A stretch of 64,000 nucleotides of DNA from a virus (IMGVR_UViG_3300006921_000012:1646-65645); one strand, 5' to 3'; shown: positions 1 through 64,000, counted from the first letter of the stretch. Numbers and translations are program-made. Notes: generated by a model not told the origin, from the sequence alone.

Positions 1-21
1 AAAAATATAAGAAAATTTATT

Positions 22-1389
22 CTACTTGACTATAACTATATCTCCATTTTGCCATTTTTCTTCTAGTGCTGGAGGAATCTCTGCTGGTGTATTTCTTATA
101 TTTAATACTTCGAGGTTTGGTAGGTTGGTTAAACTCTCTGGTAAACTCTTTAATTGTGGGTTATCCGGTATGGATAAGAATTTTAAATTTTGTAATTTCT
201 CTATCTCTTTTGGTATGTTTTCTAATATCCCTTCAATATGTAGAACTTCTAGTTGGGGGAAATTGGTAAATAATTCTAGAGGTAGTGTCATTCCTGGTAA
301 CTTCTCTTTATTTCGAGTATCAAAATCGAATCTCTTTAACCCTGCTGGAAGTTTCTCTACAAATTCATCTAACCCATATAAAGCAATGAATCTAGATACT
401 GTATCATTAGGATAATGGACTGCAACGCTTGTTCCTTCCTGGTCTGTTAGAGATTTTGCAAATTCATGTTTAAAATAATCTTTTAAGTCTTTACCATCAC
501 CACTTAAAAATTGTTCTAAACTAATACTCCTATCGTCTATATCCATAAATTGATTACTAGGAAAATGAAACTGGTATCTTTTCTTTGGTAGGCCTGTTTG
601 TTTGTGACCTTCTACATCCCTTCCTTGTGGTTGTGCAATTTCAGTGTCTGTTTTATCCATAACAACATAAAGTGGTCCATCTTTAATATAACGGTCATAA
701 TATGTTAATCCAGGGCTAGAAGTACACCATCTCGTTTCTCTATTTTGACCCCCGTAATAGCATGCTGCTTCTTTACCCATAGGGTTATTGTGTATTTCTA
801 TTACTTGCCATTTAGGTCCGTCGTACCCCATTTTTGCTCCAGGATGAACCTCCATTTGAGCTCTTTCTGCTTTACTAGTTGTTAATTCTTCTTTACTAAT
901 ACTATAATCTTTTACTTGGTCATACAAATCGTCTATAGATTTAATTTGATTTATATCTTTTTCTCCTTTATATCTTCCGGTTTTTTTAAGATAGTCAAAT
1001 TTTAACAGGTCATCTGTTACTTTATATAAATCTTCCATGAATTGTCCTTGGTGTCTTTCTAAAGCCACTCCCCAATCTGGACTACCGTATGCATATTCTT
1101 CGTCTGCTTTTTGTTGTAATCCCATCCATTGTTTAATTAACCATTGAGTGTAGGCTCCTACTTTCTTAACATCTCTAGTATCTCTATCACCTTCAAACTC
1201 ACCTTTAGTAGTCGGGTCTGCTTGCATAAGGTCCGTTAATATATCTAGTTCTATTTTAGGTTTTACTACTTTACCAGAAGCTTTCTTTTTGCCTGTAGCC
1301 CATTTATCCACTAGAACATCATAACGACTTTTGTCACTTTGTTCTAGGACTATTTCATATATTTCATTTAAAAGACTTGTAAAAGACAT
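22..1389 (-). CDS. Phage protein with a conserved TRWCT-type central domain and C-terminal leucine-rich repeats
   Basis: 455 aa. C-terminal LxxLxxLxLxxN-type repeats (FPQLEVLHIEG, LQNLKFLSIPDN, LPNLEVLNIRNT, with IPKEI/LPESL linkers). Central ETRWCTS...GPLYVV...RYQFHF block. Confidence 0.75.
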   Translation of the reverse strand: MSFTSLLNEIYEIVLEQSDKSRYDVLVDKWATGKKKASGKVVKPKIELDILTDLMQADPTTKGEFEGDRDTRDVKKVGAYTQWLIKQWMGLQQKADEEYAYGSPDWGVALERHQGQFMEDLYKVTDDLLKFDYLKKTGRYKGEKDINQIKSIDDLYDQVKDYSISKEELTTSKAERAQMEVHPGAKMGYDGPKWQVIEIHNNPMGKEAACYYGGQNRETRWCTSSPGLTYYDRYIKDGPLYVVMDKTDTEIAQPQGRDVEGHKQTGLPKKRYQFHFPSNQFMDIDDRSISLEQFLSGDGKDLKDYFKHEFAKSLTDQEGTSVAVHYPNDTVSRFIALYGLDEFVEKLPAGLKRFDFDTRNKEKLPGMTLPLELFTNFPQLEVLHIEGILENIPKEIEKLQNLKFLSIPDNPQLKSLPESLTNLPNLEVLNIRNTPAEIPPALEEKWQNGDIVIVK

Positions 1390-1403
1390 ATTATACGTTT
1401 TAC

Positions 1404-1412
1404 TATAAATAT
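1404..1412 (-). promoter_or_regulatory. Putative late-promoter motif ATATTTATA
   Basis: 14 nt upstream of the ATG at 1389; the same motif and spacing recur before other genes. Confidence 0.55.
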
Positions 1413-1442
1413 TGGTTTAATCGATAAATTCTGAATAAAAGA

Positions 1443-2369
1443 TTAGATTGCGGCAATCCCGTCCTGTCCAGTAAAATTAACCCCTTTCTGGAATTCCGTC
1501 TTATCTACCAAATTAGAATTTTCTACCACATCTTCAAATAATTCATACCATTCCTTTCCTTGTTCTATGAGAATCATATCTCTTACCTTATTTAGGTAAT
1601 ATTGTCTTTTTGGGTGATACGCTTCTACCCATCCTCCTTCATAAGAATCATAAACCTTTGCAGTGTTTCTAATAGAATCTCTATTAAATTTACTTAACAT
1701 AAATAAGGTAGTAGTCTCTAATTTACCTAATTCAGTAAAAGGAAAGTCGTCTTGTGTATTCTTATTTAAAATAGTGGTGAATAAATAATTAACTTTAATA
1801 CTTTTTGGTTTTACTAATTTTAATAAGAAACGATTCATTTCTAAGTTTAGGAAGAACTTCTCTTTTGGTGTTGGGTCTTTCTTTTTGGAGTTCTTCTTCA
1901 TGTGGGTTAAACATTTCTTTAAATATTTTTTTAATAACTCTTTATTGTTAAAATAAATAAAGTTGGTTGCTGTATGAGATTCTTCTCCTGCTTTTTCTAC
2001 GTAGGGTAGTCCTATATCTCCTTCAAACACTTTATCATTAACATCGTCTTTTAAGATGGTATCATATTCCATAAGACAGAATGGTGTTTCTTCCTTTTCC
2101 AATGCCTTAAATCGGTACACATCAGGAAAAATATCATCGTTGATGTCTCCCTTCTCTACACTTACCACTTTTATTTCATCCCATAAATTATCAATCCCTA
2201 ACTCTACAAAATATTCTTTACCTAAAGTGTTAGTAATAAGATGTGCAGGACCATGATTATCTTTCCAATTAAGTAATGATAGTAATAAAAATCCAACTTC
2301 GTAATCACGTAAACCTAGATTTGCATCCTCAATAGGAAAAAAAGTATAAATTGATTTAATATTATTCAT
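1443..2369 (-). CDS. DUF6734-like / nucleotide-sugar transferase-like protein (divergent)
   Basis: LLSLLNWKDNHG..LITNTLGKEYF..LGIDNLWDEI..KALEKEETPFCLMEYD pattern recalls DUF6734; the DxD position reads EYD. Confidence 0.45.
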   Translation of the reverse strand: MNNIKSIYTFFPIEDANLGLRDYEVGFLLLSLLNWKDNHGPAHLITNTLGKEYFVELGIDNLWDEIKVVSVEKGDINDDIFPDVYRFKALEKEETPFCLMEYDTILKDDVNDKVFEGDIGLPYVEKAGEESHTATNFIYFNNKELLKKYLKKCLTHMKKNSKKKDPTPKEKFFLNLEMNRFLLKLVKPKSIKVNYLFTTILNKNTQDDFPFTELGKLETTTLFMLSKFNRDSIRNTAKVYDSYEGGWVEAYHPKRQYYLNKVRDMILIEQGKEWYELFEDVVENSNLVDKTEFQKGVNFTGQDGIAAI

Positions 2370-2373
2370 AGTT

Positions 2374-2565
2374 TTATTTTTTTTCTTTAATTATTACCCA
2401 TAATACCATATAAAGTAAAATAGCTGGTATTGCAGGTGAGACAAATAACATTACAAACATTATTCTAATAAGTATTGGGTAATCGAATTCAAAGTATTCA
2501 GCGATTCCTCCACAGACTCCAGCAAACCAAAAGTCTTTATTACTTCTATATAATTTATCGTCCAT
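2374..2565 (-). CDS. pspC: Stand-alone PspC-domain membrane protein
   Basis: KLYRS..D...AGVCGGIAEYF....LIRI.FV signature followed by a hydrophobic helix ending LYMVLWVII. Confidence 0.85.
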   Translation of the reverse strand: MDDKLYRSNKDFWFAGVCGGIAEYFEFDYPILIRIMFVMLFVSPAIPAILLYMVLWVIIKEKK

Positions 2566-2695
2566 AATTTTCTATCTTATTATTCTTTTTTAATTTTACT
2601 ACTGTTTGTTTAGATTCTTTTACCTTAGAGGGTGATGGTGGTCTATAACCATAGGTTTTAACCTGTCTTAGTTCGTTTAGTGTTCTTCTTTTCAT
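2555..2695 (-). CDS. Small basic hypothetical protein (46 aa; below ORF-track cutoff)
   Basis: Hand translation MKRRTLNELRQVKTYGYRPPSPSKVKESKQTVVKLKKNNKIENYGR; fills the 2566-2657 gap and overlaps both neighbours. Confidence 0.4.
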   Translation of the reverse strand: MKRRTLNELRQVKTYGYRPPSPSKVKESKQTVVKLKKNNKIENYGR

Positions 2696-2894
2696 GATAT
2701 TTTTTTCTTTTATCTAATTTTTTAATGATTGTTTTTTCCATTGATATTATTACTTTTTCAAGTTTTAATATTTGTTTTTCTAAATCTAGAATTTGTTCTC
2801 TTTTTTCTCTACCCATTTTTGCTTCCCATATTAACCATCCAAAGGCTATTACTTCTAAAATGAATAATGCTATTATTAATGTTGTTTGTGTCAT
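2658..2894 (-). CDS. Small membrane-anchored coiled-coil protein
   Basis: N-terminal TM (LIIALFILEVIAFGWLIW) followed by LEKQIL heptad repeats. Confidence 0.6.
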   Translation of the reverse strand: MTQTTLIIALFILEVIAFGWLIWEAKMGREKREQILDLEKQILKLEKVIISMEKTIIKKLDKRKKYHEKKNTKRTKTG

Positions 2895-2895
2895 A

Positions 2896-4065
2896 TTATC
2901 TTCCTACTTCTTTTATGTATTTATTTTTTGTGTCTTCCCAAGACAAATCAATTACATCCCAGTAAAATAATTGTTCTGGTTTAATTCTGTCTTGGTCGTA
3001 CATGTTTTTATATCTTTTTATTGCTTTTTTCTTCCACCACTTATCCGTATATGGTATATCGTCTTGGAATTTCTTTTTCATTTTTAGGTGTTTATCTTCT
3101 ATCTCACCTCTTAGGAACTCACATCCGTTATCGTACATCATTGCAAGATAGACTCCTCTTTTGAATCCGTGGTCATAAGTGGACCCTTTTATCCCACAAT
3201 GTTTAAAAACCTTATTAAGGATGTTCTGTTTAGGTCCTGTAGCGTTTATAGCTTTATGGTGTTCTTCTGGGTGATTTTCTTTTAACCACTTATTCCAAGG
3301 TAGGTAAGCTTCATCATCAGGTTTTAATCTAACTTTACCTGATGTTTCTCCCATTGTTTTAAAGTGTGGCATTCCATTATACATTGAGTTGATTCCGTAT
3401 AGTGAAGTGGTACCGACAGCGATTAACTTATCTCCGTATTTTTCTTCCCAGGCATCTCTAATGGTTTTACAAGTGGTTAATGCTGCAATTAATTTACCCA
3501 TTAACATATTATAACCACCTGGTTGTGTAGAACATATTGTGGTAGCGATTGCTGTATTGTTTAGTTTGTGTTGGTCAAACTTATTAACTTTGTCCCAACC
3601 TATGTAAGCATCTCTCACTTTAATACTTGTAACGTCAGACCCTAAACAAATCAAACCAAGGACTTTATCTGTTTTCCTATCTCTTACCCAGAATTTCATA
3701 TTACGTCCCGGATTTGCAACCCATTCCATTGTGTGGATAAGTTTACGATAGTTTACCCATTCTGTAACACCTTTTCCTGGTGTTGCCATCACAACATAAG
3801 GTTCCAAATCTTCAATTTGTTTTATTGTATGTTCTACATCATCCATATCTGATGGTACCCATAGATTAGTTCGGTAATCGTACAATTTGTTTTTTACCTT
3901 GGCCATTTTACCACCCTTATTCATTTCTTGCCACTTTTTATAAAGGGTTTGTTCTTCTACTGACATTTCTTTAAGCATGTCTAAATTATCGATTAGATTT
4001 TGTTTGTTACCTTCAAAATCAAATTCTGTTTCTTCCGTATTAAATAATTCTAATTGTTCTCTCAT
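2896..4065 (-). CDS. DUF4338 / DruA-like domain protein
   Basis: PGRNMKFWVRD...LGLICLGSD....RDAYIGW, GYNMLMGKLIA and TTSLYG..SMYNG motifs. Start placed at the ATG at 4065, an ATGA overlap with the upstream stop. Confidence 0.65.
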   Translation of the reverse strand: MREQLELFNTEETEFDFEGNKQNLIDNLDMLKEMSVEEQTLYKKWQEMNKGGKMAKVKNKLYDYRTNLWVPSDMDDVEHTIKQIEDLEPYVVMATPGKGVTEWVNYRKLIHTMEWVANPGRNMKFWVRDRKTDKVLGLICLGSDVTSIKVRDAYIGWDKVNKFDQHKLNNTAIATTICSTQPGGYNMLMGKLIAALTTCKTIRDAWEEKYGDKLIAVGTTSLYGINSMYNGMPHFKTMGETSGKVRLKPDDEAYLPWNKWLKENHPEEHHKAINATGPKQNILNKVFKHCGIKGSTYDHGFKRGVYLAMMYDNGCEFLRGEIEDKHLKMKKKFQDDIPYTDKWWKKKAIKRYKNMYDQDRIKPEQLFYWDVIDLSWEDTKNKYIKEVGR

Positions 4066-4451
4066 ATTTTTTCCCATTTACCGTTATTAAGTAACCTGAA
4101 TGTGCCAATATAAGGTTCATCCCATTCTTTAGGTTTTATTAAAGATAAGAATAAATTTTTATCTTTTCTCTCATATAGGTGATATTCTTCTCCTACTATT
4201 GGTTGAAAACTATATTGTGACTCGTAAACTAAACTAGTCCAATTATATTCTTCTACTAATTTTTTATATTCTTCTTTTAATTCATTAAGTCTGGATTCAA
4301 AATATTTGTTTGCCTTTAAACTATCCCTTTTATCGACCTTTATAGTTTCAAATTTTTGTGCTCCCACTGAGGTTGGGTATTCTTTTTTCTTGGCATCAAA
4401 TTCCTGTGTCTCATAATTATAAACTATATTATCTGGATATTTCTTTTTCAT
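4062..4451 (-). CDS. DUF2452 family protein
   Basis: YPTSVGA, VYESQYSFQPIVGEEYHLY and FLSLIKPKEW motifs. Start at 4451 is an ATGA overlap with the cysK stop. Confidence 0.7.
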   Translation of the reverse strand: MKKKYPDNIVYNYETQEFDAKKKEYPTSVGAQKFETIKVDKRDSLKANKYFESRLNELKEEYKKLVEEYNWTSLVYESQYSFQPIVGEEYHLYERKDKNLFLSLIKPKEWDEPYIGTFRLLNNGKWEKI

Positions 4452-5350
4452 AGACAACTAAAATATCTTTCTCCTCTATCACAAAGTATGGTTATAGCTT
4501 CTTTTCCATTATTATCTTCTAACCATCTTTCTGAAGCTAGTACATTTGCACCTGCACTAATACCAACAAATATCCCTTCTTTTGCTAATTCTTTTGCTTT
4601 ATCTTTTGCATCTTCTGTTTTTATGGTTATCACTTCATCTACAAAATCTAAATCTACTAAAAATTTACTACCATCTCCAATTCCTTGTATGCCATGTAAT
4701 CCTGGTTCTCCTCCAGACATCACAGGACTCTCTGCTGGTTCTATAGCAACTATTTTGATATTCGGCCATTTTTCTTTTAAAAATTTACCTGTTCCCATAA
4801 GAGTACCACCAGTTCCTGTACCTAACACTAACACATCCGGAGAATCAGTTCGTCTATAAGCTCCTCTCTCTTTTGGTAGTGTCCATTCTTCATAGATTTC
4901 AGGTCCGGTAGTTTTATAATGAGCTTCAATGTTGAGTGGGTTGTGGAATTGGTTACAATTAAACCAACCATTCTCTTCACATAATTTATCCCTTAACTCT
5001 ATAGCCCCGTCAAAATCCCCTTCGTCTACTTCTATTAATTCTGCACCGTAAAATCTAAACATCTGTTTACGTTCTTCTGACATATTACACGGCATGATTA
5101 TTTTTATCTTATATCCACGTTCTGCCGCTAACATCGCTAACGCTATACCACTATTCCCACTAGTAGCTTCACATAAAATATCACCTTTATGAATTACACC
5201 ATTCCTTTCAGCGTGAGTAATAATAAAAGTTGCCATTCTATCTTTTACGGACCCACTTGGGTTCATAAATTCAGCTTTGCCCCAAATGGTGAATCTTTTT
5301 TTCCTCAAAGGAATGAGTGGTGTGTTTCCTACATTATCTGATAATCTCAT
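4448..5350 (-). CDS. cysK: PLP-dependent cysteine synthase (O-acetylserine sulfhydrylase, CysK/CysM family)
   Basis: GNTPL, NPSGSVKDR (PLP lysine), EATSGNSG, NQF.N, GTGTGGT, HGIQGIG, GISAGAN and DRGERY all present. Confidence 0.93.
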   Translation of the reverse strand: MRLSDNVGNTPLIPLRKKRFTIWGKAEFMNPSGSVKDRMATFIITHAERNGVIHKGDILCEATSGNSGIALAMLAAERGYKIKIIMPCNMSEERKQMFRFYGAELIEVDEGDFDGAIELRDKLCEENGWFNCNQFHNPLNIEAHYKTTGPEIYEEWTLPKERGAYRRTDSPDVLVLGTGTGGTLMGTGKFLKEKWPNIKIVAIEPAESPVMSGGEPGLHGIQGIGDGSKFLVDLDFVDEVITIKTEDAKDKAKELAKEGIFVGISAGANVLASERWLEDNNGKEAITILCDRGERYFSCL

Positions 5351-5369
5351 AAATTTATTTTTATTTATT

Positions 5370-5900
5370 TTAAACTCTTTTTGATGTTCCTATTATTTGG
5401 TAGTAATCTTTCTTTCCCTCTAGATATTCTTTAGTCAATGTTAACATACTTTTAAACATAAAAGCACCTGTAGTTTGTTTTTCACATTTGGAGAATAGTT
5501 CTACTAGGGTGGCTATCAATTCGATTGGTAGTAATCCTACACCGTCTAACCATGAGAAATCTCTACTTATTTCAGGGGTGTATATTAATTCATAGTTATT
5601 TCTTTCTTCTGTAGTCTTAAAAGGTTCTATATCATCATACATTTCTATTAATTCTTTAACTAATTCTAAAGTACCACTTTTATTAATCTCACCTTTAATA
5701 ACTAAATCTACAATCCAGTGGGTGTGAGATGGTGTTCTTAATCTCTTATCTTTTTCTTTGTATTTGACTATGAAGTCTAAGTCTGGATTCTCACCTCTAA
5801 ATCCTTGGAATATTGCAACTACTGTGTCGTTAGATAGTTTATATTCGACCAGGGAGTCTACTCTTGGTCCATTTTTAATTTTATATTGTAATTTTCCCAT
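5370..5900 (-). CDS. Hypothetical protein
   Basis: 176 aa ORF in operon orientation; RTPSHTHW motif; no family recognised. Confidence 0.7.
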   Translation of the reverse strand: MGKLQYKIKNGPRVDSLVEYKLSNDTVVAIFQGFRGENPDLDFIVKYKEKDKRLRTPSHTHWIVDLVIKGEINKSGTLELVKELIEMYDDIEPFKTTEERNNYELIYTPEISRDFSWLDGVGLLPIELIATLVELFSKCEKQTTGAFMFKSMLTLTKEYLEGKKDYYQIIGTSKRV

Positions 5901-6054
5901 AGTAATTATTAAGAAAAAAAACTCAATATGTCAAAATAAAAATTCACTAAACCGTAAACAAAAAATACTATAACAAATATAAATCCTATTATCAGACGCC
6001 ACTCAATTGTGACAGTCTCTTCTATATTCTTTTTTTTACATCCTTTACACCCCA

Positions 6055-7026
6055 TCAGTTAGAAAAGTTTTCAGATTCCAATAATTCTTTTATTTTTTGT
6101 TTCTCTTCTTCGTTCAATCTTACTGGTAATTTTTGTTCTAAGTGGATATACATATCACCTCTATTACCATCTCTTACAAATCCTTTCTTACTAGCTTTTA
6201 AAGCTTTAGACGTATTATAGAGTTCTGGTACCGCAATTTCTATCGGACCGTCAAAATGAGGAACTTTAATTTTTTTACCTAAAAGTGCTTCTAAAGGAGA
6301 AATAGACATAATATGTATGTAATCTAAATCTCTTTTCTTTTGTTGGGGTGTCTCGATTATATCCAAGATTAACATGAGGTCACCTGATTCTCCACCGAAA
6401 CAACCATCTCCACCACCTCTTAATTTTAAGAAATGTCCAGCATTACATCCTTTAGGAATTTGGAACTTCACCGTTTTTTGTACAATATTTCCACCATTTA
6501 GATAACCTGTAGAGTGACATGCTGGACACTCAGTATTAACCAATTGTCTAAAGAATGAATTTCCTCTCATTGATTGTACTATTCCTCGTCCCTGACATTG
6601 TGGACACATCTGAGTAGTACCTTCTCTTTTGGTATACTTCACTTCTTTCTTACTACCATGATACACCTCCTCTAGTGTAAGACTAAGGTGGACCTTTAAA
6701 TCATGACCTCTACCTCTTCTAGGTCTGTCATGATGGGGGTGTCTTCTTTGACCACCCCCAAAAAATTGTTCGAATGCGTCAAATGGATTACCACCACCTC
6801 CTCCACCAAATAAGTCTTCTAAATTAATACCACCACCTGAATCATACTTAGCTTTTTTATCAGTATCACTTAACACACTATATGCTTCTGAAAGTTCTTT
6901 AAACTTCTCCTCCCCATCCGGATTCTTATCTGGATGGTACTTTAAAGAAAGTTTTCTATATGCTTTCTTAATCTCTTCTGGTGAAGAATCTTTACTTACA
7001 CCAAGTATGTCGTAATAATTTGTCAT
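6055..7026 (-). CDS. dnaJ: DnaJ/Hsp40 co-chaperone
   Basis: J-domain (YYDILGV...YHPDKN), G/F-rich linker, two CxxC motifs and a DnaJ C-terminal domain. Confidence 0.93.
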
Positions 7027-7027
7027 A

Positions 7028-7660
7028 ATGAATTCAAAAAAATATCATATTATACTGTTTAACAATAAAAGAAAGAAAAAACTATTGTTTAGTTCTAACT
7101 TGCGTAAAACGGTTAATCAAAAATATAAAGAATTAAAGAAAAAAACAAACCCAATCTTCCCATTAAAAATATTAAATAGAGAAGAATGTTTTTTTGAGAT
7201 TGCTTTGGTAGAAAGAAAGAGTGGAAAAGAAACTGGTAAATTAAAAAAAGATGATGTTGGTAGGTGGACTAGAAATGTTATTAAGAATCAGGATTATCAA
7301 CTTATCGAGGTAGCTGAACATCAGGTAGAGGGTACGTTATATGACCACCAACATAAGAATAGGATTACTACTCAAGAACTATTATCAACATACCTCCCTA
7401 AAAGTGAAATGTGTCAATTATTTAGTTTAAATAATAAGATTGTTATGCAAAAAGAAGATGAATTTTCCTTGTTTAGTTTAAAAACTGTTAGTGAATCTAA
7501 AAGATTTATGAAGTCAATATCTTCTTACTTTACACGTGAGGGGATTACACACTGTTTATTAGTTAGTGATTTCTCTACTGTACAACGAAAACAACTATAT
7601 AAGATATTAGAAAATAAAGGATTTAAGAAGTCCTTACTATACAAACACTATACTCAGTAA
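7028..7660 (+). CDS. Basic hypothetical protein (opposite strand)
   Basis: 210 aa ORF that exactly fills the gap between minus-strand genes; no competing minus-strand ORF. Confidence 0.7.
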
Positions 7661-7906
7661 CTACTTAATAAAAGTAAATTTCTTTTCAGATATATTAACT
7701 GTAAAAGTCTCATTCTTTTCTACAGTTAACCTCCCTATGTTAGATATTTCTTCTTGGATTTCATTGTGGATACGGGGGGTAACTTTTACTATAACTTCTA
7801 GTCCTTCTAGGGGTACGTCGAGTTCGTTTAGACATTCTGCAACCTCTGCAAAAGATGAAAGATACTCTCTTAATTTCCTATTATTACCTTTTTCAGTCTT
7901 TGCCAT
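7661..7906 (-). CDS. Hypothetical protein
   Basis: 81 aa, tiles with its neighbours. Confidence 0.6.
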   Translation of the reverse strand: MAKTEKGNNRKLREYLSSFAEVAECLNELDVPLEGLEVIVKVTPRIHNEIQEEISNIGRLTVEKNETFTVNISEKKFTFIK

Positions 7907-8073
7907 AGAGTGTTTTTTTCTTTTGTTTTTGTCTTCTGAACTGTATTACCTACCCGCATACCCCCTAGTGATTTTATATTATCTATTAGGCTTTGCTTGT
8001 GGTTCTTTATTTGTTGATTGTCGTTTTTCAACTGTTTCTCTAACCACTCCATTGATTTTGGACTTTTCTTCAT
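7870..8073 (-). CDS. Small basic hypothetical protein
   Basis: 67 aa, overlaps both neighbours, ends TLWQRLKKVIIGN. Confidence 0.5.
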   Translation of the reverse strand: MKKSPKSMEWLEKQLKNDNQQIKNHKQSLIDNIKSLGGMRVGNTVQKTKTKEKNTLWQRLKKVIIGN

Positions 8074-8461
8074 CGTTTAGTGTTGGTTTATTAATACTTT
8101 TATTAGTTATAAAGTTCATTCCTTTTAAGTCTTCAAGTGTAGCACTTTCAAATAGTTTTTCTAATTCTATTCTCTTAACCTCTAATAACCTACTTTTCTC
8201 CTCTCTTTCTTTATTATCGTTGATGATAAGGGCTGCAGTTTTAAGTACTGTACTTACACTCGATTCACTAAAATTAGAAAATAAAGAAACTGACATACTT
8301 CCATCTTTGTTAGTTCCGTTGGCTTTAGTTGCTACATTCTCACCGTACATCTCATAATACTTCCATTGTACTGGTAAATTCATATCCACAATAAAATAAT
8401 TATCGTGGAGTCTAATACCATAAAAGAAAGGTAATAATTGATTTATTTCTGCAAATATCAT
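7979..8461 (-). CDS. Hypothetical coiled-coil protein
   Basis: Likely start MIFAEINQ at 8461 (ATGA overlap with the upstream stop), not the ORF-track start at 8533. Confidence 0.65.
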   Translation of the reverse strand: MIFAEINQLLPFFYGIRLHDNYFIVDMNLPVQWKYYEMYGENVATKANGTNKDGSMSVSLFSNFSESSVSTVLKTAALIINDNKEREEKSRLLEVKRIELEKLFESATLEDLKGMNFITNKSINKPTLNDEEKSKINGVVRETVEKRQSTNKEPQAKPNR

Positions 8462-8649
8462 GTGGTTATTGTTGTTATTAAATAAGTTAAGAAGTAAGAT
8501 AACCCAAATCCTAGTATGACCATATCTTTCCAATTTAGTACCATCTTTTGAGGTGGGTTACTAAATAAATTCAGAAAGAAAGTTAATACATATCTTGTCA
8601 TTATTAAAATCGACCATACAAAGAATAAAAGATATATCCATCCGTTCAT
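8458..8649 (-). CDS. Small two-TM membrane protein
   Basis: Two hydrophobic helices separated by a SNPPQK loop. Confidence 0.65.
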   Translation of the reverse strand: MNGWIYLLFFVWSILIMTRYVLTFFLNLFSNPPQKMVLNWKDMVILGFGLSYFLTYLITTITT

Positions 8650-8650
8650 T

Positions 8651-8827
8651 TTATTGATTCTTTGTTTCTTCTAAAATTTCTTTTCTTATATCTTGACATA
8701 AAGATTTGATTTCTTGTGCGGACTTTCTTGCTCTTACACCTGCACTTTTATTAGTCTTTTCATAAAATTTAGTTAAATCTACTGATAAACTTTCTACTAA
8801 ATCTTTAATTTTTGTTAATGTTTCCAT
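8651..8827 (-). CDS. Histone H1-like Hc1 family nucleoid protein (58 aa; missing from ORF track)
   Basis: Hand translation METLTKIKDLVESLSVDLTKFYEKTNKSAGVRARKSAQEIKSLCQDIRKEILEETKNQ; KF..K.NKSAG.RARK...E.K.....RK is the Hc1-type signature; fills the gap with 1 nt on either side. Confidence 0.8.
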   Translation of the reverse strand: METLTKIKDLVESLSVDLTKFYEKTNKSAGVRARKSAQEIKSLCQDIRKEILEETKNQ

Positions 8828-8828
8828 T

Positions 8829-9044
8829 TTACTTATTCTTTTCTTTTAAATTATTATTATAAGATTCCCACAAACCTATCGTCGTCATGACTGTGGAAAT
8901 CTCTTTTATTAACTTGAGAGACTTGTCTAGTCTCACATTAAACTCAAGGTCTTGACGATTATTAAGAACTTCTTCTAATTCTGTTTCTAAAGTCTCTTTT
9001 TCTATCAAGAGTTTAGTACTTATCAAATTAAAAATTTTATTCAT
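8829..9044 (-). CDS. Hypothetical protein
   Basis: 71 aa, helical, tiles with its neighbours. Confidence 0.6.
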   Translation of the reverse strand: MNKIFNLISTKLLIEKETLETELEEVLNNRQDLEFNVRLDKSLKLIKEISTVMTTIGLWESYNNNLKEKNK

Positions 9045-9063
9045 ATTATATTATTTTAACCTA

Positions 9064-9092
9064 AGAGTAAGGTAATTTATATGACTTGTCAA
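9064..9092 (-). promoter_or_regulatory. Sigma70-like promoter TTGACA-N17-TACTCT
   Basis: Perfect -35 hexamer, 17-nt spacer, TAnnnT -10 element, upstream of the gene starting at 9044. Confidence 0.45.
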
Positions 9093-9556
9093 GATTTTAA
9101 ATTAATTTCTAACATTTTATACATTTCTGTGTAGATATCTAATTCAGATTTTGTTTTCCGAGCAGCTGGTGAAAACAAGTCCTTAAAAAAGTCCTCTACT
9201 TTTTTTATAATTATAGGACTTGGTTCTTTATAAAACGTATCGTAGAAAAAAGTCCAAAAATACTCATAATGATTACCTTCTCTATTAAAATATATACTTT
9301 CTTTCTCAAAATTACTTATAACTCGTTCCCAACACCAATTAAAGTGGTTCTGTTGGTCTTCTAAATTTTTTATAACATCTTCTCCCAAATAAGTTTTATT
9401 AACTAACACATATAAAGAATTAATGAAATCAAAAAACACACTAGATAGTTCTAAAGTTAAACCATGTGCTTTTATCCATAGGTCAATATCATCTTGACTC
9501 ATTGGTTCTCTAATGTATTTGAGAAATTCGTGGGGTGTATATCTTTTTCCTTCCAT
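9089..9556 (-). CDS. Hypothetical protein
   Basis: Helical protein with TYLG...HFNWCW...F.KE.IYF motif; ATG at 9556 preferred over the TTG at 9562. Confidence 0.7.
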   Translation of the reverse strand: MEGKRYTPHEFLKYIREPMSQDDIDLWIKAHGLTLELSSVFFDFINSLYVLVNKTYLGEDVIKNLEDQQNHFNWCWERVISNFEKESIYFNREGNHYEYFWTFFYDTFYKEPSPIIIKKVEDFFKDLFSPAARKTKSELDIYTEMYKMLEINLKS

Positions 9557-9722
9557 ATCCAAATTATAATAAAGATTATGAAGGAATAAAGAATTATTGA
9601 GTTTTCTTATTATAATTAAATAAGTGTTTCATACTGTCCATGTCTGTCTTTATACTTTCACTTACAACTACAACTACTTCTTCCTCAGAATCGTCACCAT
9701 CTAGATTTCGGTCTTTTAATAA

Positions 9723-10643
9723 TCAACTAGTAATTCTTTCTTCTTCACCATCCTCACTAGCGTCATCATCCGAATTCCAACCCAAACTTACGTTAGGGTC
9801 TGTATCACCTTCTAAAGATTTAACGTTAGTTAAATCAGGACCTGGACCTAATTCTGCATCATTCATCACATCTAAATCCGCCTCATAATCAAAATCAGCT
9901 CCTGGATTATCACTTAATGCACTTACATCAATGTCTCCACCCAATCCAATATCACCACCTAAGGAAATATCTCCAGATAGAGGAAGTTTTATTTCCAATT
10001 CGTCTAATTTGTTTTCACTTTCTGGAATAAAGTTTGGATTACGGTGATGTGCCCAATCGTTAGGAATTGCGTCTCCAGCTGCACCTTGTAGGTCTTTATG
10101 TTTTTTCTTCATTGTTTTCTTGATTTTCTCACCTAACTTAGAAGGTACTACATTTGCAACTTGTTGTCCGTCTGAACCTTTACCATCATTATTACCTGTT
10201 TCTATTGACCCGTCCAAATATTGACTAAATCTTTTTTTGAATTCGTCACTAGGTTCTGTCTGATATTGTAGGTCCTCCATTCCTCCACCTCTCCATTCAT
10301 CTACATACTCATCTTGTTTACTGTTATTCCTATACATTGGAGACTCGTAGTCTGTTTTGGAATTATTTTGGTGTGGAAATTCAGGATTACTATTATCTTT
10401 AATAGATAAATAATCTTTAATTTTCTTCATTATAGCGTCAACACCTGATTTGTTATCTTTACCAGCTTGTTTTAAAACTTTATTAGTAACTGCAAGTCCT
10501 GGGATTTGCTTATTAGATACCGCTTCTTTTAGTCTATCTTTTAAATTTCCAATAGTCATCTCTCTTTTAATATCCTCACTAACTAATTTTTCCACACTAT
10601 TTTGTAGTGTTGGTTCTGTATTTTTAGATTTTTGTTTTGCCAT
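9723..10643 (-). CDS. Acidic putative head-internal/structural protein; frame stays open past the TGA to 9594
   Basis: 306 aa to the TGA at 9723-9725, then 42 more sense codons to TAA at 9594; preceded by the ATATTTATA motif. Confidence 0.7.
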   Translation of the reverse strand: MAKQKSKNTEPTLQNSVEKLVSEDIKREMTIGNLKDRLKEAVSNKQIPGLAVTNKVLKQAGKDNKSGVDAIMKKIKDYLSIKDNSNPEFPHQNNSKTDYESPMYRNNSKQDEYVDEWRGGGMEDLQYQTEPSDEFKKRFSQYLDGSIETGNNDGKGSDGQQVANVVPSKLGEKIKKTMKKKHKDLQGAAGDAIPNDWAHHRNPNFIPESENKLDELEIKLPLSGDISLGGDIGLGGDIDVSALSDNPGADFDYEADLDVMNDAELGPGPDLTNVKSLEGDTDPNVSLGWNSDDDASEDGEEERITS

Positions 10644-10657
10644 AATTTCTTTTTTTA

Positions 10658-10666
10658 TATAAATAT
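10658..10666 (-). promoter_or_regulatory. Putative late-promoter motif ATATTTATA
   Basis: 14 nt upstream of the ATG at 10643. Confidence 0.55.
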
Positions 10667-10673
10667 ATCGTTA

Positions 10674-11561
10674 TTACTCATATTTTGGTTTATTTCCGGA
10701 CATACTAAACATTTTTCCTATTGGTAAATCCATCTTTGCAACACCTACAATCCCAGCTTTAGGGTCCGTCACAGGTGATTTATAAAAACTTCTGGTTATC
10801 ATTTCTTCCAACTCTTCTTTTGTTACCCGTATTTTTTTATTCTTTTTTTCTGAGTTTCTTGCTCTTTCTTCTGCTGTATCTCTTAATTTTTTTCCTAAAT
10901 TACTATCTTCCATAGCTTCCATAATAACCTTTGCTACATAAGATTTAGATTTACCTAACTTCTTAGAGACTCTTTCAATACTTTCAACTAATTTATCTTC
11001 TTCATAGAACTGTAAAGCGTTGATGTCCCCCTGATTACAATAAGGGAATTTTTTACATTTATCTTTAACTTTTACATATGTAGCTCCTGGTCCACCATAC
11101 TTAGGGAAATTTTTATCAGAGACTGCTCTCCAATTTTTATTATTTTTTGCCCAAATTGCTGGTTGTGAGTATGCTCCTGAGGATGAAGCTCCTGTTTCTT
11201 CTCCTAATTCTTCTTCTTCAGATTCTAGTTCTTCTTCCTCTTCTGTCTCTACTAAATGTTTTCTTAATGACTCCTTAATACTATATTCCAAATCGGAATT
11301 TTTTATTTTATCAATTTTATTTACCTTACCCTTACCTTCACTTTCCATTTTACCAAATAAAGGCCCACTATATGAACCAGATGAACTGGCTCCTGTTGCT
11401 TCTTCTACATCTATCTCTTCTTCATCTAATGCAGAATCTAAAACATTTTTTACCTTAAAGTAATTTTTTCCTCTTGCTTCTTTAGATAATGCATCGGATA
11501 TACCGTCATCCATAGTCTTATCAAATCTTTTTTTCATATCACTACCTGTACTTATTTCCAT
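10674..11561 (-). CDS. Acidic hypothetical protein with a duplicated E.TGASSSG.YS.P motif (putative head-associated)
   Basis: Glu-rich tracts, two copies of the motif, and a CKKFPYCNQGD motif. Confidence 0.65.
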   Translation of the reverse strand: MEISTGSDMKKRFDKTMDDGISDALSKEARGKNYFKVKNVLDSALDEEEIDVEEATGASSSGSYSGPLFGKMESEGKGKVNKIDKIKNSDLEYSIKESLRKHLVETEEEEELESEEEELGEETGASSSGAYSQPAIWAKNNKNWRAVSDKNFPKYGGPGATYVKVKDKCKKFPYCNQGDINALQFYEEDKLVESIERVSKKLGKSKSYVAKVIMEAMEDSNLGKKLRDTAEERARNSEKKNKKIRVTKEELEEMITRSFYKSPVTDPKAGIVGVAKMDLPIGKMFSMSGNKPKYE

Positions 11562-11818
11562 TATCGAATATTTTTAATTTGTGAATCCCAGAAACTTCTT
11601 CTTAACCAAAATGTTCTATAAAGTTCGATAAGAACTTTGGTGCTTACATCTACCACTTCAGCTTTATGAGCTTTATTTAATTTACTATTCTTCTTTTTTA
11701 ATTCTGTATCCACCAAGTCAATAACAGTATTTTTAAATGTGGCTTTCTTAAGAAAGTCTTTAATTTCTGCTCTGGAAATTCGTTCGATTTCTAATTTATC
11801 ACTTTTAGTTAATGCCAT
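11561..11818 (-). CDS. Hypothetical protein
   Basis: 85 aa; its stop overlaps the start of the downstream gene. Confidence 0.65.
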   Translation of the reverse strand: MALTKSDKLEIERISRAEIKDFLKKATFKNTVIDLVDTELKKKNSKLNKAHKAEVVDVSTKVLIELYRTFWLRRSFWDSQIKNIR

Positions 11819-11833
11819 TGGTCTAGTTTTATA

Positions 11834-11842
11834 TATAAATAT
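11834..11842 (-). promoter_or_regulatory. Putative late-promoter motif ATATTTATA
   Basis: 15 nt upstream of the ATG at 11818. Confidence 0.55.
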
Positions 11843-11858
11843 AAGGAAGGTGGGATAA

Positions 11859-12263
11859 TTACCTAATTTTATCTAAGACAATTGCTGAGGTAGTAATAGT
11901 TGCAGCTCCTAAGAAAAAATGGATGATTGGTTTGTTGTACCATTTAGGTTTTAACTCCTTAGTTAAGTCAATGTATAAGTCTATTCTTTGATTTAATAAT
12001 ACTGTTTTTTCATTCATGAAGTGTAATTCTAAACTATCTAGTTCATGTAATTTTTTATAGTTGGTGAGTTGATTATTTAATATACTAATCTCAATTTTTT
12101 GTAAACTATCAGTTTGTTCATACACTTGGAATAGTGAATCCATTTTTACCACTTCCTTGTCGGTAAAAACATGGTTTTGAGCTTGTGCTGGTATCGCCAT
12201 GGTTAACATAATGGATACAACAAATGCCCATATTAGAAATTCGTAATAGTTTATTTTTTTCAT
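11859..12263 (-). CDS. Exported coiled-coil protein with C-terminal hydrophobic helix (spanin-like candidate)
   Basis: Likely start MKKINYY at 12263; signal peptide ending AQA, coiled coil, then KPKWY and a hydrophobic C-terminus. Confidence 0.5.
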   Translation of the reverse strand: MKKINYYEFLIWAFVVSIMLTMAIPAQAQNHVFTDKEVVKMDSLFQVYEQTDSLQKIEISILNNQLTNYKKLHELDSLELHFMNEKTVLLNQRIDLYIDLTKELKPKWYNKPIIHFFLGAATITTSAIVLDKIR

Positions 12264-12274
12264 AATTCTATATT

Positions 12275-12664
12275 TTATAAAGATGCAGTTACCTCGTCTG
12301 CTATCAGTCCTGCAAGGTCTAGACCTTTCTTTTCTACACACCCTTTAAAGTCAAGTGCTTTATCTGCAACAAAAGTTATAAGCTTCTCAGCTTTTTCTGA
12401 ATCATCACCCAAAGCTACATCTTTGACTGCTTCACCACAATTAGTCAAATGTTTCATCATACTATCATCTTGCATTCCACTTGCTATCATAAATTGTACA
12501 CATGGAAAAGGAATTTTATCTATGTTCCCTAGACTTTTTACTCCTACTTGAGTTCCACAGTTAGCAAGAATTTTTTCCTGGTCTCTTGTTAGTGTGTCTT
12601 CATTTATCAGTTGGTGTTGTTTTCTTATTGTTTCTTTTGTGTGTTCTGTTAATTTAATTTTCAT
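12275..12664 (-). CDS. Hypothetical protein with MKIKLTE..LINE N-terminus
   Basis: 129 aa, four Cys. Confidence 0.65.
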   Translation of the reverse strand: MKIKLTEHTKETIRKQHQLINEDTLTRDQEKILANCGTQVGVKSLGNIDKIPFPCVQFMIASGMQDDSMMKHLTNCGEAVKDVALGDDSEKAEKLITFVADKALDFKGCVEKKGLDLAGLIADEVTASL

Positions 12665-12694
12665 AATTTTATTTTTATTATAAAAGTTTATTGT

Positions 12695-13297
12695 TTATGT
12701 TATCTTCTTTCCCTTTAGTTCCTCAATAAAAGGTTGTATGTCTATCTCTTTATTTTTTAACTCTGACTTTGCAGCAGATTCAATACCTGTATTCCATGTA
12801 CCGGCATATCCAGACCAGAAAAGTGTATTTAACCAAAATTTTACATAATTGTTTTTAAAATATAATTTCGCAAATACAGCGTTAAGGTAATTACTAGAAC
12901 TTGCGGTTAAGTCTGTTAAAGTAAGAATTAATTTCCCATCTATTACTTTAAACATAAATTCTAAATCACCATATATATTCCATCCACCCCTTTCTATATT
13001 ACTATCTATAAATCCCGTAAATTCTCCTTTTGCTACGTTCCAATCTCCTTCAGCTCTTTCAATATTAGTAATTGTTACAGTTTTTAATTTTCCTACCACT
13101 TCAATCCAAGGGTCTGGAACATAATCTATTTCTGCATAACCGGCATGTTTATAAGAGAAGGGTAGTTCTTTTTTTATTCCGTCATTTAATTGTTTTAATA
13201 AACTTTGTTTAAGTTTTTTATCACTATTCCACAATCTATTAATTTGGTCCCACATTCCTCCAGTAATACTAAAACCTTCAGTTATAAGATTTTTCAT
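12695..13297 (-). CDS. Hypothetical protein with MKNLITE N-terminus
   Basis: 200 aa, beta-strand-like composition. Confidence 0.7.
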   Translation of the reverse strand: MKNLITEGFSITGGMWDQINRLWNSDKKLKQSLLKQLNDGIKKELPFSYKHAGYAEIDYVPDPWIEVVGKLKTVTITNIERAEGDWNVAKGEFTGFIDSNIERGGWNIYGDLEFMFKVIDGKLILTLTDLTASSSNYLNAVFAKLYFKNNYVKFWLNTLFWSGYAGTWNTGIESAAKSELKNKEIDIQPFIEELKGKKIT

Positions 13298-13303
13298 GAC
13301 TTT

Positions 13304-13618
13304 TTACTTTTTTAACCTATTTTTTAAAGAAGTGGTTGCTTGTTTACCTGTTCTTTTTTTAACTTTAGGTTTTTTCTTTTTTATTTTTTTAAGGTCTTGA
13401 TTAGTTTTATTTATCTTCTTCTTAGTAGATTGTTTTTCTTTTTGGATATTCTCTATCTTCTTATCTACCTCTTTTGTTTTTCTTTGATTAGATTTTATAT
13501 TCTTTTTTATCTTTTTAACTTTCTTACTAGAGTTTGAGTTCATAAACCATACAAGTCCTACGAAGAACCCTATAACCCCTAAAATCCATTTCCAAGTTTT
13601 TTTAATGTAATCTATCAT
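13304..13618 (-). CDS. N-anchored Lys-rich coiled-coil membrane protein (i-spanin-like candidate)
   Basis: TM WILGVIGFFVGLVWF followed by a highly basic coiled coil; close to the amidase gene. Confidence 0.5.
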   Translation of the reverse strand: MIDYIKKTWKWILGVIGFFVGLVWFMNSNSSKKVKKIKKNIKSNQRKTKEVDKKIENIQKEKQSTKKKINKTNQDLKKIKKKKPKVKKRTGKQATTSLKNRLKK

Positions 13619-13621
13619 CTT

Positions 13622-14185
13622 TTATAATTCTTCTCCTGGTTGTTCTTCTTCGGTCTTTTTTCTATCTGCAAGGACACTAGCCCATTTTGTAGAAAAGACA
13701 TCATAGTAACTTCTTAATTTATCTAACATCTCAACATAATCATCATTTATCTTCATCATTGTACCGTTAATATATACACCGTTAGTTTCACCCACTGCAT
13801 AATAAAATTCTAAATCAAATCTTATTAAACTTCCTGACCATTCAATATTATTTTTATATATGTTTAATACATTAAAATCTACTAGGTCTTCTACTTGTTC
13901 TACAAATCCGTCCATTGTTTCTTGAAATGCTGATTTTTCTTCACCGGTTAACACCAAGTCTTTTTCCTGGGTTCCATGCACAATAATCTTACCACCACTT
14001 ATGGTGTATTCTTTTCTTTTTTCCTCTTTTCTTTTTCTTTCTTGAAATTCATCGGTTTGTACCTCTTCGGTATCAGTGGTAACATCTTCTACTTGTTCAT
14101 GTAACATACGTGATAGCCCTAGAAAACTTTTCATGTCATCATAAGCTAAGTCAGATAACTCTCCTTTTTTAATTATTTTTTTCAT
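13622..14185 (-). CDS. Acidic hypothetical protein
   Basis: 187 aa, overlaps the amidase stop. Confidence 0.7.
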   Translation of the reverse strand: MKKIIKKGELSDLAYDDMKSFLGLSRMLHEQVEDVTTDTEEVQTDEFQERKRKEEKRKEYTISGGKIIVHGTQEKDLVLTGEEKSAFQETMDGFVEQVEDLVDFNVLNIYKNNIEWSGSLIRFDLEFYYAVGETNGVYINGTMMKINDDYVEMLDKLRSYYDVFSTKWASVLADRKKTEEEQPGEEL

Positions 14186-14783
14186 ATCCTATTCTTTCTA
14201 TTAACTCTTCAAAATCAAAAGCTGGACTGATATCGGTCCAGAAATTATTATAGTTGCTTCTACTTACAACTCCTTTAAACTTATCTACACTCTCTATTTT
14301 CACATTGTGTCCAGTATATTCTAATTCCACACCTAATTCTCTATTTAAATGTACTATTAACTCCGCACAAGACTCTAATTGTTCAGGAGTATAACTAGCC
14401 CAAAATAGATGTCCTCTCCATTTTTTTCTAAACACTTCTCCTTTATAAATATCACCAATCCAGTTGACGTATGTATTTAGTGAAGGTTTTCTTTTTAACC
14501 AACCTAAATTTTCTAGAATAATAAAAATACTTTTAGTGTCCACCTCCTCTTTACCAAAAAATTCCGAAGTAGTGTGAGGTGGTATTATATCTACAACCCT
14601 CCCTTCTTTAGTTATCATATAATGAGGAATCTTAGTGTAATCTCCATCCATTCTATATTTGAGACTTCTATAATAATTAGAAGCATCTCTTCCTGTATGA
14701 CACAAAATAATCTGTGTTTTAGGTTTGTCTACCACAACATTATAAAACTTATTACTATCTATTTGTTCGTCTGTCTCTATCAT
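14169..14783 (-). CDS. N-acetylmuramoyl-L-alanine amidase (Amidase_2/PGRP-like), putative endolysin
   Basis: IILCHT, PHYMITKEG, SIFIILENLG, YTPEQL and DISPAFD motifs. Confidence 0.75.
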   Translation of the reverse strand: MIETDEQIDSNKFYNVVVDKPKTQIILCHTGRDASNYYRSLKYRMDGDYTKIPHYMITKEGRVVDIIPPHTTSEFFGKEEVDTKSIFIILENLGWLKRKPSLNTYVNWIGDIYKGEVFRKKWRGHLFWASYTPEQLESCAELIVHLNRELGVELEYTGHNVKIESVDKFKGVVSRSNYNNFWTDISPAFDFEELIERIGYEKNN

Positions 14784-16099
14784 TTTCTCTTTCTATATCT
14801 TAATACTTTCTTAAAAGGTACGTTCTCTTCTGGAGAATTTAAACCTTTCTCTTTACCTAATTCCTCCAACCACTCATCCATTGCGTCATCTTCTTGGAAG
14901 GCTTCTATGACATCTTTAATCCTTTCTTGTTCATCTTTTTTAGGTTCTTCTTCTACTACTAGTGTTTGTGTGGTGTCTGTCATTCTTTCTAAATCACCAA
15001 AGTAATCTTCCTCCTCTGTAGGTTGGTCTAGTGGATTTTTCCTACCTGTTAATTCTTTATAGTAAGGATTTATCTCACCTGTTTGAGGGTCGTAAATTGG
15101 TATTTCAAAAGGAGGATTTTCTGGTAGTGGTCTCTCTTCATCATAATGTAATCCATCATTACCATTTTGACCTATGATATTCATTCGTTTTTCAGATTCT
15201 TCTTCTTTTAATCTTTTCTGGTTCTCTTCTACTCTCTTTTTTAATTCTTTACTTGGTTTTTCTTCTGTTATTAATATAACATTCTCTTCTTCTCGTTTGG
15301 GGTTGATTTGAGCAAATGCGAAGTTAGCTGCCACAACTAGTGCAATTGCCAATGGGTCAAAAACAAATATAATAAGTAATAAGAACCAATTAACCACTTG
15401 TCCCATGGGTTGTCCGGTAGTCTCTGACAAATATTTTAATGGACCTAGTTCTCTTTGTTCTTCATTACCTATTTCTAACTCTAGTAGTTCCCCATCAAGT
15501 CTCATTATAGAATCTTGCACCGCCTCTAGTTTTAAATTAATACCATTCCTATCAATAATTGTGGTTTCTAATTCTTTTTGTAATGCTCGTCTAGTAGATG
15601 AGGAGGTAGTGGTAATTACCTGTTCTGCTTCTTTATCATAATAAGATACAGATGCAGGGTTTGATAATGATTTTCTTAAATCTGAGATGGTTTGATTTAA
15701 TTGAGTCTTTTCAATATTCAAATCTTCTTTGTTTTCTTCAAATCTATTTTGTTTGGTTTGTAATACAAGTAATGATTTATCTAGGAATTCTGATTTGGTT
15801 GCTGTTTCCTGGTATGCTCCAGATAAGAATCCATATATACCACCTGAGGTTATTACCATAAGAATGAAACATGCTATCATTAGATAACCTTTCAACCATT
15901 TATTTATGGTACCCCAGTATTGATATAGGAGGGACGCTACCACTAGTTTAGCAAATTCTAAAGAACCTGCCATTATTATTACTTGAGTACTAGCTCCAGC
16001 GAATAGTTTACTAAGTCCGAATACCGAATAAAATGCTGCAGACCCTGAAACAGATAACGCAGATAACGCTATTAAGAAAGGAAAAAATCTTTTTTTCAT
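14780..16099 (-). CDS. Multi-TM membrane protein with long coiled coil and acidic tail (DUF4407-like)
   Basis: Three N-terminal TMs (SAAFYSVFGL, LEFAKLV, TSGGIYGFLS), coiled coil, ELGPLKYL, then a TM with VFDPLA. Confidence 0.7.
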   Translation of the reverse strand: MKKRFFPFLIALSALSVSGSAAFYSVFGLSKLFAGASTQVIIMAGSLEFAKLVVASLLYQYWGTINKWLKGYLMIACFILMVITSGGIYGFLSGAYQETATKSEFLDKSLLVLQTKQNRFEENKEDLNIEKTQLNQTISDLRKSLSNPASVSYYDKEAEQVITTTSSSTRRALQKELETTIIDRNGINLKLEAVQDSIMRLDGELLELEIGNEEQRELGPLKYLSETTGQPMGQVVNWFLLLIIFVFDPLAIALVVAANFAFAQINPKREEENVILITEEKPSKELKKRVEENQKRLKEEESEKRMNIIGQNGNDGLHYDEERPLPENPPFEIPIYDPQTGEINPYYKELTGRKNPLDQPTEEEDYFGDLERMTDTTQTLVVEEEPKKDEQERIKDVIEAFQEDDAMDEWLEELGKEKGLNSPEENVPFKKVLRYRKRK

Positions 16100-16114
16100 A
16101 AAAAATCGTTTATT

Positions 16115-16123
16115 AATAAATAT
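16115..16123 (-). promoter_or_regulatory. Putative late-promoter motif ATATTTATT
   Basis: 15 nt upstream of the ATG at 16099. Confidence 0.5.
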
Positions 16124-16923
16124 TAACGACTCATATAGTCTAACAGCCCTTCACTCTCATTTCTTAATTTTCTTAAAGCTTTTTCTTTAATTTGTCTAAC
16201 TCTTTCCTTTGTTAGACCAAAATCTTCCCCAATTTTAGCTAAAGTCTTTGGGTATCCTACCAATCCAAAATACTCTTTTACAATAATAGCTTCTCTTTCA
16301 TCTAAAACTGACATTGTTTCAATTAATTCTCTCTTTAATGCACCCATATCATAAAATTGTGCATCTGGTGAATCAGCTTCTTCGTTTGGTATGAGTTCTA
16401 GTAATGTGTCTCCATCTTCATTAATTGGTTTACTTAAATTAAGTGTAGTTGGTAGGTTTTGTAACTTTTTACTTAATTTAACTTCGTCGTTTTTGGCCTC
16501 TTTTTTCGCTTTATGTAATTCCTGAATAACATTTGCTGGGAATCTAATAGTTCTTGCGTTATCATTTAAAGATTGGAGTATAGACTGTCTAATCCACCAC
16601 ACAGCGTAAGATATGAATCGGAAACCTCTTTCCCACTCAAAACTCTTAATTGCCTTTAATAAACCAAGATTTCCCTCAGCTATAAGGTCTGGTAAATCTA
16701 AACCTTGGTTTTGATAATCTTTTGCTACACTTATAACAAATCTAAGATTTCCTTCTAATAATTCTTTATGAATTGCTTTTAATTCACTTTCAGAAACATC
16801 TCCCGAGAGTATTTTATCAGCTAACTCTTTTTCTCGTTCTTTAGTAAGGACAGTGGATTTTCTAACGTCTTTTAAGTAGTGTTGTATTTCTTGTTGGTTG
16901 ATGAAAATGTTATTTTTTGGCAT
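16123..16923 (-). CDS. RNA polymerase sigma-70 factor, RpoD/SigA-like, lacking region 1.1
   Basis: NLRFVISVAK.YQNQGL...DLIAEGNLGL, FRFISYAVWWIRQSI and region 4 TL..IG..FGLTKERVRQIKEKALRKL. Confidence 0.92.
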   Translation of the reverse strand: MPKNNIFINQQEIQHYLKDVRKSTVLTKEREKELADKILSGDVSESELKAIHKELLEGNLRFVISVAKDYQNQGLDLPDLIAEGNLGLLKAIKSFEWERGFRFISYAVWWIRQSILQSLNDNARTIRFPANVIQELHKAKKEAKNDEVKLSKKLQNLPTTLNLSKPINEDGDTLLELIPNEEADSPDAQFYDMGALKRELIETMSVLDEREAIIVKEYFGLVGYPKTLAKIGEDFGLTKERVRQIKEKALRKLRNESEGLLDYMSR

Positions 16924-16944
16924 ATTTTTTTATTTTAATATTAT

Positions 16945-16987
16945 ACAAATAGTGTTCCGTTGGTAACTACATGACATTTTGTCATGT
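16945..16987 (-). promoter_or_regulatory. Perfect palindrome plus a sigma54-like -24/-12 element upstream of the sigma gene
   Basis: ACATGACA-ttt-TGTCATGT at 16969-16987; CGGAACACTATTTGT on the minus strand at 16945-16959. Confidence 0.4.
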
Positions 16988-17518
16988 TTTACTCTGATTT
17001 TTTAAAAATTTAAGTTCTGAATCTGTCAATGAGTCCATTCCTTTCTCACTAATCTTATCAAGGATGACATCAAGGTCTAATACAATGTGAGTGTTGGTCT
17101 TTATACGTAATTTAGGTTTATTTTGTTTCGCGTTTTTCCCAATTATATCTTTTATATCTTGTAAATCATCTAAATCGTCTACTAGTAATTTGTCTAAATC
17201 TAGATTAGTTTTTGCTAATAAATGATTCTCTAGTGATTCATCCATACGGGATGAAAATTTTGACGGTTTTGGCAATAAAATACAAACATCAATAATTTGG
17301 TCTAATTCTTCCATCACATATTCACTCATACTTTTAAATTCTTCTTCGCTTTGAAATATGCAAATTAAGGATGTGTCGGAATGGATATATCTCATTGTAC
17401 CAAAATCTGCAGTAACAGGACTTAGAACTTCTACAATCTCTTTTATTATATCATTTATATTGTCCCAATAACCCAAAGCGAATAACATATATTGTTTTTT
17501 CTTTCTATTTTTTGCCAT
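16982..17518 (-). CDS. Hypothetical protein with a C-terminal DUF6576-like motif
   Basis: C-terminal LD.ILDKIS.KG..SLT..E..FL. Confidence 0.65.
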   Translation of the reverse strand: MAKNRKKKQYMLFALGYWDNINDIIKEIVEVLSPVTADFGTMRYIHSDTSLICIFQSEEEFKSMSEYVMEELDQIIDVCILLPKPSKFSSRMDESLENHLLAKTNLDLDKLLVDDLDDLQDIKDIIGKNAKQNKPKLRIKTNTHIVLDLDVILDKISEKGMDSLTDSELKFLKNQSKT

Positions 17519-17538
17519 ATAATTTTATTTTAATACTA

Positions 17539-17570
17539 CAAAGATACACATTTTTCTATTTACCACCAAA
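17539..17570 (-). promoter_or_regulatory. Bacteroidota primary-sigma promoter TTTG-N20-TATCTTTG
   Basis: Matches the established -33 TTTG / -7 TAnnTTTG consensus with a 20-nt spacer, upstream of the ATG at 17518. Confidence 0.6.
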
Positions 17571-17615
17571 CAAATACCAAGTAAAATAACACTCTACATT
17601 TTATACACCATAGAT

Positions 17616-17624
17616 ATATTTATT
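17616..17624 (+). promoter_or_regulatory. Putative late-promoter motif ATATTTATT
   Basis: 14 nt upstream of the plus-strand ATG at 17639; orientation follows the gene. Confidence 0.55.
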
Positions 17625-17638
17625 AATAAACAAGAATT

Positions 17639-18118
17639 ATGCCAAGTAATGAATTTATTAAAAGAATAATAAAAGAGGAATCCAAATCTATAACGGAACA
17701 ACGTTTAGACGACCCTAACTCTTTTACTACCATAGTCGAGGATGTTACATTTACCGGATTAAAAGAATATTTTCCAGAGTATAAAGATAGAGATATGGAT
17801 ATAGGCTATCTAAACTGTAGTGTGAATTGGAGATATGAATTAGAATTAAGAAGTTGGGGTATTAAAGATATTAGTATTTACACCACTAGTGTAGTAATTA
17901 ATGCTTCTATAGAAATTTTTGATGAGGATTATACCAGAATTGAAGAAGAAAAAGAAATAGAGATACTTGTAGATGATATGGGTGGTTTTGGTGGTGAAAA
18001 AGAAGGTACTTGGTATTATGAAGATATGCAAGAAGACGATATGAGGAATAATAGTATTTTTCCTGTAGAGTTAGAAGTAGATTTGTCTGACCAATCAGTA
18101 GCGGTCATTTGGAATTAA
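17639..18118 (+). CDS. Acidic hypothetical protein (IKRIIKEE N-terminus)
   Basis: 159 aa, convergent with and overlapping the sbcC stop. Confidence 0.75.
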   Translation: MPSNEFIKRIIKEESKSITEQRLDDPNSFTTIVEDVTFTGLKEYFPEYKDRDMDIGYLNCSVNWRYELELRSWGIKDISIYTTSVVINASIEIFDEDYTRIEEEKEIEILVDDMGGFGGEKEGTWYYEDMQEDDMRNNSIFPVELEVDLSDQSVAVIWN

Positions 18119-20430
18119 TTTATTGTTGAGACGTTATTAACTTTCTTTACTGTAACAGTGTTGTCACACCATTCTTTCACTAAAGCGTTGTGAGTGATTA
18201 CAAATATTTTTTCGAAATAGTCTTTTATCTTAACAAAGAAATTACCTACCAATTCTAAATTTTCATCACTGACCTTACCAAATGCTTCATCAAAACATAC
18301 TACATTAGGTTTGGGTAGAGAACAAACTTTTGCTAGTACTGCTCGTAAAGCGAGTGAAGCTATAGTTCTTTCGTACCCACTACCTGAAGATAAAAGTTTC
18401 TCTACTGATGTTTCATTATCTTCCATCCAGAACTCTAATTCGTTTCTATCATTTATTTTTAATTTCATTGTAAAAAGTGCACTATCTGATAATAATCTAT
18501 TCAGTTCACTATTAATATAAGGTATGGTATTTTTTAAAATTATTTTAGATATTCCATTCTTACCATATGCAATTAAATAAGATTTAAATATTTTACCTAT
18601 CTCTTCTTCAGACTTAATCTTTTTGACTTTATCGTTATTTTCACCAATAGTAATCTCATTTTGTTTTATAGTAGATTGTAGATTGGTTATCTCATTATTT
18701 AAGTTGTCTCTTTCTGCGTATAATGTGTCGATTCTAGTTCTTAACTTTAGTATATTTTCTTTTACGGATTTATTCTCCTCTACTCGTTTTTCATTTTCTT
18801 CCCACAGTTCTTTTGTTTCTTCTTTTTCTTTTAACTTAAAATTTATGTCTTTGATTTGTAAATCGTATTTTGTCTTTTTTAGGTTATTTCTTTCGTAATC
18901 CCTCCAATCTTTCATACACTCATCAAATTTAACTTCTTTAACTGTAAGGTCTTTTTTAGTTTTAGTGTCTACCTCTAATCTTAAATTATTTTTTTCTATC
19001 TCTTTGATTTTATTATCTATTTCTTCTTGGTGGTCCACATCGTCTAATGCTCTTTTACATGTTGGGCATACCTCACTCTCTTTTAGTTTTTTTATAAAAT
19101 CAGTATCTGTACTTATCTCTCTTTCTAATAACCTAATTTCTAATTTTTTTTCACTTAAGTCATCAGTTACTAACTTATGTAATTTCTCATCATATTCAGT
19201 AGTAGGCTTTGTAACTATAATATCTTTTCTTTCCTTCTCATTTTTATTTAATTCTTTTTCTAATCTTTCAATTTCTCTATCTAATTCTTTAGGGTCTAAA
19301 TTAACAATCTTAGGGTCTATATTTTTATGTTGTTGTGCAATTAATTTATCTCTTTCTGTTTCAATTTTTTTTATAGTATTCTCATTATTTTTTATATTTT
19401 CTTTATTAACTTCAATACTTTTACTATGGTTTGTGTTTTCATCTTTTAACTTATGAGAATCACTATCCAAATCTACAATATTGTATAAATTAGATATGAG
19501 AGTCTTAGACCACTCATTATACATTTCTTTACATATAACTTCTTTTTCTTTTAATTTTTCTAACCCTATAAATCGTGTAAGTATTCTCCCTCTTTGTGTT
19601 GGTTTGGCTTCAATCAACTCTTCTAAGTTACTACCCGTAGTTAAAATTGTTAATAAGAAATCATCTAAGGTTCCAATAGATTTTTTAATTATATTTTCTG
19701 TTTCTCTTCTTTGTTCTCCTTGTAAATTCTGTAGTGTGCCTGTACCAATTTTTTTACTAAAATTAAGTTCTGTCTTTACTGACCAATCACCTTTTTTTGT
19801 TTTATTTCTTACAATTCCTCTTTCAATTATAAAGGTGTCGCCATCTATTTCAACTTCTCCTCTTACTAATACTCTATTTTTATTAGTAAATCGATTGAAT
19901 ACATCTATTGCTTTAGTTGACTTGGTGGTGGAATTAAAAAATAAAAAAAGTAAAAGGTCTACTGTTAATGTAGTTTTTCCACCAAAATTAGATGGGATAG
20001 AATCAATTGCTGTAATTCCTTTAAGTTTATCAAAATCTATTCTATTACCTTCTCCGAACGATAGAAAATTGTCAAACTCAATCCATTTAATAGCCCAAAA
20101 TTTATTACCTATATCACTTCCCGATTTTTCTAGTAGCTTCTCCTCTATTTTATTGTCTAGTCTTTTTAACTTATCCCAATCTATTATAATCTCTTGGTCA
20201 ATTAAGTATTCTTTTACTAAATTATCTTGGTATGCACTATCCAATATTTTATCTCCAACATCAAGAGTTCCTTTAGAGTCACCATTATCTGTTACCTTTG
20301 TTATTACATTTACTCTTTGGGTATTGTATTTTTTCTTAAAGTAACTCTTAACTCTTTTTAATCTTTCGTTGTTAAAATTTTCTGGTGTGTCTTCCCATAC
20401 TACTTTTATAAAAGGGTTGGTATATGCCAT
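18115..20430 (-). CDS. sbcC: SbcC/Rad50/gp46-like SMC ATPase with an N-terminal extension
   Basis: IEFDNFLSFG, Walker A NFGGKTT, coiled coils with a CPTC zinc hook, signature SGSGYE, Walker B FDEAFG and H-loop VITH. Confidence 0.9.
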   Translation of the reverse strand: MAYTNPFIKVVWEDTPENFNNERLKRVKSYFKKKYNTQRVNVITKVTDNGDSKGTLDVGDKILDSAYQDNLVKEYLIDQEIIIDWDKLKRLDNKIEEKLLEKSGSDIGNKFWAIKWIEFDNFLSFGEGNRIDFDKLKGITAIDSIPSNFGGKTTLTVDLLLFLFFNSTTKSTKAIDVFNRFTNKNRVLVRGEVEIDGDTFIIERGIVRNKTKKGDWSVKTELNFSKKIGTGTLQNLQGEQRRETENIIKKSIGTLDDFLLTILTTGSNLEELIEAKPTQRGRILTRFIGLEKLKEKEVICKEMYNEWSKTLISNLYNIVDLDSDSHKLKDENTNHSKSIEVNKENIKNNENTIKKIETERDKLIAQQHKNIDPKIVNLDPKELDREIERLEKELNKNEKERKDIIVTKPTTEYDEKLHKLVTDDLSEKKLEIRLLEREISTDTDFIKKLKESEVCPTCKRALDDVDHQEEIDNKIKEIEKNNLRLEVDTKTKKDLTVKEVKFDECMKDWRDYERNNLKKTKYDLQIKDINFKLKEKEETKELWEENEKRVEENKSVKENILKLRTRIDTLYAERDNLNNEITNLQSTIKQNEITIGENNDKVKKIKSEEEIGKIFKSYLIAYGKNGISKIILKNTIPYINSELNRLLSDSALFTMKLKINDRNELEFWMEDNETSVEKLLSSGSGYERTIASLALRAVLAKVCSLPKPNVVCFDEAFGKVSDENLELVGNFFVKIKDYFEKIFVITHNALVKEWCDNTVTVKKVNNVSTIN

Positions 20431-20433
20431 ATA

Positions 20434-20748
20434 TTAAGATTCTTTTGTTGGTTTATTTTCCTCAAACCATTCAACAAAAGAATTTAATGCCCAAACTGCA
20501 CCGCTTGCTAACATACCGTCAAAAAATAAATTAGTGTAAGGTAGTGTCACCATTGTCTCAGTTGGGGAATAGAATGTGAGGGAAAAAAAGAATCCTACCC
20601 ATGTTGATGTACACATCATACATCCTAGTAAATCCCCAAAGAATGTTGAGTGTTTTGTTATCCAATTTCTTGTGTTCTCGAATATACTACCAAATACTAA
20701 AATCTGGGACATTCCATAAGCTGCTAAAATCCAAATAATTAATTCCAT
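20434..20748 (-). CDS. DUF1360-like membrane protein
   Basis: IF...R.WI...F.DLLGCMMCTSTWVG motif with TM helices. Confidence 0.6.
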   Translation of the reverse strand: MELIIWILAAYGMSQILVFGSIFENTRNWITKHSTFFGDLLGCMMCTSTWVGFFFSLTFYSPTETMVTLPYTNLFFDGMLASGAVWALNSFVEWFEENKPTKES

Positions 20749-20751
20749 GTT

Positions 20752-21297
20752 TTAATCTGTATATAGTTCATCATTTAAGTTAGATGATTTCAGATGAGTT
20801 GCTTTATTACTACTAAATCTTTGGAAGTGGTTTAGTACGTCCTCATACTCATCTATTTTATCTTGTAATCTTTTTATCTCTTTTTGTAAGGAGACTAACT
20901 TTGTAGTGTCCTCTATGATTACTTCTTTTTTTATTTCTTTAGGTTTAAGTGCTAGTTTATTTTTTAACTGTTCTATTTCACCTAATAAGTTTTTAACTTC
21001 TTTATCGTCAGTAACGTACTCCGTTTTAGTTACTACTTTTTCTACTATCTTTTCTACTTCTACTTCTACGGGTACCTCCTTAATTATCTCTTTTATTATT
21101 TCTTTCTCTACCTCTTTAATTACCTCTTTCTCTTTTTCTATTATCTCCTTAGCTCCTTTAACGGGAGTCCTACCAAATTTTTCTATAGCAAACCCTCCCT
21201 TCATACAACCTAATATTAAATTATCCACATCTTCAATATTATTTAACTCACAGAACATCTTTATCTCACTATATAATTCTTTGGGTATATTAAACAT
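20752..21297 (-). CDS. Hypothetical protein with (K/E)(E/V)(I/V) low-complexity repeats and a coiled coil
   Basis: KEVIKEVEKEIIKEIIKEVPVEVEVEKIVEKVV tract. Confidence 0.65.
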   Translation of the reverse strand: MFNIPKELYSEIKMFCELNNIEDVDNLILGCMKGGFAIEKFGRTPVKGAKEIIEKEKEVIKEVEKEIIKEIIKEVPVEVEVEKIVEKVVTKTEYVTDDKEVKNLLGEIEQLKNKLALKPKEIKKEVIIEDTTKLVSLQKEIKRLQDKIDEYEDVLNHFQRFSSNKATHLKSSNLNDELYTD

Positions 21298-22072
21298 TTA
21301 ATAATTTTTCTTTTTGGTTTTCAATATCAGTTATGTCTTCTATTCTAAAACTGAGATAAGGTGAAGAAGATTTTACATCAATAAAATTATAAACTTTATT
21401 CTCTAATTCGTAAACACCATACCCATGATTTTTAATGGTCTCTCCAAAATTTTGTTGAATAAGACTTCCTACCATGTATACCTTGGAGGTGTTATCAATA
21501 TCAAATATTTGTCTTTTGTGTATGTCACCAGCTAATACAACATCTAGACCTTTAAATTCTTCTAACGAATAACCGCTTTCGAACATAAACCCTAAATCTG
21601 TTTTACATCCTTCGATAGGTCCATGAAATAAACCTATTTTATGTTTATCGGCATCGCTGGGTATATCGGGTCTATCGTTTTCTTCCATAAGGGAATATAC
21701 ACACCATAAAACATTATCGTCTTCATAACAACCCTTATGTTTAAAATAGGTAATGTTTGGTTTATTTAAATTCTCAATAATCGGACTCAAGGTATCTAAC
21801 CTATCTTGGTTGTTTTCTAAAAAGTCATGATTACCTATTAAAATTATAACAGGACAAATAGCTTCACACTCATTGAGTACCCAACTTACTATATCTAATA
21901 ACTCTGGAGTCATCTGATTTTTGGAGTGGACTAAATCACCAGTAAAAACAATCCTGTCGGGGTTTAGTTCTTTCCACTGTTGGAAACACTCCACTAGTAC
22001 CTCTCTATATCTACTATGTTCTTTAAACAATCTGAGATGTAAATCTGAGAAATGTATAATTTTATTAATCAT
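21290..22072 (-). CDS. sbcD: SbcD/Mre11/gp47-like metallophosphoesterase nuclease
   Basis: SDLH, TGDLVH, GNHD, LFHG, GDIH and GSL.QQNFGE motifs. Confidence 0.88.
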   Translation of the reverse strand: MINKIIHFSDLHLRLFKEHSRYREVLVECFQQWKELNPDRIVFTGDLVHSKNQMTPELLDIVSWVLNECEAICPVIILIGNHDFLENNQDRLDTLSPIIENLNKPNITYFKHKGCYEDDNVLWCVYSLMEENDRPDIPSDADKHKIGLFHGPIEGCKTDLGFMFESGYSLEEFKGLDVVLAGDIHKRQIFDIDNTSKVYMVGSLIQQNFGETIKNHGYGVYELENKVYNFIDVKSSSPYLSFRIEDITDIENQKEKLLNV

Positions 22073-22835
22073 TTTTCTTATATTCTTTTAACATGTCTCC
22101 TATCTCCTTACGGTAGTCTCTACATTTTATTGGTTCGTAGTTATCATTTTTCTCATTAAACCATACAATGTAAGAATCACCTAGGTTTAAATTAGTGTTC
22201 TTTTCTATGATGTAACGATATAAAGATAATTGTAAGGAATATGTATTAAATTCACAAACATCTAAATGTGATAATGGTTCTTTAAATTGTTGCCATCTAT
22301 TACTTCTCTTAATTTCTTTATTTGTCTTCCAATCCCAAATCTGTAATTCTTCCGATTTACTATTCCAAAATAATTGGTCAACCATTCCACATATTCCTAA
22401 TTCTTCATCACCAACAATAACCTCAGATTTAATAGGTATTAATTTTCCATATGATTCCTCATAAAATTTATCAAATAAAACTAATAATTTATCATAATCT
22501 TCTTTTACGTCATTATTCCCCAATATTCTTACGACTCTTTCTGTTGGATAGGGAAAGACTTTATTATTTAGATAGTTCTCGGCATATTCGTGAAAAAGTG
22601 TTCCTTTCTCACAAGAATATTCTGATTTATCTTTCCATTCCTTTAATATTTCTTCCTTCGTTATACCTCTTTCATCAGCTTTTTTTTGTGACCAATACTC
22701 ACTATCAAACTTTTGTTTAAATTTTGATATTAACTGAGTTGCTGATGTCATTTTTTTATCCCCAATGTAATATGTGTGGGGTTCGTCATAATATTTAATA
22801 TTATTAAAAATACTTAATTCTACACTTATATCCAT
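22065..22835 (-). CDS. PD-(D/E)XK (Cas4/RecB-like) exonuclease
   Basis: HTY, GT.FH...E, GMVD, IWDWKT and YSLQLSLY motifs. Confidence 0.82.
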   Translation of the reverse strand: MDISVELSIFNNIKYYDEPHTYYIGDKKMTSATQLISKFKQKFDSEYWSQKKADERGITKEEILKEWKDKSEYSCEKGTLFHEYAENYLNNKVFPYPTERVVRILGNNDVKEDYDKLLVLFDKFYEESYGKLIPIKSEVIVGDEELGICGMVDQLFWNSKSEELQIWDWKTNKEIKRSNRWQQFKEPLSHLDVCEFNTYSLQLSLYRYIIEKNTNLNLGDSYIVWFNEKNDNYEPIKCRDYRKEIGDMLKEYKKND

Positions 22836-22838
22836 ATT

Positions 22839-23762
22839 TTATTTTTTTTCTAGTTCAACGAAACTTAAAGAGGATAAATCACCTTTTAAGTCTCCTATAT
22901 CTTTATCTTTAGGTAATTTTAATACCTTAATTCGTTTATGTAATCTTCCACCATTTAACTTATTAAAAAGTTGTTCAGTAGAACTCCAAGCATCCCCATC
23001 TAAACATATTATAATATTCGCGGTAGCTTTTTTATATATCTCAGACCAGAGATATTCTGAAACAGTCTTACCTAATAAGGGGATTGCATTAGGTAAAAAA
23101 ATCATATCAAAAACACCTTCTACTAAATAAATGTCCTCATTCCAATTAATATTATCTTCATTAAATATAATATTCTCTTTTTGAACTTTTGGATTTTTGT
23201 ATTTTAGTTTGGTCTTAACATAACTTCTCGCAACAAAGTAATTTAGTTCGCCTTCTTTATCGTAAGAAGGAAAAATAATTCTGTGACTATATTTTCCTGT
23301 AATAGTATAACCTAATTTATATTTTTTTATATACTCTTTAGTTATACCTCTTTTGGTAAGGTAGTTAATTGCTTCTTTATACCTCATATCTAGTTTATTC
23401 CCATCTAATAAAGATGTAAATCCTTGAGGGATAACCATTTCATCATACTCTTCCTCGTTATCTTTAAATTTTTCGGGTACCGCTAATTTAAAAATCTTCT
23501 TTTGTTGTGGAGTTCCCCACCTACCCATAAGATAATGTAGTCTTCCTTTGGTGTTGTTGGTATCTGAACATGCCCAACATTTGTAGATGTTCTTTTTATA
23601 GTTTATCTCTAGATTTCCTTTTCCATCCCCCTTATCTAACCCTTTTATATCAAAAGAACAGGTAGGACAATCAAAAGAAATTTGGCCTGAATGTGAGTTA
23701 TGATTTTTCCATTCACCAAATACATCTTGTAATACATCAACTATTAAATCGAAATCTGCCAT
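22839..23762 (-). CDS. dnaG: DNA primase (Zn-ribbon + TOPRIM)
   Basis: CPTC...CWAC, YL..RGI, RIIFP, ARS...KYKNP, VEGVFD, LDGD and KD..D motifs. Confidence 0.87.
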   Translation of the reverse strand: MADFDLIVDVLQDVFGEWKNHNSHSGQISFDCPTCSFDIKGLDKGDGKGNLEINYKKNIYKCWACSDTNNTKGRLHYLMGRWGTPQQKKIFKLAVPEKFKDNEEEYDEMVIPQGFTSLLDGNKLDMRYKEAINYLTKRGITKEYIKKYKLGYTITGKYSHRIIFPSYDKEGELNYFVARSYVKTKLKYKNPKVQKENIIFNEDNINWNEDIYLVEGVFDMIFLPNAIPLLGKTVSEYLWSEIYKKATANIIICLDGDAWSSTEQLFNKLNGGRLHKRIKVLKLPKDKDIGDLKGDLSSLSFVELEKK

Positions 23763-23768
23763 GTTAGA

Positions 23769-23797
23769 AATTTACACAACAAATGGGTAGGAGTCAA
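23769..23797 (-). promoter_or_regulatory. Sigma70-like promoter TTGACT-N17-TAAATT, possibly giving a leaderless primase mRNA
   Basis: The -10 element ends 6 nt before the primase ATG. Confidence 0.45.
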
Positions 23798-23799
23798 AT

Positions 23800-24393
23800 C
23801 TACCAGATGTCTTCCTTACACATATATCCTTTTACACAGGTGTAAGCATCTGCCATATCAAAACATTCTTTTTTTAAGGTATTATTACGAGTATAAAACC
23901 ACTCAATCTTTGGTTCTAATTCTCTCACCTCTTCCCAAATGATTTTTTTCTTATCACATCCTTTTGGAAATTGTCCGAAAAGTACTCTTTTTCCTTTTCC
24001 GTTTTCTCTTACTAGTTTTGGGAATGCGTACTTTCTTGCATTGTACGTGGATATAAATTTAGGTATTATACCTAATACATCATACACTATTTTTACAATC
24101 ATCGCATTATATCTTAATAAAGTACCAACCGTATAAATGTTATTAGAAGTTAATAAAGGTTCTTCTATTATCACCTCCACAATACCTAAATCTTTTACTT
24201 CTTGTAATTTCTTTTCAAAAGCTTCTGCCTTTTTTAAATGTTCTTCTATCTTATATTCTGGTTTAGGTTTTACAACAGGAGAGAAATGCGTAAGTTCTAA
24301 TAGTTGTTTGTCAGCCATGTTGAATAATGCCCACCCAATTGTTTTTGTTGATATGTCCAAACCTAATACTTTAGGTAAATTTTTAAACTCCAT
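23800..24393 (-). CDS. RuvC-like Holliday junction resolvase (RNase H fold)
   Basis: VLGLDISTKTIGWA, IIEEP and D.ADAY catalytic pattern. Confidence 0.8.
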   Translation of the reverse strand: MEFKNLPKVLGLDISTKTIGWALFNMADKQLLELTHFSPVVKPKPEYKIEEHLKKAEAFEKKLQEVKDLGIVEVIIEEPLLTSNNIYTVGTLLRYNAMIVKIVYDVLGIIPKFISTYNARKYAFPKLVRENGKGKRVLFGQFPKGCDKKKIIWEEVRELEPKIEWFYTRNNTLKKECFDMADAYTCVKGYMCKEDIW

Positions 24394-24394
24394 A

Positions 24395-25564
24395 TTAAAA
24401 TCTAAATTTTAAATTAAAGTATGCTGGGTCAGATGCGTTTTTTTGTACTGGTCTATCTGGTTTAGCTATAGCTAACATTGTTCCGTCGGAATCATACAAA
24501 GCAACCTCTGTAATATATGTAGGCTTTTGTACACTATCTAAATCATAGAATGTTCCTGCTCCTAATTCGTTGGTGTTTGGTAACATAACGGGACCAGTTA
24601 ATACTGTTGGATTTAGGTCTGCAGCTGTAGTGTTTTGAGTTAAGTAGAACTCATTTGCTTCTGCTTTACACAGAACATTTAAAACCCATTGTTTTTCAAA
24701 ACTAAAAAATTCTGCTGAATTAGTTGTGTCCGTAAAGTATACTTGGGTAAATGCTGAACTAGTTCCTGTATATGCCCCACCAGCTAACTTTGTAGTTGCA
24801 GAATAATTAAATCCGTCTACTAGGGTTGGGTGTGTAAGTACACAGAATCCTTTATCTAAATAACATATTCCAACTGGTTCATCTACACCATCTCCCGCAT
24901 CTGTTGCTTGTGCTATTACTTTATTAGTATCGAAATCATGAGCGTTTACTACACCGTCTTGATATCCTTTAGGAATTTGAGTTAGAGTATACGATGTAGA
25001 CCATAATCCCCCATTTACTGGTGATTTAATTTGGTCACTAAATAGGAAAGCGACATTAGTACTTAAGTCTCCAACACCTGGATTAGGTACTGGTGGAACA
25101 TAATTAAAAGCTGATGTATGTCCAAACACTTCAGCTTCTATACTAGGGTCACTAGATGCGTTGTACCCCGCATAATATGAACTATAACAAGTAATGTAGG
25201 TTTTGGAACCACCACTCCATACTTGGGTTTTTAATCTGATTGTTCTACCGTCTATTAACTCTCCGTATGTATTTTTTGGAAATTCTACCACTACAGCGGT
25301 AGATGCTGTATCTATATCCTTCAAAGCATTACTCCCCCAATCAATATCCCATCCTGTTACTTCAAAATTTGCTGCGGGTAAACCAAATGCAGGATATAAA
25401 TTAGAAAAAGGTCTTCCGTTACTTGGGTCTCTCTGAATTTTAGTAAATCTTAGTGTTGACCCTTGTAATTGATTATACCCATTGAATGCTGGGTTTAATG
25501 TACCAAAAGGTATTATCTCTGAGGTTATTGTTTTGTCTCCGGGTGCTATATTTTTATATTCCAT
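24395..25564 (-). CDS. Tail/baseplate-associated structural protein
   Basis: C-terminal YITEVALYD.....AIAK.DRP, as in tail-collar/fibre attachment domains. Confidence 0.65.
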   Translation of the reverse strand: MEYKNIAPGDKTITSEIIPFGTLNPAFNGYNQLQGSTLRFTKIQRDPSNGRPFSNLYPAFGLPAANFEVTGWDIDWGSNALKDIDTASTAVVVEFPKNTYGELIDGRTIRLKTQVWSGGSKTYITCYSSYYAGYNASSDPSIEAEVFGHTSAFNYVPPVPNPGVGDLSTNVAFLFSDQIKSPVNGGLWSTSYTLTQIPKGYQDGVVNAHDFDTNKVIAQATDAGDGVDEPVGICYLDKGFCVLTHPTLVDGFNYSATTKLAGGAYTGTSSAFTQVYFTDTTNSAEFFSFEKQWVLNVLCKAEANEFYLTQNTTAADLNPTVLTGPVMLPNTNELGAGTFYDLDSVQKPTYITEVALYDSDGTMLAIAKPDRPVQKNASDPAYFNLKFRF

Positions 25565-25575
25565 TTATTTGTACT

Positions 25576-26004
25576 TTAATATCCATTATTACCACCATTT
25601 CTTGTCATGTCAAGTCTTACAGTAGATTTAGTTTGTGAAACAGCCATTGTATCATCTGTTTGCCAAGGTAATGTGGTTTTACCTGGGAAAAAGAATCTTT
25701 GATAATATAGACTCGATGTATTTTTATTTGCTTTGTTTAAGTAAGTATTTATTACACTTGATACCGCGGCAAACATTTTACCACCAGTACTGTAATCACC
25801 TTCTTTATTAGCTACAGAAAGAAGTTTAGCTGGTTTATAGCTTTTACTTACTTTTTCACCATAAGTTACTTTCCCAATTAAAGGTTCTGAATTGTTTCCA
25901 TTATCTAAATAATTAATTCCTCCTTTTGGGTAATCCATTTTATTGTTTTTACCAAAATTGTCATTAAACTGACCTACCAAATTTTGTGTTATATCTCCTA
26001 TCAT
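25576..26004 (-). CDS. Hypothetical protein in the tail block
   Basis: 142 aa, ATGA-coupled to the upstream gene. Confidence 0.6.
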   Translation of the reverse strand: MIGDITQNLVGQFNDNFGKNNKMDYPKGGINYLDNGNNSEPLIGKVTYGEKVSKSYKPAKLLSVANKEGDYSTGGKMFAAVSSVINTYLNKANKNTSSLYYQRFFFPGKTTLPWQTDDTMAVSQTKSTVRLDMTRNGGNNGY

Positions 26005-27695
26005 GTGTTCAATATTATTTGTCTATAAATACTTTCCCCACTAGTTGTAACTGCGTGAGTAGGGTTAGAAGTGTAATGTCCTCCCATGGACTTATATCCA
26101 GCTCCGTATATTTGAACAGCTGGGGAATTAAATACCAACCATCTACCCGCACTTGTCGGTGTAGCTGCTTGCCAAGTGAATGTCGGTTGTAACGCAGGTA
26201 TACTCAATATAAATGATAAAGTAACCTTACATGACTTATATTTCTTGGACGTATCTTGTGGGGTGATACGTAAACTAATGTTAAATGAATATACAGCATC
26301 TTTACCTGTTCCACTTGTCGTTACCCAATTAGAGACTTCAGGGTCTTTACTTAAAGCGTAAAAGAAGTCTTCTGTTTGTTGTACAATTCTCGCTAATCCT
26401 ATATTTGGTTCTTGTGTAAGGTTTCTTCTATTCATTCTTAGAGTCTGTGGTAAATTACCACTAGTCTGGTTAGTTAACTCTAATTCCGGTGTTCCCGCAA
26501 AAAAGTTTAGTGCTGTTTCTGTGGAAGTAGTAGAATTCCTAATACCAGTACTACCTAAATAATCACTATTTTCCTTTCCTCTAAATCTCTTATCTCCTGG
26601 TTCATTATTAATTTGATTAGTTTGTAGTGGATAATAGTAATTAGTGGAGGTGTTATTGTTATCTACAATTCTTGCTGAAGGACTTAATGTTTCTAATCCT
26701 GTTGCATTTAATATAGTACTATAACTACTATTTTCAATAATCTGTGGGTGATAATAACCACCAGCGTCTTCTCTTATCCCATACTCTGGATATACTTGAG
26801 TTTTCTTATTGATGATGTTACCTACAACATAACCATAGTCCGCTAAAGCATTACAAATGGATAAAGGTCCTGAACCGTTAAACACTCCTTGGTCATTACT
26901 AAGACCTTCAGTAGCTACAGTAAATGGTGATATATAAGCTCTAGTTTTTCTAGTTCCAATTTTTGCTGTTTTATCAACATTATTCGTTACAGTCTCGTTA
27001 TTTGGATTTACTAACGCTGCACTAGTTAACTTTCTTAATAAGTGACCATCTTTCGGTGATTCTGGTTCAATTTTAACACTACAGTTCTTTATGTTTCCAC
27101 CTTCAGACACATAAAAACCATCTACTAAATTTGCAAACCATCCTCTACCAAGACCATATTCCATATCTTCAAATAGTTGGGTGTATCTCGCACTATAGTT
27201 TCTTCCTTGAGCGTCTTGTATGGTACCAAAATAATTAGTAAAAGTGGTTGCTGTCATACCATTCCATTGGTGGTATGGTATTTGTGTCATTGCTAATGCC
27301 TTTAATGATGTAAACATATCCGCAACGTAGAATTTAACAGTAGCGTCGGTTGAGTAGTCCATCTTAGCACTTGCCGATGTACTACGGAATCCAGCGACTA
27401 AAGAACCTACTGGTGTTAAAGACGGTAACACGGTTGCTTGACCTAGTGTATATTCTAACTTTCTTTTTATGTCATATCCTCCATTAACACCAAATATACA
27501 ATTTAAATGTTCTCCAGTTACATCCGGAACTTCTCCGGAAGATAATTGTAAGGCGTTACGGTAATCTACATCCGTATCTCCCAATGCAAACTTTACCATA
27601 TTATCCGCGAGACTTCCTTGTAAGAGAAGCTTTCTACCCGCAGCTGTCATATGTAAATCTAAATATAATGTTGTTGCTTTAGTTATGTATCCCAT
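26001..27695 (-). CDS. Tail/baseplate-associated structural protein
   Basis: N-terminal MGYI...MTAAGRKLL..G...KFALGDTDVDY motif. Confidence 0.65.
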   Translation of the reverse strand: MGYITKATTLYLDLHMTAAGRKLLLQGSLADNMVKFALGDTDVDYRNALQLSSGEVPDVTGEHLNCIFGVNGGYDIKRKLEYTLGQATVLPSLTPVGSLVAGFRSTSASAKMDYSTDATVKFYVADMFTSLKALAMTQIPYHQWNGMTATTFTNYFGTIQDAQGRNYSARYTQLFEDMEYGLGRGWFANLVDGFYVSEGGNIKNCSVKIEPESPKDGHLLRKLTSAALVNPNNETVTNNVDKTAKIGTRKTRAYISPFTVATEGLSNDQGVFNGSGPLSICNALADYGYVVGNIINKKTQVYPEYGIREDAGGYYHPQIIENSSYSTILNATGLETLSPSARIVDNNNTSTNYYYPLQTNQINNEPGDKRFRGKENSDYLGSTGIRNSTTSTETALNFFAGTPELELTNQTSGNLPQTLRMNRRNLTQEPNIGLARIVQQTEDFFYALSKDPEVSNWVTTSGTGKDAVYSFNISLRITPQDTSKKYKSCKVTLSFILSIPALQPTFTWQAATPTSAGRWLVFNSPAVQIYGAGYKSMGGHYTSNPTHAVTTSGESIYRQIILNT

Positions 27696-27752
27696 TTGTA
27701 ATTATCTTTTATTCTATAATTATCTTAATAATCATTTATTATTAGTAAACTG

Positions 27753-30700
27753 TTAAGTGCTTAACCATTTTATTCTCCATCCGTTAAACTTATTACCAAT
27801 TATCCTTATTCTTTTTGTTTTTATCTGTACTTTCCCATCTAATTCCACCGCTAAGGTCACACAATATTCATCTTCTTCATATTTCCAATAATGACCTTCA
27901 ACTTTATTTCTAATACCATTTAAGTAGGTGAATGTTTCTAAATCTCCCGGTACTGATTTTTTATTTATCTCTGATGCATCTACTTTCTTACACGCTTTTA
28001 ATTGAGGTTTAAAACCGGGTTTTAAAAACGTTTTCAATCCTGATTCTATAATCCATTTGAATTTTGCTTGACCTTTTACTACTTTAGTATTTCCAATGTA
28101 GGTCTCACTATTAAAGACCAAGTCATAGTCTATATATGTTTCATCATTATATTGATACGTGTATGGTTGTAAAATCGCATTCATGTCTACCACTAAACCA
28201 GTCCTTGCATTTCTATTAACTGTAGTTGTCATGTTTCGTTGGTTTTCACCCCAGATACCCATTTCTCCAGTATTGTCTAATGTTTGTAAAGAATCGATTG
28301 GTGCTGGTGTGGCAGCACTTCTATACGCGTCTGGTGTTAATTCATTTTCAGCCATTGCATTATTAGAAGAAACTCTTTGTTGTACCCCACCCAGAAGGGA
28401 ACCATAACTACTCATTCGTACTTGAGAGCTCATTAGTGGTAAAGGTCCACAACCTATTTCTTCTACCGTAGGTGGTACCACTGGGGGTCCACACGGTGGG
28501 TTAGGGCATGGATTAACAACTGTAGGGTCTGGTGGTCCTATTCTATTAATAAATACCGCGGGTAAACATTGACAATATGTGCATTCATATCCCGCATAAA
28601 TCTGAGTAGTTCCTGTAATAAAGTCAGTTAGGTCGGTTTGGAATGACGTTCCAGCAAATATAGCAGCACCGGGGCATGCAGCTGTAGTAGTTGCTTGTAC
28701 ACATCCAACCCCCGTATTGATGCCCCAACCATAATGTCTTAAACCAGCATGATTACAGACGTTGTCCCAAGTTGCACTTGCAAAAGATTGTATAGTTGTA
28801 GGCGTACCATTTATATCTACGGCGGGTGCCATTTGTCCTGTACCACTACCATCGATACCACCCCACGCTGGGGTTGTTGTAGGACTATAAGGGAATGCTG
28901 GTCTTTGATATGTTACTGGTATAAGGGTACTGTATGGGTTTGCACCTGTTAAGGCTATTAGTGGATGCCATGGATAAGACTTATTACCATTTGGTGCAAC
29001 CCCTGAATTATCCCCATATATAGTTAGGTTTATTTCACCTAATCCTGATAATGGAACTGTTCCTCCCATTATTGCACCATATGCATGTTGTAAAAAGTGA
29101 CTATAAGTCAAAACGTTTTTTTGTACTGCAGCGTATTGGAACCCTCTAAATGTGTCATAAAAAGGCAACGTCCTCATAAATAAATCTTGTGAATATTGCC
29201 AATCTGGTGTTGGTTGCCAACGTACATTTACTAACTCAAATGGATTTCCGACTGGACCTAAAGTAGCAGCGTATCCATTAGTACCTGTCCCATACCTTTC
29301 TGCACCATTCCAATCCCAACCCATCGCTCGGCTTAAGTTAGCAGTGGTATATGAAGCCCCACCAAATGCTGTACTTGAACCTGCTGCTCCACTTCCAGAA
29401 CCATGGTATCCCATATCATGGAAAGCTATATCTGTAGACGTTGTTGTAGTTGCAGGATTAGCACCCCAAGTTGCTATGGTAGATGTAGAAGGGCTTCCTA
29501 AGTTGACTGTCCCACTACCGTAATAAGTTTTATCACCTAAAGGCATAATACCACCCCAATTATTACTATCACCAACAGCTGTTTCGTCGGTGGTAGATAT
29601 AACTAATACATTTCTATCACCACCTTTAAAAGTTTCACACGGACAAGCAAGTGGTTGTTTAGTAAAATTTGTAGTTCCTGTTATAGCTACATAAGTTAAA
29701 GGACTTGCTGTTAAAGCATGGTGAGGGTCGGATATTCCCCACATATATCCCACATTCTGTTTGTTTGCCAAGATTACAGTAGTTCCCGTAGAAACTTCTA
29801 CCTGATTATTAAATGGGTTACCACATTCATTACAACCAAATAAACTACCCGTATCTCTAAAATCATCTGAACAACAATTTTGTTGACATAAAACATCTAA
29901 ATTATATGAGGTTGGGTTTTGGAGTGTAACCGCTCTATTTATTCCACTATAAATAAATCGAGTATCAAATTGTGGTAATGATTGTACATATGGGTCCGCA
30001 AATGTAGTACCAGATAACTCCCATGGAGAATATAAAGTATTAAATGGTGTTGCAGTAAAAGGTTGGGTTCCTGAACTTAGACCTACACCATTTGCGTAAC
30101 AGTCTGGTGCGTCCTCTCCAAAAGCTATCGGATAATTGGCCCACTCACCACTTAAATTTGTATAATAAGAAAAGGCCTTTCCACTTTCTACCCAATTCAT
30201 AGTACACCCAGTTACAAACCACTCCATTTTACTACCTCTCATATCACTATTACTGGTGATATCGGTTGTCGTACCAGGTGGGTACACTCCAAAACCTGCT
30301 AGGTAACCATTATTTACATTTATACCACTCCATAATCCTGTTACACTAAATAACCTAGGACCATAACCCACATCTTGGTCAGCTACTTGGAATGGGAATC
30401 CTGTAGATGCATTTGCACCTTCATAAACTGTATTAGTAGCACCCATTCCTTGATTTCCACCCCCATACCATGTTGTATAACCTTGAGAATTAGGATTTGT
30501 TGAGGTTACATTATAAGAACAAGTGTCTAATTCTCCATGCCATGGATAATATGAGGCATTTACCCATCTTTCACCAAATACGGGTATATGAAATACACTT
30601 CCCGTCCAACCTGTATTAATGTTTGTTCTATAGTTGGTCGCCCAGGCATCAATTCCATTTTTAGCCGCTGTACCTGTCGCTAATAATACACTGGTAACAT

Positions 30701-31112
30701 CATAAAAAGCATAAATGTTAGTACAACTTAAAAATGCAGAGTTTCCAGTTATAGGGTGACAATTTATAATTGGTCTTCCTCTGTGTCCTCTCACATCTGT
30801 CATATCAAACCATTCCGTAGTTGCTGTTAAAGGATTTACAAAGTGTTCTTGTAAATTAGCTATGATAGCTAAACCTAAATCATTATTTAGAGTTTGTGTA
30901 CTACCTGGTAGACTAGTGTTTTGTGGTTGGGGAGAAACTCCGTTATCCCAGTATTGAGATGTCTTTCTGTAGTCCCAATCATCATCATAAAATGTAAATC
31001 GCTGGATGAGTTCTTTTAGACCTAATCCATTCGGCTTAACCATTCTCTCCTTACCTTTATCGGTAAGGAACATCTCAAGTGATTTTATTTTATTAAATTC
31101 TAAAAATCCCAT
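27753..31112 (-). CDS. Large tail-associated protein with an interrupted vWA-like domain
   Basis: N-terminal LTDKGK...F.F.DDD.DY motif; IYAFYDVTS...VLVISTTDE region paralogous to part of the 3015-aa protein. Confidence 0.65.
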   Translation of the reverse strand: MGFLEFNKIKSLEMFLTDKGKERMVKPNGLGLKELIQRFTFYDDDWDYRKTSQYWDNGVSPQPQNTSLPGSTQTLNNDLGLAIIANLQEHFVNPLTATTEWFDMTDVRGHRGRPIINCHPITGNSAFLSCTNIYAFYDVTSVLLATGTAAKNGIDAWATNYRTNINTGWTGSVFHIPVFGERWVNASYYPWHGELDTCSYNVTSTNPNSQGYTTWYGGGNQGMGATNTVYEGANASTGFPFQVADQDVGYGPRLFSVTGLWSGINVNNGYLAGFGVYPPGTTTDITSNSDMRGSKMEWFVTGCTMNWVESGKAFSYYTNLSGEWANYPIAFGEDAPDCYANGVGLSSGTQPFTATPFNTLYSPWELSGTTFADPYVQSLPQFDTRFIYSGINRAVTLQNPTSYNLDVLCQQNCCSDDFRDTGSLFGCNECGNPFNNQVEVSTGTTVILANKQNVGYMWGISDPHHALTASPLTYVAITGTTNFTKQPLACPCETFKGGDRNVLVISTTDETAVGDSNNWGGIMPLGDKTYYGSGTVNLGSPSTSTIATWGANPATTTTSTDIAFHDMGYHGSGSGAAGSSTAFGGASYTTANLSRAMGWDWNGAERYGTGTNGYAATLGPVGNPFELVNVRWQPTPDWQYSQDLFMRTLPFYDTFRGFQYAAVQKNVLTYSHFLQHAYGAIMGGTVPLSGLGEINLTIYGDNSGVAPNGNKSYPWHPLIALTGANPYSTLIPVTYQRPAFPYSPTTTPAWGGIDGSGTGQMAPAVDINGTPTTIQSFASATWDNVCNHAGLRHYGWGINTGVGCVQATTTAACPGAAIFAGTSFQTDLTDFITGTTQIYAGYECTYCQCLPAVFINRIGPPDPTVVNPCPNPPCGPPVVPPTVEEIGCGPLPLMSSQVRMSSYGSLLGGVQQRVSSNNAMAENELTPDAYRSAATPAPIDSLQTLDNTGEMGIWGENQRNMTTTVNRNARTGLVVDMNAILQPYTYQYNDETYIDYDLVFNSETYIGNTKVVKGQAKFKWIIESGLKTFLKPGFKPQLKACKKVDASEINKKSVPGDLETFTYLNGIRNKVEGHYWKYEEDEYCVTLAVELDGKVQIKTKRIRIIGNKFNGWRIKWLST

Positions 31113-31121
31113 TTACTAATA

Positions 31122-33527
31122 TTAATAATCTATTTTAATAACAAACGTTTGTGTTCCTTGTCTTTTTGTTGCTGTTCTTAATTTTGCTATAGCCATTAAA
31201 TCTTTGGAGGCATCAAATAAACCGATTTCTGTAATTCTTACGGTATTAGCTGAATTCCATGTAGGATTTAATGAGGTGTTAAACTGATTACTAGAGATGG
31301 TAACATTATATTTCATTTCATATATAGTTGCCATTATATCTGTCTCTAGATTACCAAAAAAGAAATTCTCATCACCAAATTGTAATAGACTAGGTTCTTG
31401 ATTGTTATTTAAAGGAATATTAATATAGTCGTGGAGATTATATGTTGTTGCTCCAGTTATTACAACATTATTAATGTAGAAACTACAATTACTATTAGTC
31501 ATACCGGTTCCTAAAATTTCTTGCCCTGGAGTATGTTGTGCTATTTGATTAGTTAAGTCAGCTATCTTCCAATTAGCAGGATTAGGATAGTCACCATAAT
31601 TTACTCGTTGGAAAATTACTTTAAATTTATCAGCGTTCCATCCTGTTCCAGAGTATGCACAACCTACACTTGTGTTGTATCCTCTTAAGTATGGCCATTC
31701 TGGTCCAAAGTTCATTACAATGTCTCTTGCTCCTGCTGAAGTATCACCAATAATTTTACTATAATAATTACAATGCATTCCTGTACTATAACCTGCAGTA
31801 CTCTCCATTAGGTATGTTACATACATCTCTTCGGTATTAGGAGTGGCATTAAATGCTCCTACATTACTTGTTCCTCCAGCACAATTAGTACCAGCTGGTA
31901 TTAATTCTAGTTTAGGCATTGGTAATGTCCAATTTCTATTTGATTTATAAGTCAATGCAGTAAGTAATTCCTGGTCATCTATCACTATTAATTGTAAATC
32001 TGGGAATACTTTACCCACCCTATTTGGTGTCATTGTTTGATTTGCATCAACTGTAGCTAAGTTATCGTCCCATAGATTATAATATCTAATACCTGGGGTG
32101 TTCATGTCTGGATTCGGTAGAGACTCAATATAAAATTCTTCTGCTACTTGGAATCCTGGTGGGTCAACATAAAAAGTTTGTCCCATTTCACATTCGTCTC
32201 CTAGTCCAGTACCTGTTCCTCTTTTCTTATGCCACATAATGTGGGGTATGTGGATTTTGAAATTATCCATTTCCCCAATACCGTTTAGTTGGGTTCCATT
32301 AGGTTCTAAAGCAAATTTTTCTCCATAAAAATTAGAGATAGTATAATTGGTGTAGTGTAAGATAGCTACCGTTCTTTGTTCAGAAGGTAACATCGTTCTA
32401 ATTTGGTTAAATGAATCTCTGATATAAGTTCCTGAATTTTCTGGTTCGTAACCCGCTACATTGTTAGCTCCATAATAATCTTGTGCATTTTGTGTGTCAA
32501 ATTGACCGGTATCACTATTGTATCCTAGGTATTCTTTAGTACTACAATATCCAGAAGAACCATAAAAATCTACATTTTCATATACATTCTTATCTGTACC
32601 TGCAACCGTACCTGCATTAACTAAAGTACCGTCAAATTGAGTCCAGTTTATATTCATATTCCAGACGTTTACATCTTTAACAGAAACATCACAATTATTA
32701 TCAAAAGATAAAGAACCTGGTGACCAATAAGGGATTGGTGTGTCTTTACCCCAGTAATTGGTTACTGGACCACTTGTGAAGATTAGAACTCTTGCACATA
32801 GAGTAGAGGCTGTTGCAAAATTATTAGTAGACCAATCTGGTAAGGCTCTATCTACAGTAATATTCATAGTAGCTCCCGCGGTATCCCCACTACTAATAAC
32901 ATTATAAAATAAATAAGGATTAGAGTTATTAGATGGGATGTTTAAGTACCCAGATACACATCCTGTAGAGGATGATTGGTAAGGTGAGATATATTGTACC
33001 ATAACTAAATCCCCAGCTACTGGCCAATAGTCTTGTGTACTACACTGGGTCGCTCCACTCGTTAACCACATCATTGTTCCTCCCGTCATCGACTTAACTG
33101 GATAACACCAATTAGCTGATAAAACATAACCAGAACTAGTAATCGCACTAAATCCAGCACTCATTGTACTTCCACTAAAAAATCCACGTGGTCTTGCAAC
33201 ATTATAAACTGGTTGTTCGGAATGAGCTGGTGATAATACACCATATGTTGCACCACTATTAGTAGATAAAACCGGTATTGGGTATTTAACATTTTGTTTA
33301 TTTCTTTCAGCGGTAATATTTGATAGGTTTTGAGCGTTCCACATTGGTTCTGTAATCCAGATACCTGAAGACCCCGCTAGTACATCTGTATAGCAATCGT
33401 AACAGAATTCACTATCACCCAACTGAAATAATGAGAGGGATAAATTTCCTTGTGATAATTTTTTTCTTCCAGCATCAGTTAATCTCACTGTAACTAAACC
33501 GGAATTATTCTTTAATATGTATGGCAT
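31122..33527 (-). CDS. Tail/baseplate-associated structural protein
   Basis: Has both the N-terminal LTDAGRKKLSQG...FQLGDSE motif and the C-terminal ITEIGLFD...LMAIAKL motif. Confidence 0.7.
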   Translation of the reverse strand: MPYILKNNSGLVTVRLTDAGRKKLSQGNLSLSLFQLGDSEFCYDCYTDVLAGSSGIWITEPMWNAQNLSNITAERNKQNVKYPIPVLSTNSGATYGVLSPAHSEQPVYNVARPRGFFSGSTMSAGFSAITSSGYVLSANWCYPVKSMTGGTMMWLTSGATQCSTQDYWPVAGDLVMVQYISPYQSSSTGCVSGYLNIPSNNSNPYLFYNVISSGDTAGATMNITVDRALPDWSTNNFATASTLCARVLIFTSGPVTNYWGKDTPIPYWSPGSLSFDNNCDVSVKDVNVWNMNINWTQFDGTLVNAGTVAGTDKNVYENVDFYGSSGYCSTKEYLGYNSDTGQFDTQNAQDYYGANNVAGYEPENSGTYIRDSFNQIRTMLPSEQRTVAILHYTNYTISNFYGEKFALEPNGTQLNGIGEMDNFKIHIPHIMWHKKRGTGTGLGDECEMGQTFYVDPPGFQVAEEFYIESLPNPDMNTPGIRYYNLWDDNLATVDANQTMTPNRVGKVFPDLQLIVIDDQELLTALTYKSNRNWTLPMPKLELIPAGTNCAGGTSNVGAFNATPNTEEMYVTYLMESTAGYSTGMHCNYYSKIIGDTSAGARDIVMNFGPEWPYLRGYNTSVGCAYSGTGWNADKFKVIFQRVNYGDYPNPANWKIADLTNQIAQHTPGQEILGTGMTNSNCSFYINNVVITGATTYNLHDYINIPLNNNQEPSLLQFGDENFFFGNLETDIMATIYEMKYNVTISSNQFNTSLNPTWNSANTVRITEIGLFDASKDLMAIAKLRTATKRQGTQTFVIKIDY

Positions 33528-33548
33528 GGTTAATTATTTTAATTTATA

Positions 33549-33557
33549 TATAAATAT
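33549..33557 (-). promoter_or_regulatory. Putative late-promoter motif ATATTTATA
   Basis: 21 nt upstream of the ATG at 33527. Confidence 0.5.
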
Positions 33558-33565
33558 TATACCTA

Positions 33566-36500
33566 CTAGATTTCATCTCCCAAATCTTCATATGTACTGG
33601 ATTTTGTAAAGTAGTAAGTTGATGGTGTCATTTTAAACGCTATTCTTTCTGTTTCGTTCTTAGTTTTAATGATATTATTATCAATTAGAGGATATTCTCT
33701 ATATGAAACAAGATTATAAGTATACTCACCTGGACCTGGAACATTAATGTTCATTTCGAGTCTTTGTGGTCCTGAAGTTCCTCTTGGTAATTTGGTAGTT
33801 TGGGTATACACCGTTGTCCCCGTACTATCATAAACCATTAGGTTAACTTCCTCGTTATTTCTTACATTAGTTGTATAATTAAGATTAACTTGTGGATTTG
33901 CACTATTTGCAATACCGGATACCGTTAATCGTGTATAGTAAAATACTATTAGTCTATCCCCCGCTACTAATCCACCTGGATTTTGTACCGAAAGTATTTG
34001 TATTCTTTTAGAATTTATCTGTTTGAAGTCACTGTCAGCATATAACACAGTACCATTAAATACTAACCCTATGTCTCCCAAAGGTTGGTAGTCTAGATTT
34101 ATATTGTAATATATATTCTTATAATATAAAGTACTTGTTTTTGCGGAGGTTACTCCACTTGCAGGTACAGTAATATATTGGGAGTAGGTACTCTGATTAG
34201 TGGTATTAGGAACATAGAATGCATTTATTAAGTCCCCATCTCTTAATGTATTTTTCTTTATAGATAGGGTATTCCCATCACTATAAAAATCACCATCACT
34301 CATAGAAGTATTTGTTGACTTAAACAATGTAATACCATTAACTGTCACTTGCATATTACCATCCGACTGGTAATCTAATGGGGTGATGAATGTTCTATTC
34401 TGAACCGCCACTGTAGTTGCTGTGGTAGCCGTTGTCCCTGTAAGTACTGTTATTCGTTGATTATATACCTGACATTGGTTCACCGTTGCTGGGTAAGTCA
34501 ATTCAGTGGTGTCAAACGATGGAGCACTTGGTTTACTGACAAGAATTAAATAATAGTCTTTATCCTTATCATATATGCCATATTCATTATTTGAGTTGGA
34601 ATTTAAATCTAGTGTATCGAACCAGGTAGCGGTAGTCCCAGAAACTCTATTTACTTTACAACCACTATAATAAATGTCTTGTAATTTATCTTTGATGATA
34701 GAACTTGGTTTGATGCAATATTCCCAAAAATCTTCACATGGGAAATTACTGATTGGTACTTGGTCGTTACCTTCTGTATAAATTGCTGTTGTTCCGGATA
34801 ATTGAGTGGTCACATTATCAAATATTCTACTTACTAAAGGTACATTTAAAAACTCACCCGTTTCTGGAACATATGGAAATATAGAATATTTACCATATGC
34901 ATTATTATTTCTCATTTCTGCTGTCTCACTTACCCACCTTAATTTAAAAGGTACATCTTCTATCTCATCACAATAATAAACGGCATATCTTTTTGCTGCA
35001 ATATCTATTTTAGTGGCTCCTGTGATGTCTACTTGAGGTTCTACGTATGTCTGCATTTCTACTTTAACTGAAGGTCGAATAACTGGGACCTCGGGTCTTC
35101 CTGGAAACCCACCACCAAAACTATTACTCCAATCATCGTTAACTGGGTTAGTGTGTGAAACATTTAAAGTCTTAGTATTATACAATTCGAAATAGGAAGA
35201 TTTACTCACTCCTGGTTTGGTTGCCACCACTTCAAAGTTACTTTGGTACCCTGTAAACGCGATATCAAAGAATTGTGTTGTGGGTTGGGATGATGTGGTG
35301 TATCCATAATTTTGTGAACCTAAAAACTTATTTAATTCATTTCCGGTAATTATTTTACTATCTACTGATGTAGTTCTTCCTGACCAAGTAGTGGTATCTA
35401 ATAAAGAGAAGTTTAATTCATAATCAGGATTATAATCATTTGTTTGACCTATAAAAGTAGACGCGTGGGTTTGTGTAGCTCCCGTATTACCCATAGTGTC
35501 CGTCATCTGGATTTTAAATAGTTCCCCTTGTTGTCCACTTCTAGTTATTCTTACTCTTACATTACCTTGTTTATCGAAATCATTACCTGATACAAATCTA
35601 TAAGGACTAGGTGAGGTACCTATACTTCCACTAAACTCACTATTCCAAGGTTGTTCATTATTGATTAATGAAAATCCGGATGCACTATTCCCATAGTTAT
35701 AGGTTAAATTAATTGTAGGTGCGGAAGCACCGTTTCTATTGGCAAAAGTTAAAGTTATATTATGTGAAACATTTGTAGGTCCGTACTCTCCAAGCGTGTC
35801 TTTAAACCAAGCTAAGTATAATCCTATGGTATCATCGTCCGTTGAGGTAGAACCTAGTGTTACTTCATGTGTATAGTTCAAATATGAACAACTACTAATA
35901 AATCCATTAGGTAGTCCGGAATTACTTGTACATTGAATCATACATGTCCCGACACCATTATCCATTTGTTTTGTGGTAGCACTGACTACGGTACTATTCG
36001 TTCCACTAATGGTAAATTGATTATTAGTTATTGGTTGACATCCCCAATTCGTACTAGAAGTTAAACCTGTTGCTGCAGATGGATTGGCTTCTATTCCTTG
36101 ATTATTTCTTGGATTGAACGTTACCCACTGATAATTAGTACCCACAACTGCAGTGTAGAATAACACTACAAACCTTTTTATTTTAGTACTCCAATAAAAA
36201 GTACCTGCATTAGCAGAATTTTTAGTTATTGTTGTAGGACCCACATCTTGACCTTCATAAGCAGCTTGTTGTGCTAAAGGGACGTTTGGTTGGTACCAGT
36301 CTTTGGTATTATCCGTTAAACGATTTGCGGTTGCTCCCGTATAGAACCAAAAATATGGAGCGTAGGCACTGTAATCTTCTATAACTTTATCACTCCCTCT
36401 TTCACCCTCTTTAGTTTCTACTGTTGCTTTTTCACTTTTTTCTTCTGCAACCGTATAATAGTCTAATTCTTCTGCAGACCTAGCGGTTTCACTATCTGTT

Positions 36501-37261
36501 TCACGTTTACTCTTACTTTCATCTTCCCCTGTGGTCGCTATTCCATTTGTTATGTACCAAGCTCCTTCTCCATCGGTAAAATCTGTAAAAAACATTTTTT
36601 CGGCGAAGTACCCTGTCGGGTATGTATCGGCAGGACCATGAAAATATTTAGCAAAGTCTCCCATCGGTGCAACCCTAGTCCAGTTTTCTACAATAGTAGA
36701 TGCGGACATATTTCCTGTGGTTGTATTCGTTGCACTACACCCTGTTACATTCCTTGATTCATAGGTATAAAAATTTCCATCATGTGCCGTAACAGTATAA
36801 CCCCCATCTGTTAAATTCTTAAAGATGTGGGGATGATTACCTGGTCCAATATACGTCACACTATCTTCTAATATCCCGTCTTTAAATAAGTTGTATTTGA
36901 CTTCAGGTTGGGTATGAGTAAAAGTATGTACTTTTATTTGACAATATTTAGAAACGTTAGTAACACAGCTATTATCAATAACAGATGCGGATAAACTAAC
37001 TGGGGGGATATTTCCTATTATAATAACTTCTGTACTTGCTGAACCAAATACATCGGTTACTGTACCTGAATATGCCCCAGCACATAGACTAGTTAATGTA
37101 GTAGTATTGGCTGTATAGGAGGAGGGTCCAACCCAACTAAGGGTATATGGTCCTGTTCCACCAGCTAATACTAAATTAGTAATAGAACCAGTACACGACC
37201 CACTTACAGTATAAGTGACGTCATACGAATTAAATGTTGGTATTGTTGTTCTTGCACTCAT
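33566..37261 (-). CDS. Large tail-associated protein with N-terminal SprB-like repeats
   Basis: GSI....GGTGPYT.SW....L.AG.Y..TVTD..G; two C-terminal V.NG...DF...I...L..GD.I..FY repeats. Confidence 0.7.
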   Translation of the reverse strand: MSARTTIPTFNSYDVTYTVSGSCTGSITNLVLAGGTGPYTLSWVGPSSYTANTTTLTSLCAGAYSGTVTDVFGSASTEVIIIGNIPPVSLSASVIDNSCVTNVSKYCQIKVHTFTHTQPEVKYNLFKDGILEDSVTYIGPGNHPHIFKNLTDGGYTVTAHDGNFYTYESRNVTGCSATNTTTGNMSASTIVENWTRVAPMGDFAKYFHGPADTYPTGYFAEKMFFTDFTDGEGAWYITNGIATTGEDESKSKRETDSETARSAEELDYYTVAEEKSEKATVETKEGERGSDKVIEDYSAYAPYFWFYTGATANRLTDNTKDWYQPNVPLAQQAAYEGQDVGPTTITKNSANAGTFYWSTKIKRFVVLFYTAVVGTNYQWVTFNPRNNQGIEANPSAATGLTSSTNWGCQPITNNQFTISGTNSTVVSATTKQMDNGVGTCMIQCTSNSGLPNGFISSCSYLNYTHEVTLGSTSTDDDTIGLYLAWFKDTLGEYGPTNVSHNITLTFANRNGASAPTINLTYNYGNSASGFSLINNEQPWNSEFSGSIGTSPSPYRFVSGNDFDKQGNVRVRITRSGQQGELFKIQMTDTMGNTGATQTHASTFIGQTNDYNPDYELNFSLLDTTTWSGRTTSVDSKIITGNELNKFLGSQNYGYTTSSQPTTQFFDIAFTGYQSNFEVVATKPGVSKSSYFELYNTKTLNVSHTNPVNDDWSNSFGGGFPGRPEVPVIRPSVKVEMQTYVEPQVDITGATKIDIAAKRYAVYYCDEIEDVPFKLRWVSETAEMRNNNAYGKYSIFPYVPETGEFLNVPLVSRIFDNVTTQLSGTTAIYTEGNDQVPISNFPCEDFWEYCIKPSSIIKDKLQDIYYSGCKVNRVSGTTATWFDTLDLNSNSNNEYGIYDKDKDYYLILVSKPSAPSFDTTELTYPATVNQCQVYNQRITVLTGTTATTATTVAVQNRTFITPLDYQSDGNMQVTVNGITLFKSTNTSMSDGDFYSDGNTLSIKKNTLRDGDLINAFYVPNTTNQSTYSQYITVPASGVTSAKTSTLYYKNIYYNINLDYQPLGDIGLVFNGTVLYADSDFKQINSKRIQILSVQNPGGLVAGDRLIVFYYTRLTVSGIANSANPQVNLNYTTNVRNNEEVNLMVYDSTGTTVYTQTTKLPRGTSGPQRLEMNINVPGPGEYTYNLVSYREYPLIDNNIIKTKNETERIAFKMTPSTYYFTKSSTYEDLGDEI

Positions 37262-37266
37262 CTAAA

Positions 37267-40200
37267 TTAATATCTATTATTTCTTCCTAAGGTACTTCTA
37301 CCTATAGGGGTGTTTATACCTAGAGATTTTAGTTTTCCTACCATAGTTTGGTTTGGTCTTACTCCTTTACAAAATTCTTGACACTTCCGTCCACAACTAG
37401 TGTTATTTTTACAATTAAGTGTTTTATCTGCTATTACTTTACCTTCATTTTCAACTCTACATTCACATAAAGTAGTATACTCCTCTGTAGCTTCTAAACT
37501 ACTATAGAGATTATACTGATTTGTTCTAATAGTAATAGGTTCTCCGTCAATAATAAGGTCGCTCAAACTAAAGTACATTTTTCTTTCTGTTTGATTTCTA
37601 TTTTGTACTATATAATCTCTTCCAGTTCCCACATCTGCTGGGTTTCCAAATAAAGTGGTTGCGTTGAAATAATTCATAGTTGTATCTGGATTATCATTGT
37701 AATATACCATATGTGAAAATCTCCTATCCGTTCCTTTAACTTGGAATATGGTTTCCACTAAATAAGTGTGTTGGTAATTAGGGAATGGTGGTGTTTCTCC
37801 CACATAAGAATTAAATCGTGGCATTGTCCAATATGTCATCATTCCGTGTGAACTAAACGGTTCAGTACCAAATGGTTGTACAGCATTTGTAAATCCACCA
37901 TTTAATAATGTTTCATTCCAACGTGCTGATTTTGATTTAGATATTCCCAATTCGAACTCTCCTCTATATTTTTGTGAGACATCTAAATATGTAAGATTGG
38001 TTATGTCTTTCTCGTTATTGATAGGGGGACTATAAACTAATGGTTGGCTATCAAACATAGTAGTTACAAATAAACTCCCTTTTTCTTTTCCTGTAAATTT
38101 CTTTCCGTTATTCCACCATATTAAATCTCTACCGTAGTTGTCCACATCCCATACCAATCCTAGAGCCTGTTTCTTTGTGTTACATGCGTCCATAGTTACC
38201 CTATACCAAGGATAAGTGGTCTCCATATTTACTGTTTTACTACCTAATCTTAGATTAACCGATGTAGCACCACTCATTTTACTAGTACTAGTCCAGTTTA
38301 CTCTATGTTTTAATCTTATCTCATCACCCGCATTTAATTTAATACACTTAGTATCTAAACTAACATCCACTATTTTAGTAAATACATGACCAGAATCACC
38401 ACTTACTGATGGATATCCACATGTTGCTCCTGAAATATTATAAGTGTCGGCGATTAAATCACCAGGTGTAACATCTAAAGTTAGGAATTTATCAGCAGTT
38501 GGGTAAACTTGTGGATTATTACCTATAACATATTGAGTTAGGGTGACTGCGGATGTGGAACCACTTAATTTTCTTTCTATCCATATTTCTGCTTTAAGAT
38601 GGTCTATACCCTTATATTGTGAGAAACCGTAACTAGGTGTAACTCTCCAATATGGTGAAATGTTAGTATATGGATTAGAATCGTATCCTTCTTGGGTTGT
38701 CACATCACTACCACCACCCGCATATAATATAGAACTATTAACTAAATTCTTATAGTGATAATCATTAGATGGATAACTATAATTAGTATAAATCTTATAG
38801 TAATTTCTTAAGTATTCACACCACCCTGTATCATAATAATCTAGTGTTAAAGCTCCTTGATATTGGAATCTGTATTCCGCAGTGGTTAGGATTTTATAGT
38901 ATATGTAATCATTATCTACATTAACTTGTTTATATAAAGGTCCTCCATTCTCATTTAAAACCTCTGGTTTCACACACGCTGCAGTTATGGTGTTACTCCC
39001 CCCTTGGAGTGTGGCTCCATCCGCTGTAGGACCATTCATTGGTATCACAGTAGTTCCAGTAAATCCACTATATGTATAAACTAAATCAAAAGTTAAATCG
39101 CTGTTTAAGTTATTGTTTGTACTACCACTATTATAAATTCCTAAATTAGTATACCCTGTGTATTGAGTTGTTAGTCCACTTAATTGGTGGTATTCTCTCC
39201 TAAAGGTCCTCCAATCACCATATGTGGTTGCTAGTAATTCAACATTTAAACTTTTAAGTGGTGTATATAAATTATTTCCTGAATTATCGACCCCTAGTGC
39301 GGTTGTATAGTCTTTTCTTATTTCAAAATAATCTAACTCCCCATCACTTCTATAACGTGCATAACTATTACTAAAGATGTCGTTCCCGAGAGTTCTTTCT
39401 ACCCAATCATTTAAATTTTTATATTTTATAAATGTTTTATGGAAAGAGTTGGTAGGTGAAAGTGCACCCACAGTAACCGCGGATAAACTAAAGTTCATCT
39501 CTGTTGATAAAGCTGGTATTTCTTCAAATGTAGAACTAGACCTTTCATCTGGTCCTGTACCTACAACTGTTTTATAATCAGGGTTGTACAAATTGTAAGA
39601 TTCTACATTACCAATTTGTTTAGAAGTAAGACTATAAGCAAATCCATCTCTAACTGATTGATTTCTAAAGAATAGTTGAGTTGTATGATTAGGGTAGGTT
39701 TGGACAATGGTAGAAAACCAATTTAGTTTTACTTTTTCATAACCATTACTATCCGTATAGGTTAGAGCGGTTCTGGTTGCAACCCTTGTGGTTGGGTCTA
39801 CTATTACATTAACCGATGTCTGATTATATGGTATCTCCAATCCACTCTTATATGGTGTATTATTGAGTACCGCATATATATTACCATCCACTATCTCATA
39901 ATCTTCGGTATCCACCGATGGGTGATATCTATTAAAATATTGTTGGTAATTAAATTCTACCAGTCCACCTTCTCCCGCTAATTGTGTTAACGAACTATTC
40001 ATTAGAGAGGTCATAGTATCCGATACTTCTTTTTTGTTCCCATCTAATGGGGTTAGTTGTAACATCGGTGCATTAAGGTTGGTAGGACATGGTTTACCAC
40101 TTGGGATGTCGTTGTCTATTGTATCAAGTCCCCCGTAACTTACTATCTTATCATTAAATTCAATAGCGTCTGCTGGTAATCCATTACATATTAAATTTAT

Positions 40201-43200
40201 CTCTAGTTGGTATCCGTATTTACGATTACCGTCTAAAGTAAAGTTAGTGAATATATTTTCTAAGTCTTTCCATGTCATTAAATTACCTGAACTGGAATTA
40301 CCCCAATATGCTGGATGTGTCATATAGGTTGCACCTAATGGACCACTTAATTGATACAGACCAAAGAAATCTTTTGTTTCCGATGGTGCTAATTCTATAA
40401 CTATTTCAGTATCGGTCCCCACTAAAGGGTTTAATAAATCCATAGTAGGATTATCTAAAGAAGAATTATCCGAAGTAAAAGTAACATATTCTTTTGGTAT
40501 TCTTATGAAACATCTATCTACAGCATCTCTATGCATTCTGTATAAATAAAATTCTGTAGTGTCGGATAACTCTACTTCCCATTTTCTCATTCCTAAATAA
40601 GTAGAATCCGAATAAATATGATTTATTATTTCTAATTTATCACCAATACAACATGGAGTAACCATTCCTATAGTATCTGCTTTTATTTTACCTATATTTT
40701 GTTCTCTTAGAGTTTTAGTAATATAAGGCATACTAGTTTGTACCTTTGCTGTTCCTTCAATTTTAAAGTCATTAATAACTGTCGGGAATAACCCACCTAA
40801 ACCATTCATTGCGTCATACATGACACTTTTCCAATCAGAGTTTTTACAAATACATCTATTTAAATTACCTGGACTATTCATAACTGTGGCAGCTCTAGTA
40901 GAAGCTCCCCCCATGGTGTTACCCATATCCAAATATCTCGAATGTCCACCACCACTTGGTCCGTTAGGTCTTATCCATGGATAGGAGGTATTACTAATAA
41001 CACTTGGTGTTGCTGGCCTACCAGTACTTTCCAATAAACCTATGTCACAAGGAGACCAACAACGATAAGCGACAGCTCCTGAGAAACTATCTTGCATATT
41101 ACAAATAGACCAATTAAATGGTTCTGTTATTGCACACGTTTTAGCTTCATAGGTACATGCAGATTCTACCCATTCATAATAATATGGTTCTAATAAGTAT
41201 GCTTGTCCGGCATTCTTAGTATCACCACCACAGCAGACTTTAGTACTACTGTTAAAGTAGAGTAAATTATTAGTTCCTGGGTCCACACTTTTCCTATCTT
41301 CTACACCATCCGCAAAAACTCCAAAAAGTTGAGTGTCTGCAGACATTACTGTAGTATCACAATTACATGGGTCTAAAAAGTCATCACCAACCATATAACT
41401 TGAGTCAAAACAATCTTGTCCTCCTATATTGTATATTCCATCTTTGAAAATGACGGGATTAGTTGTAAATCCTGTTCCTGAAAATTGTGGTACATCTGGT
41501 ATTTCTACTAAATCAGTACAATCTTCTCTAGGTCTAAAATCGTTACCTCCATCAAAACTCATTGGTGATATTGATAAATTTTCCCATGTTTGTGTGTATC
41601 CCGTACCACTAAATGGACCACATATCGTATTTCCAGTATAACTTTCTATTGCTCCTACAGTTGGTTCTGAGGTATTACCACTAATTAAACTTCTATAACA
41701 TTCACGACCGTATTGTACAATCTGCCCAAGATTATAAGATTTTTGTTGGGTCCATTGATTATAATTTTTCGGTTCACATGGTTGGGTACAAATAGCTTCA
41801 CAATATTCAAAATCACCAAGAGCAAGTGTTGTATCACCTTTTAAAAAGTCAAGTAAGTCTTTGTTGAACTCGTCTCCCGTAAAGAATTCAGCTTCATTTA
41901 CTGATAAGAAAATTCCGTTTGGTGCACCTGGGGAAACCCATGGTCCCGTACAAGGTGAACCCACTCTTTGGTTGTATTCTGTATGTGTGTGGTCATTACA
42001 ACTAAGTTGACCACGATATATATTAGGACTACCACCAGGATAACCTACACATCCCTGATAACATGGTGACCCATATCCTAAATCTCCTATACCGTATTGA
42101 GTATTAGAGCAATTTCTTATTAATCTTTCATTTTGATGGCATGCTTCTGGCACCCCTTTACTTTTCCAATCCCAACCAAAATTCTTTAGTCCTGGACCCA
42201 TATATCCTGTATGAACATTAGTTCCACTTACACTGGTATATGGGTTACTATTTGTTATAGCTGATAATGTCCCCCCTGCAGCAAGTACTGTTCCATTTTC
42301 TTTTAATGGTTCTACACATGGTACCATATAAGTGTAAGCAGTAAAACCTGTAGCAGTAGGATTTAAACTACAGGTATCTCCAGTTTTACTAGTCCACTGA
42401 CATACGGTAACACCAGTGAAATTATCTTGGACTGACCATTCTCTATATGGTGTATGTCCTGTTATTGTTGTCCCACCACTTAGATTATATTGGAAACATG
42501 TATCTGCGGGATTATTGGTAAATATACATCCTGTACACCACCCTGTTTCCATTGCCCCATAGACATGTAAATTCATATCCATTCTTTGAGGTAAGTTATC
42601 AATCGTCATTGGGTACATTAGTCCCGCAAAATAATCAAATGTCGCATGAGCGGTCATAAAATTATTAAAGTCGGTAACATACGCTGCGGTTGGTTGTGCT
42701 ATCCCACTACGACTCCAGTCAGCTGCAGCTCCAGTAGGTGGTCCTTTAGTGGTAAGTCCTTGTGCTCCATTAAAACCAAATTGGAGTCCTTGTGCATTAG
42801 GAGTTGGGGGACCTTGATTTGGTGTGGCCATAACATTATTAAAGATACCGGTATTATCAGCAGTGTAATAAGAGGTATCTGACTCATCTACAAAATTAAT
42901 TATAATTACATCTTTTGAACCTCCAGTCCATAGTCCATGACTTCCTTGACCAAAGTTACCGTTAGGTGGCATGTTCGCATCTGGAACTTCGTCGGGCCAA
43001 ACAGCAAATCCACCATTTTCAGGTTCACAAAATTTTCTAGGATTACCTAAAAAATATGGACCACCAGCATTACTCCAACATGGACTACAAGTGTCAGGTG
43101 CTGTGGATGAGGTTCTAATGGCGTGTCCATCTGCTGGATAACTCGACCACCCTAACCATCTTTCATTGGCCGCTGTATCTCCAAAAAGAGGAATGTGATA

Positions 43201-46200
43201 GGTCTTACCACTCCAACCTGTTGTCCTCATACTATTACTAAACGTATCAATGGAAGCTTTGGCTGCAAACATTGTATCTCCTGGAGTGGAGGTTGTATCA
43301 TAAAAGGCATATATGTCTGTTTTTTTAGACGCAATACTCGCATAAACCCCATTAAGGTTAAGACAGGCCTCTGCTAAAAATGTCCCTGGGGTGGGACCAT
43401 TTACTCCCCACATATCGGTACCACCACTACAACACCCTTGTACTACAATAGTTCGAGGATTGTCAATAGATGGTATTCCAGTAGTTGTATCATCAAACAC
43501 ATAATAACTAAAACACTCACCAGTGATACCACTTAAAATATTTACCATATTATCCAACCATAGGTCGGTAGTTGGTATGTCACTAATTGTTGTACTACTA
43601 TAATAAACTGGACCCGTATACATAGTTCCGTTGAGGGTAATCTTATTAAACCAACCTGCTCCACTAAATGTAATTGAATTGGATGCGAGATGTCCATTTA
43701 CTAATACTTCTTCAAATCTAGGACCAACACATTCTACCCATGAACCTAAACATTCTAAATCATCACAAACTGGTTCATGTTTATATGCGTATTTGTATCT
43801 ATGAAATGCGGAATTTTCTATTTTTGTACCACCCTGCCAAATAGTCGTTGCGGGTACCATTTGTTCTACTAATCTCACCCAATAATCTTCCATGTTATCC
43901 ACAAACTCTAACATTTTTTCGTAAGTGTACTGATTATTTGGTATTCCACATACCGACTTACTGTTCAAATAATCTAGGTATACCATTTGTAGTGTTGGGT
44001 ATCCTCCTCCGTGTCCGTCATCAATTGTAAGTCTATTTTTTACATTTACATGAATCTTCCAGAAACTTTCAGCAAATTCAAAGAATGAGAGTTTAGATGC
44101 GTCTATTTGAATTGGTGTCCAATCTGGTCCTACCGGAGGTGATGGGTATAGTGGATTAAGGTCTACTAAAGGTTTTAATCCGTAGAGACACCCAAACTTA
44201 TTAGAAGTGTTCCATACATCCCAAGTTAATCCTTGACCTACATTTAGGAATAAATCTACGTTTTTAACATTTAAAATTTGTCTATCAGTATGAGCGTAAT
44301 ATTTTGTACCTCTTCCTCTCAGTAATGAAACTCTATTTTGTAAGTTTACAAAACTTTCATCTTGTGTTCTTTTTTCGGATGCTACCCAAGATTTCTTATT
44401 ATCCACTGTTCTAGATAAGTCATACCCTTCATTCATATCTGGGAATTTTCTTAAATAGTCTAAATATTTTTCACCATAGGTAAAAGGTCCGTATTGTGTA
44501 ACTACAGAAGGACTATCACCAGTAAAAACCGATTTCTTTTCATCTACAACCCTCGAACTTTTATGTTCTGGAGTTCTTTCAAACCACCCTGCTCCTGCTT
44601 GGAAATACCCATCTTTACTAAAGGTTGGTGGTACTGGGTATCCGTCTTTCCCTACTGGATATTCTTCACGTATTGCTGTTACTTGTCTAGTTACCGCTGA
44701 AACTCCATATGTGTACCCCGTAATTGTAATAGGTATAACTCCTACTGTTGGTGGTGTTTCACTAAAGTACTGATTCCTTACCGGTACATCTTCGGTATAT
44801 GTTCCACCGGAAAAACTATCTAGTTTTTGGTTAAACTTCTCTACATTAATACGATTACCCGCTAAGTAGACATGTTCATTAAATTCAATTAATCCTTGAG
44901 GTGCTCCGATTAATCTAAGAAGAAACTCAATAGATTTTCGTGTTCCTTTAGATTTAAAGAGATAGGCGGTATTAACTAATATTTTTCTATATAATTCTAG
45001 ATTAAGTTGGGTGGGTGTTTTATTAGTGGCTACTCCAGTAAATTCTTGTTTCCCACCTCTACTAAACAAAGCATCCATGAGGTCAACTTGTGCGATAGAG
45101 TTTGGTGTTCCCCAACCTAACATTTGTGCTAAGTTCTTTAATAGAGTATCAGGTACATTGTGTATTTTATCGTAGGTGACATTCGTCATATATGCCAACC
45201 CATCTATATATTTTTTTACCTCATCAAAACTTCTTCCATATATTTGTAATACTTTTTCAAATGCTTGGTCTTCAGTATCAAATTCTTTAAGTGCTCCTGT
45301 AGTAAGGAATCTAGATATTAAATTAGTTTTATATGAATCATAAGTAATTGCAATATCATTCAAGGAATTTAGATAAGTTGTAAAAGAAAATCCATCTATT
45401 AAAATATTCCAATTATCGGTTAATGGCCAAGTTATACTTTTACTAGATTTAATTAATGCTCCACTATTTGACTCTCTTAACATGTCAAATTTCGCTGTAT
45501 ATAGTGGTATACTTTCTCTATTTAATAAAACTTGTTCAATATCACCTAACTCATCAAATATTTCTTCTGTATTTAAGGTACTAGGACGTATAATAAATTC
45601 TTTAGTAGTGGTAGTAGCAGCACTTGTTGTAGCACTAAAAGGATTACCCTCTACCGTTATGACTAATGAACCACTCACGTTTGAGGTTGCTGGTGTTATA
45701 TCCGTTACTGGGTATTCGTTGGACCCTATAAATAAACTATATTTACTAAACTCTTTTGTAAAATTTCTAATTTCACTAACTCCGTCTGTGGTTCCTGTAA
45801 AAAATAAATTTCCAATAGTAGTGAATTCTATAGCAAATGGATTTTTAATTTGTAATACATTAACATTTAAGGTAGTCTCTTTATCAAAAGAATCATGTAA
45901 TATATTAGTAGCTGTCTGACCTGTTAAAAAATCTGGTCTAACTTTTTCTACCGATAATCCAGCTGGAAAGTTTTTAACTACATTTTGAGTCGCAACTTTC
46001 ATTCTTTCAGCTAAAGACCCATAGAGTGTAAAATCAGTTACTTTATGTGGGTCATAATTAATAAAAGCTTTTAACTGATTATTTGCAAGTATCTTTGTTT
46101 GTTCAGGATTCTGTAAATTAATACTTTCTAAAGTAATTGGTTTTGAAAAATTACCTAAAGAAAATTCAGTATTTTGTTTATCAGTAACTGAAACGGAAAT

Positions 46201-46314
46201 TCCAAAATTTCCTAATGTAAATTGACTAGACCCATCGGTAAATTGATTACCAACTAAACCGTCACTAAAACTATCTAGTCCACTACTAGCATATATATTA
46301 TTACCATTTGCCAT
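37267..46314 (-). CDS. Giant (3015 aa) baseplate/tail protein with vWA-like and CBM5/12-like modules
   Basis: LKNLAQMLGW...YLFKSKGTRKSIEFLL (P2 gpI/wedge-like), W....Y..G..V.Y....Y (CBM5/12-like) and a Cys-rich centre. Confidence 0.75.
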   Translation of the reverse strand: MANGNNIYASSGLDSFSDGLVGNQFTDGSSQFTLGNFGISVSVTDKQNTEFSLGNFSKPITLESINLQNPEQTKILANNQLKAFINYDPHKVTDFTLYGSLAERMKVATQNVVKNFPAGLSVEKVRPDFLTGQTATNILHDSFDKETTLNVNVLQIKNPFAIEFTTIGNLFFTGTTDGVSEIRNFTKEFSKYSLFIGSNEYPVTDITPATSNVSGSLVITVEGNPFSATTSAATTTTKEFIIRPSTLNTEEIFDELGDIEQVLLNRESIPLYTAKFDMLRESNSGALIKSSKSITWPLTDNWNILIDGFSFTTYLNSLNDIAITYDSYKTNLISRFLTTGALKEFDTEDQAFEKVLQIYGRSFDEVKKYIDGLAYMTNVTYDKIHNVPDTLLKNLAQMLGWGTPNSIAQVDLMDALFSRGGKQEFTGVATNKTPTQLNLELYRKILVNTAYLFKSKGTRKSIEFLLRLIGAPQGLIEFNEHVYLAGNRINVEKFNQKLDSFSGGTYTEDVPVRNQYFSETPPTVGVIPITITGYTYGVSAVTRQVTAIREEYPVGKDGYPVPPTFSKDGYFQAGAGWFERTPEHKSSRVVDEKKSVFTGDSPSVVTQYGPFTYGEKYLDYLRKFPDMNEGYDLSRTVDNKKSWVASEKRTQDESFVNLQNRVSLLRGRGTKYYAHTDRQILNVKNVDLFLNVGQGLTWDVWNTSNKFGCLYGLKPLVDLNPLYPSPPVGPDWTPIQIDASKLSFFEFAESFWKIHVNVKNRLTIDDGHGGGYPTLQMVYLDYLNSKSVCGIPNNQYTYEKMLEFVDNMEDYWVRLVEQMVPATTIWQGGTKIENSAFHRYKYAYKHEPVCDDLECLGSWVECVGPRFEEVLVNGHLASNSITFSGAGWFNKITLNGTMYTGPVYYSSTTISDIPTTDLWLDNMVNILSGITGECFSYYVFDDTTTGIPSIDNPRTIVVQGCCSGGTDMWGVNGPTPGTFLAEACLNLNGVYASIASKKTDIYAFYDTTSTPGDTMFAAKASIDTFSNSMRTTGWSGKTYHIPLFGDTAANERWLGWSSYPADGHAIRTSSTAPDTCSPCWSNAGGPYFLGNPRKFCEPENGGFAVWPDEVPDANMPPNGNFGQGSHGLWTGGSKDVIIINFVDESDTSYYTADNTGIFNNVMATPNQGPPTPNAQGLQFGFNGAQGLTTKGPPTGAAADWSRSGIAQPTAAYVTDFNNFMTAHATFDYFAGLMYPMTIDNLPQRMDMNLHVYGAMETGWCTGCIFTNNPADTCFQYNLSGGTTITGHTPYREWSVQDNFTGVTVCQWTSKTGDTCSLNPTATGFTAYTYMVPCVEPLKENGTVLAAGGTLSAITNSNPYTSVSGTNVHTGYMGPGLKNFGWDWKSKGVPEACHQNERLIRNCSNTQYGIGDLGYGSPCYQGCVGYPGGSPNIYRGQLSCNDHTHTEYNQRVGSPCTGPWVSPGAPNGIFLSVNEAEFFTGDEFNKDLLDFLKGDTTLALGDFEYCEAICTQPCEPKNYNQWTQQKSYNLGQIVQYGRECYRSLISGNTSEPTVGAIESYTGNTICGPFSGTGYTQTWENLSISPMSFDGGNDFRPREDCTDLVEIPDVPQFSGTGFTTNPVIFKDGIYNIGGQDCFDSSYMVGDDFLDPCNCDTTVMSADTQLFGVFADGVEDRKSVDPGTNNLLYFNSSTKVCCGGDTKNAGQAYLLEPYYYEWVESACTYEAKTCAITEPFNWSICNMQDSFSGAVAYRCWSPCDIGLLESTGRPATPSVISNTSYPWIRPNGPSGGGHSRYLDMGNTMGGASTRAATVMNSPGNLNRCICKNSDWKSVMYDAMNGLGGLFPTVINDFKIEGTAKVQTSMPYITKTLREQNIGKIKADTIGMVTPCCIGDKLEIINHIYSDSTYLGMRKWEVELSDTTEFYLYRMHRDAVDRCFIRIPKEYVTFTSDNSSLDNPTMDLLNPLVGTDTEIVIELAPSETKDFFGLYQLSGPLGATYMTHPAYWGNSSSGNLMTWKDLENIFTNFTLDGNRKYGYQLEINLICNGLPADAIEFNDKIVSYGGLDTIDNDIPSGKPCPTNLNAPMLQLTPLDGNKKEVSDTMTSLMNSSLTQLAGEGGLVEFNYQQYFNRYHPSVDTEDYEIVDGNIYAVLNNTPYKSGLEIPYNQTSVNVIVDPTTRVATRTALTYTDSNGYEKVKLNWFSTIVQTYPNHTTQLFFRNQSVRDGFAYSLTSKQIGNVESYNLYNPDYKTVVGTGPDERSSSTFEEIPALSTEMNFSLSAVTVGALSPTNSFHKTFIKYKNLNDWVERTLGNDIFSNSYARYRSDGELDYFEIRKDYTTALGVDNSGNNLYTPLKSLNVELLATTYGDWRTFRREYHQLSGLTTQYTGYTNLGIYNSGSTNNNLNSDLTFDLVYTYSGFTGTTVIPMNGPTADGATLQGGSNTITAACVKPEVLNENGGPLYKQVNVDNDYIYYKILTTAEYRFQYQGALTLDYYDTGWCEYLRNYYKIYTNYSYPSNDYHYKNLVNSSILYAGGGSDVTTQEGYDSNPYTNISPYWRVTPSYGFSQYKGIDHLKAEIWIERKLSGSTSAVTLTQYVIGNNPQVYPTADKFLTLDVTPGDLIADTYNISGATCGYPSVSGDSGHVFTKIVDVSLDTKCIKLNAGDEIRLKHRVNWTSTSKMSGATSVNLRLGSKTVNMETTYPWYRVTMDACNTKKQALGLVWDVDNYGRDLIWWNNGKKFTGKEKGSLFVTTMFDSQPLVYSPPINNEKDITNLTYLDVSQKYRGEFELGISKSKSARWNETLLNGGFTNAVQPFGTEPFSSHGMMTYWTMPRFNSYVGETPPFPNYQHTYLVETIFQVKGTDRRFSHMVYYNDNPDTTMNYFNATTLFGNPADVGTGRDYIVQNRNQTERKMYFSLSDLIIDGEPITIRTNQYNLYSSLEATEEYTTLCECRVENEGKVIADKTLNCKNNTSCGRKCQEFCKGVRPNQTMVGKLKSLGINTPIGRSTLGRNNRY

Positions 46315-46317
46315 CTA

Positions 46318-47223
46318 CTATTCTATATTGCTAAATGCTTTACTAAAGTCTATATTATTTCCTTTGTCTTTTCTTACTTCATATAATGGAGTACCGAATT
46401 GGTCTCGTTTTTCATATAATGTGTATTGTTTATAAATGTTATTGTCTGCATCATATAGAGTATAAATTCCATCACTCAATGACTTACTTTGATTACCGTA
46501 TAATGCAATACCTAAACTTTCTACGTCATAATCTACCATTTCAATATCTAAAGTAATTGGATTAAAATAAGTGTTAGTAATTATTACACTTTGGTCTGGT
46601 TGTCCAATATAAGGAAGTGCACTTGGTTTATTGGTAGGAGCTGAAGTTGGTGTTAAGGTACAGAATAAGAGATTACTTCCTCCGTTTACATATCTATATC
46701 TAATCGCTTTCTGACTACTATTAGTTAGGTTTTGAGTTACTGGTTCACAGAAAAAGGATGAAGTTACTATACGGTAGAAGTTTGGTATCTTAGTCCCATC
46801 TGAATTAAGATATTCGATTCTAAAACCTACCAATCCATTATTAACAAATCTATTTCTAAATTTACTATCTACGTTATTAAGGTCAAATACTAACCCTTTA
46901 ACATTAGGTAAAGAAGAAAGAACCCCACAATCGGTAATTGTGGTCCTTATTTCTACTGGTTTAATGTATACCGTATAAATTCCTTTTTTATCAAACTCAG
47001 ATGATGGTAGCTTTAAATTGTAAAGACCACCTAAAATTTCTACATTTGCATTACCTGAGGTATTTCCGTTATGATAATAAGGTGCTAAGATTGCGTTTGC
47101 GTCTAAACTTTTTACAACCACACCACTGTTTGCTTCCCTTGTAGGGGTATAAACCATAACAATATCTACATCTTCTGGTGATACGTCAGCGGGTCTTTTT
47201 ATTCCATATGCTCCTAATGCCAT
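46318..47223 (-). CDS. Putative structural protein
   Basis: 301 aa, beta-strand-like composition, inside the baseplate operon. Confidence 0.7.
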   Translation of the reverse strand: MALGAYGIKRPADVSPEDVDIVMVYTPTREANSGVVVKSLDANAILAPYYHNGNTSGNANVEILGGLYNLKLPSSEFDKKGIYTVYIKPVEIRTTITDCGVLSSLPNVKGLVFDLNNVDSKFRNRFVNNGLVGFRIEYLNSDGTKIPNFYRIVTSSFFCEPVTQNLTNSSQKAIRYRYVNGGSNLLFCTLTPTSAPTNKPSALPYIGQPDQSVIITNTYFNPITLDIEMVDYDVESLGIALYGNQSKSLSDGIYTLYDADNNIYKQYTLYEKRDQFGTPLYEVRKDKGNNIDFSKAFSNIE

Positions 47224-47234
47224 TTTTTAATTTT

Positions 47235-50060
47235 TTATTCTTGTTTCTTTATTTTATAATACCCATAAGCGTAATTTACCAATCCTCCCATAGTCTTTAT
47301 CTCCCCCAATCTTTGATTTGGCTCCATAACAGACTGTTTGCCCCTCTCAATAAATATTTCTGATTGTATTTCTGGTGGTTCCGAAACATTCATTAATGCT
47401 TCTTCTTTTGTAAGAGGTTCTCTACATAATAAAACAGGGGTTCCATTTAAGAAATTAACCTCGTCTTGGAAGGGTGTGATAACGTATTCACAACTTCCGT
47501 CATCAATCATTGCTAATGCGTTATAATTCCATGCATTAGGGTCCGTACAACCTTCCGTAGGATATGTACAACAACTAAAATCTTGAGGGTGTGGTACTGG
47601 TAAGGGGCCTGGTGAATAAGGTCCACCACAATCTTCAGTAGCTAGAGGATTATAATTAATTGCCTGTGGGTCCATACATCCCGGACCTGCTCCTGGAATA
47701 TCATAAGTACAGAGAGTTAAATCTGGTACCCACGCTATTTGCATATTAATATAACTTGGTCCTTGAGCTATCCAATTAGGATGAGTATTAGTTGAAGTAC
47801 ACATAGGTGGTCCTCCCGCTGAAATTGCCGTATAGTTAGCAGGGTCAGCACAAGGGTCGTAGTTAACTGCAAAGACGTCAGGACAACCATAATCATACGT
47901 ACATGAACCATCCATAATATTTGCCATTGGGTCGTAGTTATTTGCCGGTATTCCTGGATAGACGTATCCCGGATATGGTATGGCACCAACAACACTTAAT
48001 CCTAAACCACCATCATCTATACACCCATTAATTGGTTCATCATAAAAACATGAACCGGAATCTACATTTGCTAAGGGATTATAATTCCACACTAAATAAG
48101 AACCAAAACCAAAAATATCTGGATTACCTGGTGTTGCTGGGGTATTATCCATACATCCAGGTATTTGATATTGACAACAATCTGCCCATCCCGGGTTGTA
48201 CGTACCAGGACCTCCTGGTGGATGTGGGTCACCATTACAATCTTCTAAACAATTTGGACAATAGTTACTTGCACCTACAGCAGAAGACGTTATATTAGTC
48301 GGACTCACAAGACCTATCATAACCGAATAACCTGGATAAAAAGGTATGTCTGTATTACCACCTGCACTAGCCCATGAAAACGATGGATTTGCTGGTGTAT
48401 ACCTAGCTGGGTCAGGCACTGCTGGGGGAACACCCCCACCACCGGTCCATGGTGATAACACACCATTTCCATCATCTCTACATCCCGCATCTGAACAACA
48501 ACAAGTATCGGCACTCTGGTAATTGGTTTTATTCCACGCATATGGGTGGTTAGACATATTAGGTGCACCATTAGAAGTTAAACTAGTACAAGGAACTGGA
48601 CTACCTGCTGAAGGTTGGGTGGCAGTCGTTGGTAACCCTTGTGCGTCGTTATAATTAAAAGTTGTAGCTCCTCCCGCAACCCATGAAACATTTTCACACA
48701 TCCATTGTGAATTTACGTTATCCCAGTATTTTGAATGTGCTGGGTCTGGATTTCCCTGACAGTCTAAACCACTAGAAGTAGTGGTTGCTCCATTAAAATT
48801 AGCAAAATTAGGGTCGGGACAACCAAATTGACTATACTTACAACAAGCGTCCCAATCTTGACTCTGTTTAAAGTCTGCATTGTGGTATTTAACATCAGGG
48901 TTGGGATTATATTGAGTTGGGCTACTTCTGTCACCACCTGCTCCCATTGTTTCACATCCTGCATATTGGTGATTAACACCGTACCCAACTCCACCATATA
49001 CTGCAGTTGTCTCAGCACCTAAAGGACTATCCCATGAACTCGCCGCACCATTCCATGTAGGAAATAGGGTGGTATTAGTTGCTGGGTCTACAAGGCTAGT
49101 ACCATAACATGGATGAAAAACTGCTTTTCCTTCACAATCAAAACACCCATTATCAGCTCCAGTTACTTGTCCTGTCACATCAAAACCATTTAAAATAGAA
49201 TTGTTCGAGATACATCCTGTTGGGGATGGGTTCGTTGGGGGACCTAAACACTGACCATTAGGTGAACAATCACCGTCTTGGCATGTTTGCCAAACAGTTG
49301 AAGTAAGAGGACATCCAGGAGTTAAATTGTGTCCGTTCGGTATTGATTGGGATGGTATATTTGTACCATAATCCATTGGGTTTAGACAGGAGGATAGTGG
49401 GCATCCGTCCTCGTTTTCGGTACCTAATAGTAAAGGATTAATACATAATGATATCCATGGAAAACCACCTTCGTTTGAGGCATACTGCCATCCACACGTT
49501 GAAGGAGCCTTCCACCAACCACTTAAACCTGCTTGACTATTAAATAGGTATTCGTGAAATGTCAAATCTAATCTACCCGCACCAGCCCATGAACCAGTCC
49601 CACAAGGTCCAGCCCAAATACCACTAGGGTCCCTATATAGCCCTCTGTTACCATGTAATTGATAAAGTCCACTAAAAATTTGACCACACCTACTACTCTG
49701 ACCTATATTAAAATAGTACATTCTACTGGTCGTGGAAAGACTATATATTCCAGTAGTACCACCTGGAAAATAACCACTTGTCCATGTATCTTCGTGTGAT
49801 GTATAGGTATTAGTCCTAACAAACTGATAAAAAAATGGAATATCCCCTGCCATCATACCCGAACATAAACATGAACAAGAATCCGTACCACTTTCTAACC
49901 CTGAATTTGCAGTATTGGCACCGTCATATGCTGAATTGTAATTAGAATTACTAAAACCACCACCAACTAACTTAGGGTAGTTATATCCTACACCCCATGT
50001 TACTGCTCCTATTTGTTCAGTTCCGGTTGAAGGTCCTGATGCTTGTCCTGGACATCCCAT
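47235..50060 (-). CDS. Cys/Gly/Pro-rich structural protein with GCxD..A.NY repeats
   Basis: 941 aa; repeats followed by a charged C-terminal domain (TKEEAL...FIERGK...RLGEI...YGYY). Confidence 0.7.
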   Translation of the reverse strand: MGCPGQASGPSTGTEQIGAVTWGVGYNYPKLVGGGFSNSNYNSAYDGANTANSGLESGTDSCSCLCSGMMAGDIPFFYQFVRTNTYTSHEDTWTSGYFPGGTTGIYSLSTTSRMYYFNIGQSSRCGQIFSGLYQLHGNRGLYRDPSGIWAGPCGTGSWAGAGRLDLTFHEYLFNSQAGLSGWWKAPSTCGWQYASNEGGFPWISLCINPLLLGTENEDGCPLSSCLNPMDYGTNIPSQSIPNGHNLTPGCPLTSTVWQTCQDGDCSPNGQCLGPPTNPSPTGCISNNSILNGFDVTGQVTGADNGCFDCEGKAVFHPCYGTSLVDPATNTTLFPTWNGAASSWDSPLGAETTAVYGGVGYGVNHQYAGCETMGAGGDRSSPTQYNPNPDVKYHNADFKQSQDWDACCKYSQFGCPDPNFANFNGATTTSSGLDCQGNPDPAHSKYWDNVNSQWMCENVSWVAGGATTFNYNDAQGLPTTATQPSAGSPVPCTSLTSNGAPNMSNHPYAWNKTNYQSADTCCCSDAGCRDDGNGVLSPWTGGGGVPPAVPDPARYTPANPSFSWASAGGNTDIPFYPGYSVMIGLVSPTNITSSAVGASNYCPNCLEDCNGDPHPPGGPGTYNPGWADCCQYQIPGCMDNTPATPGNPDIFGFGSYLVWNYNPLANVDSGSCFYDEPINGCIDDGGLGLSVVGAIPYPGYVYPGIPANNYDPMANIMDGSCTYDYGCPDVFAVNYDPCADPANYTAISAGGPPMCTSTNTHPNWIAQGPSYINMQIAWVPDLTLCTYDIPGAGPGCMDPQAINYNPLATEDCGGPYSPGPLPVPHPQDFSCCTYPTEGCTDPNAWNYNALAMIDDGSCEYVITPFQDEVNFLNGTPVLLCREPLTKEEALMNVSEPPEIQSEIFIERGKQSVMEPNQRLGEIKTMGGLVNYAYGYYKIKKQE
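47480..48825 (-). repeat. Degenerate protein-level repeats GC(M/T/P/I/R)D....NY(N/D)P.A..D.GSC.Y
   Basis: About seven units, e.g. GCTDPNAWNYNALAMIDDGSCEY, GCMDPQAINYNPLATEDC, GCPDVFAVNYDPCA, GCPDPNFANFN. Confidence 0.8.
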
Positions 50061-50073
50061 ATTTTATATTTTA

Positions 50074-51990
50074 TTAATCACTAGTTTCTACTGTTATAGA
50101 GACTTGTTTAGTACATCCTTTATCATTTAAAATGGTAAAGGTGTAAAGACCAGCTGCTGGTCCATTTATATTTGTATAATTGCTAGGACAAAGATTGTCA
50201 AAGAAAATATTATTATATTGCCCATTTACAGGATAAATAGTTATAGATTCTGAGGTATTATTATTTGTAATAGTATACTCTGAACTTAACATGTCAAATC
50301 CACCCATTTCTACTACACCATCACAATCAAAAGTATGTGATTGAATTCCATTTGCATTTGTTAATGTAACAGTACCACATGTTTGAACATTATTTAAAGT
50401 TATATTAAGATTTTCTATTTCTGTACATCCACAGTTAGCGTTACAACCCTCTAACGAGGAATACATATTACTTTGTGCTAATAAACTACTATAAGTCGAT
50501 TCTCCACTATCTTCATCTATCCAACTACCTTGTGGTATTTCACTACAAACCGTATTCATACATTCAAATAACCTATCCAAAGGGGTTATATTACTTACTT
50601 TAGGAATTACGGGAGTAGGTAAGGCTGTTTTCTCTTCTTGGGGTGCTCCGTATACTATCGCAGAACCTAATACTCCACCTGCCACTCGATTTCCTGGTCC
50701 TGCTCTCCTCATCAATCCATTTGCTTGTTTACACTCATCTTCAGTACACCAAAGAGGACTCTGTTGATTAACTGTTACATAGTGGCCTGGATTTGATGGG
50801 TCGGGTATTAGATATAGGAAAAGATTTGCCTGGGTCCCTGAATTTGGTGGGAAGCCTCCACCTCCACCATCTAAATAATCTCTAATTGTCATACAATCCA
50901 TTCCCATATGGACTATCCAACAATCTAAATGTGGGTCTTCACTGCAATTACAAACTTCCTCTTCTTTACAACAATGATAATCTATATTATCATGATTTAA
51001 TCCCATACTCATAGCTGAGTATGCTGTGGTCCCTCCACTATAATCTATATAATTAATATCGTTTAAAGTGTATGCCGTATACCAAGAAGAAATGGTAGTT
51101 ATAACACCAGTACCCGATAATCCCACATTTACCACTGACCCTACATTTGGGTATGGGTTGGTCCCGTATTGTTTTAAAACTTTTAACTGACTGGTATAGG
51201 AGTGTCCTGTAACCGCAAAAGGTGTATTCACCCAATTACTACTTAGAGTATCCCACACATCTGGATTACTATCCCCCCAAAATATCCAATCTTGGGTTAC
51301 CGAATCACATCCAATTGGGTCTCCAATATTTGGAGCTAACATAGAAAAGTTTCCGAATGGGTTTGGTATTACTGGACTATTAAAGTATGGAATAGGAACA
51401 CTCCTAGAAATGAATGTGGTTCCCCAGGGATTTACTTGACTTAAAGTTATAGTATAACCACTACTAGGTGTGGTGTAGGTATGACTTGCAGTTACTTGTA
51501 AAGGTGGAGTTAATTGTGATGTATTACCATCTCCCCAATCTACATCATAAGGAGCAACTCTTAAAAATTTCCTAAATTCTAAATCTGCTGTATTAAATAT
51601 AGTGATACTATTATTGTTTCCTGTATATACAAAATTAACTAATACATCTCGTTGTACGGCTAACCCATCAAATGGTGTATAAACCCCAATATCGTTAAAA
51701 TCTTGAGTTAAAAGTATAGGTATTGTAATACCTGTTAAACAAGGAGGTGGAGGTGGAAGAGGAGCTGTGGATGTTAAACTTCTCCATGAATCACACCTAT
51801 AATCGTTCCTCACTTTTGCTTTCCAATATCCACATTTTCCTCCATTATTAAAAAAACAATTATTACAATTTTGTCCACTAAGTAAATTATTCTTTTGTTC
51901 AGACACATAAGATAATGGTAATTGGGCTGGTATTGCATCTAGTTGTCCTGGATACAATCTTCTCTGAATTTGTAATGAATGTCTCTCCAT
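50074..51990 (-). CDS. Structural protein with a PKD-like domain and Cys-rich segments
   Basis: VDWGDGN....SHTY....YTITL (PKD-like); C-terminal F.NL.....G.YTFTI....GC (SprB-like). Confidence 0.7.
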   Translation of the reverse strand: MERHSLQIQRRLYPGQLDAIPAQLPLSYVSEQKNNLLSGQNCNNCFFNNGGKCGYWKAKVRNDYRCDSWRSLTSTAPLPPPPPCLTGITIPILLTQDFNDIGVYTPFDGLAVQRDVLVNFVYTGNNNSITIFNTADLEFRKFLRVAPYDVDWGDGNTSQLTPPLQVTASHTYTTPSSGYTITLSQVNPWGTTFISRSVPIPYFNSPVIPNPFGNFSMLAPNIGDPIGCDSVTQDWIFWGDSNPDVWDTLSSNWVNTPFAVTGHSYTSQLKVLKQYGTNPYPNVGSVVNVGLSGTGVITTISSWYTAYTLNDINYIDYSGGTTAYSAMSMGLNHDNIDYHCCKEEEVCNCSEDPHLDCWIVHMGMDCMTIRDYLDGGGGGFPPNSGTQANLFLYLIPDPSNPGHYVTVNQQSPLWCTEDECKQANGLMRRAGPGNRVAGGVLGSAIVYGAPQEEKTALPTPVIPKVSNITPLDRLFECMNTVCSEIPQGSWIDEDSGESTYSSLLAQSNMYSSLEGCNANCGCTEIENLNITLNNVQTCGTVTLTNANGIQSHTFDCDGVVEMGGFDMLSSEYTITNNNTSESITIYPVNGQYNNIFFDNLCPSNYTNINGPAAGLYTFTILNDKGCTKQVSITVETSD

Positions 51991-51993
51991 ATT

Positions 51994-52944
51994 TTATACT
52001 GGGTTTACGTATTCCCAAAACTCTATCGGGGTGTTTATACTTGTTCCTACTCTAGTACCTGCCATGTCTTCAACCCAATAGGTAAAATTATTTTTATCTA
52101 AGAGTAATTTATAATACATATTATTGGCTGGGTCAAAACTAGTCGGGTTAGGTAATGTGGACGGGTCTACATTGGTAAATCTAGACACCTCACCATCTCT
52201 ACCATTATAAAACTTTGTAGACATATAGAAAGTATTAAGATTTAAATAGGTACTCTCTTTTAACCAATAAAAGAAGTAACCTATACTTTTATTATCCATA
52301 TCAAAGTGATAACGGGGTATTGGTACATTACGTGCAGTATCTAATACTGTATTTAACCCACTAGCATCCATTATTGGGGGGTCGGGAACATTCATATTTA
52401 AAGCACCCCATTCTGAAATAACTTGTGCTGGTGTTGACCCAATAATGTTATTCATACAATCTGCATCTATGGCAGATAAATTAAGTTTAGTACCATTCAC
52501 GGGACTAAGAATATTGGACATATAGAATTTTTGTCTTGTCTTTACAGGATTATCATAAAAATCTAACTTAAAGAAACTTTTTAACAAATCAGAGGTATTT
52601 TCCCCCAATTCCTGATTGGTGTAACCTTTAAAGTTAAATCCAAACGGGTAGGGTTGGAATGGTGTGGCGAAGGGGAGTGTCGTAGGGTAGAGTCCCGTAG
52701 ATACTTGATAAAAGTTAAACTGGTAGAATATATCGGGACTTTCTTCACTATTATCTAATAATGGAGCATGTCTATATCTACTTACTTCAAAGTCTTTAGT
52801 GGGATTTACTAATTTTCTTACTACGTCATTCTCATATACTTTTATTAAATCTTCTCTACCAGTCTCATCGAAAGTAGTACCGAACCCTAGTTGAATGACT
52901 GGGTCTTTAGTGTTTATATTAAATGTAAATTTATTCGCAGCCAT
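51994..52944 (-). CDS. Putative structural protein
   Basis: 316 aa; SFFKLDFYD and terminal PIEFWEYVNP. Confidence 0.7.
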   Translation of the reverse strand: MAANKFTFNINTKDPVIQLGFGTTFDETGREDLIKVYENDVVRKLVNPTKDFEVSRYRHAPLLDNSEESPDIFYQFNFYQVSTGLYPTTLPFATPFQPYPFGFNFKGYTNQELGENTSDLLKSFFKLDFYDNPVKTRQKFYMSNILSPVNGTKLNLSAIDADCMNNIIGSTPAQVISEWGALNMNVPDPPIMDASGLNTVLDTARNVPIPRYHFDMDNKSIGYFFYWLKESTYLNLNTFYMSTKFYNGRDGEVSRFTNVDPSTLPNPTSFDPANNMYYKLLLDKNNFTYWVEDMAGTRVGTSINTPIEFWEYVNPV

Positions 52945-54724
52945 CTGTTAAAAAGTCATCTATTATTTCTGTTAATCCTGTAACTGACAGGTCTGATTCC
53001 ATTCTAATCTGTTTTTGAACATAGAATGGGATAATTTTACTTGGGTATTGAGCGTTATTCATAAAAGGATAGTCTACACCATGTCCCCCTTCTATAAACC
53101 CTATCTCCCACAAATCTCTCCATCTCCAAGTTTTTTCTCTTTCCCAGTATTCTGCCCAATCTGGTATATCAATCACTTCTTGTGGGTCTCCAAACTCGAT
53201 GTAGGTGGAGAATCTTCTGATGGGAACCTCGTAGTGTGGTTTATAAATATAACCTTTAACCCCATCTATAGTATCTTGTGACATCATAAACACCGAAGAA
53301 TTCCAACTAAATTGGTGTTTTATTTCACTTATAACTCTTTCTTTTAGTTCTTCCGCATTATATTCACAGAAATCTCCTCTCAGTAAGTCCCCAACTCTTA
53401 ATTCTGTACCTCTCATTAATCCAGTACCACCCGGTAGAACATCTACTATAGGACCAGAAGGTTGTGGGTCTCCTATATCTCCTCTTACAATATTAGGACC
53501 AACTGGTCCGAATGGTAAAGGTACACCTGAGGCATCTCCAACCCCACTAATGGAAGTATCCATGAAAGTTAGGGGGAAATTCCATTCCCACCCATATCGT
53601 GGGGGATAATTAAAGTAACCTAAATCATTTCTTAAAAATACTGTAACATATAAGTTTGTAAGTGGTCTTCCTAGATTATCTCTTAGAGTTTTAACATCTA
53701 CATCTCTGGTGAAAGAATATAAATACGAAGGGTAACTATTCTTAACCGAAACCCTACATGAACCTAAAGGTGTCACTTTATCAACTTGTTTAACATCCGG
53801 AAAAACTCCTTGTTCAAAACCACAATCATCAAGTACTGTATCCGATACTTTTGTTAATATTTTATTTACTCTCACATAATATTGAGAAAGACTTTCAGGA
53901 TTGGCTTTATTAGTTTGCCTTCTCATGGTACCCATTGCAAAATTCGGTAGTGTTGGAAAACCTACCACCGTTCCTTGAGGAAAAAGTAAATTAAATACGG
54001 TTTCGGAAGAATTTCTAGTTGAGTCACCTACACTATAAACTGGAAAGATAGTATCTCTAAGAGTGTATGTTGTCCCTTGACCATCATCCATATTTAATAC
54101 CACATATTCACCCGTACTTAATCCATGGGGAGCACCACAATAAAATCTAATCATATCTCTTCCGTTCAAGGTTATTTGTTGAGTATGAAAAGGAATTCCT
54201 TGGTTTGCTAAAAAAGCTATAGTGTTTGAGGTTGGTGATTGTTCTGCTTGGTACCACATTCGTTGGTCACTCATACATTCAGATGGGTAAGTTAGGAACA
54301 TATTCCAATTAGTGGTGGTAGATAAAAATTCATCTACATCCTTTCTTTTAAAATCAAATTCTTGAAATTGTGGATAACCAGGCCAAGGAGAAAATGCTGT
54401 ACCTCCAGAACTGTGGATATAATATAATTGTTGAAAAAGTAGGGTTGTAAATCCACTGGAACTCGAACTCGTATCTGTATTTATAGCTAATCCACCATAG
54501 TCATTATCTATAAAAGGTGATATTTTACCGTACACTCTATAGTTACTTATATTTTGTCTTTCATCATTAAATCTATCATTAATATTCAGATTTACAGTTC
54601 TATCTCCCTGTATCAAAGGTCTAGAAGTGTCATTTAATGTAACTTGGAAAGTTAAGTCTTCTTCCGTTGCACCAGCAAACTTTTTACTTGGTATAACTTT
54701 TAATATGTTTTCTCTATTTCCCAT
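52931..54724 (-). CDS. Putative baseplate structural protein
   Basis: 597 aa; PHGL..GEYV (DUF4815/UBACT-like hairpin) and WRWRD...GVDYPF motifs. Confidence 0.7.
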   Translation of the reverse strand: MGNRENILKVIPSKKFAGATEEDLTFQVTLNDTSRPLIQGDRTVNLNINDRFNDERQNISNYRVYGKISPFIDNDYGGLAINTDTSSSSSGFTTLLFQQLYYIHSSGGTAFSPWPGYPQFQEFDFKRKDVDEFLSTTTNWNMFLTYPSECMSDQRMWYQAEQSPTSNTIAFLANQGIPFHTQQITLNGRDMIRFYCGAPHGLSTGEYVVLNMDDGQGTTYTLRDTIFPVYSVGDSTRNSSETVFNLLFPQGTVVGFPTLPNFAMGTMRRQTNKANPESLSQYYVRVNKILTKVSDTVLDDCGFEQGVFPDVKQVDKVTPLGSCRVSVKNSYPSYLYSFTRDVDVKTLRDNLGRPLTNLYVTVFLRNDLGYFNYPPRYGWEWNFPLTFMDTSISGVGDASGVPLPFGPVGPNIVRGDIGDPQPSGPIVDVLPGGTGLMRGTELRVGDLLRGDFCEYNAEELKERVISEIKHQFSWNSSVFMMSQDTIDGVKGYIYKPHYEVPIRRFSTYIEFGDPQEVIDIPDWAEYWEREKTWRWRDLWEIGFIEGGHGVDYPFMNNAQYPSKIIPFYVQKQIRMESDLSVTGLTEIIDDFLTDGCE

Positions 54725-54727
54725 ACT

Positions 54728-57700
54728 CTAATCTAGTGGTGGCATATAACCATTAACAAATTTATCATAAGCATTATTTCCTTGATATAAACCAAAATAA
54801 TAATGATAGTATCCCATAGATACTTTATCGGTAGACGGTATGAGGGACGGGATAGGTCCCGTTGGGGGTACTATTATGGGTCCTGGTTGTGATGGATTAC
54901 TTACAATACTAATACCACTGTTATTTGCTGCCTCCCAATTATTATCTCTATTTCCAAAATTTACACCCGCTCCTTTTTTCCATGGATAATATGGAATTGT
55001 TTGAGCACGACTATACCCAGTACTCCCACCCATTAATCTATTTCTTAAATCCATACTATCTATTTTCATTTCTTTCTGTGCATACGTATTATCGATAGCT
55101 GGGTCAAGAATTGTTGGTGGTAGTGGACCGTAGTTGGGGTCTGTTGGGTAGTAAAAAGGACTTTGGTATTTGTGTATAGACATTTCATTATTAAAAGCGA
55201 CTGCTTGTGCGATGTCACCATCTAATAACCTATATTGTCCCCCTGCAAGACCTGCACTACTAGCTTTGAGTTCACGTTTATTCCTATCAGACGCACCTCC
55301 TGAAGCTGGGAACCCAAATGTTTGCCATGCCCTACTACCACCAAACCAGTTATTAACTCCAGCAAATTGTATTTCACCCCAATTATAACCCATTAATTTT
55401 TGATTAATAAAATAATCTAAAATTCCTGCTGGTGATTGTGCGGAAGATGATTGTAGTTGGTCTATGAAAAAATCGGTAGCTAGTTCACTATCACAATCTA
55501 CACAGGAATTATTGGTACTTAAATCTTCAAAGGTACCCAATTCTATTACTGTTGTGGGATAATTAATACCTTTATAGAACATTCTATATTGGATGGTTGC
55601 TGTCCCTCCATTTTCTGGTTTTTCATATGAGAAAGAACCTCCCGCACTCGGGTTGTTTGCTTGAAATATTCCTGTAGTAGGATTATAAGGAGCACTTCTG
55701 TAATAATATTCGTTTGGGTTGGTGAAACCATCATCAGGACCTACAATAATATCTCTACAAAAATAATCAGTGGTAGTTTCTGTTAGGGTACTTGGGTCTG
55801 TACTTTTTATTTTTTTATTGTCAAACCTAAAATGGTAAAGGGTACCTCTAATCCAAGATGCCCAGAATCCCATATTAAAGATACCTTGACATAAACCATT
55901 ATATATGTTTTTTCTTACTCTCCATTCATTAAGACCAAAGAATATAACACCCAATCTATTCAACATAAAAGTTGCAATCAATATAACAAAACCATCTATA
56001 ATAAGACCAATAAGAACAGGGCTTAAGGCAGCCCCCGCTCCAGGTATCCATGCAAATACAGCTCCAATTGTTATCATTGTCCATATAGCTACTGTAAATG
56101 TAGCTTCTAATCCAGACCCATCATAACTAATGGTATAACATCCCGCCATACTGGTTTTATCTTCTCCATCATCTATATCTTCACCATGTTCTTCACTATA
56201 ATATAATTTATTACTAGCTCTTAATGCTGGAATTTGACAATTAGGGTCGTCTACTAATGGACTACCCGATTCTTGTTGTATTTCTCCTGCTCCCCAAAGA
56301 CCCGGAAAATCCATATCAAAAAATGAACCACAATTACAATCTTCACACTCATCATATTTGGTTAGGGGTAATCTATACTTCATAGAAGTCACCCCAGCCT
56401 GTAATAATCTAACCATAGTTATCGCAATAGCTACTTGTATTAAAGCAAAAGCAAATGCCCCCACCGCAGATAAAATTGCACCAATAGGAAGTAGAGCACC
56501 TAAACCAAGTACTATATTTAAGATTTGGGTCATAGCGATAGCTAAAGCATTAACAGCTGATGCCACATGGAGGAGTAGACTATATGTTTCAAAAAGAACC
56601 ATTAACGCTAAGAGGATATATGGAACAAATATGGATAAGACTGTTAAGAATAAAGTTAACTGTGTTATAACAAAAATAAACGACCCTCCTCTAAAACCAT
56701 CGTTGGCAGGAAATTCTCTTATACTTCCACTACAATCTACTTCTTTGGCGGGATTAGTACTTTTTATCCCTACAAAATCCCATCTATTTCTTTTAGCCCC
56801 ATATCCACTATGCATTACCCCTCTACCTGGGATGTCAGAATTGGTTGCGTCTGCATCAAAAGGTGTTTGACTATAATCATTCCTATAAATGTCTATAAAC
56901 TGACCTAGACTATATACTCTGTCTGGTAACATTTCATAAAAATAGTCTTCTCCTAAAAATGCTGGTGAACTTAAATAGTTGTTACATTTTATACTTGGAC
57001 TAGAACCCATATCGTGTGGATAATCTAATAATTCAGTAGAAAATTGATAACTGTCTATAAATTGGTCCGTATACTCTCTAATATTTGGTACTAGATATTT
57101 TCCTTTACGGGTTCCCGCACCTGTTTCACTATCAAAACTAAGTCTAAACCTATATTTACCTCTAGTCGGTACTCCTACAGAAGGGTCAGAAGATATTTGT
57201 TGATTTCCAAATTCATCGGTATAGATGTAATCTAAGTTCATAGGGACTTTAGCTACAAAAGACCCCGTACCATCTAAATTGTGTAAATTTATTTTTTCTA
57301 ATTTAGGTCTACAAGAACAACCTGGTTTTTCATCATTTTCTTGAAATACTGTAAATCTAATCGCTTCTATTTTACCACTCCCTGTAGTTAATTTACATAC
57401 ATCACCTTGATTTCTACTTGGTCCACACTGCCATCCAACACTCCCACTATTATCATCGGTAATAATACTCCCCATAAATAACGCGTTAGGTCTAAATTCG
57501 ACATTGGAGTCTCTTAGGTCAAAATCAACTCTAGAAATACCAGAATTACACATCTCATCATCTCCCCAGAAGGAAACTGATTCTACTGTTTTATTTTGAA
57601 TTACTATTTGTGGTAAAGTATCTAAGTTTTCTGATTCATTAAATACAGCAGAGTTTTTAAATTTTTCTATTGGTACCCCTTGGGATACAAAGTCAAATGG

Positions 57701-58240
57701 TTTCATTGAGTAACATCCAATGTCACTTACGTCCACAGACATGTGTATTTGATGGATACCCAACGGTACCCCCCAAACCATGTAGTCTCCATTTTCATTA
57801 GTTTTTACAGTAAATTTATAATATTTCTCAAATACTTCTAATTTAAGAGGATTGGATATAGTTTCCTCCGCTGTTAAGAAACTTCCTGTTGGAGTGTGTC
57901 GGTTATGTTGTTTAGTGGTAGGTAAAAGATTATATCTATATCCTTCTTCATTTTTATCTGTAACATCCTTAAAAGGATACAGTGCGGTTATCGCATCATC
58001 TTGTTCATCTTCTGCGGTTAAAGGAATAAAAATGGAAAGTTTTGCATTAGGGACACCCAAACCACTATTTGCTACTACTCTACCTACAATTACACCGTAG
58101 TCTGCACACATTCTTGCATACACCTCTGACTGAGTCAATTTTAGACTCAAAATTTCTAAAAGGTCAAAGTCTTGTTGTAAGTTTACTTTTACAAACCTAT
58201 CTTCACCTACTTTTGTTCTTATTCTATATGATTTGGGCAT
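54728..58240 (-). CDS. Large baseplate-linked protein with a carboxypeptidase-regulatory-like N-domain and long hydrophobic segments
   Basis: G.IVGRV....GVPNAK.SIF and KTNENGDY...GVP motifs; two long uncharged stretches. Confidence 0.7.
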   Translation of the reverse strand: MPKSYRIRTKVGEDRFVKVNLQQDFDLLEILSLKLTQSEVYARMCADYGVIVGRVVANSGLGVPNAKLSIFIPLTAEDEQDDAITALYPFKDVTDKNEEGYRYNLLPTTKQHNRHTPTGSFLTAEETISNPLKLEVFEKYYKFTVKTNENGDYMVWGVPLGIHQIHMSVDVSDIGCYSMKPFDFVSQGVPIEKFKNSAVFNESENLDTLPQIVIQNKTVESVSFWGDDEMCNSGISRVDFDLRDSNVEFRPNALFMGSIITDDNSGSVGWQCGPSRNQGDVCKLTTGSGKIEAIRFTVFQENDEKPGCSCRPKLEKINLHNLDGTGSFVAKVPMNLDYIYTDEFGNQQISSDPSVGVPTRGKYRFRLSFDSETGAGTRKGKYLVPNIREYTDQFIDSYQFSTELLDYPHDMGSSPSIKCNNYLSSPAFLGEDYFYEMLPDRVYSLGQFIDIYRNDYSQTPFDADATNSDIPGRGVMHSGYGAKRNRWDFVGIKSTNPAKEVDCSGSIREFPANDGFRGGSFIFVITQLTLFLTVLSIFVPYILLALMVLFETYSLLLHVASAVNALAIAMTQILNIVLGLGALLPIGAILSAVGAFAFALIQVAIAITMVRLLQAGVTSMKYRLPLTKYDECEDCNCGSFFDMDFPGLWGAGEIQQESGSPLVDDPNCQIPALRASNKLYYSEEHGEDIDDGEDKTSMAGCYTISYDGSGLEATFTVAIWTMITIGAVFAWIPGAGAALSPVLIGLIIDGFVILIATFMLNRLGVIFFGLNEWRVRKNIYNGLCQGIFNMGFWASWIRGTLYHFRFDNKKIKSTDPSTLTETTTDYFCRDIIVGPDDGFTNPNEYYYRSAPYNPTTGIFQANNPSAGGSFSYEKPENGGTATIQYRMFYKGINYPTTVIELGTFEDLSTNNSCVDCDSELATDFFIDQLQSSSAQSPAGILDYFINQKLMGYNWGEIQFAGVNNWFGGSRAWQTFGFPASGGASDRNKRELKASSAGLAGGQYRLLDGDIAQAVAFNNEMSIHKYQSPFYYPTDPNYGPLPPTILDPAIDNTYAQKEMKIDSMDLRNRLMGGSTGYSRAQTIPYYPWKKGAGVNFGNRDNNWEAANNSGISIVSNPSQPGPIIVPPTGPIPSLIPSTDKVSMGYYHYYFGLYQGNNAYDKFVNGYMPPLD

Positions 58241-58254
58241 ACATTACTTTAACA

Positions 58255-58263
58255 GATAAATAT
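58255..58263 (-). promoter_or_regulatory. Putative late-promoter motif ATATTTATC
   Basis: 14 nt upstream of the ATG at 58240. Confidence 0.5.
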
Positions 58264-58313
58264 TTGTTCTGTCAAAATTAAAAGTAATATACACTACCTA
58301 TTTGTAAATCTAA

Positions 58314-60152
58314 TTATGTGATGGATGGTTGGGATAGGGTTTTAATCCTTACTGCTATATCCTTATTTGGTAATTTCACTTGAAATATCTGATTTGGTTG
58401 TGCGAATAGGGTACCATCTATCAAAGCTATTTCTTTGGTTGAAGCGTTTTTATAAGGTTGTGAAACGGTATTTTCAGAGTAATCACCTCCCACTTTATTA
58501 AAGAGTCGAAGGTCTACTAAGTTTATTACCCCTGGTTGGTTTACGATATCTTTTGTTAGTTCCCCAGTAAAGACATCTTTCCCCATTTCTTTATTGTCGG
58601 GACTGAAAAAGGTTGTAGTTTTATCTATAATGTTAGTTACTATGTCTGCTTGATTGAATCCAGGGTCGATTATTAAATCCATTTCTAGTGATAAGTCTAT
58701 AACTTCAGCGGATGTTACACTTATATAATCATTTAACATTCTATAGTCCGATAGATACTCCGCGATATTTTTCATCATCGTAGTACTTACCTTAGACGTT
58801 AATGAACCATCTTCAGAATAAGATAAAAGATTAATAAAAATCTTATTTTCCACTTCCATAACCCCTACTTTTGCTGGAGACCCAAAAACACTTGGCATAG
58901 TCTGTATTCTAGAAACATAATCATTTATGGTTACAGCTCTTTGTTGTGCGGAAAAATTAAATGAAATATAATTTCTTATTTCTTCTACACTCGGTTGATT
59001 GGCTCCTCCAATTGCGGAAGTTACATTATTCACGGTTAAGGAATCTCTTACAGCAGAATTAATACTACTTATTGGACCATTAATAGCAAAATCTATACTG
59101 GCTACCGTATTAACACTATTAGGTCCTACATTCGTTCCTTTACCACCACCAACACGATACTGAATAAAAATAGTAGTGTTAGACTGTGGTGCTCTCCCTA
59201 ATGATAAATTATTCATATATTGGTTAAGGTCTAACTTATAACCTGTGGAAGTTAAATCATCAAGTGAGTCTTCTGCAGAACTACTTCCCCCACCTAAAGT
59301 TAGAAAAAAGAAACCTTCTGGGGTGTATTCCGTAATAAATCTCTGGTCTGTGTTTTGCCACTTTCCTATCTTAATACCTGGTTTATCTGATTTTTTACTA
59401 CTATCTTCTATAAAAACTTTATCCTGTACCAATGCTTCTACCTCATACCATTTATTTGTCGCATTAATAAAGTCGGTATTTTTAGGTAAAGCTTGGATAC
59501 TTGTACCATCTTTTTGCATTACCGCTGTAACTCCTAATACATTTTTTTCTGGTAAGAAAACTTTAAGAAATGGTTTAACGTCTGTACTAGTTATTACTTT
59601 TTTAAACACTTTAGTAACTCCATTAACTACGACCTCTCTCTTAGTTATTGTATAATTTATTACATTTCCGTTTGAGTCGAAGTTAGGGGTCTTAGTTCGA
59701 TTAGGAAAACCTTTACTATCATATGCACTTGCGAAGTCTACATCATTTACTAACTCAAAAACTTCACCACCTCCTTTAAATTGTGAATTTCTTCTTAATA
59801 ACCCCAGATACCTAGTATTCTCTTTATCTCCCATAACTGGAACCGTAACCGATAAATCTACAACTGCCACTGAAGGACGATTACCAGGTATTTTTAAACC
59901 ATAAGTTCTTGCTATATTGAAGAGGGAAGAACGTTGTTGTGCATATTCCAACACTGTTTCCTGTAAACTTCTATCTATGTGATAGTTAAGATTATCTCCG
60001 ATTGCCGCATTTAAATCTAATAGAACTGAAAATATAGAAGCGTCATTTGCGTTTTGGATTAATTCTGGATATTGTTCTTTAACATATTTTAACAAGTCGG
60101 TCCTTAGTCCAACAAAATCTCTTTCTGTATATGATATTTTATTATTTGCCAC
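58314..60152 (-). CDS. Baseplate wedge subunit (T4 gp6 / baseplate J-like)
   Basis: Y..RDF..LR..L, LLDL.A..GD.L.Y..D, A...G.K, YRVGGG...N, GG..Q...EEIR and QQRAVT..DY motifs; GTG start overlapping the gp25 stop. Confidence 0.85.
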   Translation of the reverse strand: MANNKISYTERDFVGLRTDLLKYVKEQYPELIQNANDASIFSVLLDLNAAIGDNLNYHIDRSLQETVLEYAQQRSSLFNIARTYGLKIPGNRPSVAVVDLSVTVPVMGDKENTRYLGLLRRNSQFKGGGEVFELVNDVDFASAYDSKGFPNRTKTPNFDSNGNVINYTITKREVVVNGVTKVFKKVITSTDVKPFLKVFLPEKNVLGVTAVMQKDGTSIQALPKNTDFINATNKWYEVEALVQDKVFIEDSSKKSDKPGIKIGKWQNTDQRFITEYTPEGFFFLTLGGGSSSAEDSLDDLTSTGYKLDLNQYMNNLSLGRAPQSNTTIFIQYRVGGGKGTNVGPNSVNTVASIDFAINGPISSINSAVRDSLTVNNVTSAIGGANQPSVEEIRNYISFNFSAQQRAVTINDYVSRIQTMPSVFGSPAKVGVMEVENKIFINLLSYSEDGSLTSKVSTTMMKNIAEYLSDYRMLNDYISVTSAEVIDLSLEMDLIIDPGFNQADIVTNIIDKTTTFFSPDNKEMGKDVFTGELTKDIVNQPGVINLVDLRLFNKVGGDYSENTVSQPYKNASTKEIALIDGTLFAQPNQIFQVKLPNKDIAVRIKTLSQPSIT

Positions 60153-60610
60153 TATAAATTAATTATTACGAAATCTTTAGTTTCAAAAGCACTACTAGTG
60201 GTAGTAAAATCTACCCTCACTTTAGCTGTGTACTCTTCTGCAGCGGCTCCCGATACCCGATAAACTCTATCATCGTTAGTGGTAACCAGTGTCCCTTCGG
60301 TTTCTTCCGCTTCTTTCATTGGTGTTATTATTATATTATCTATCCTTAAATTAGGAATATATTTATCTACTTGTTCTCTTATTTCAGCCTCGATAGAATC
60401 AAACGTTGGGGTGTCCATCGGTTCAAATATATATTCATAAAGACGTGTACCAAAATCTGGGAGGAAATACCTCATTCCTTTCCTAGTTAAAAGTAGATGG
60501 ATTAAATCAGCTTTAATTTCATCCTCTGGGGTCTCTGTCAAATCGAACATGTACCCTAGTCTACTCTTATTTAAAGGAAAATTTATCCCGTATGTTCCAA
60601 ATTCTGGCAT
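60152..60610 (-). CDS. Baseplate wedge/sheath initiator, T4 gp25 / GPW family
   Basis: GINFP, IK.DL..LLLTRKG.R..LPDFGT.L...IFEP motifs. Confidence 0.9.
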   Translation of the reverse strand: MPEFGTYGINFPLNKSRLGYMFDLTETPEDEIKADLIHLLLTRKGMRYFLPDFGTRLYEYIFEPMDTPTFDSIEAEIREQVDKYIPNLRIDNIIITPMKEAEETEGTLVTTNDDRVYRVSGAAAEEYTAKVRVDFTTTSSAFETKDFVIINL

Positions 60611-60623
60611 TATAAGTTTTTTA

Positions 60624-60631
60624 TATAAATA
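60624..60631 (-). promoter_or_regulatory. Putative late-promoter motif TATTTATA
   Basis: 13 nt upstream of the gp25 ATG, at the head of the structural block. Confidence 0.55.
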
Positions 60632-60640
60632 CTTCCAAGA

Positions 60641-60862
60641 TTAATTTATTGTTGTATTCTCTATTCTATTTGTGGTTTGTGTCTTATTTGATTGATATGG
60701 ACAGTGCCTACAATTACTATTACAACAGTAACCTCTTTTCTTGTGGTACTCTTCAGTCATGACCATTTTACCTTCTTCCCAGTAAAAGTCTTTAGGTTCT
60801 AGTTTTGGTTTGACGAATTCTTTATAGTAGAGTTCTTCAATCCAGTCATCTTTTCTTTTCAT
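60641..60862 (-). CDS. DUF5522-like small Cys-rich protein
   Basis: DFY.E.G..V.TE.YH.KRGYCC...CRHCPY. Confidence 0.75.
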   Translation of the reverse strand: MKRKDDWIEELYYKEFVKPKLEPKDFYWEEGKMVMTEEYHKKRGYCCNSNCRHCPYQSNKTQTTNRIENTTIN

Positions 60863-60864
60863 TT

Positions 60865-62766
60865 TTAACCCTCTGTTTCAGTTAATTCTTCTATTTTCTT
60901 TAAATCAACATCTATTTCACATTGACCACCAGAACAAGCTAATTCACCCGATAAATCCGTATTGTCATCTAGTTCAATAACTTTAGATAAATCTATGTCA
61001 TGTAAAGATTTCATCATTTCCTCATATTTTTCTTCTGTAATATCCTCAAATGGGGCTTGAGTATAAGAACCACCATCGTATGGTAATACAGATAGACCAT
61101 TATAGTATTTTTTATTTTCCCACATCCACTCTCCGGCTGCATCCCATTCATGTTGTCTCAAACTAATTGTTGCAGATACATTATGTGAGTTGGAACCTTT
61201 ACGGTGTCCTGAATTTACCCATTCTGTAGCTACTTTTTTCACTCTTTCTAGAAGTTGGAATGGTGATTCAGTTCTCATAATAGAACCTTTTGGTGCTTTT
61301 TGTGGTATTTCAATTACTGCCGTATCATGTGGTCTAAAGAACTCATCTTCTACCAATTCTGGATGATTTATACTTAAATAAGTGTATATAGCTTCATTTT
61401 TACCAACTCTTATTCTTCTAATATAATAATCATTATGCCATGCATGAATACCTGATGATGTTCCTAAAGTTAATGATGTTGTTCCTGCAGGTTTAACAGT
61501 TGTAGTTCTCGCTGCCTGATTTATACCTACTAACTTAGATACTCTTGTATTTACTCTTTTAACAAGACTTGCAGCTTTTGCCATGTCATAATTAAGTACT
61601 TTTCCAGAACCAATACCTGTCATCGAAACACCTATAAGTGCATCTTTTTCTGTTGTTTCTCTCCATACATCTCTAAGATAATGGAATTCTGTATAACCTG
61701 CTTGTAACGTACCTATAAATGCTGCTGCTTTAACTCTTTCATTTAAATCTTCTTGCGATTCAATGTTTGAAACATTTACTTCACAAAGATTACAGAATTG
61801 GTATGGTCTTAAAGCAATTTCACAACATGGGTTGGTCCCCCAATCTTTATCATTATTTAGATAAATTCCTGGTTCACCAGCTCCTGATAGTTCTACACGT
61901 TTCCATAACTCCATAAAAAAGTCTTTTGTAATTTTGTGTCTCATTAAGACTGCAGAGTTATTTGCTCTACCTCTTTGTGGATTCAATTCCCACCAATTTC
62001 CAGCTTTACATCCAATCATTATATCATCATCAGCACTAAATAAACTAATAAGAGCTGCTCGACGAATACCACCGGCCAATACAGCATCGGCGATATAACA
62101 TACAATGTCATGTACTTCAATAGTTGTAAGTTGTTCTCCATTTTCTTTTTGATTTAATAATCCTTCTATCTTTACTAAACATTCCTTTAGTGGTTGAGGT
62201 CCTGGAGCTTTCCCTCCTGACGTTATCAATCTTGCTCCTTTAGGTCGAATATCTGAGTAATCAAATTCTACTCTACTTCCACCACCATTCATATATGATT
62301 TCATTAATACTTTAATTGAGTCTGCCCATCCTTCAATTGAGTCACCGATTAAGAATCTTCTTTTTCTTTTTGGGTATGGTTTTTGAATAACTGGTAATTT
62401 AGCTACATGATGTTTTTGTACAGAATAACCTACTCCTGTTCCTCCAAGTAATAGAAACATTGTTTCACTAAATGAATCTATATGGTCTATAGGTAGGTAT
62501 GCACAATTGTATATTCTGTTTGGGGAGATTTCTATTGGTTTACCTCCGAATTGCATACTTCTCATTGAGGGTAGTACTTTCTTATCGTATACTAGTTTAT
62601 ATTTTTCATTAATTTCATCTTCAAGGAAAGGATATTTCTTTATGTGCATATTTTTGTTCCTCGTCACTAACTCTTCCCATGTCTCTCTTCTATTCAGTTC
62701 TGGTATGTACTTTGCATACTTCATATAAACTGTAATGTCAGATAAAATTTTATTAGATACTTCCAT
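60865..62766 (-). CDS. nrdJ: Class II (adenosylcobalamin-dependent) ribonucleotide reductase
   Basis: RRETW.E, YNCA, GTGVG, RRAALI, GEPG, TNPCCEI..FCNL, VKPAGTTS and C-terminal ACSGGQC; no beta-subunit gene adjacent. Confidence 0.88.
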   Translation of the reverse strand: MEVSNKILSDITVYMKYAKYIPELNRRETWEELVTRNKNMHIKKYPFLEDEINEKYKLVYDKKVLPSMRSMQFGGKPIEISPNRIYNCAYLPIDHIDSFSETMFLLLGGTGVGYSVQKHHVAKLPVIQKPYPKRKRRFLIGDSIEGWADSIKVLMKSYMNGGGSRVEFDYSDIRPKGARLITSGGKAPGPQPLKECLVKIEGLLNQKENGEQLTTIEVHDIVCYIADAVLAGGIRRAALISLFSADDDIMIGCKAGNWWELNPQRGRANNSAVLMRHKITKDFFMELWKRVELSGAGEPGIYLNNDKDWGTNPCCEIALRPYQFCNLCEVNVSNIESQEDLNERVKAAAFIGTLQAGYTEFHYLRDVWRETTEKDALIGVSMTGIGSGKVLNYDMAKAASLVKRVNTRVSKLVGINQAARTTTVKPAGTTSLTLGTSSGIHAWHNDYYIRRIRVGKNEAIYTYLSINHPELVEDEFFRPHDTAVIEIPQKAPKGSIMRTESPFQLLERVKKVATEWVNSGHRKGSNSHNVSATISLRQHEWDAAGEWMWENKKYYNGLSVLPYDGGSYTQAPFEDITEEKYEEMMKSLHDIDLSKVIELDDNTDLSGELACSGGQCEIDVDLKKIEELTETEG

Positions 62767-62823
62767 ATTTTTAATTTTTTTAAGTTTAATCGAAACTATT
62801 AATTAATAATTTCTTATTTTAAT

Positions 62824-64000
62824 TTATTGTATTGTTTGGTTTCTTCTTTCCATCGCTGCACGTACTCGTTGAGCGTTTCTTACTTCTCTATCATTTTCTA
62901 GGTCTAAAAGGGTTTGTGATTGGTCTGTATCGATTTCTAAATACTCATTATCGAATTTACAGTTTTCAAAAACTATCCCATCTTTACCAATTCTAGATTT
63001 AGTAATGGCTATGGTAGCTAAGCCTAATTCTTTTTGTTGTAGACTTTTCGCAATAGATATAATTACGTGACCTACCTGGGCTTTTTTAATGGACCCACCC
63101 ATCATATCTGTTGTAACAATATCAGAACTTATAGAAGTTCTATTTCCTTGTGCTGCTGTCCAACCTGCAACGTCTAGTTCGTTACACATACTTTCGAATC
63201 TTCTCATAACTGAACCTTCACCTTTCCACTCATCATTAAATACCCTATCAGGTAAAAGACAATCAATATAATCTAAAATTATTAAATCTATTTTATTGTC
63301 TTCTGCCATTAATTTTCTTACTCGATTTTTAATTTGATTCATATTCATGGTATCAGAAGGTAATTTTTCTAATAATAGTTTACCTCTACCTTGATATTTT
63401 TCTAGTTTCTCTAGAACTTCAGTTTTATTAGATGCTTGTTCTTTTGAAGAGATTCCTGTCCAACAAGTAATGTGTTTTCTTTGGATGATTTTTGGGTTGT
63501 CCTCAAAAAATATTTGTAGAACATTATAACCTAAATTATAAGCTGTATTTGCTACTTTAGTCAATACAGTACTTTTCCCAACTCCTGTGGGAGCTAAGAA
63601 AACACCTATTTCACCTTTTGCCAAACCACCATCTAAAAGATTGTCAATACCCGTGATTCCTGTAGGTATTGGTTCTCTAAAGTCATCTTGTAATACCTCT
63701 TCTAACCCACTAAAGACATCTAATAGGGTTTGGTCTAGTTCACCTACTTGAATTGCCTCTCTAATATAGGCCTCACATTTATCATAAGATTCAAAATCAC
63801 CATCATCTAAAATTTTATTAACTTTAGTAATAGCTTTTTTTAATTCTTGTTGTTTACAGAACTTTAAAGATTTTTCTTGCACCCATAGGTGGTCTTCATA
63901 TCCTGTATCTTTAATTTCAGCTATCATGTCAAATACGTTTTGTCTTGCCATTTCAGAAGTCACCTCTAACCTACTAATTTGGTCTAGGGCATCGAAAGAA
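62824..64000 (-). CDS. dnaB: Replicative DnaB/gp41-like helicase, 5' end beyond the window
   Basis: TGI..ID..L.GGL..GE, Walker A APTGVGKS, IILDYID, AAQGNR and KSR.G; the frame is open to the window edge. Confidence 0.88.
   Translation of the reverse strand, partial: SFDALDQISRLEVTSEMARQNVFDMIAEIKDTGYEDHLWVQEKSLKFCKQQELKKAITKVNKILDDGDFESYDKCEAYIREAIQVGELDQTLLDVFSGLEEVLQDDFREPIPTGITGIDNLLDGGLAKGEIGVFLAPTGVGKSTVLTKVANTAYNLGYNVLQIFFEDNPKIIQRKHITCWTGISSKEQASNKTEVLEKLEKYQGRGKLLLEKLPSDTMNMNQIKNRVRKLMAEDNKIDLIILDYIDCLLPDRVFNDEWKGEGSVMRRFESMCNELDVAGWTAAQGNRTSISSDIVTTDMMGGSIKKAQVGHVIISIAKSLQQKELGLATIAITKSRIGKDGIVFENCKFDNEYLEIDTDQSQTLLDLENDREVRNAQRVRAAMERRNQTIQ

What the first reader, a model, noticed from the sequence alone, without database searches (positions are those of the whole stretch)
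24395..54724. Dispersed [ST]-[GA]-x-T tetrapeptide across the virion proteins: candidate modification sequon
Seen: by hand count the 3015-aa protein has about 34 copies (TGQT, TGTT, SATT, SGGT, TGYT, SAVT, SGIT, TGHT, TGFT, TAYT, SAIT, SGNT, SADT, SGLT, SGST, SGAT and others). A rough composition estimate predicts about 6. The motif also recurs in the 1231-, 1119-, 801-, 638-, 597- and 389-aa proteins, which are mostly unrelated to each other, and is scarce in the enzymes. Copies are not tandem and codons vary, so the signal is at the protein level. It differs from the Bacteroidota O-glycosylation sequon D-(S/T)-(A/I/L/V/M/T). Inference: a phage-specific signal for dense virion O-glycosylation or another modification, or a docking site for a decoration protein or chaperone. 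This is my best candidate for an undescribed system in the window.
Basis: partly seen in the sequence, partly recalled or inferred. Interest (0 to 1): 0.8.

Follow-up and report, generated by a model that had tools for sequence, protein, structure and literature searches.

The report
Sequon-like motif on phage tail proteins
A short pattern (hydrophobic residue, Ser/Thr, Gly/Ala, any residue, Thr) is 4 to 14 times too frequent on the outer tail and baseplate proteins of an uncultured group of giant T4-like phages, and it behaves like a tag for attaching sugars, although no chemical proof exists yet.

Summary
The 3015-aa protein has exactly 34 [ST][GA]xT copies against 7.2 expected. The 1231-aa protein has 20 against 4.6 and the 801-aa protein 11 against 1.9. 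The 25 ORFs of at least 150 aa at 22-24393, mostly replication and other non-virion genes, have 1 copy in total. In an unbiased scan of about 48,000 three-residue patterns, SAxT, SGxT and TGxT are the top three. The signal is at protein level: codons match the background and all 83 DNA 12-mers differ. It does not come from repeats, local composition or known sequons.

The enrichment runs through the clade. All 57 aligned 801-aa homologues show it (mean 11.9 against 2.1), as do relatives at 40% identity (up to 14x). It is absent from T4, a Flavobacterium phage, a Microcystis phage and a 484-kb uncultured phage. The pattern, not the residues, is conserved: S/T and G/A swap at the same site. Sites turn over while density stays high.

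All five relatives' contigs of 134 kb or more carry a PF13712/GT2 glycosyltransferase. Three have it in a demonstrated sugar gene cluster beside motif-rich proteins. The four outgroups lack this enzyme.

Best reading (about 0.45): an O-glycosylation sequon on exposed virion proteins. Main rival: a structural turn or cap motif. No glycosyltransferase lies in the window, and no mass spectrometry exists.

The parts
37267..46314 (-). p3015, a giant tail/baseplate-module protein with 34 motif copies
   Evidence: 34 observed against 7.16 expected, z 10.2. With a hydrophobic residue in front: 24 against 2.2, z 15. No Pfam or PHROG hit. No solved relative. No internal repeats by hhalign self-comparison; best off-diagonal probability 0.3%.
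33566..37261 (-). p1231, a tail-fibre-like protein with 20 motif copies
   Evidence: 20 against 4.64, z 7.5. PHROG tail fiber phrog_33406, E 1e-9. Homologues have 15-22 copies against about 4 expected; a subgroup at about 50% identity has 7-8 against 3.3.
31122..33527 (-). p801, a conserved baseplate/tail component with 11 motif copies
   Evidence: 11 against 1.85, z 7.1. 756 homologues. All 57 aligned sequences are enriched. AF2 model pLDDT 80. Best structural matches are phage tail and baseplate chains, Z 9.6, 7.0 and 6.9.
27753..31112 (-). p1119, weakly enriched with 8 copies
   Evidence: 8 against 3.74, p 0.036. Shares a 45%-identical segment with p3015: residues 131-199 against 999-1077.
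50074..51990 (-). p638, marginal with 4 copies
   Evidence: 4 against 1.23, p 0.031. In relatives at 40% identity, the 360-400-aa protein at the same place in the module has 8-12 copies against about 1.
52931..54724 (-). p597, marginal with 3 copies
   Evidence: 3 against 0.75, p 0.037. The counterpart at the same place in relatives' modules (568-602 aa) has 6-9 copies against 0.5-0.7.
24395..25564 (-). p389, 3 copies, not significant alone
   Evidence: 3 against 1.11, p 0.10.
46318..50060 (-). p301 and p941, module members without enrichment (internal controls)
   Evidence: 1/0.38 and 1/2.1. The 301-302-aa protein at the same place has 0 copies in 6 relatives at about 40% identity and 1 in the 89% relative L001. 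The language-model look-alikes of p301 are DUF285/LRR proteins, score 0.89, a lead only.
54728..60610 (-). p1170, gp6/J-like wedge and gp25-like wedge: anchors that identify the module as a baseplate; not enriched
   Evidence: Pfam Baseplate_J E 9e-5 and GPW_gp25 E 8e-12; PHROG baseplate wedge E 3e-21. Motif counts 0/1.4, 0/0.85 and 0/0.23.

Best explanation
The pattern hydrophobic-[ST]-[GA]-x-T is a short linear recognition motif under selection on the exposed virion proteins of this clade: tail fibres and peripheral baseplate strongly, sheath and capsid weakly. The clade is a group of uncultured T4-like jumbo phages that probably infect Bacteroidota.

The most likely function is a sequon for O-glycosylation in the host cytoplasm by phage-encoded glycosyltransferases, giving a dense glycan coat on the host-recognition apparatus.

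Shown: the enrichment, its sharp residue specificity, its conservation as a pattern, its turnover, its restriction to particular proteins and to this clade, and the presence of glycosyltransferase and sugar genes in relatives.

Inferred: that these enzymes act on these proteins, which residue receives the sugar (the invariant Thr or the leading Ser/Thr), and that the window's own phage carries the enzymes outside the 65.6-kb contig.
For: 1. Specificity is as sharp as a sequon. This is pooled over 33 enriched proteins (29,533 aa; 365 observed against 82 expected).
- Position 1: S 5.8x and T 3.5x; every other residue at most 1.4x, with D 0.8 and N 0.7.
- Position 2: G 4.5x and A 4.3x; all others at most 1.2x.
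- Position 4: T 4.5x, C 2.0x, S 1.1x.
- Position -1: F and L 9.8x, Y, V and I 6-7x; D, E, K, R and G 0.6-1.5x.

2. At conserved alignment columns S/T and G/A interchange and x varies. Column 403 has S18/T15 and A17/G16.

3. Between p801 homologues at 35-45% identity, 30% of motif sites are kept against 4-8% for six permuted or shifted control patterns (16-20% for [ST][NS].T and [ST][DN].T). There are still 8.5 non-shared sites per sequence against 1.9-4.7 for all eight controls. This means purifying selection together with maintained density.

4. DSSP contexts in the good p801 model are mixed: strand end into turn, in strand, helix start and coil. So this is not one turn type.

5. The enrichment is not general. 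T4 has 28/24.3, Flavobacterium phage immuto 37/23.5, Microcystis phage Mel-JY01 10/8.1 and LR756508 4/3.0.

6. Within the relatives G001 and G006, only 9 of 156 and 9 of 200 ORFs reach p < 1e-3, and all 18 are large proteins that hit no enzyme family. Those identifiable lie in the baseplate/fibre module or beside the glycosyltransferase/sugar cluster. Portal, terminase, internal giant proteins and all enzymes are at or below expectation.

7. S/T/G-rich proteins of the same genome are not enriched, for example a T9SS-tail protein with 0 against 5.2.

8. A PF13712+GT2 glycosyltransferase is present in 5 of 5 clade contigs of 134 kb or more and in 0 of 4 outgroup genomes.
- In G001, G002 and G006 glycosyltransferase and sugar-nucleotide genes are demonstrated around it. 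G001 and G006 have 4,6-dehydratases and methyltransferases; G001 also has a nucleotidyltransferase; G006 also has a fucosyltransferase-like GT10 and two sulfotransferases.
- In all five contigs the operon lies divergently beside strongly motif-rich proteins: 23/2.4, 20/2.1, 14/2.5, 11/2.0 and 8/1.5.

9. One subclade adds a GT60-family gene (PF11397, E 6e-71) directly after a motif-rich gene cluster. By recall, GT60 is the family of polypeptide and hydroxyproline GlcNAc-transferases.

10. A precedent exists: mycobacteriophage virions are glycosylated by phage-encoded glycosyltransferases (passages of PMC12363180 citing Freeman 2023).
Against: - No glycosyltransferase was found in the window or its contig. 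The contig is only about 20% of a genome, so the enzyme link is borrowed from relatives at 40-62% identity.
- The enzyme-motif co-occurrence is a single phylogenetic event (one clade against outgroups).
- In the search listing, PF13712 is named only in lipooligosaccharide outer-core locus papers. Phage sugar clusters may instead act on host polysaccharide or DNA.
- The GT60 gene was not found in the subclade nearer the window: G006 (77% complete), G007 and G010.
- Position -1 is hydrophobic and several sites sit at strand ends. This would also suit a structural element.
- No coordinates were available, so surface exposure was not measured.
- The p1231 model was too poor to use (pLDDT 50.8).
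- One p1231 subgroup keeps only 7-8 sites.
- The turnover estimate depends on alignment quality in variable regions.
Confidence: 0.45

Rival explanations
1. A structural or folding motif. The hydrophobic residue ends a beta-strand, Ser/Thr caps it, the small residue allows a tight turn and Thr starts the next strand or a short helix. The clade's fibre and baseplate domains would use this element unusually often, with no modification involved.
For: - In the p801 model, 5 of 11 sites have the S/T as last strand residue followed by a turn, and 4 sit in or at the start of a helix.
- Position -1 and the residue after the Thr are hydrophobic or aromatic, like a hydrophobic staple with N-cap (recalled pattern).
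- Thr, not Ser, at position 4 fits beta propensity.
- Several sites are positionally conserved in 36-46 of 57 homologues.
Against: - Asp and Asn, the usual equivalents of Ser/Thr in capping turns, are not enriched at position 1 (0.8x and 0.7x).
- Gly and Ala are equally enriched and interchange at the same site, which argues against a positive-phi turn.
- DSSP contexts are heterogeneous.
- T4, immuto, Mel-JY01 and LR756508 tail proteins, also beta-rich, show no enrichment.
- Laminin_G_3 and T9SS-tail beta-proteins of the same genomes show none.
- No repeats or shared domains link the proteins.
- There are many lineage-specific sites.
Confidence: 0.3
2. A docking motif for a non-enzymatic partner: a phage-encoded chaperone or assembly factor, or a decoration protein that binds many virion proteins.
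For: - The clade encodes an unusual chaperone set. DnaJ is in the window. G006 has Hsp70 (855 bits), a ClpB-like protein, two ClpP, cyclophilin and FKBP.
- The motif-rich proteins are very large and must fold and assemble.
Against: - By recall, Hsp70/DnaJ binding sites are hydrophobic cores flanked by basic residues, not S/T-G/A-x-T.
- The motif contains no proline for the isomerases.
- No candidate decoration protein was identified.
- The giant internal proteins of G001 (1392, 1649 and 2091 aa) and G006 (2176, 1696, 2457 and 3039 aa) should also need chaperones, yet they are not enriched.
Confidence: 0.1
3. A sequon for a different covalent modification of Ser/Thr, such as phosphorylation, sulfation, acylation or a cross-link, rather than glycosylation.
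For: - There are two hydroxyl residues at fixed spacing.
- G006 carries two sulfotransferase-family genes and several methyltransferases in the sugar cluster.
- Cys is 2.0x enriched at position 4.
Against: - No protein kinase or other protein-modifying enzyme was recognised in the clade genomes scanned (71 of 156 and 187 of 200 ORFs).
- The sulfotransferases and methyltransferases sit among sugar-nucleotide genes, so glycan tailoring is their simpler reading.
Confidence: 0.1
4. A statistical or compositional artefact: post hoc motif choice in Ser/Thr/Gly-rich proteins.
For: - The proteins are Thr- and Gly-rich.
Against: - z is 7-10 against global and local shuffles.
- The motif ranks top three of about 48,000 patterns and survives Bonferroni correction.
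- It is replicated in 56 homologues and in distant relatives.
- S/T/G-rich control proteins are not enriched.
Confidence: 0.01

Closest known systems
Mycobacteriophage virion O-glycosylation (Che8, Corndog, Myrna; Freeman et al. 2023, seen only as cited in passages of PMC12363180)
   Same: Phage-encoded glycosyltransferases are held to modify the phage's own virion proteins in the cytoplasm. The C-terminal GT2 domain of the clade's enzyme finds mycobacteriophage glycosyltransferases, Myrna's among them, at 23-25% identity.
   Different: There the modified proteins are capsid and tail-tube subunits. By recall the sites are in C-terminal Ser/Thr-rich tails with no dispersed sequon. Here the candidate targets are fibre and baseplate proteins with dozens of dispersed sites and a sharp 5-residue pattern. 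The primary paper could not be read.
General O-glycosylation of Bacteroidota, sequon D-(S/T)-(A/I/L/V/M/T)
   Same: The same probable host phylum, and a three-residue sequon on Ser/Thr.
   Different: That sequon is not enriched here: p3015 13/11.0, p1231 8/5.5, p801 1/2.5. By recall it acts in the periplasm, which virion proteins do not pass through.
N-x-S/T sequon (oligosaccharyltransferase and HMW1C-type cytoplasmic N-glycosyltransferases)
   Same: A short degenerate sequon with a hydroxyl residue at fixed spacing. Thr is preferred over Ser, and Cys is a weak substitute (recalled for N-x-C; here Cys is 2.0x at position 4).
   Different: N-x-[ST] itself is not enriched, z -0.8 to 1.1 in the four motif-bearing proteins tested. 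There is no Asn in the motif.
Giant-virus capsid and fibril glycosylation with virus-encoded sugar pathways (chloroviruses, mimiviruses; recalled)
   Same: A large virus carrying its own nucleotide-sugar synthesis, methyltransferases and several glycosyltransferases beside structural genes. It would glycosylate independently of host secretory machinery.
   Different: Those are eukaryotic viruses. The chlorovirus sites are N-linked at atypical sequons. No homology was tested.
ST-turn, ST-motif and helix capping box with hydrophobic staple (structural micro-motifs; recalled)
   Same: Ser/Thr first, a polar residue three positions later, and hydrophobic residues flanking.
   Different: Asp/Asn equivalence is absent, Gly equals Ala, Glu is absent at the N3-like position, and contexts are mixed.

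Membership tests
Bacteroidota O-glycosylation sequon D-[ST]-[AILVMT] | Enrichment or presence of D-[ST]-[AILVMT] on target proteins | tested here: not met
   p3015 13/11.0 (z 0.6), p1231 8/5.5, p801 1/2.5, p1119 1/3.4.
N-linked sequon N-x-[ST] | Enrichment of N-[^P]-[ST] | tested here: not met
   z between -0.8 and 1.1 in p3015, p1231, p801 and p1119. The unenriched controls p941 and p1170 gave -0.2 and -1.9.
Phage virion glycosylation by phage-encoded glycosyltransferases (mycobacteriophage type) | Glycosyltransferase genes in the phage genome | tested here: inconclusive
   None in the window or its 65.6-kb contig, which is about 20% of a genome. Present in all 5 related contigs of 134 kb or more.
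Phage virion glycosylation by phage-encoded glycosyltransferases (mycobacteriophage type) | Glycan covalently attached to virion proteins | not testable with these tools
   Needs mass spectrometry or glycan staining. No cultured relative exists: p801 has no match in 50,697 phage records.
   - BLASTP all-against-all of 13 module proteins gave no self-hits and two short cross-hits at E <= 0.01.
- hhalign self-comparison of a 3-sequence p3015 profile gave a best off-diagonal probability of 0.3%. The profile is shallow (Neff 1.4).
ST-turn / beta-turn structural motif | Asx equivalence at position 1, Gly-specific position 2, and one secondary-structure context | tested here: not met
   D 0.8x and N 0.7x. 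G 4.5x against A 4.3x. DSSP contexts are mixed in the pLDDT-80 model. Only 11 sites were modelled well and no coordinates were available, so this is not decisive.
GT60 polypeptide GlcNAc-transferase system (PF11397) | PF11397 gene in the genome | tested here: inconclusive
   Present in G001 (E 6e-71) and G002. Not found in G000, G006, G007, G008, G009 or G010, all of them incomplete records.

The most novel reading that the evidence does not exclude
A large, globally distributed clade of uncultured T4-like jumbo phages of Bacteroidota coats its tail fibres and outer baseplate with a dense O-glycan shield. The glycans would be attached at a previously undescribed sequon, hydrophobic-[ST]-[GA]-x-T, by phage-encoded cytoplasmic glycosyltransferases: a conserved PF13712+GT2 enzyme, with a GT60 polypeptide GlcNAc-transferase added in one subclade. 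The glycans would be tailored by phage-encoded deoxysugar, fucose, methyl and sulfate enzymes. This would be the first defined sequon for phage virion glycosylation. Sites would then be predictable from sequence across thousands of metagenomic phage proteins.
Probability: 0.4. Interest if true: 0.85.

Novelty: new variant of a known kind. Interest (0 to 1): 0.72.

Why it matters
Virion glycosylation by phage enzymes is known from a few mycobacteriophages, and there without a sequon. A sharp, sequence-readable sequon on the host-recognition apparatus of an abundant aquatic phage clade would bring several things within reach:
- It would make phage glycoproteomes predictable from metagenomes.
- It would suggest a way for phages to mask or tune receptor-binding proteins, protecting them from proteases, aggregation or host surface defences.
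- It would supply a portable tag-enzyme pair for cytoplasmic glyco-engineering.

Even if the motif proves purely structural, it is an unusually strong, clade-specific sequence rule spanning dozens of unrelated proteins, and it needs explaining.

Tried and rejected
- **DNA-level signal:** rejected. Codons match the background, all 83 12-mers differ and the other frames are empty.
- **Local composition:** rejected. 40-aa block shuffles keep the z-scores.
- **Post hoc choice of motif:** rejected by the de novo pattern scan.
- **Paralogy or repeats:** rejected at the sensitivity available.
- **Known sequons:** not enriched.
- **General property of myovirus tail proteins:** rejected using T4, immuto, Mel-JY01 and LR756508.
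- **Fold identification of p801:** Foldseek against PDB gave no match at E <= 0.001. VIA-align gave only middling matches to phage tail and baseplate chains (Z 9.6 to 6.9) and to small beta-barrel domains for residues 133-252 (Z 4-6).
- **Solved relatives:** none for p3015 or p1231 by sequence.
- **AF2 model of p1231** (19-sequence alignment): pLDDT 50.8. 15 of 20 sites fall in blocks below 60, so it was not used as evidence.
- **p301 as a hidden enzyme:** the look-alikes are LRR/DUF285 proteins, a lead only.
- **Isolated relatives:** none for p801 or p3015. The nearest baseplate-J matches are at 26-27% identity.
- **Literature:**
  - Searches on phage tail fibre glycosylation sequons, on virion O-glycosylation and on the motif strings found nothing relevant.
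  - PF13712 is named only in lipooligosaccharide locus and unrelated papers (listing only).
  - Freeman 2023 is not held.
- **Earlier findings of this scan:** nothing returned.

Full report
**What the window is.** The window is 64 kb of a 65.6-kb viral contig, which CheckV rates at about 20% of a genome.
- Nearly all large genes lie on the minus strand.
- Going downstream on that strand from a gp25-like wedge (60152-60610) and a gp6/J-like wedge (58314-60152) (Pfam and PHROG), there is a run of proteins of 1170, 597, 316, 638, 941, 301, 3015, 1231, 801, 1119, 564 and 389 aa.
- None of these has a Pfam hit. Only p1231 hits a PHROG, a tail fiber family.
- By position this is the peripheral baseplate and fibre module of a myovirus.
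- The rest of the window encodes replication, repair and host-like genes.

**Checking the observation.** The hand count was exact.
- p3015 has 34 [ST][GA]xT sites against 7.16 in 2000 shuffles (z 10.2). p1231 has 20 against 4.64 (z 7.5). p801 has 11 against 1.85 (z 7.1).
- p1119, p638 and p597 are marginal (p 0.03-0.04), and p389 is not significant alone.
- p941, p564, p301, p316 and p1170 are at or below expectation.
- The 25 ORFs of at least 150 aa at 22-24393 have one site in total.
- Shuffling within 40-aa blocks leaves z at 9.6, 7.2 and 6.6. Patterns with the same residues in another order or spacing, or with Ser in place of the last Thr, are not enriched in p3015 and p801.
- To guard against post hoc selection I scanned about 48,000 three-residue patterns in six shapes. 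SA.T, SG.T and TG.T are the top three (p 1.5e-10, 1.5e-9 and 6.3e-8), and nothing else is below 2e-5.
- The residue before the motif is hydrophobic in 60% of 83 sites against 34% in the background. With that residue included, p3015 has 24 sites against 2.2.

**Level and independence of the signal.**
- Codon usage at the fixed positions matches the genes' background. All 83 sites have different 12-mers. The other five reading frames carry 0-8 sites. The signal is therefore in the protein.
- BLASTP among the 13 module proteins finds no self-hits. The only cross-hits are a 45%-identical segment shared by p1119 and p3015, and a weak N-terminal match between p564 and p801.
- A profile self-comparison of p3015 finds no off-diagonal alignment above 0.3% probability.

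**The motif is a property of a clade.**
- p801 has at least 756 homologues at E <= 0.001. I aligned 56 of the 120 listed with the window protein.
- All 57 sequences exceed expectation: mean 11.9 against 2.07, range 5-20, z up to 15.
- In viral contigs whose p3015 N-terminal homologue is about 40% identical, the module proteins are even richer. Examples: 582 aa with 9 against 0.7, and 389 aa with 12 against 1.0.
- In the 192-kb relative G001, 9 of 156 ORFs reach p < 1e-3. In the 246-kb relative G006, 9 of 200 do.
- All 18 are large proteins that hit no enzyme family. Most lie in the baseplate/fibre module or beside the glycosyltransferase/sugar cluster described below.
- In G006 the sheath (10/3.6) and the Gp23-type capsid protein (4/1.29) are mildly enriched. 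Portal, terminase, the giant proteins next to the tube and hub genes, and all enzymes are not.
- S/T/G-rich proteins of the same genomes are not enriched. A T9SS-tail protein has 0 sites against 5.2 expected.

**It is not a general feature of phage tails.**
- T4: 22 proteins, 28 against 24.3.
- Flavobacterium phage immuto: 13 proteins, 37 against 23.5.
- Microcystis phage Mel-JY01: 12 proteins, 10 against 8.1.
- The 484-kb uncultured phage LR756508: 4 against 3.0 from its J-like gene onward.

The last three are the nearest records by baseplate-J similarity, at 26-27% identity. None shows the effect.

**Anatomy of the motif.** The figures below are pooled over 33 enriched proteins of the window, G001 and G006 (365 sites against 82 expected).

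| Position | Enriched | Not enriched |
|---|---|---|
| -1 | F, L 9.8x; Y, V, I 6-7x | D, E, K, R, G (0.6-1.5x) |
| 1 | S 5.8x; T 3.5x | all others at most 1.4x (D 0.8, N 0.7) |
| 2 | G 4.5x; A 4.3x | all others at most 1.2x |
| 3 | any residue | P, K, R disfavoured |
| 4 | T 4.5x; C 2.0x | S 1.1x; the rest about 1 |

- At positionally conserved columns of the p801 family, S and T interchange, G and A interchange, and x varies.
- Between homologues at 35-45% identity, 30% of sites are retained. Six permuted or shifted control patterns retain 4-8%, and two related controls retain 16-20%.
- Each sequence still has 8.5 sites its partner lacks, against 1.9-4.7 for the controls. Alignment error in variable regions may inflate this figure.
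- In the p801 model (pLDDT 80), the 11 sites fall in several contexts: strand end into turn, inside strands, at or in short helices, and coil.
- Seven of the 11 sites lie in residues 91-240. This span includes a small beta-barrel domain whose structural neighbours are insertion domains of phage tail and capsid proteins (Z 4-6).

**Enzymes in relatives.**
- The window holds no glycosyltransferase.
- All five related contigs of 134 kb or more (G001, G002, G006, G007, G010) carry a glycosyltransferase of about 505-560 aa with a PF13712 domain. A second, GT2 domain was confirmed in G001, G002 and G006. The N-terminal domains of G001 and G006 are 45% identical.
- The two shorter contigs tested (65 kb and 107 kb) lack it.
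- The four outgroup genomes lack it when searched whole. That search had no positive control of its own, but the same family was detected.
- In G001 the enzyme sits with other GT2 genes, a nucleotidyltransferase, a sugar C-methyltransferase and an epimerase/dehydratase.
- In G006 it sits with a dTDP-glucose 4,6-dehydratase, a GDP-mannose dehydratase-like gene, Glyco_transf_7C, GT10, methyltransferases, two sulfotransferase-family genes and a further GT2.
- In all five contigs this long operon lies divergently next to a strongly motif-rich large protein: 14/2.5, 11/2.0, 23/2.4, 20/2.1 and 8/1.5. Its gene content in G007 and G010 was not scanned.
- The G001/G002 subclade also has a PF11397 (GT60) gene, E 6e-71, directly after a motif-rich cluster. 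It is very conserved: 392 stretches, with the best 80 at 73-100% identity.
- That gene was not found in G006, G007, G008, G009, G010 or the window's contig, all of which are incomplete.

**Interpretation.** Several features together are what a short linear recognition motif, a sequon, looks like:
- sharp residue classes;
- conservation of the pattern, not of the residues;
- high density maintained through site turnover;
- mixed structural contexts;
- restriction to exposed virion proteins;
- restriction to one clade that also carries its own glycan machinery beside those genes.

I therefore favour O-glycosylation of virion proteins in the cytoplasm by phage enzymes (confidence about 0.45). This is inference:
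- No site is shown to be modified.
- The enzyme link comes from relatives and from one phylogenetic event.
- In the literature listing, PF13712 is named only in lipooligosaccharide locus papers.
- Such clusters could serve other ends.

The main rival is a structural strand-cap or turn element used unusually often in this clade (about 0.3). The hydrophobic flank and the strand-end sites favour it. The absence of Asp/Asn, the Gly/Ala equivalence, the mixed contexts and the negative outgroups count against it.

A docking site for the clade's own chaperones (about 0.1) and a different covalent modification (about 0.1) remain possible. The chaperones are DnaJ in the window, and Hsp70, ClpB-like, ClpP, cyclophilin and FKBP in G006.

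**Comparison with what is known.**
- The Bacteroidota sequon D-[ST]-[AILVMT] and N-x-[ST] were tested and are not enriched.
- The closest precedent is mycobacteriophage virion glycosylation. I saw it only as cited in PMC12363180, because the primary paper is not held. By recall it has no dispersed sequon.
- Searches for the motif or for phage tail-fibre sequons in print found nothing.

If the favoured reading is right, this is a new variant of a known kind of system: virion glycosylation by virus-encoded enzymes, with a new sequon and new targets.

**Limits.**
- No model coordinates were available, so exposure was not measured.
- The p1231 model failed.
- Pfam covered 71 of 156 G001 ORFs and 187 of 200 G006 ORFs.
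- All clade genomes are incomplete metagenomic contigs.
- No cultured relative exists.

Noticed in passing
window 2896-4077 (-): A phage-encoded DruA (Druantia) family protein, Pfam PF14236, E 4e-24. A homologue is also in relative G006 (E 3e-26).
   Followed up: partly
window 6055-7026 (-); G006 loci L185:5736-7601, L185:7688-9823, L175:8500-10917, L180:11279-11713: The window has a full-length DnaJ. The relative G006 also encodes Hsp70 (855 bits), a ClpB-like AAA protein, two ClpP, a cyclophilin and an FKBP. Together these make a near-complete phage-borne chaperone and protease set.
   Followed up: partly
window 33566-37261 (-), N-terminal about 80 residues of p1231: A SprB-like repeat. The protein search returned bacterial gliding-motility-type proteins carrying PF13573 over 8-12% of the query. 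The G001 protein next to the p3015 homologue hits Pfam SprB at E 1e-16. This points to a Bacteroidota host.
   Followed up: partly
window 27753-31112 and 37267-46314 (-): p1119 residues 131-199 and p3015 residues 999-1077 share a 45%-identical segment (E 2e-11). This is the only clear shared module among the fibre proteins.
   Followed up: no
L047:5521-7632 (G001) and L174:1182-1583 (G006): Phage relatives encode proteins with type IX secretion C-terminal sorting domains (Por_Secre_tail E 2e-11; CHU_C E 5e-21). The G001 protein is S/T/G-rich yet has 0 motif sites against 5.2 expected.
   Followed up: partly
L042:17821-19074 (G001) and loci L048-L127: A PF11397 (GT60-family) glycosyltransferase gene is far more conserved (73-100% identity in the best 80 of 392 viral stretches) than the neighbouring structural proteins (about 40%).
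   Followed up: partly
pooled motif sites (window, G001, G006): Cys is 2.0x enriched (25/12) at the position of the invariant Thr, while Ser is not (1.1x).
   Followed up: no
window 16123-16923 (-), 18115-20430 (-), 60865-62766 (-): The phage carries a sigma-70 family factor, an SbcC/Rad50-like protein with zinc hook, and a B12-type ribonucleotide reductase. Relative G006 has two Mom-family proteins and a glutamine synthetase-like gene.
   Followed up: no
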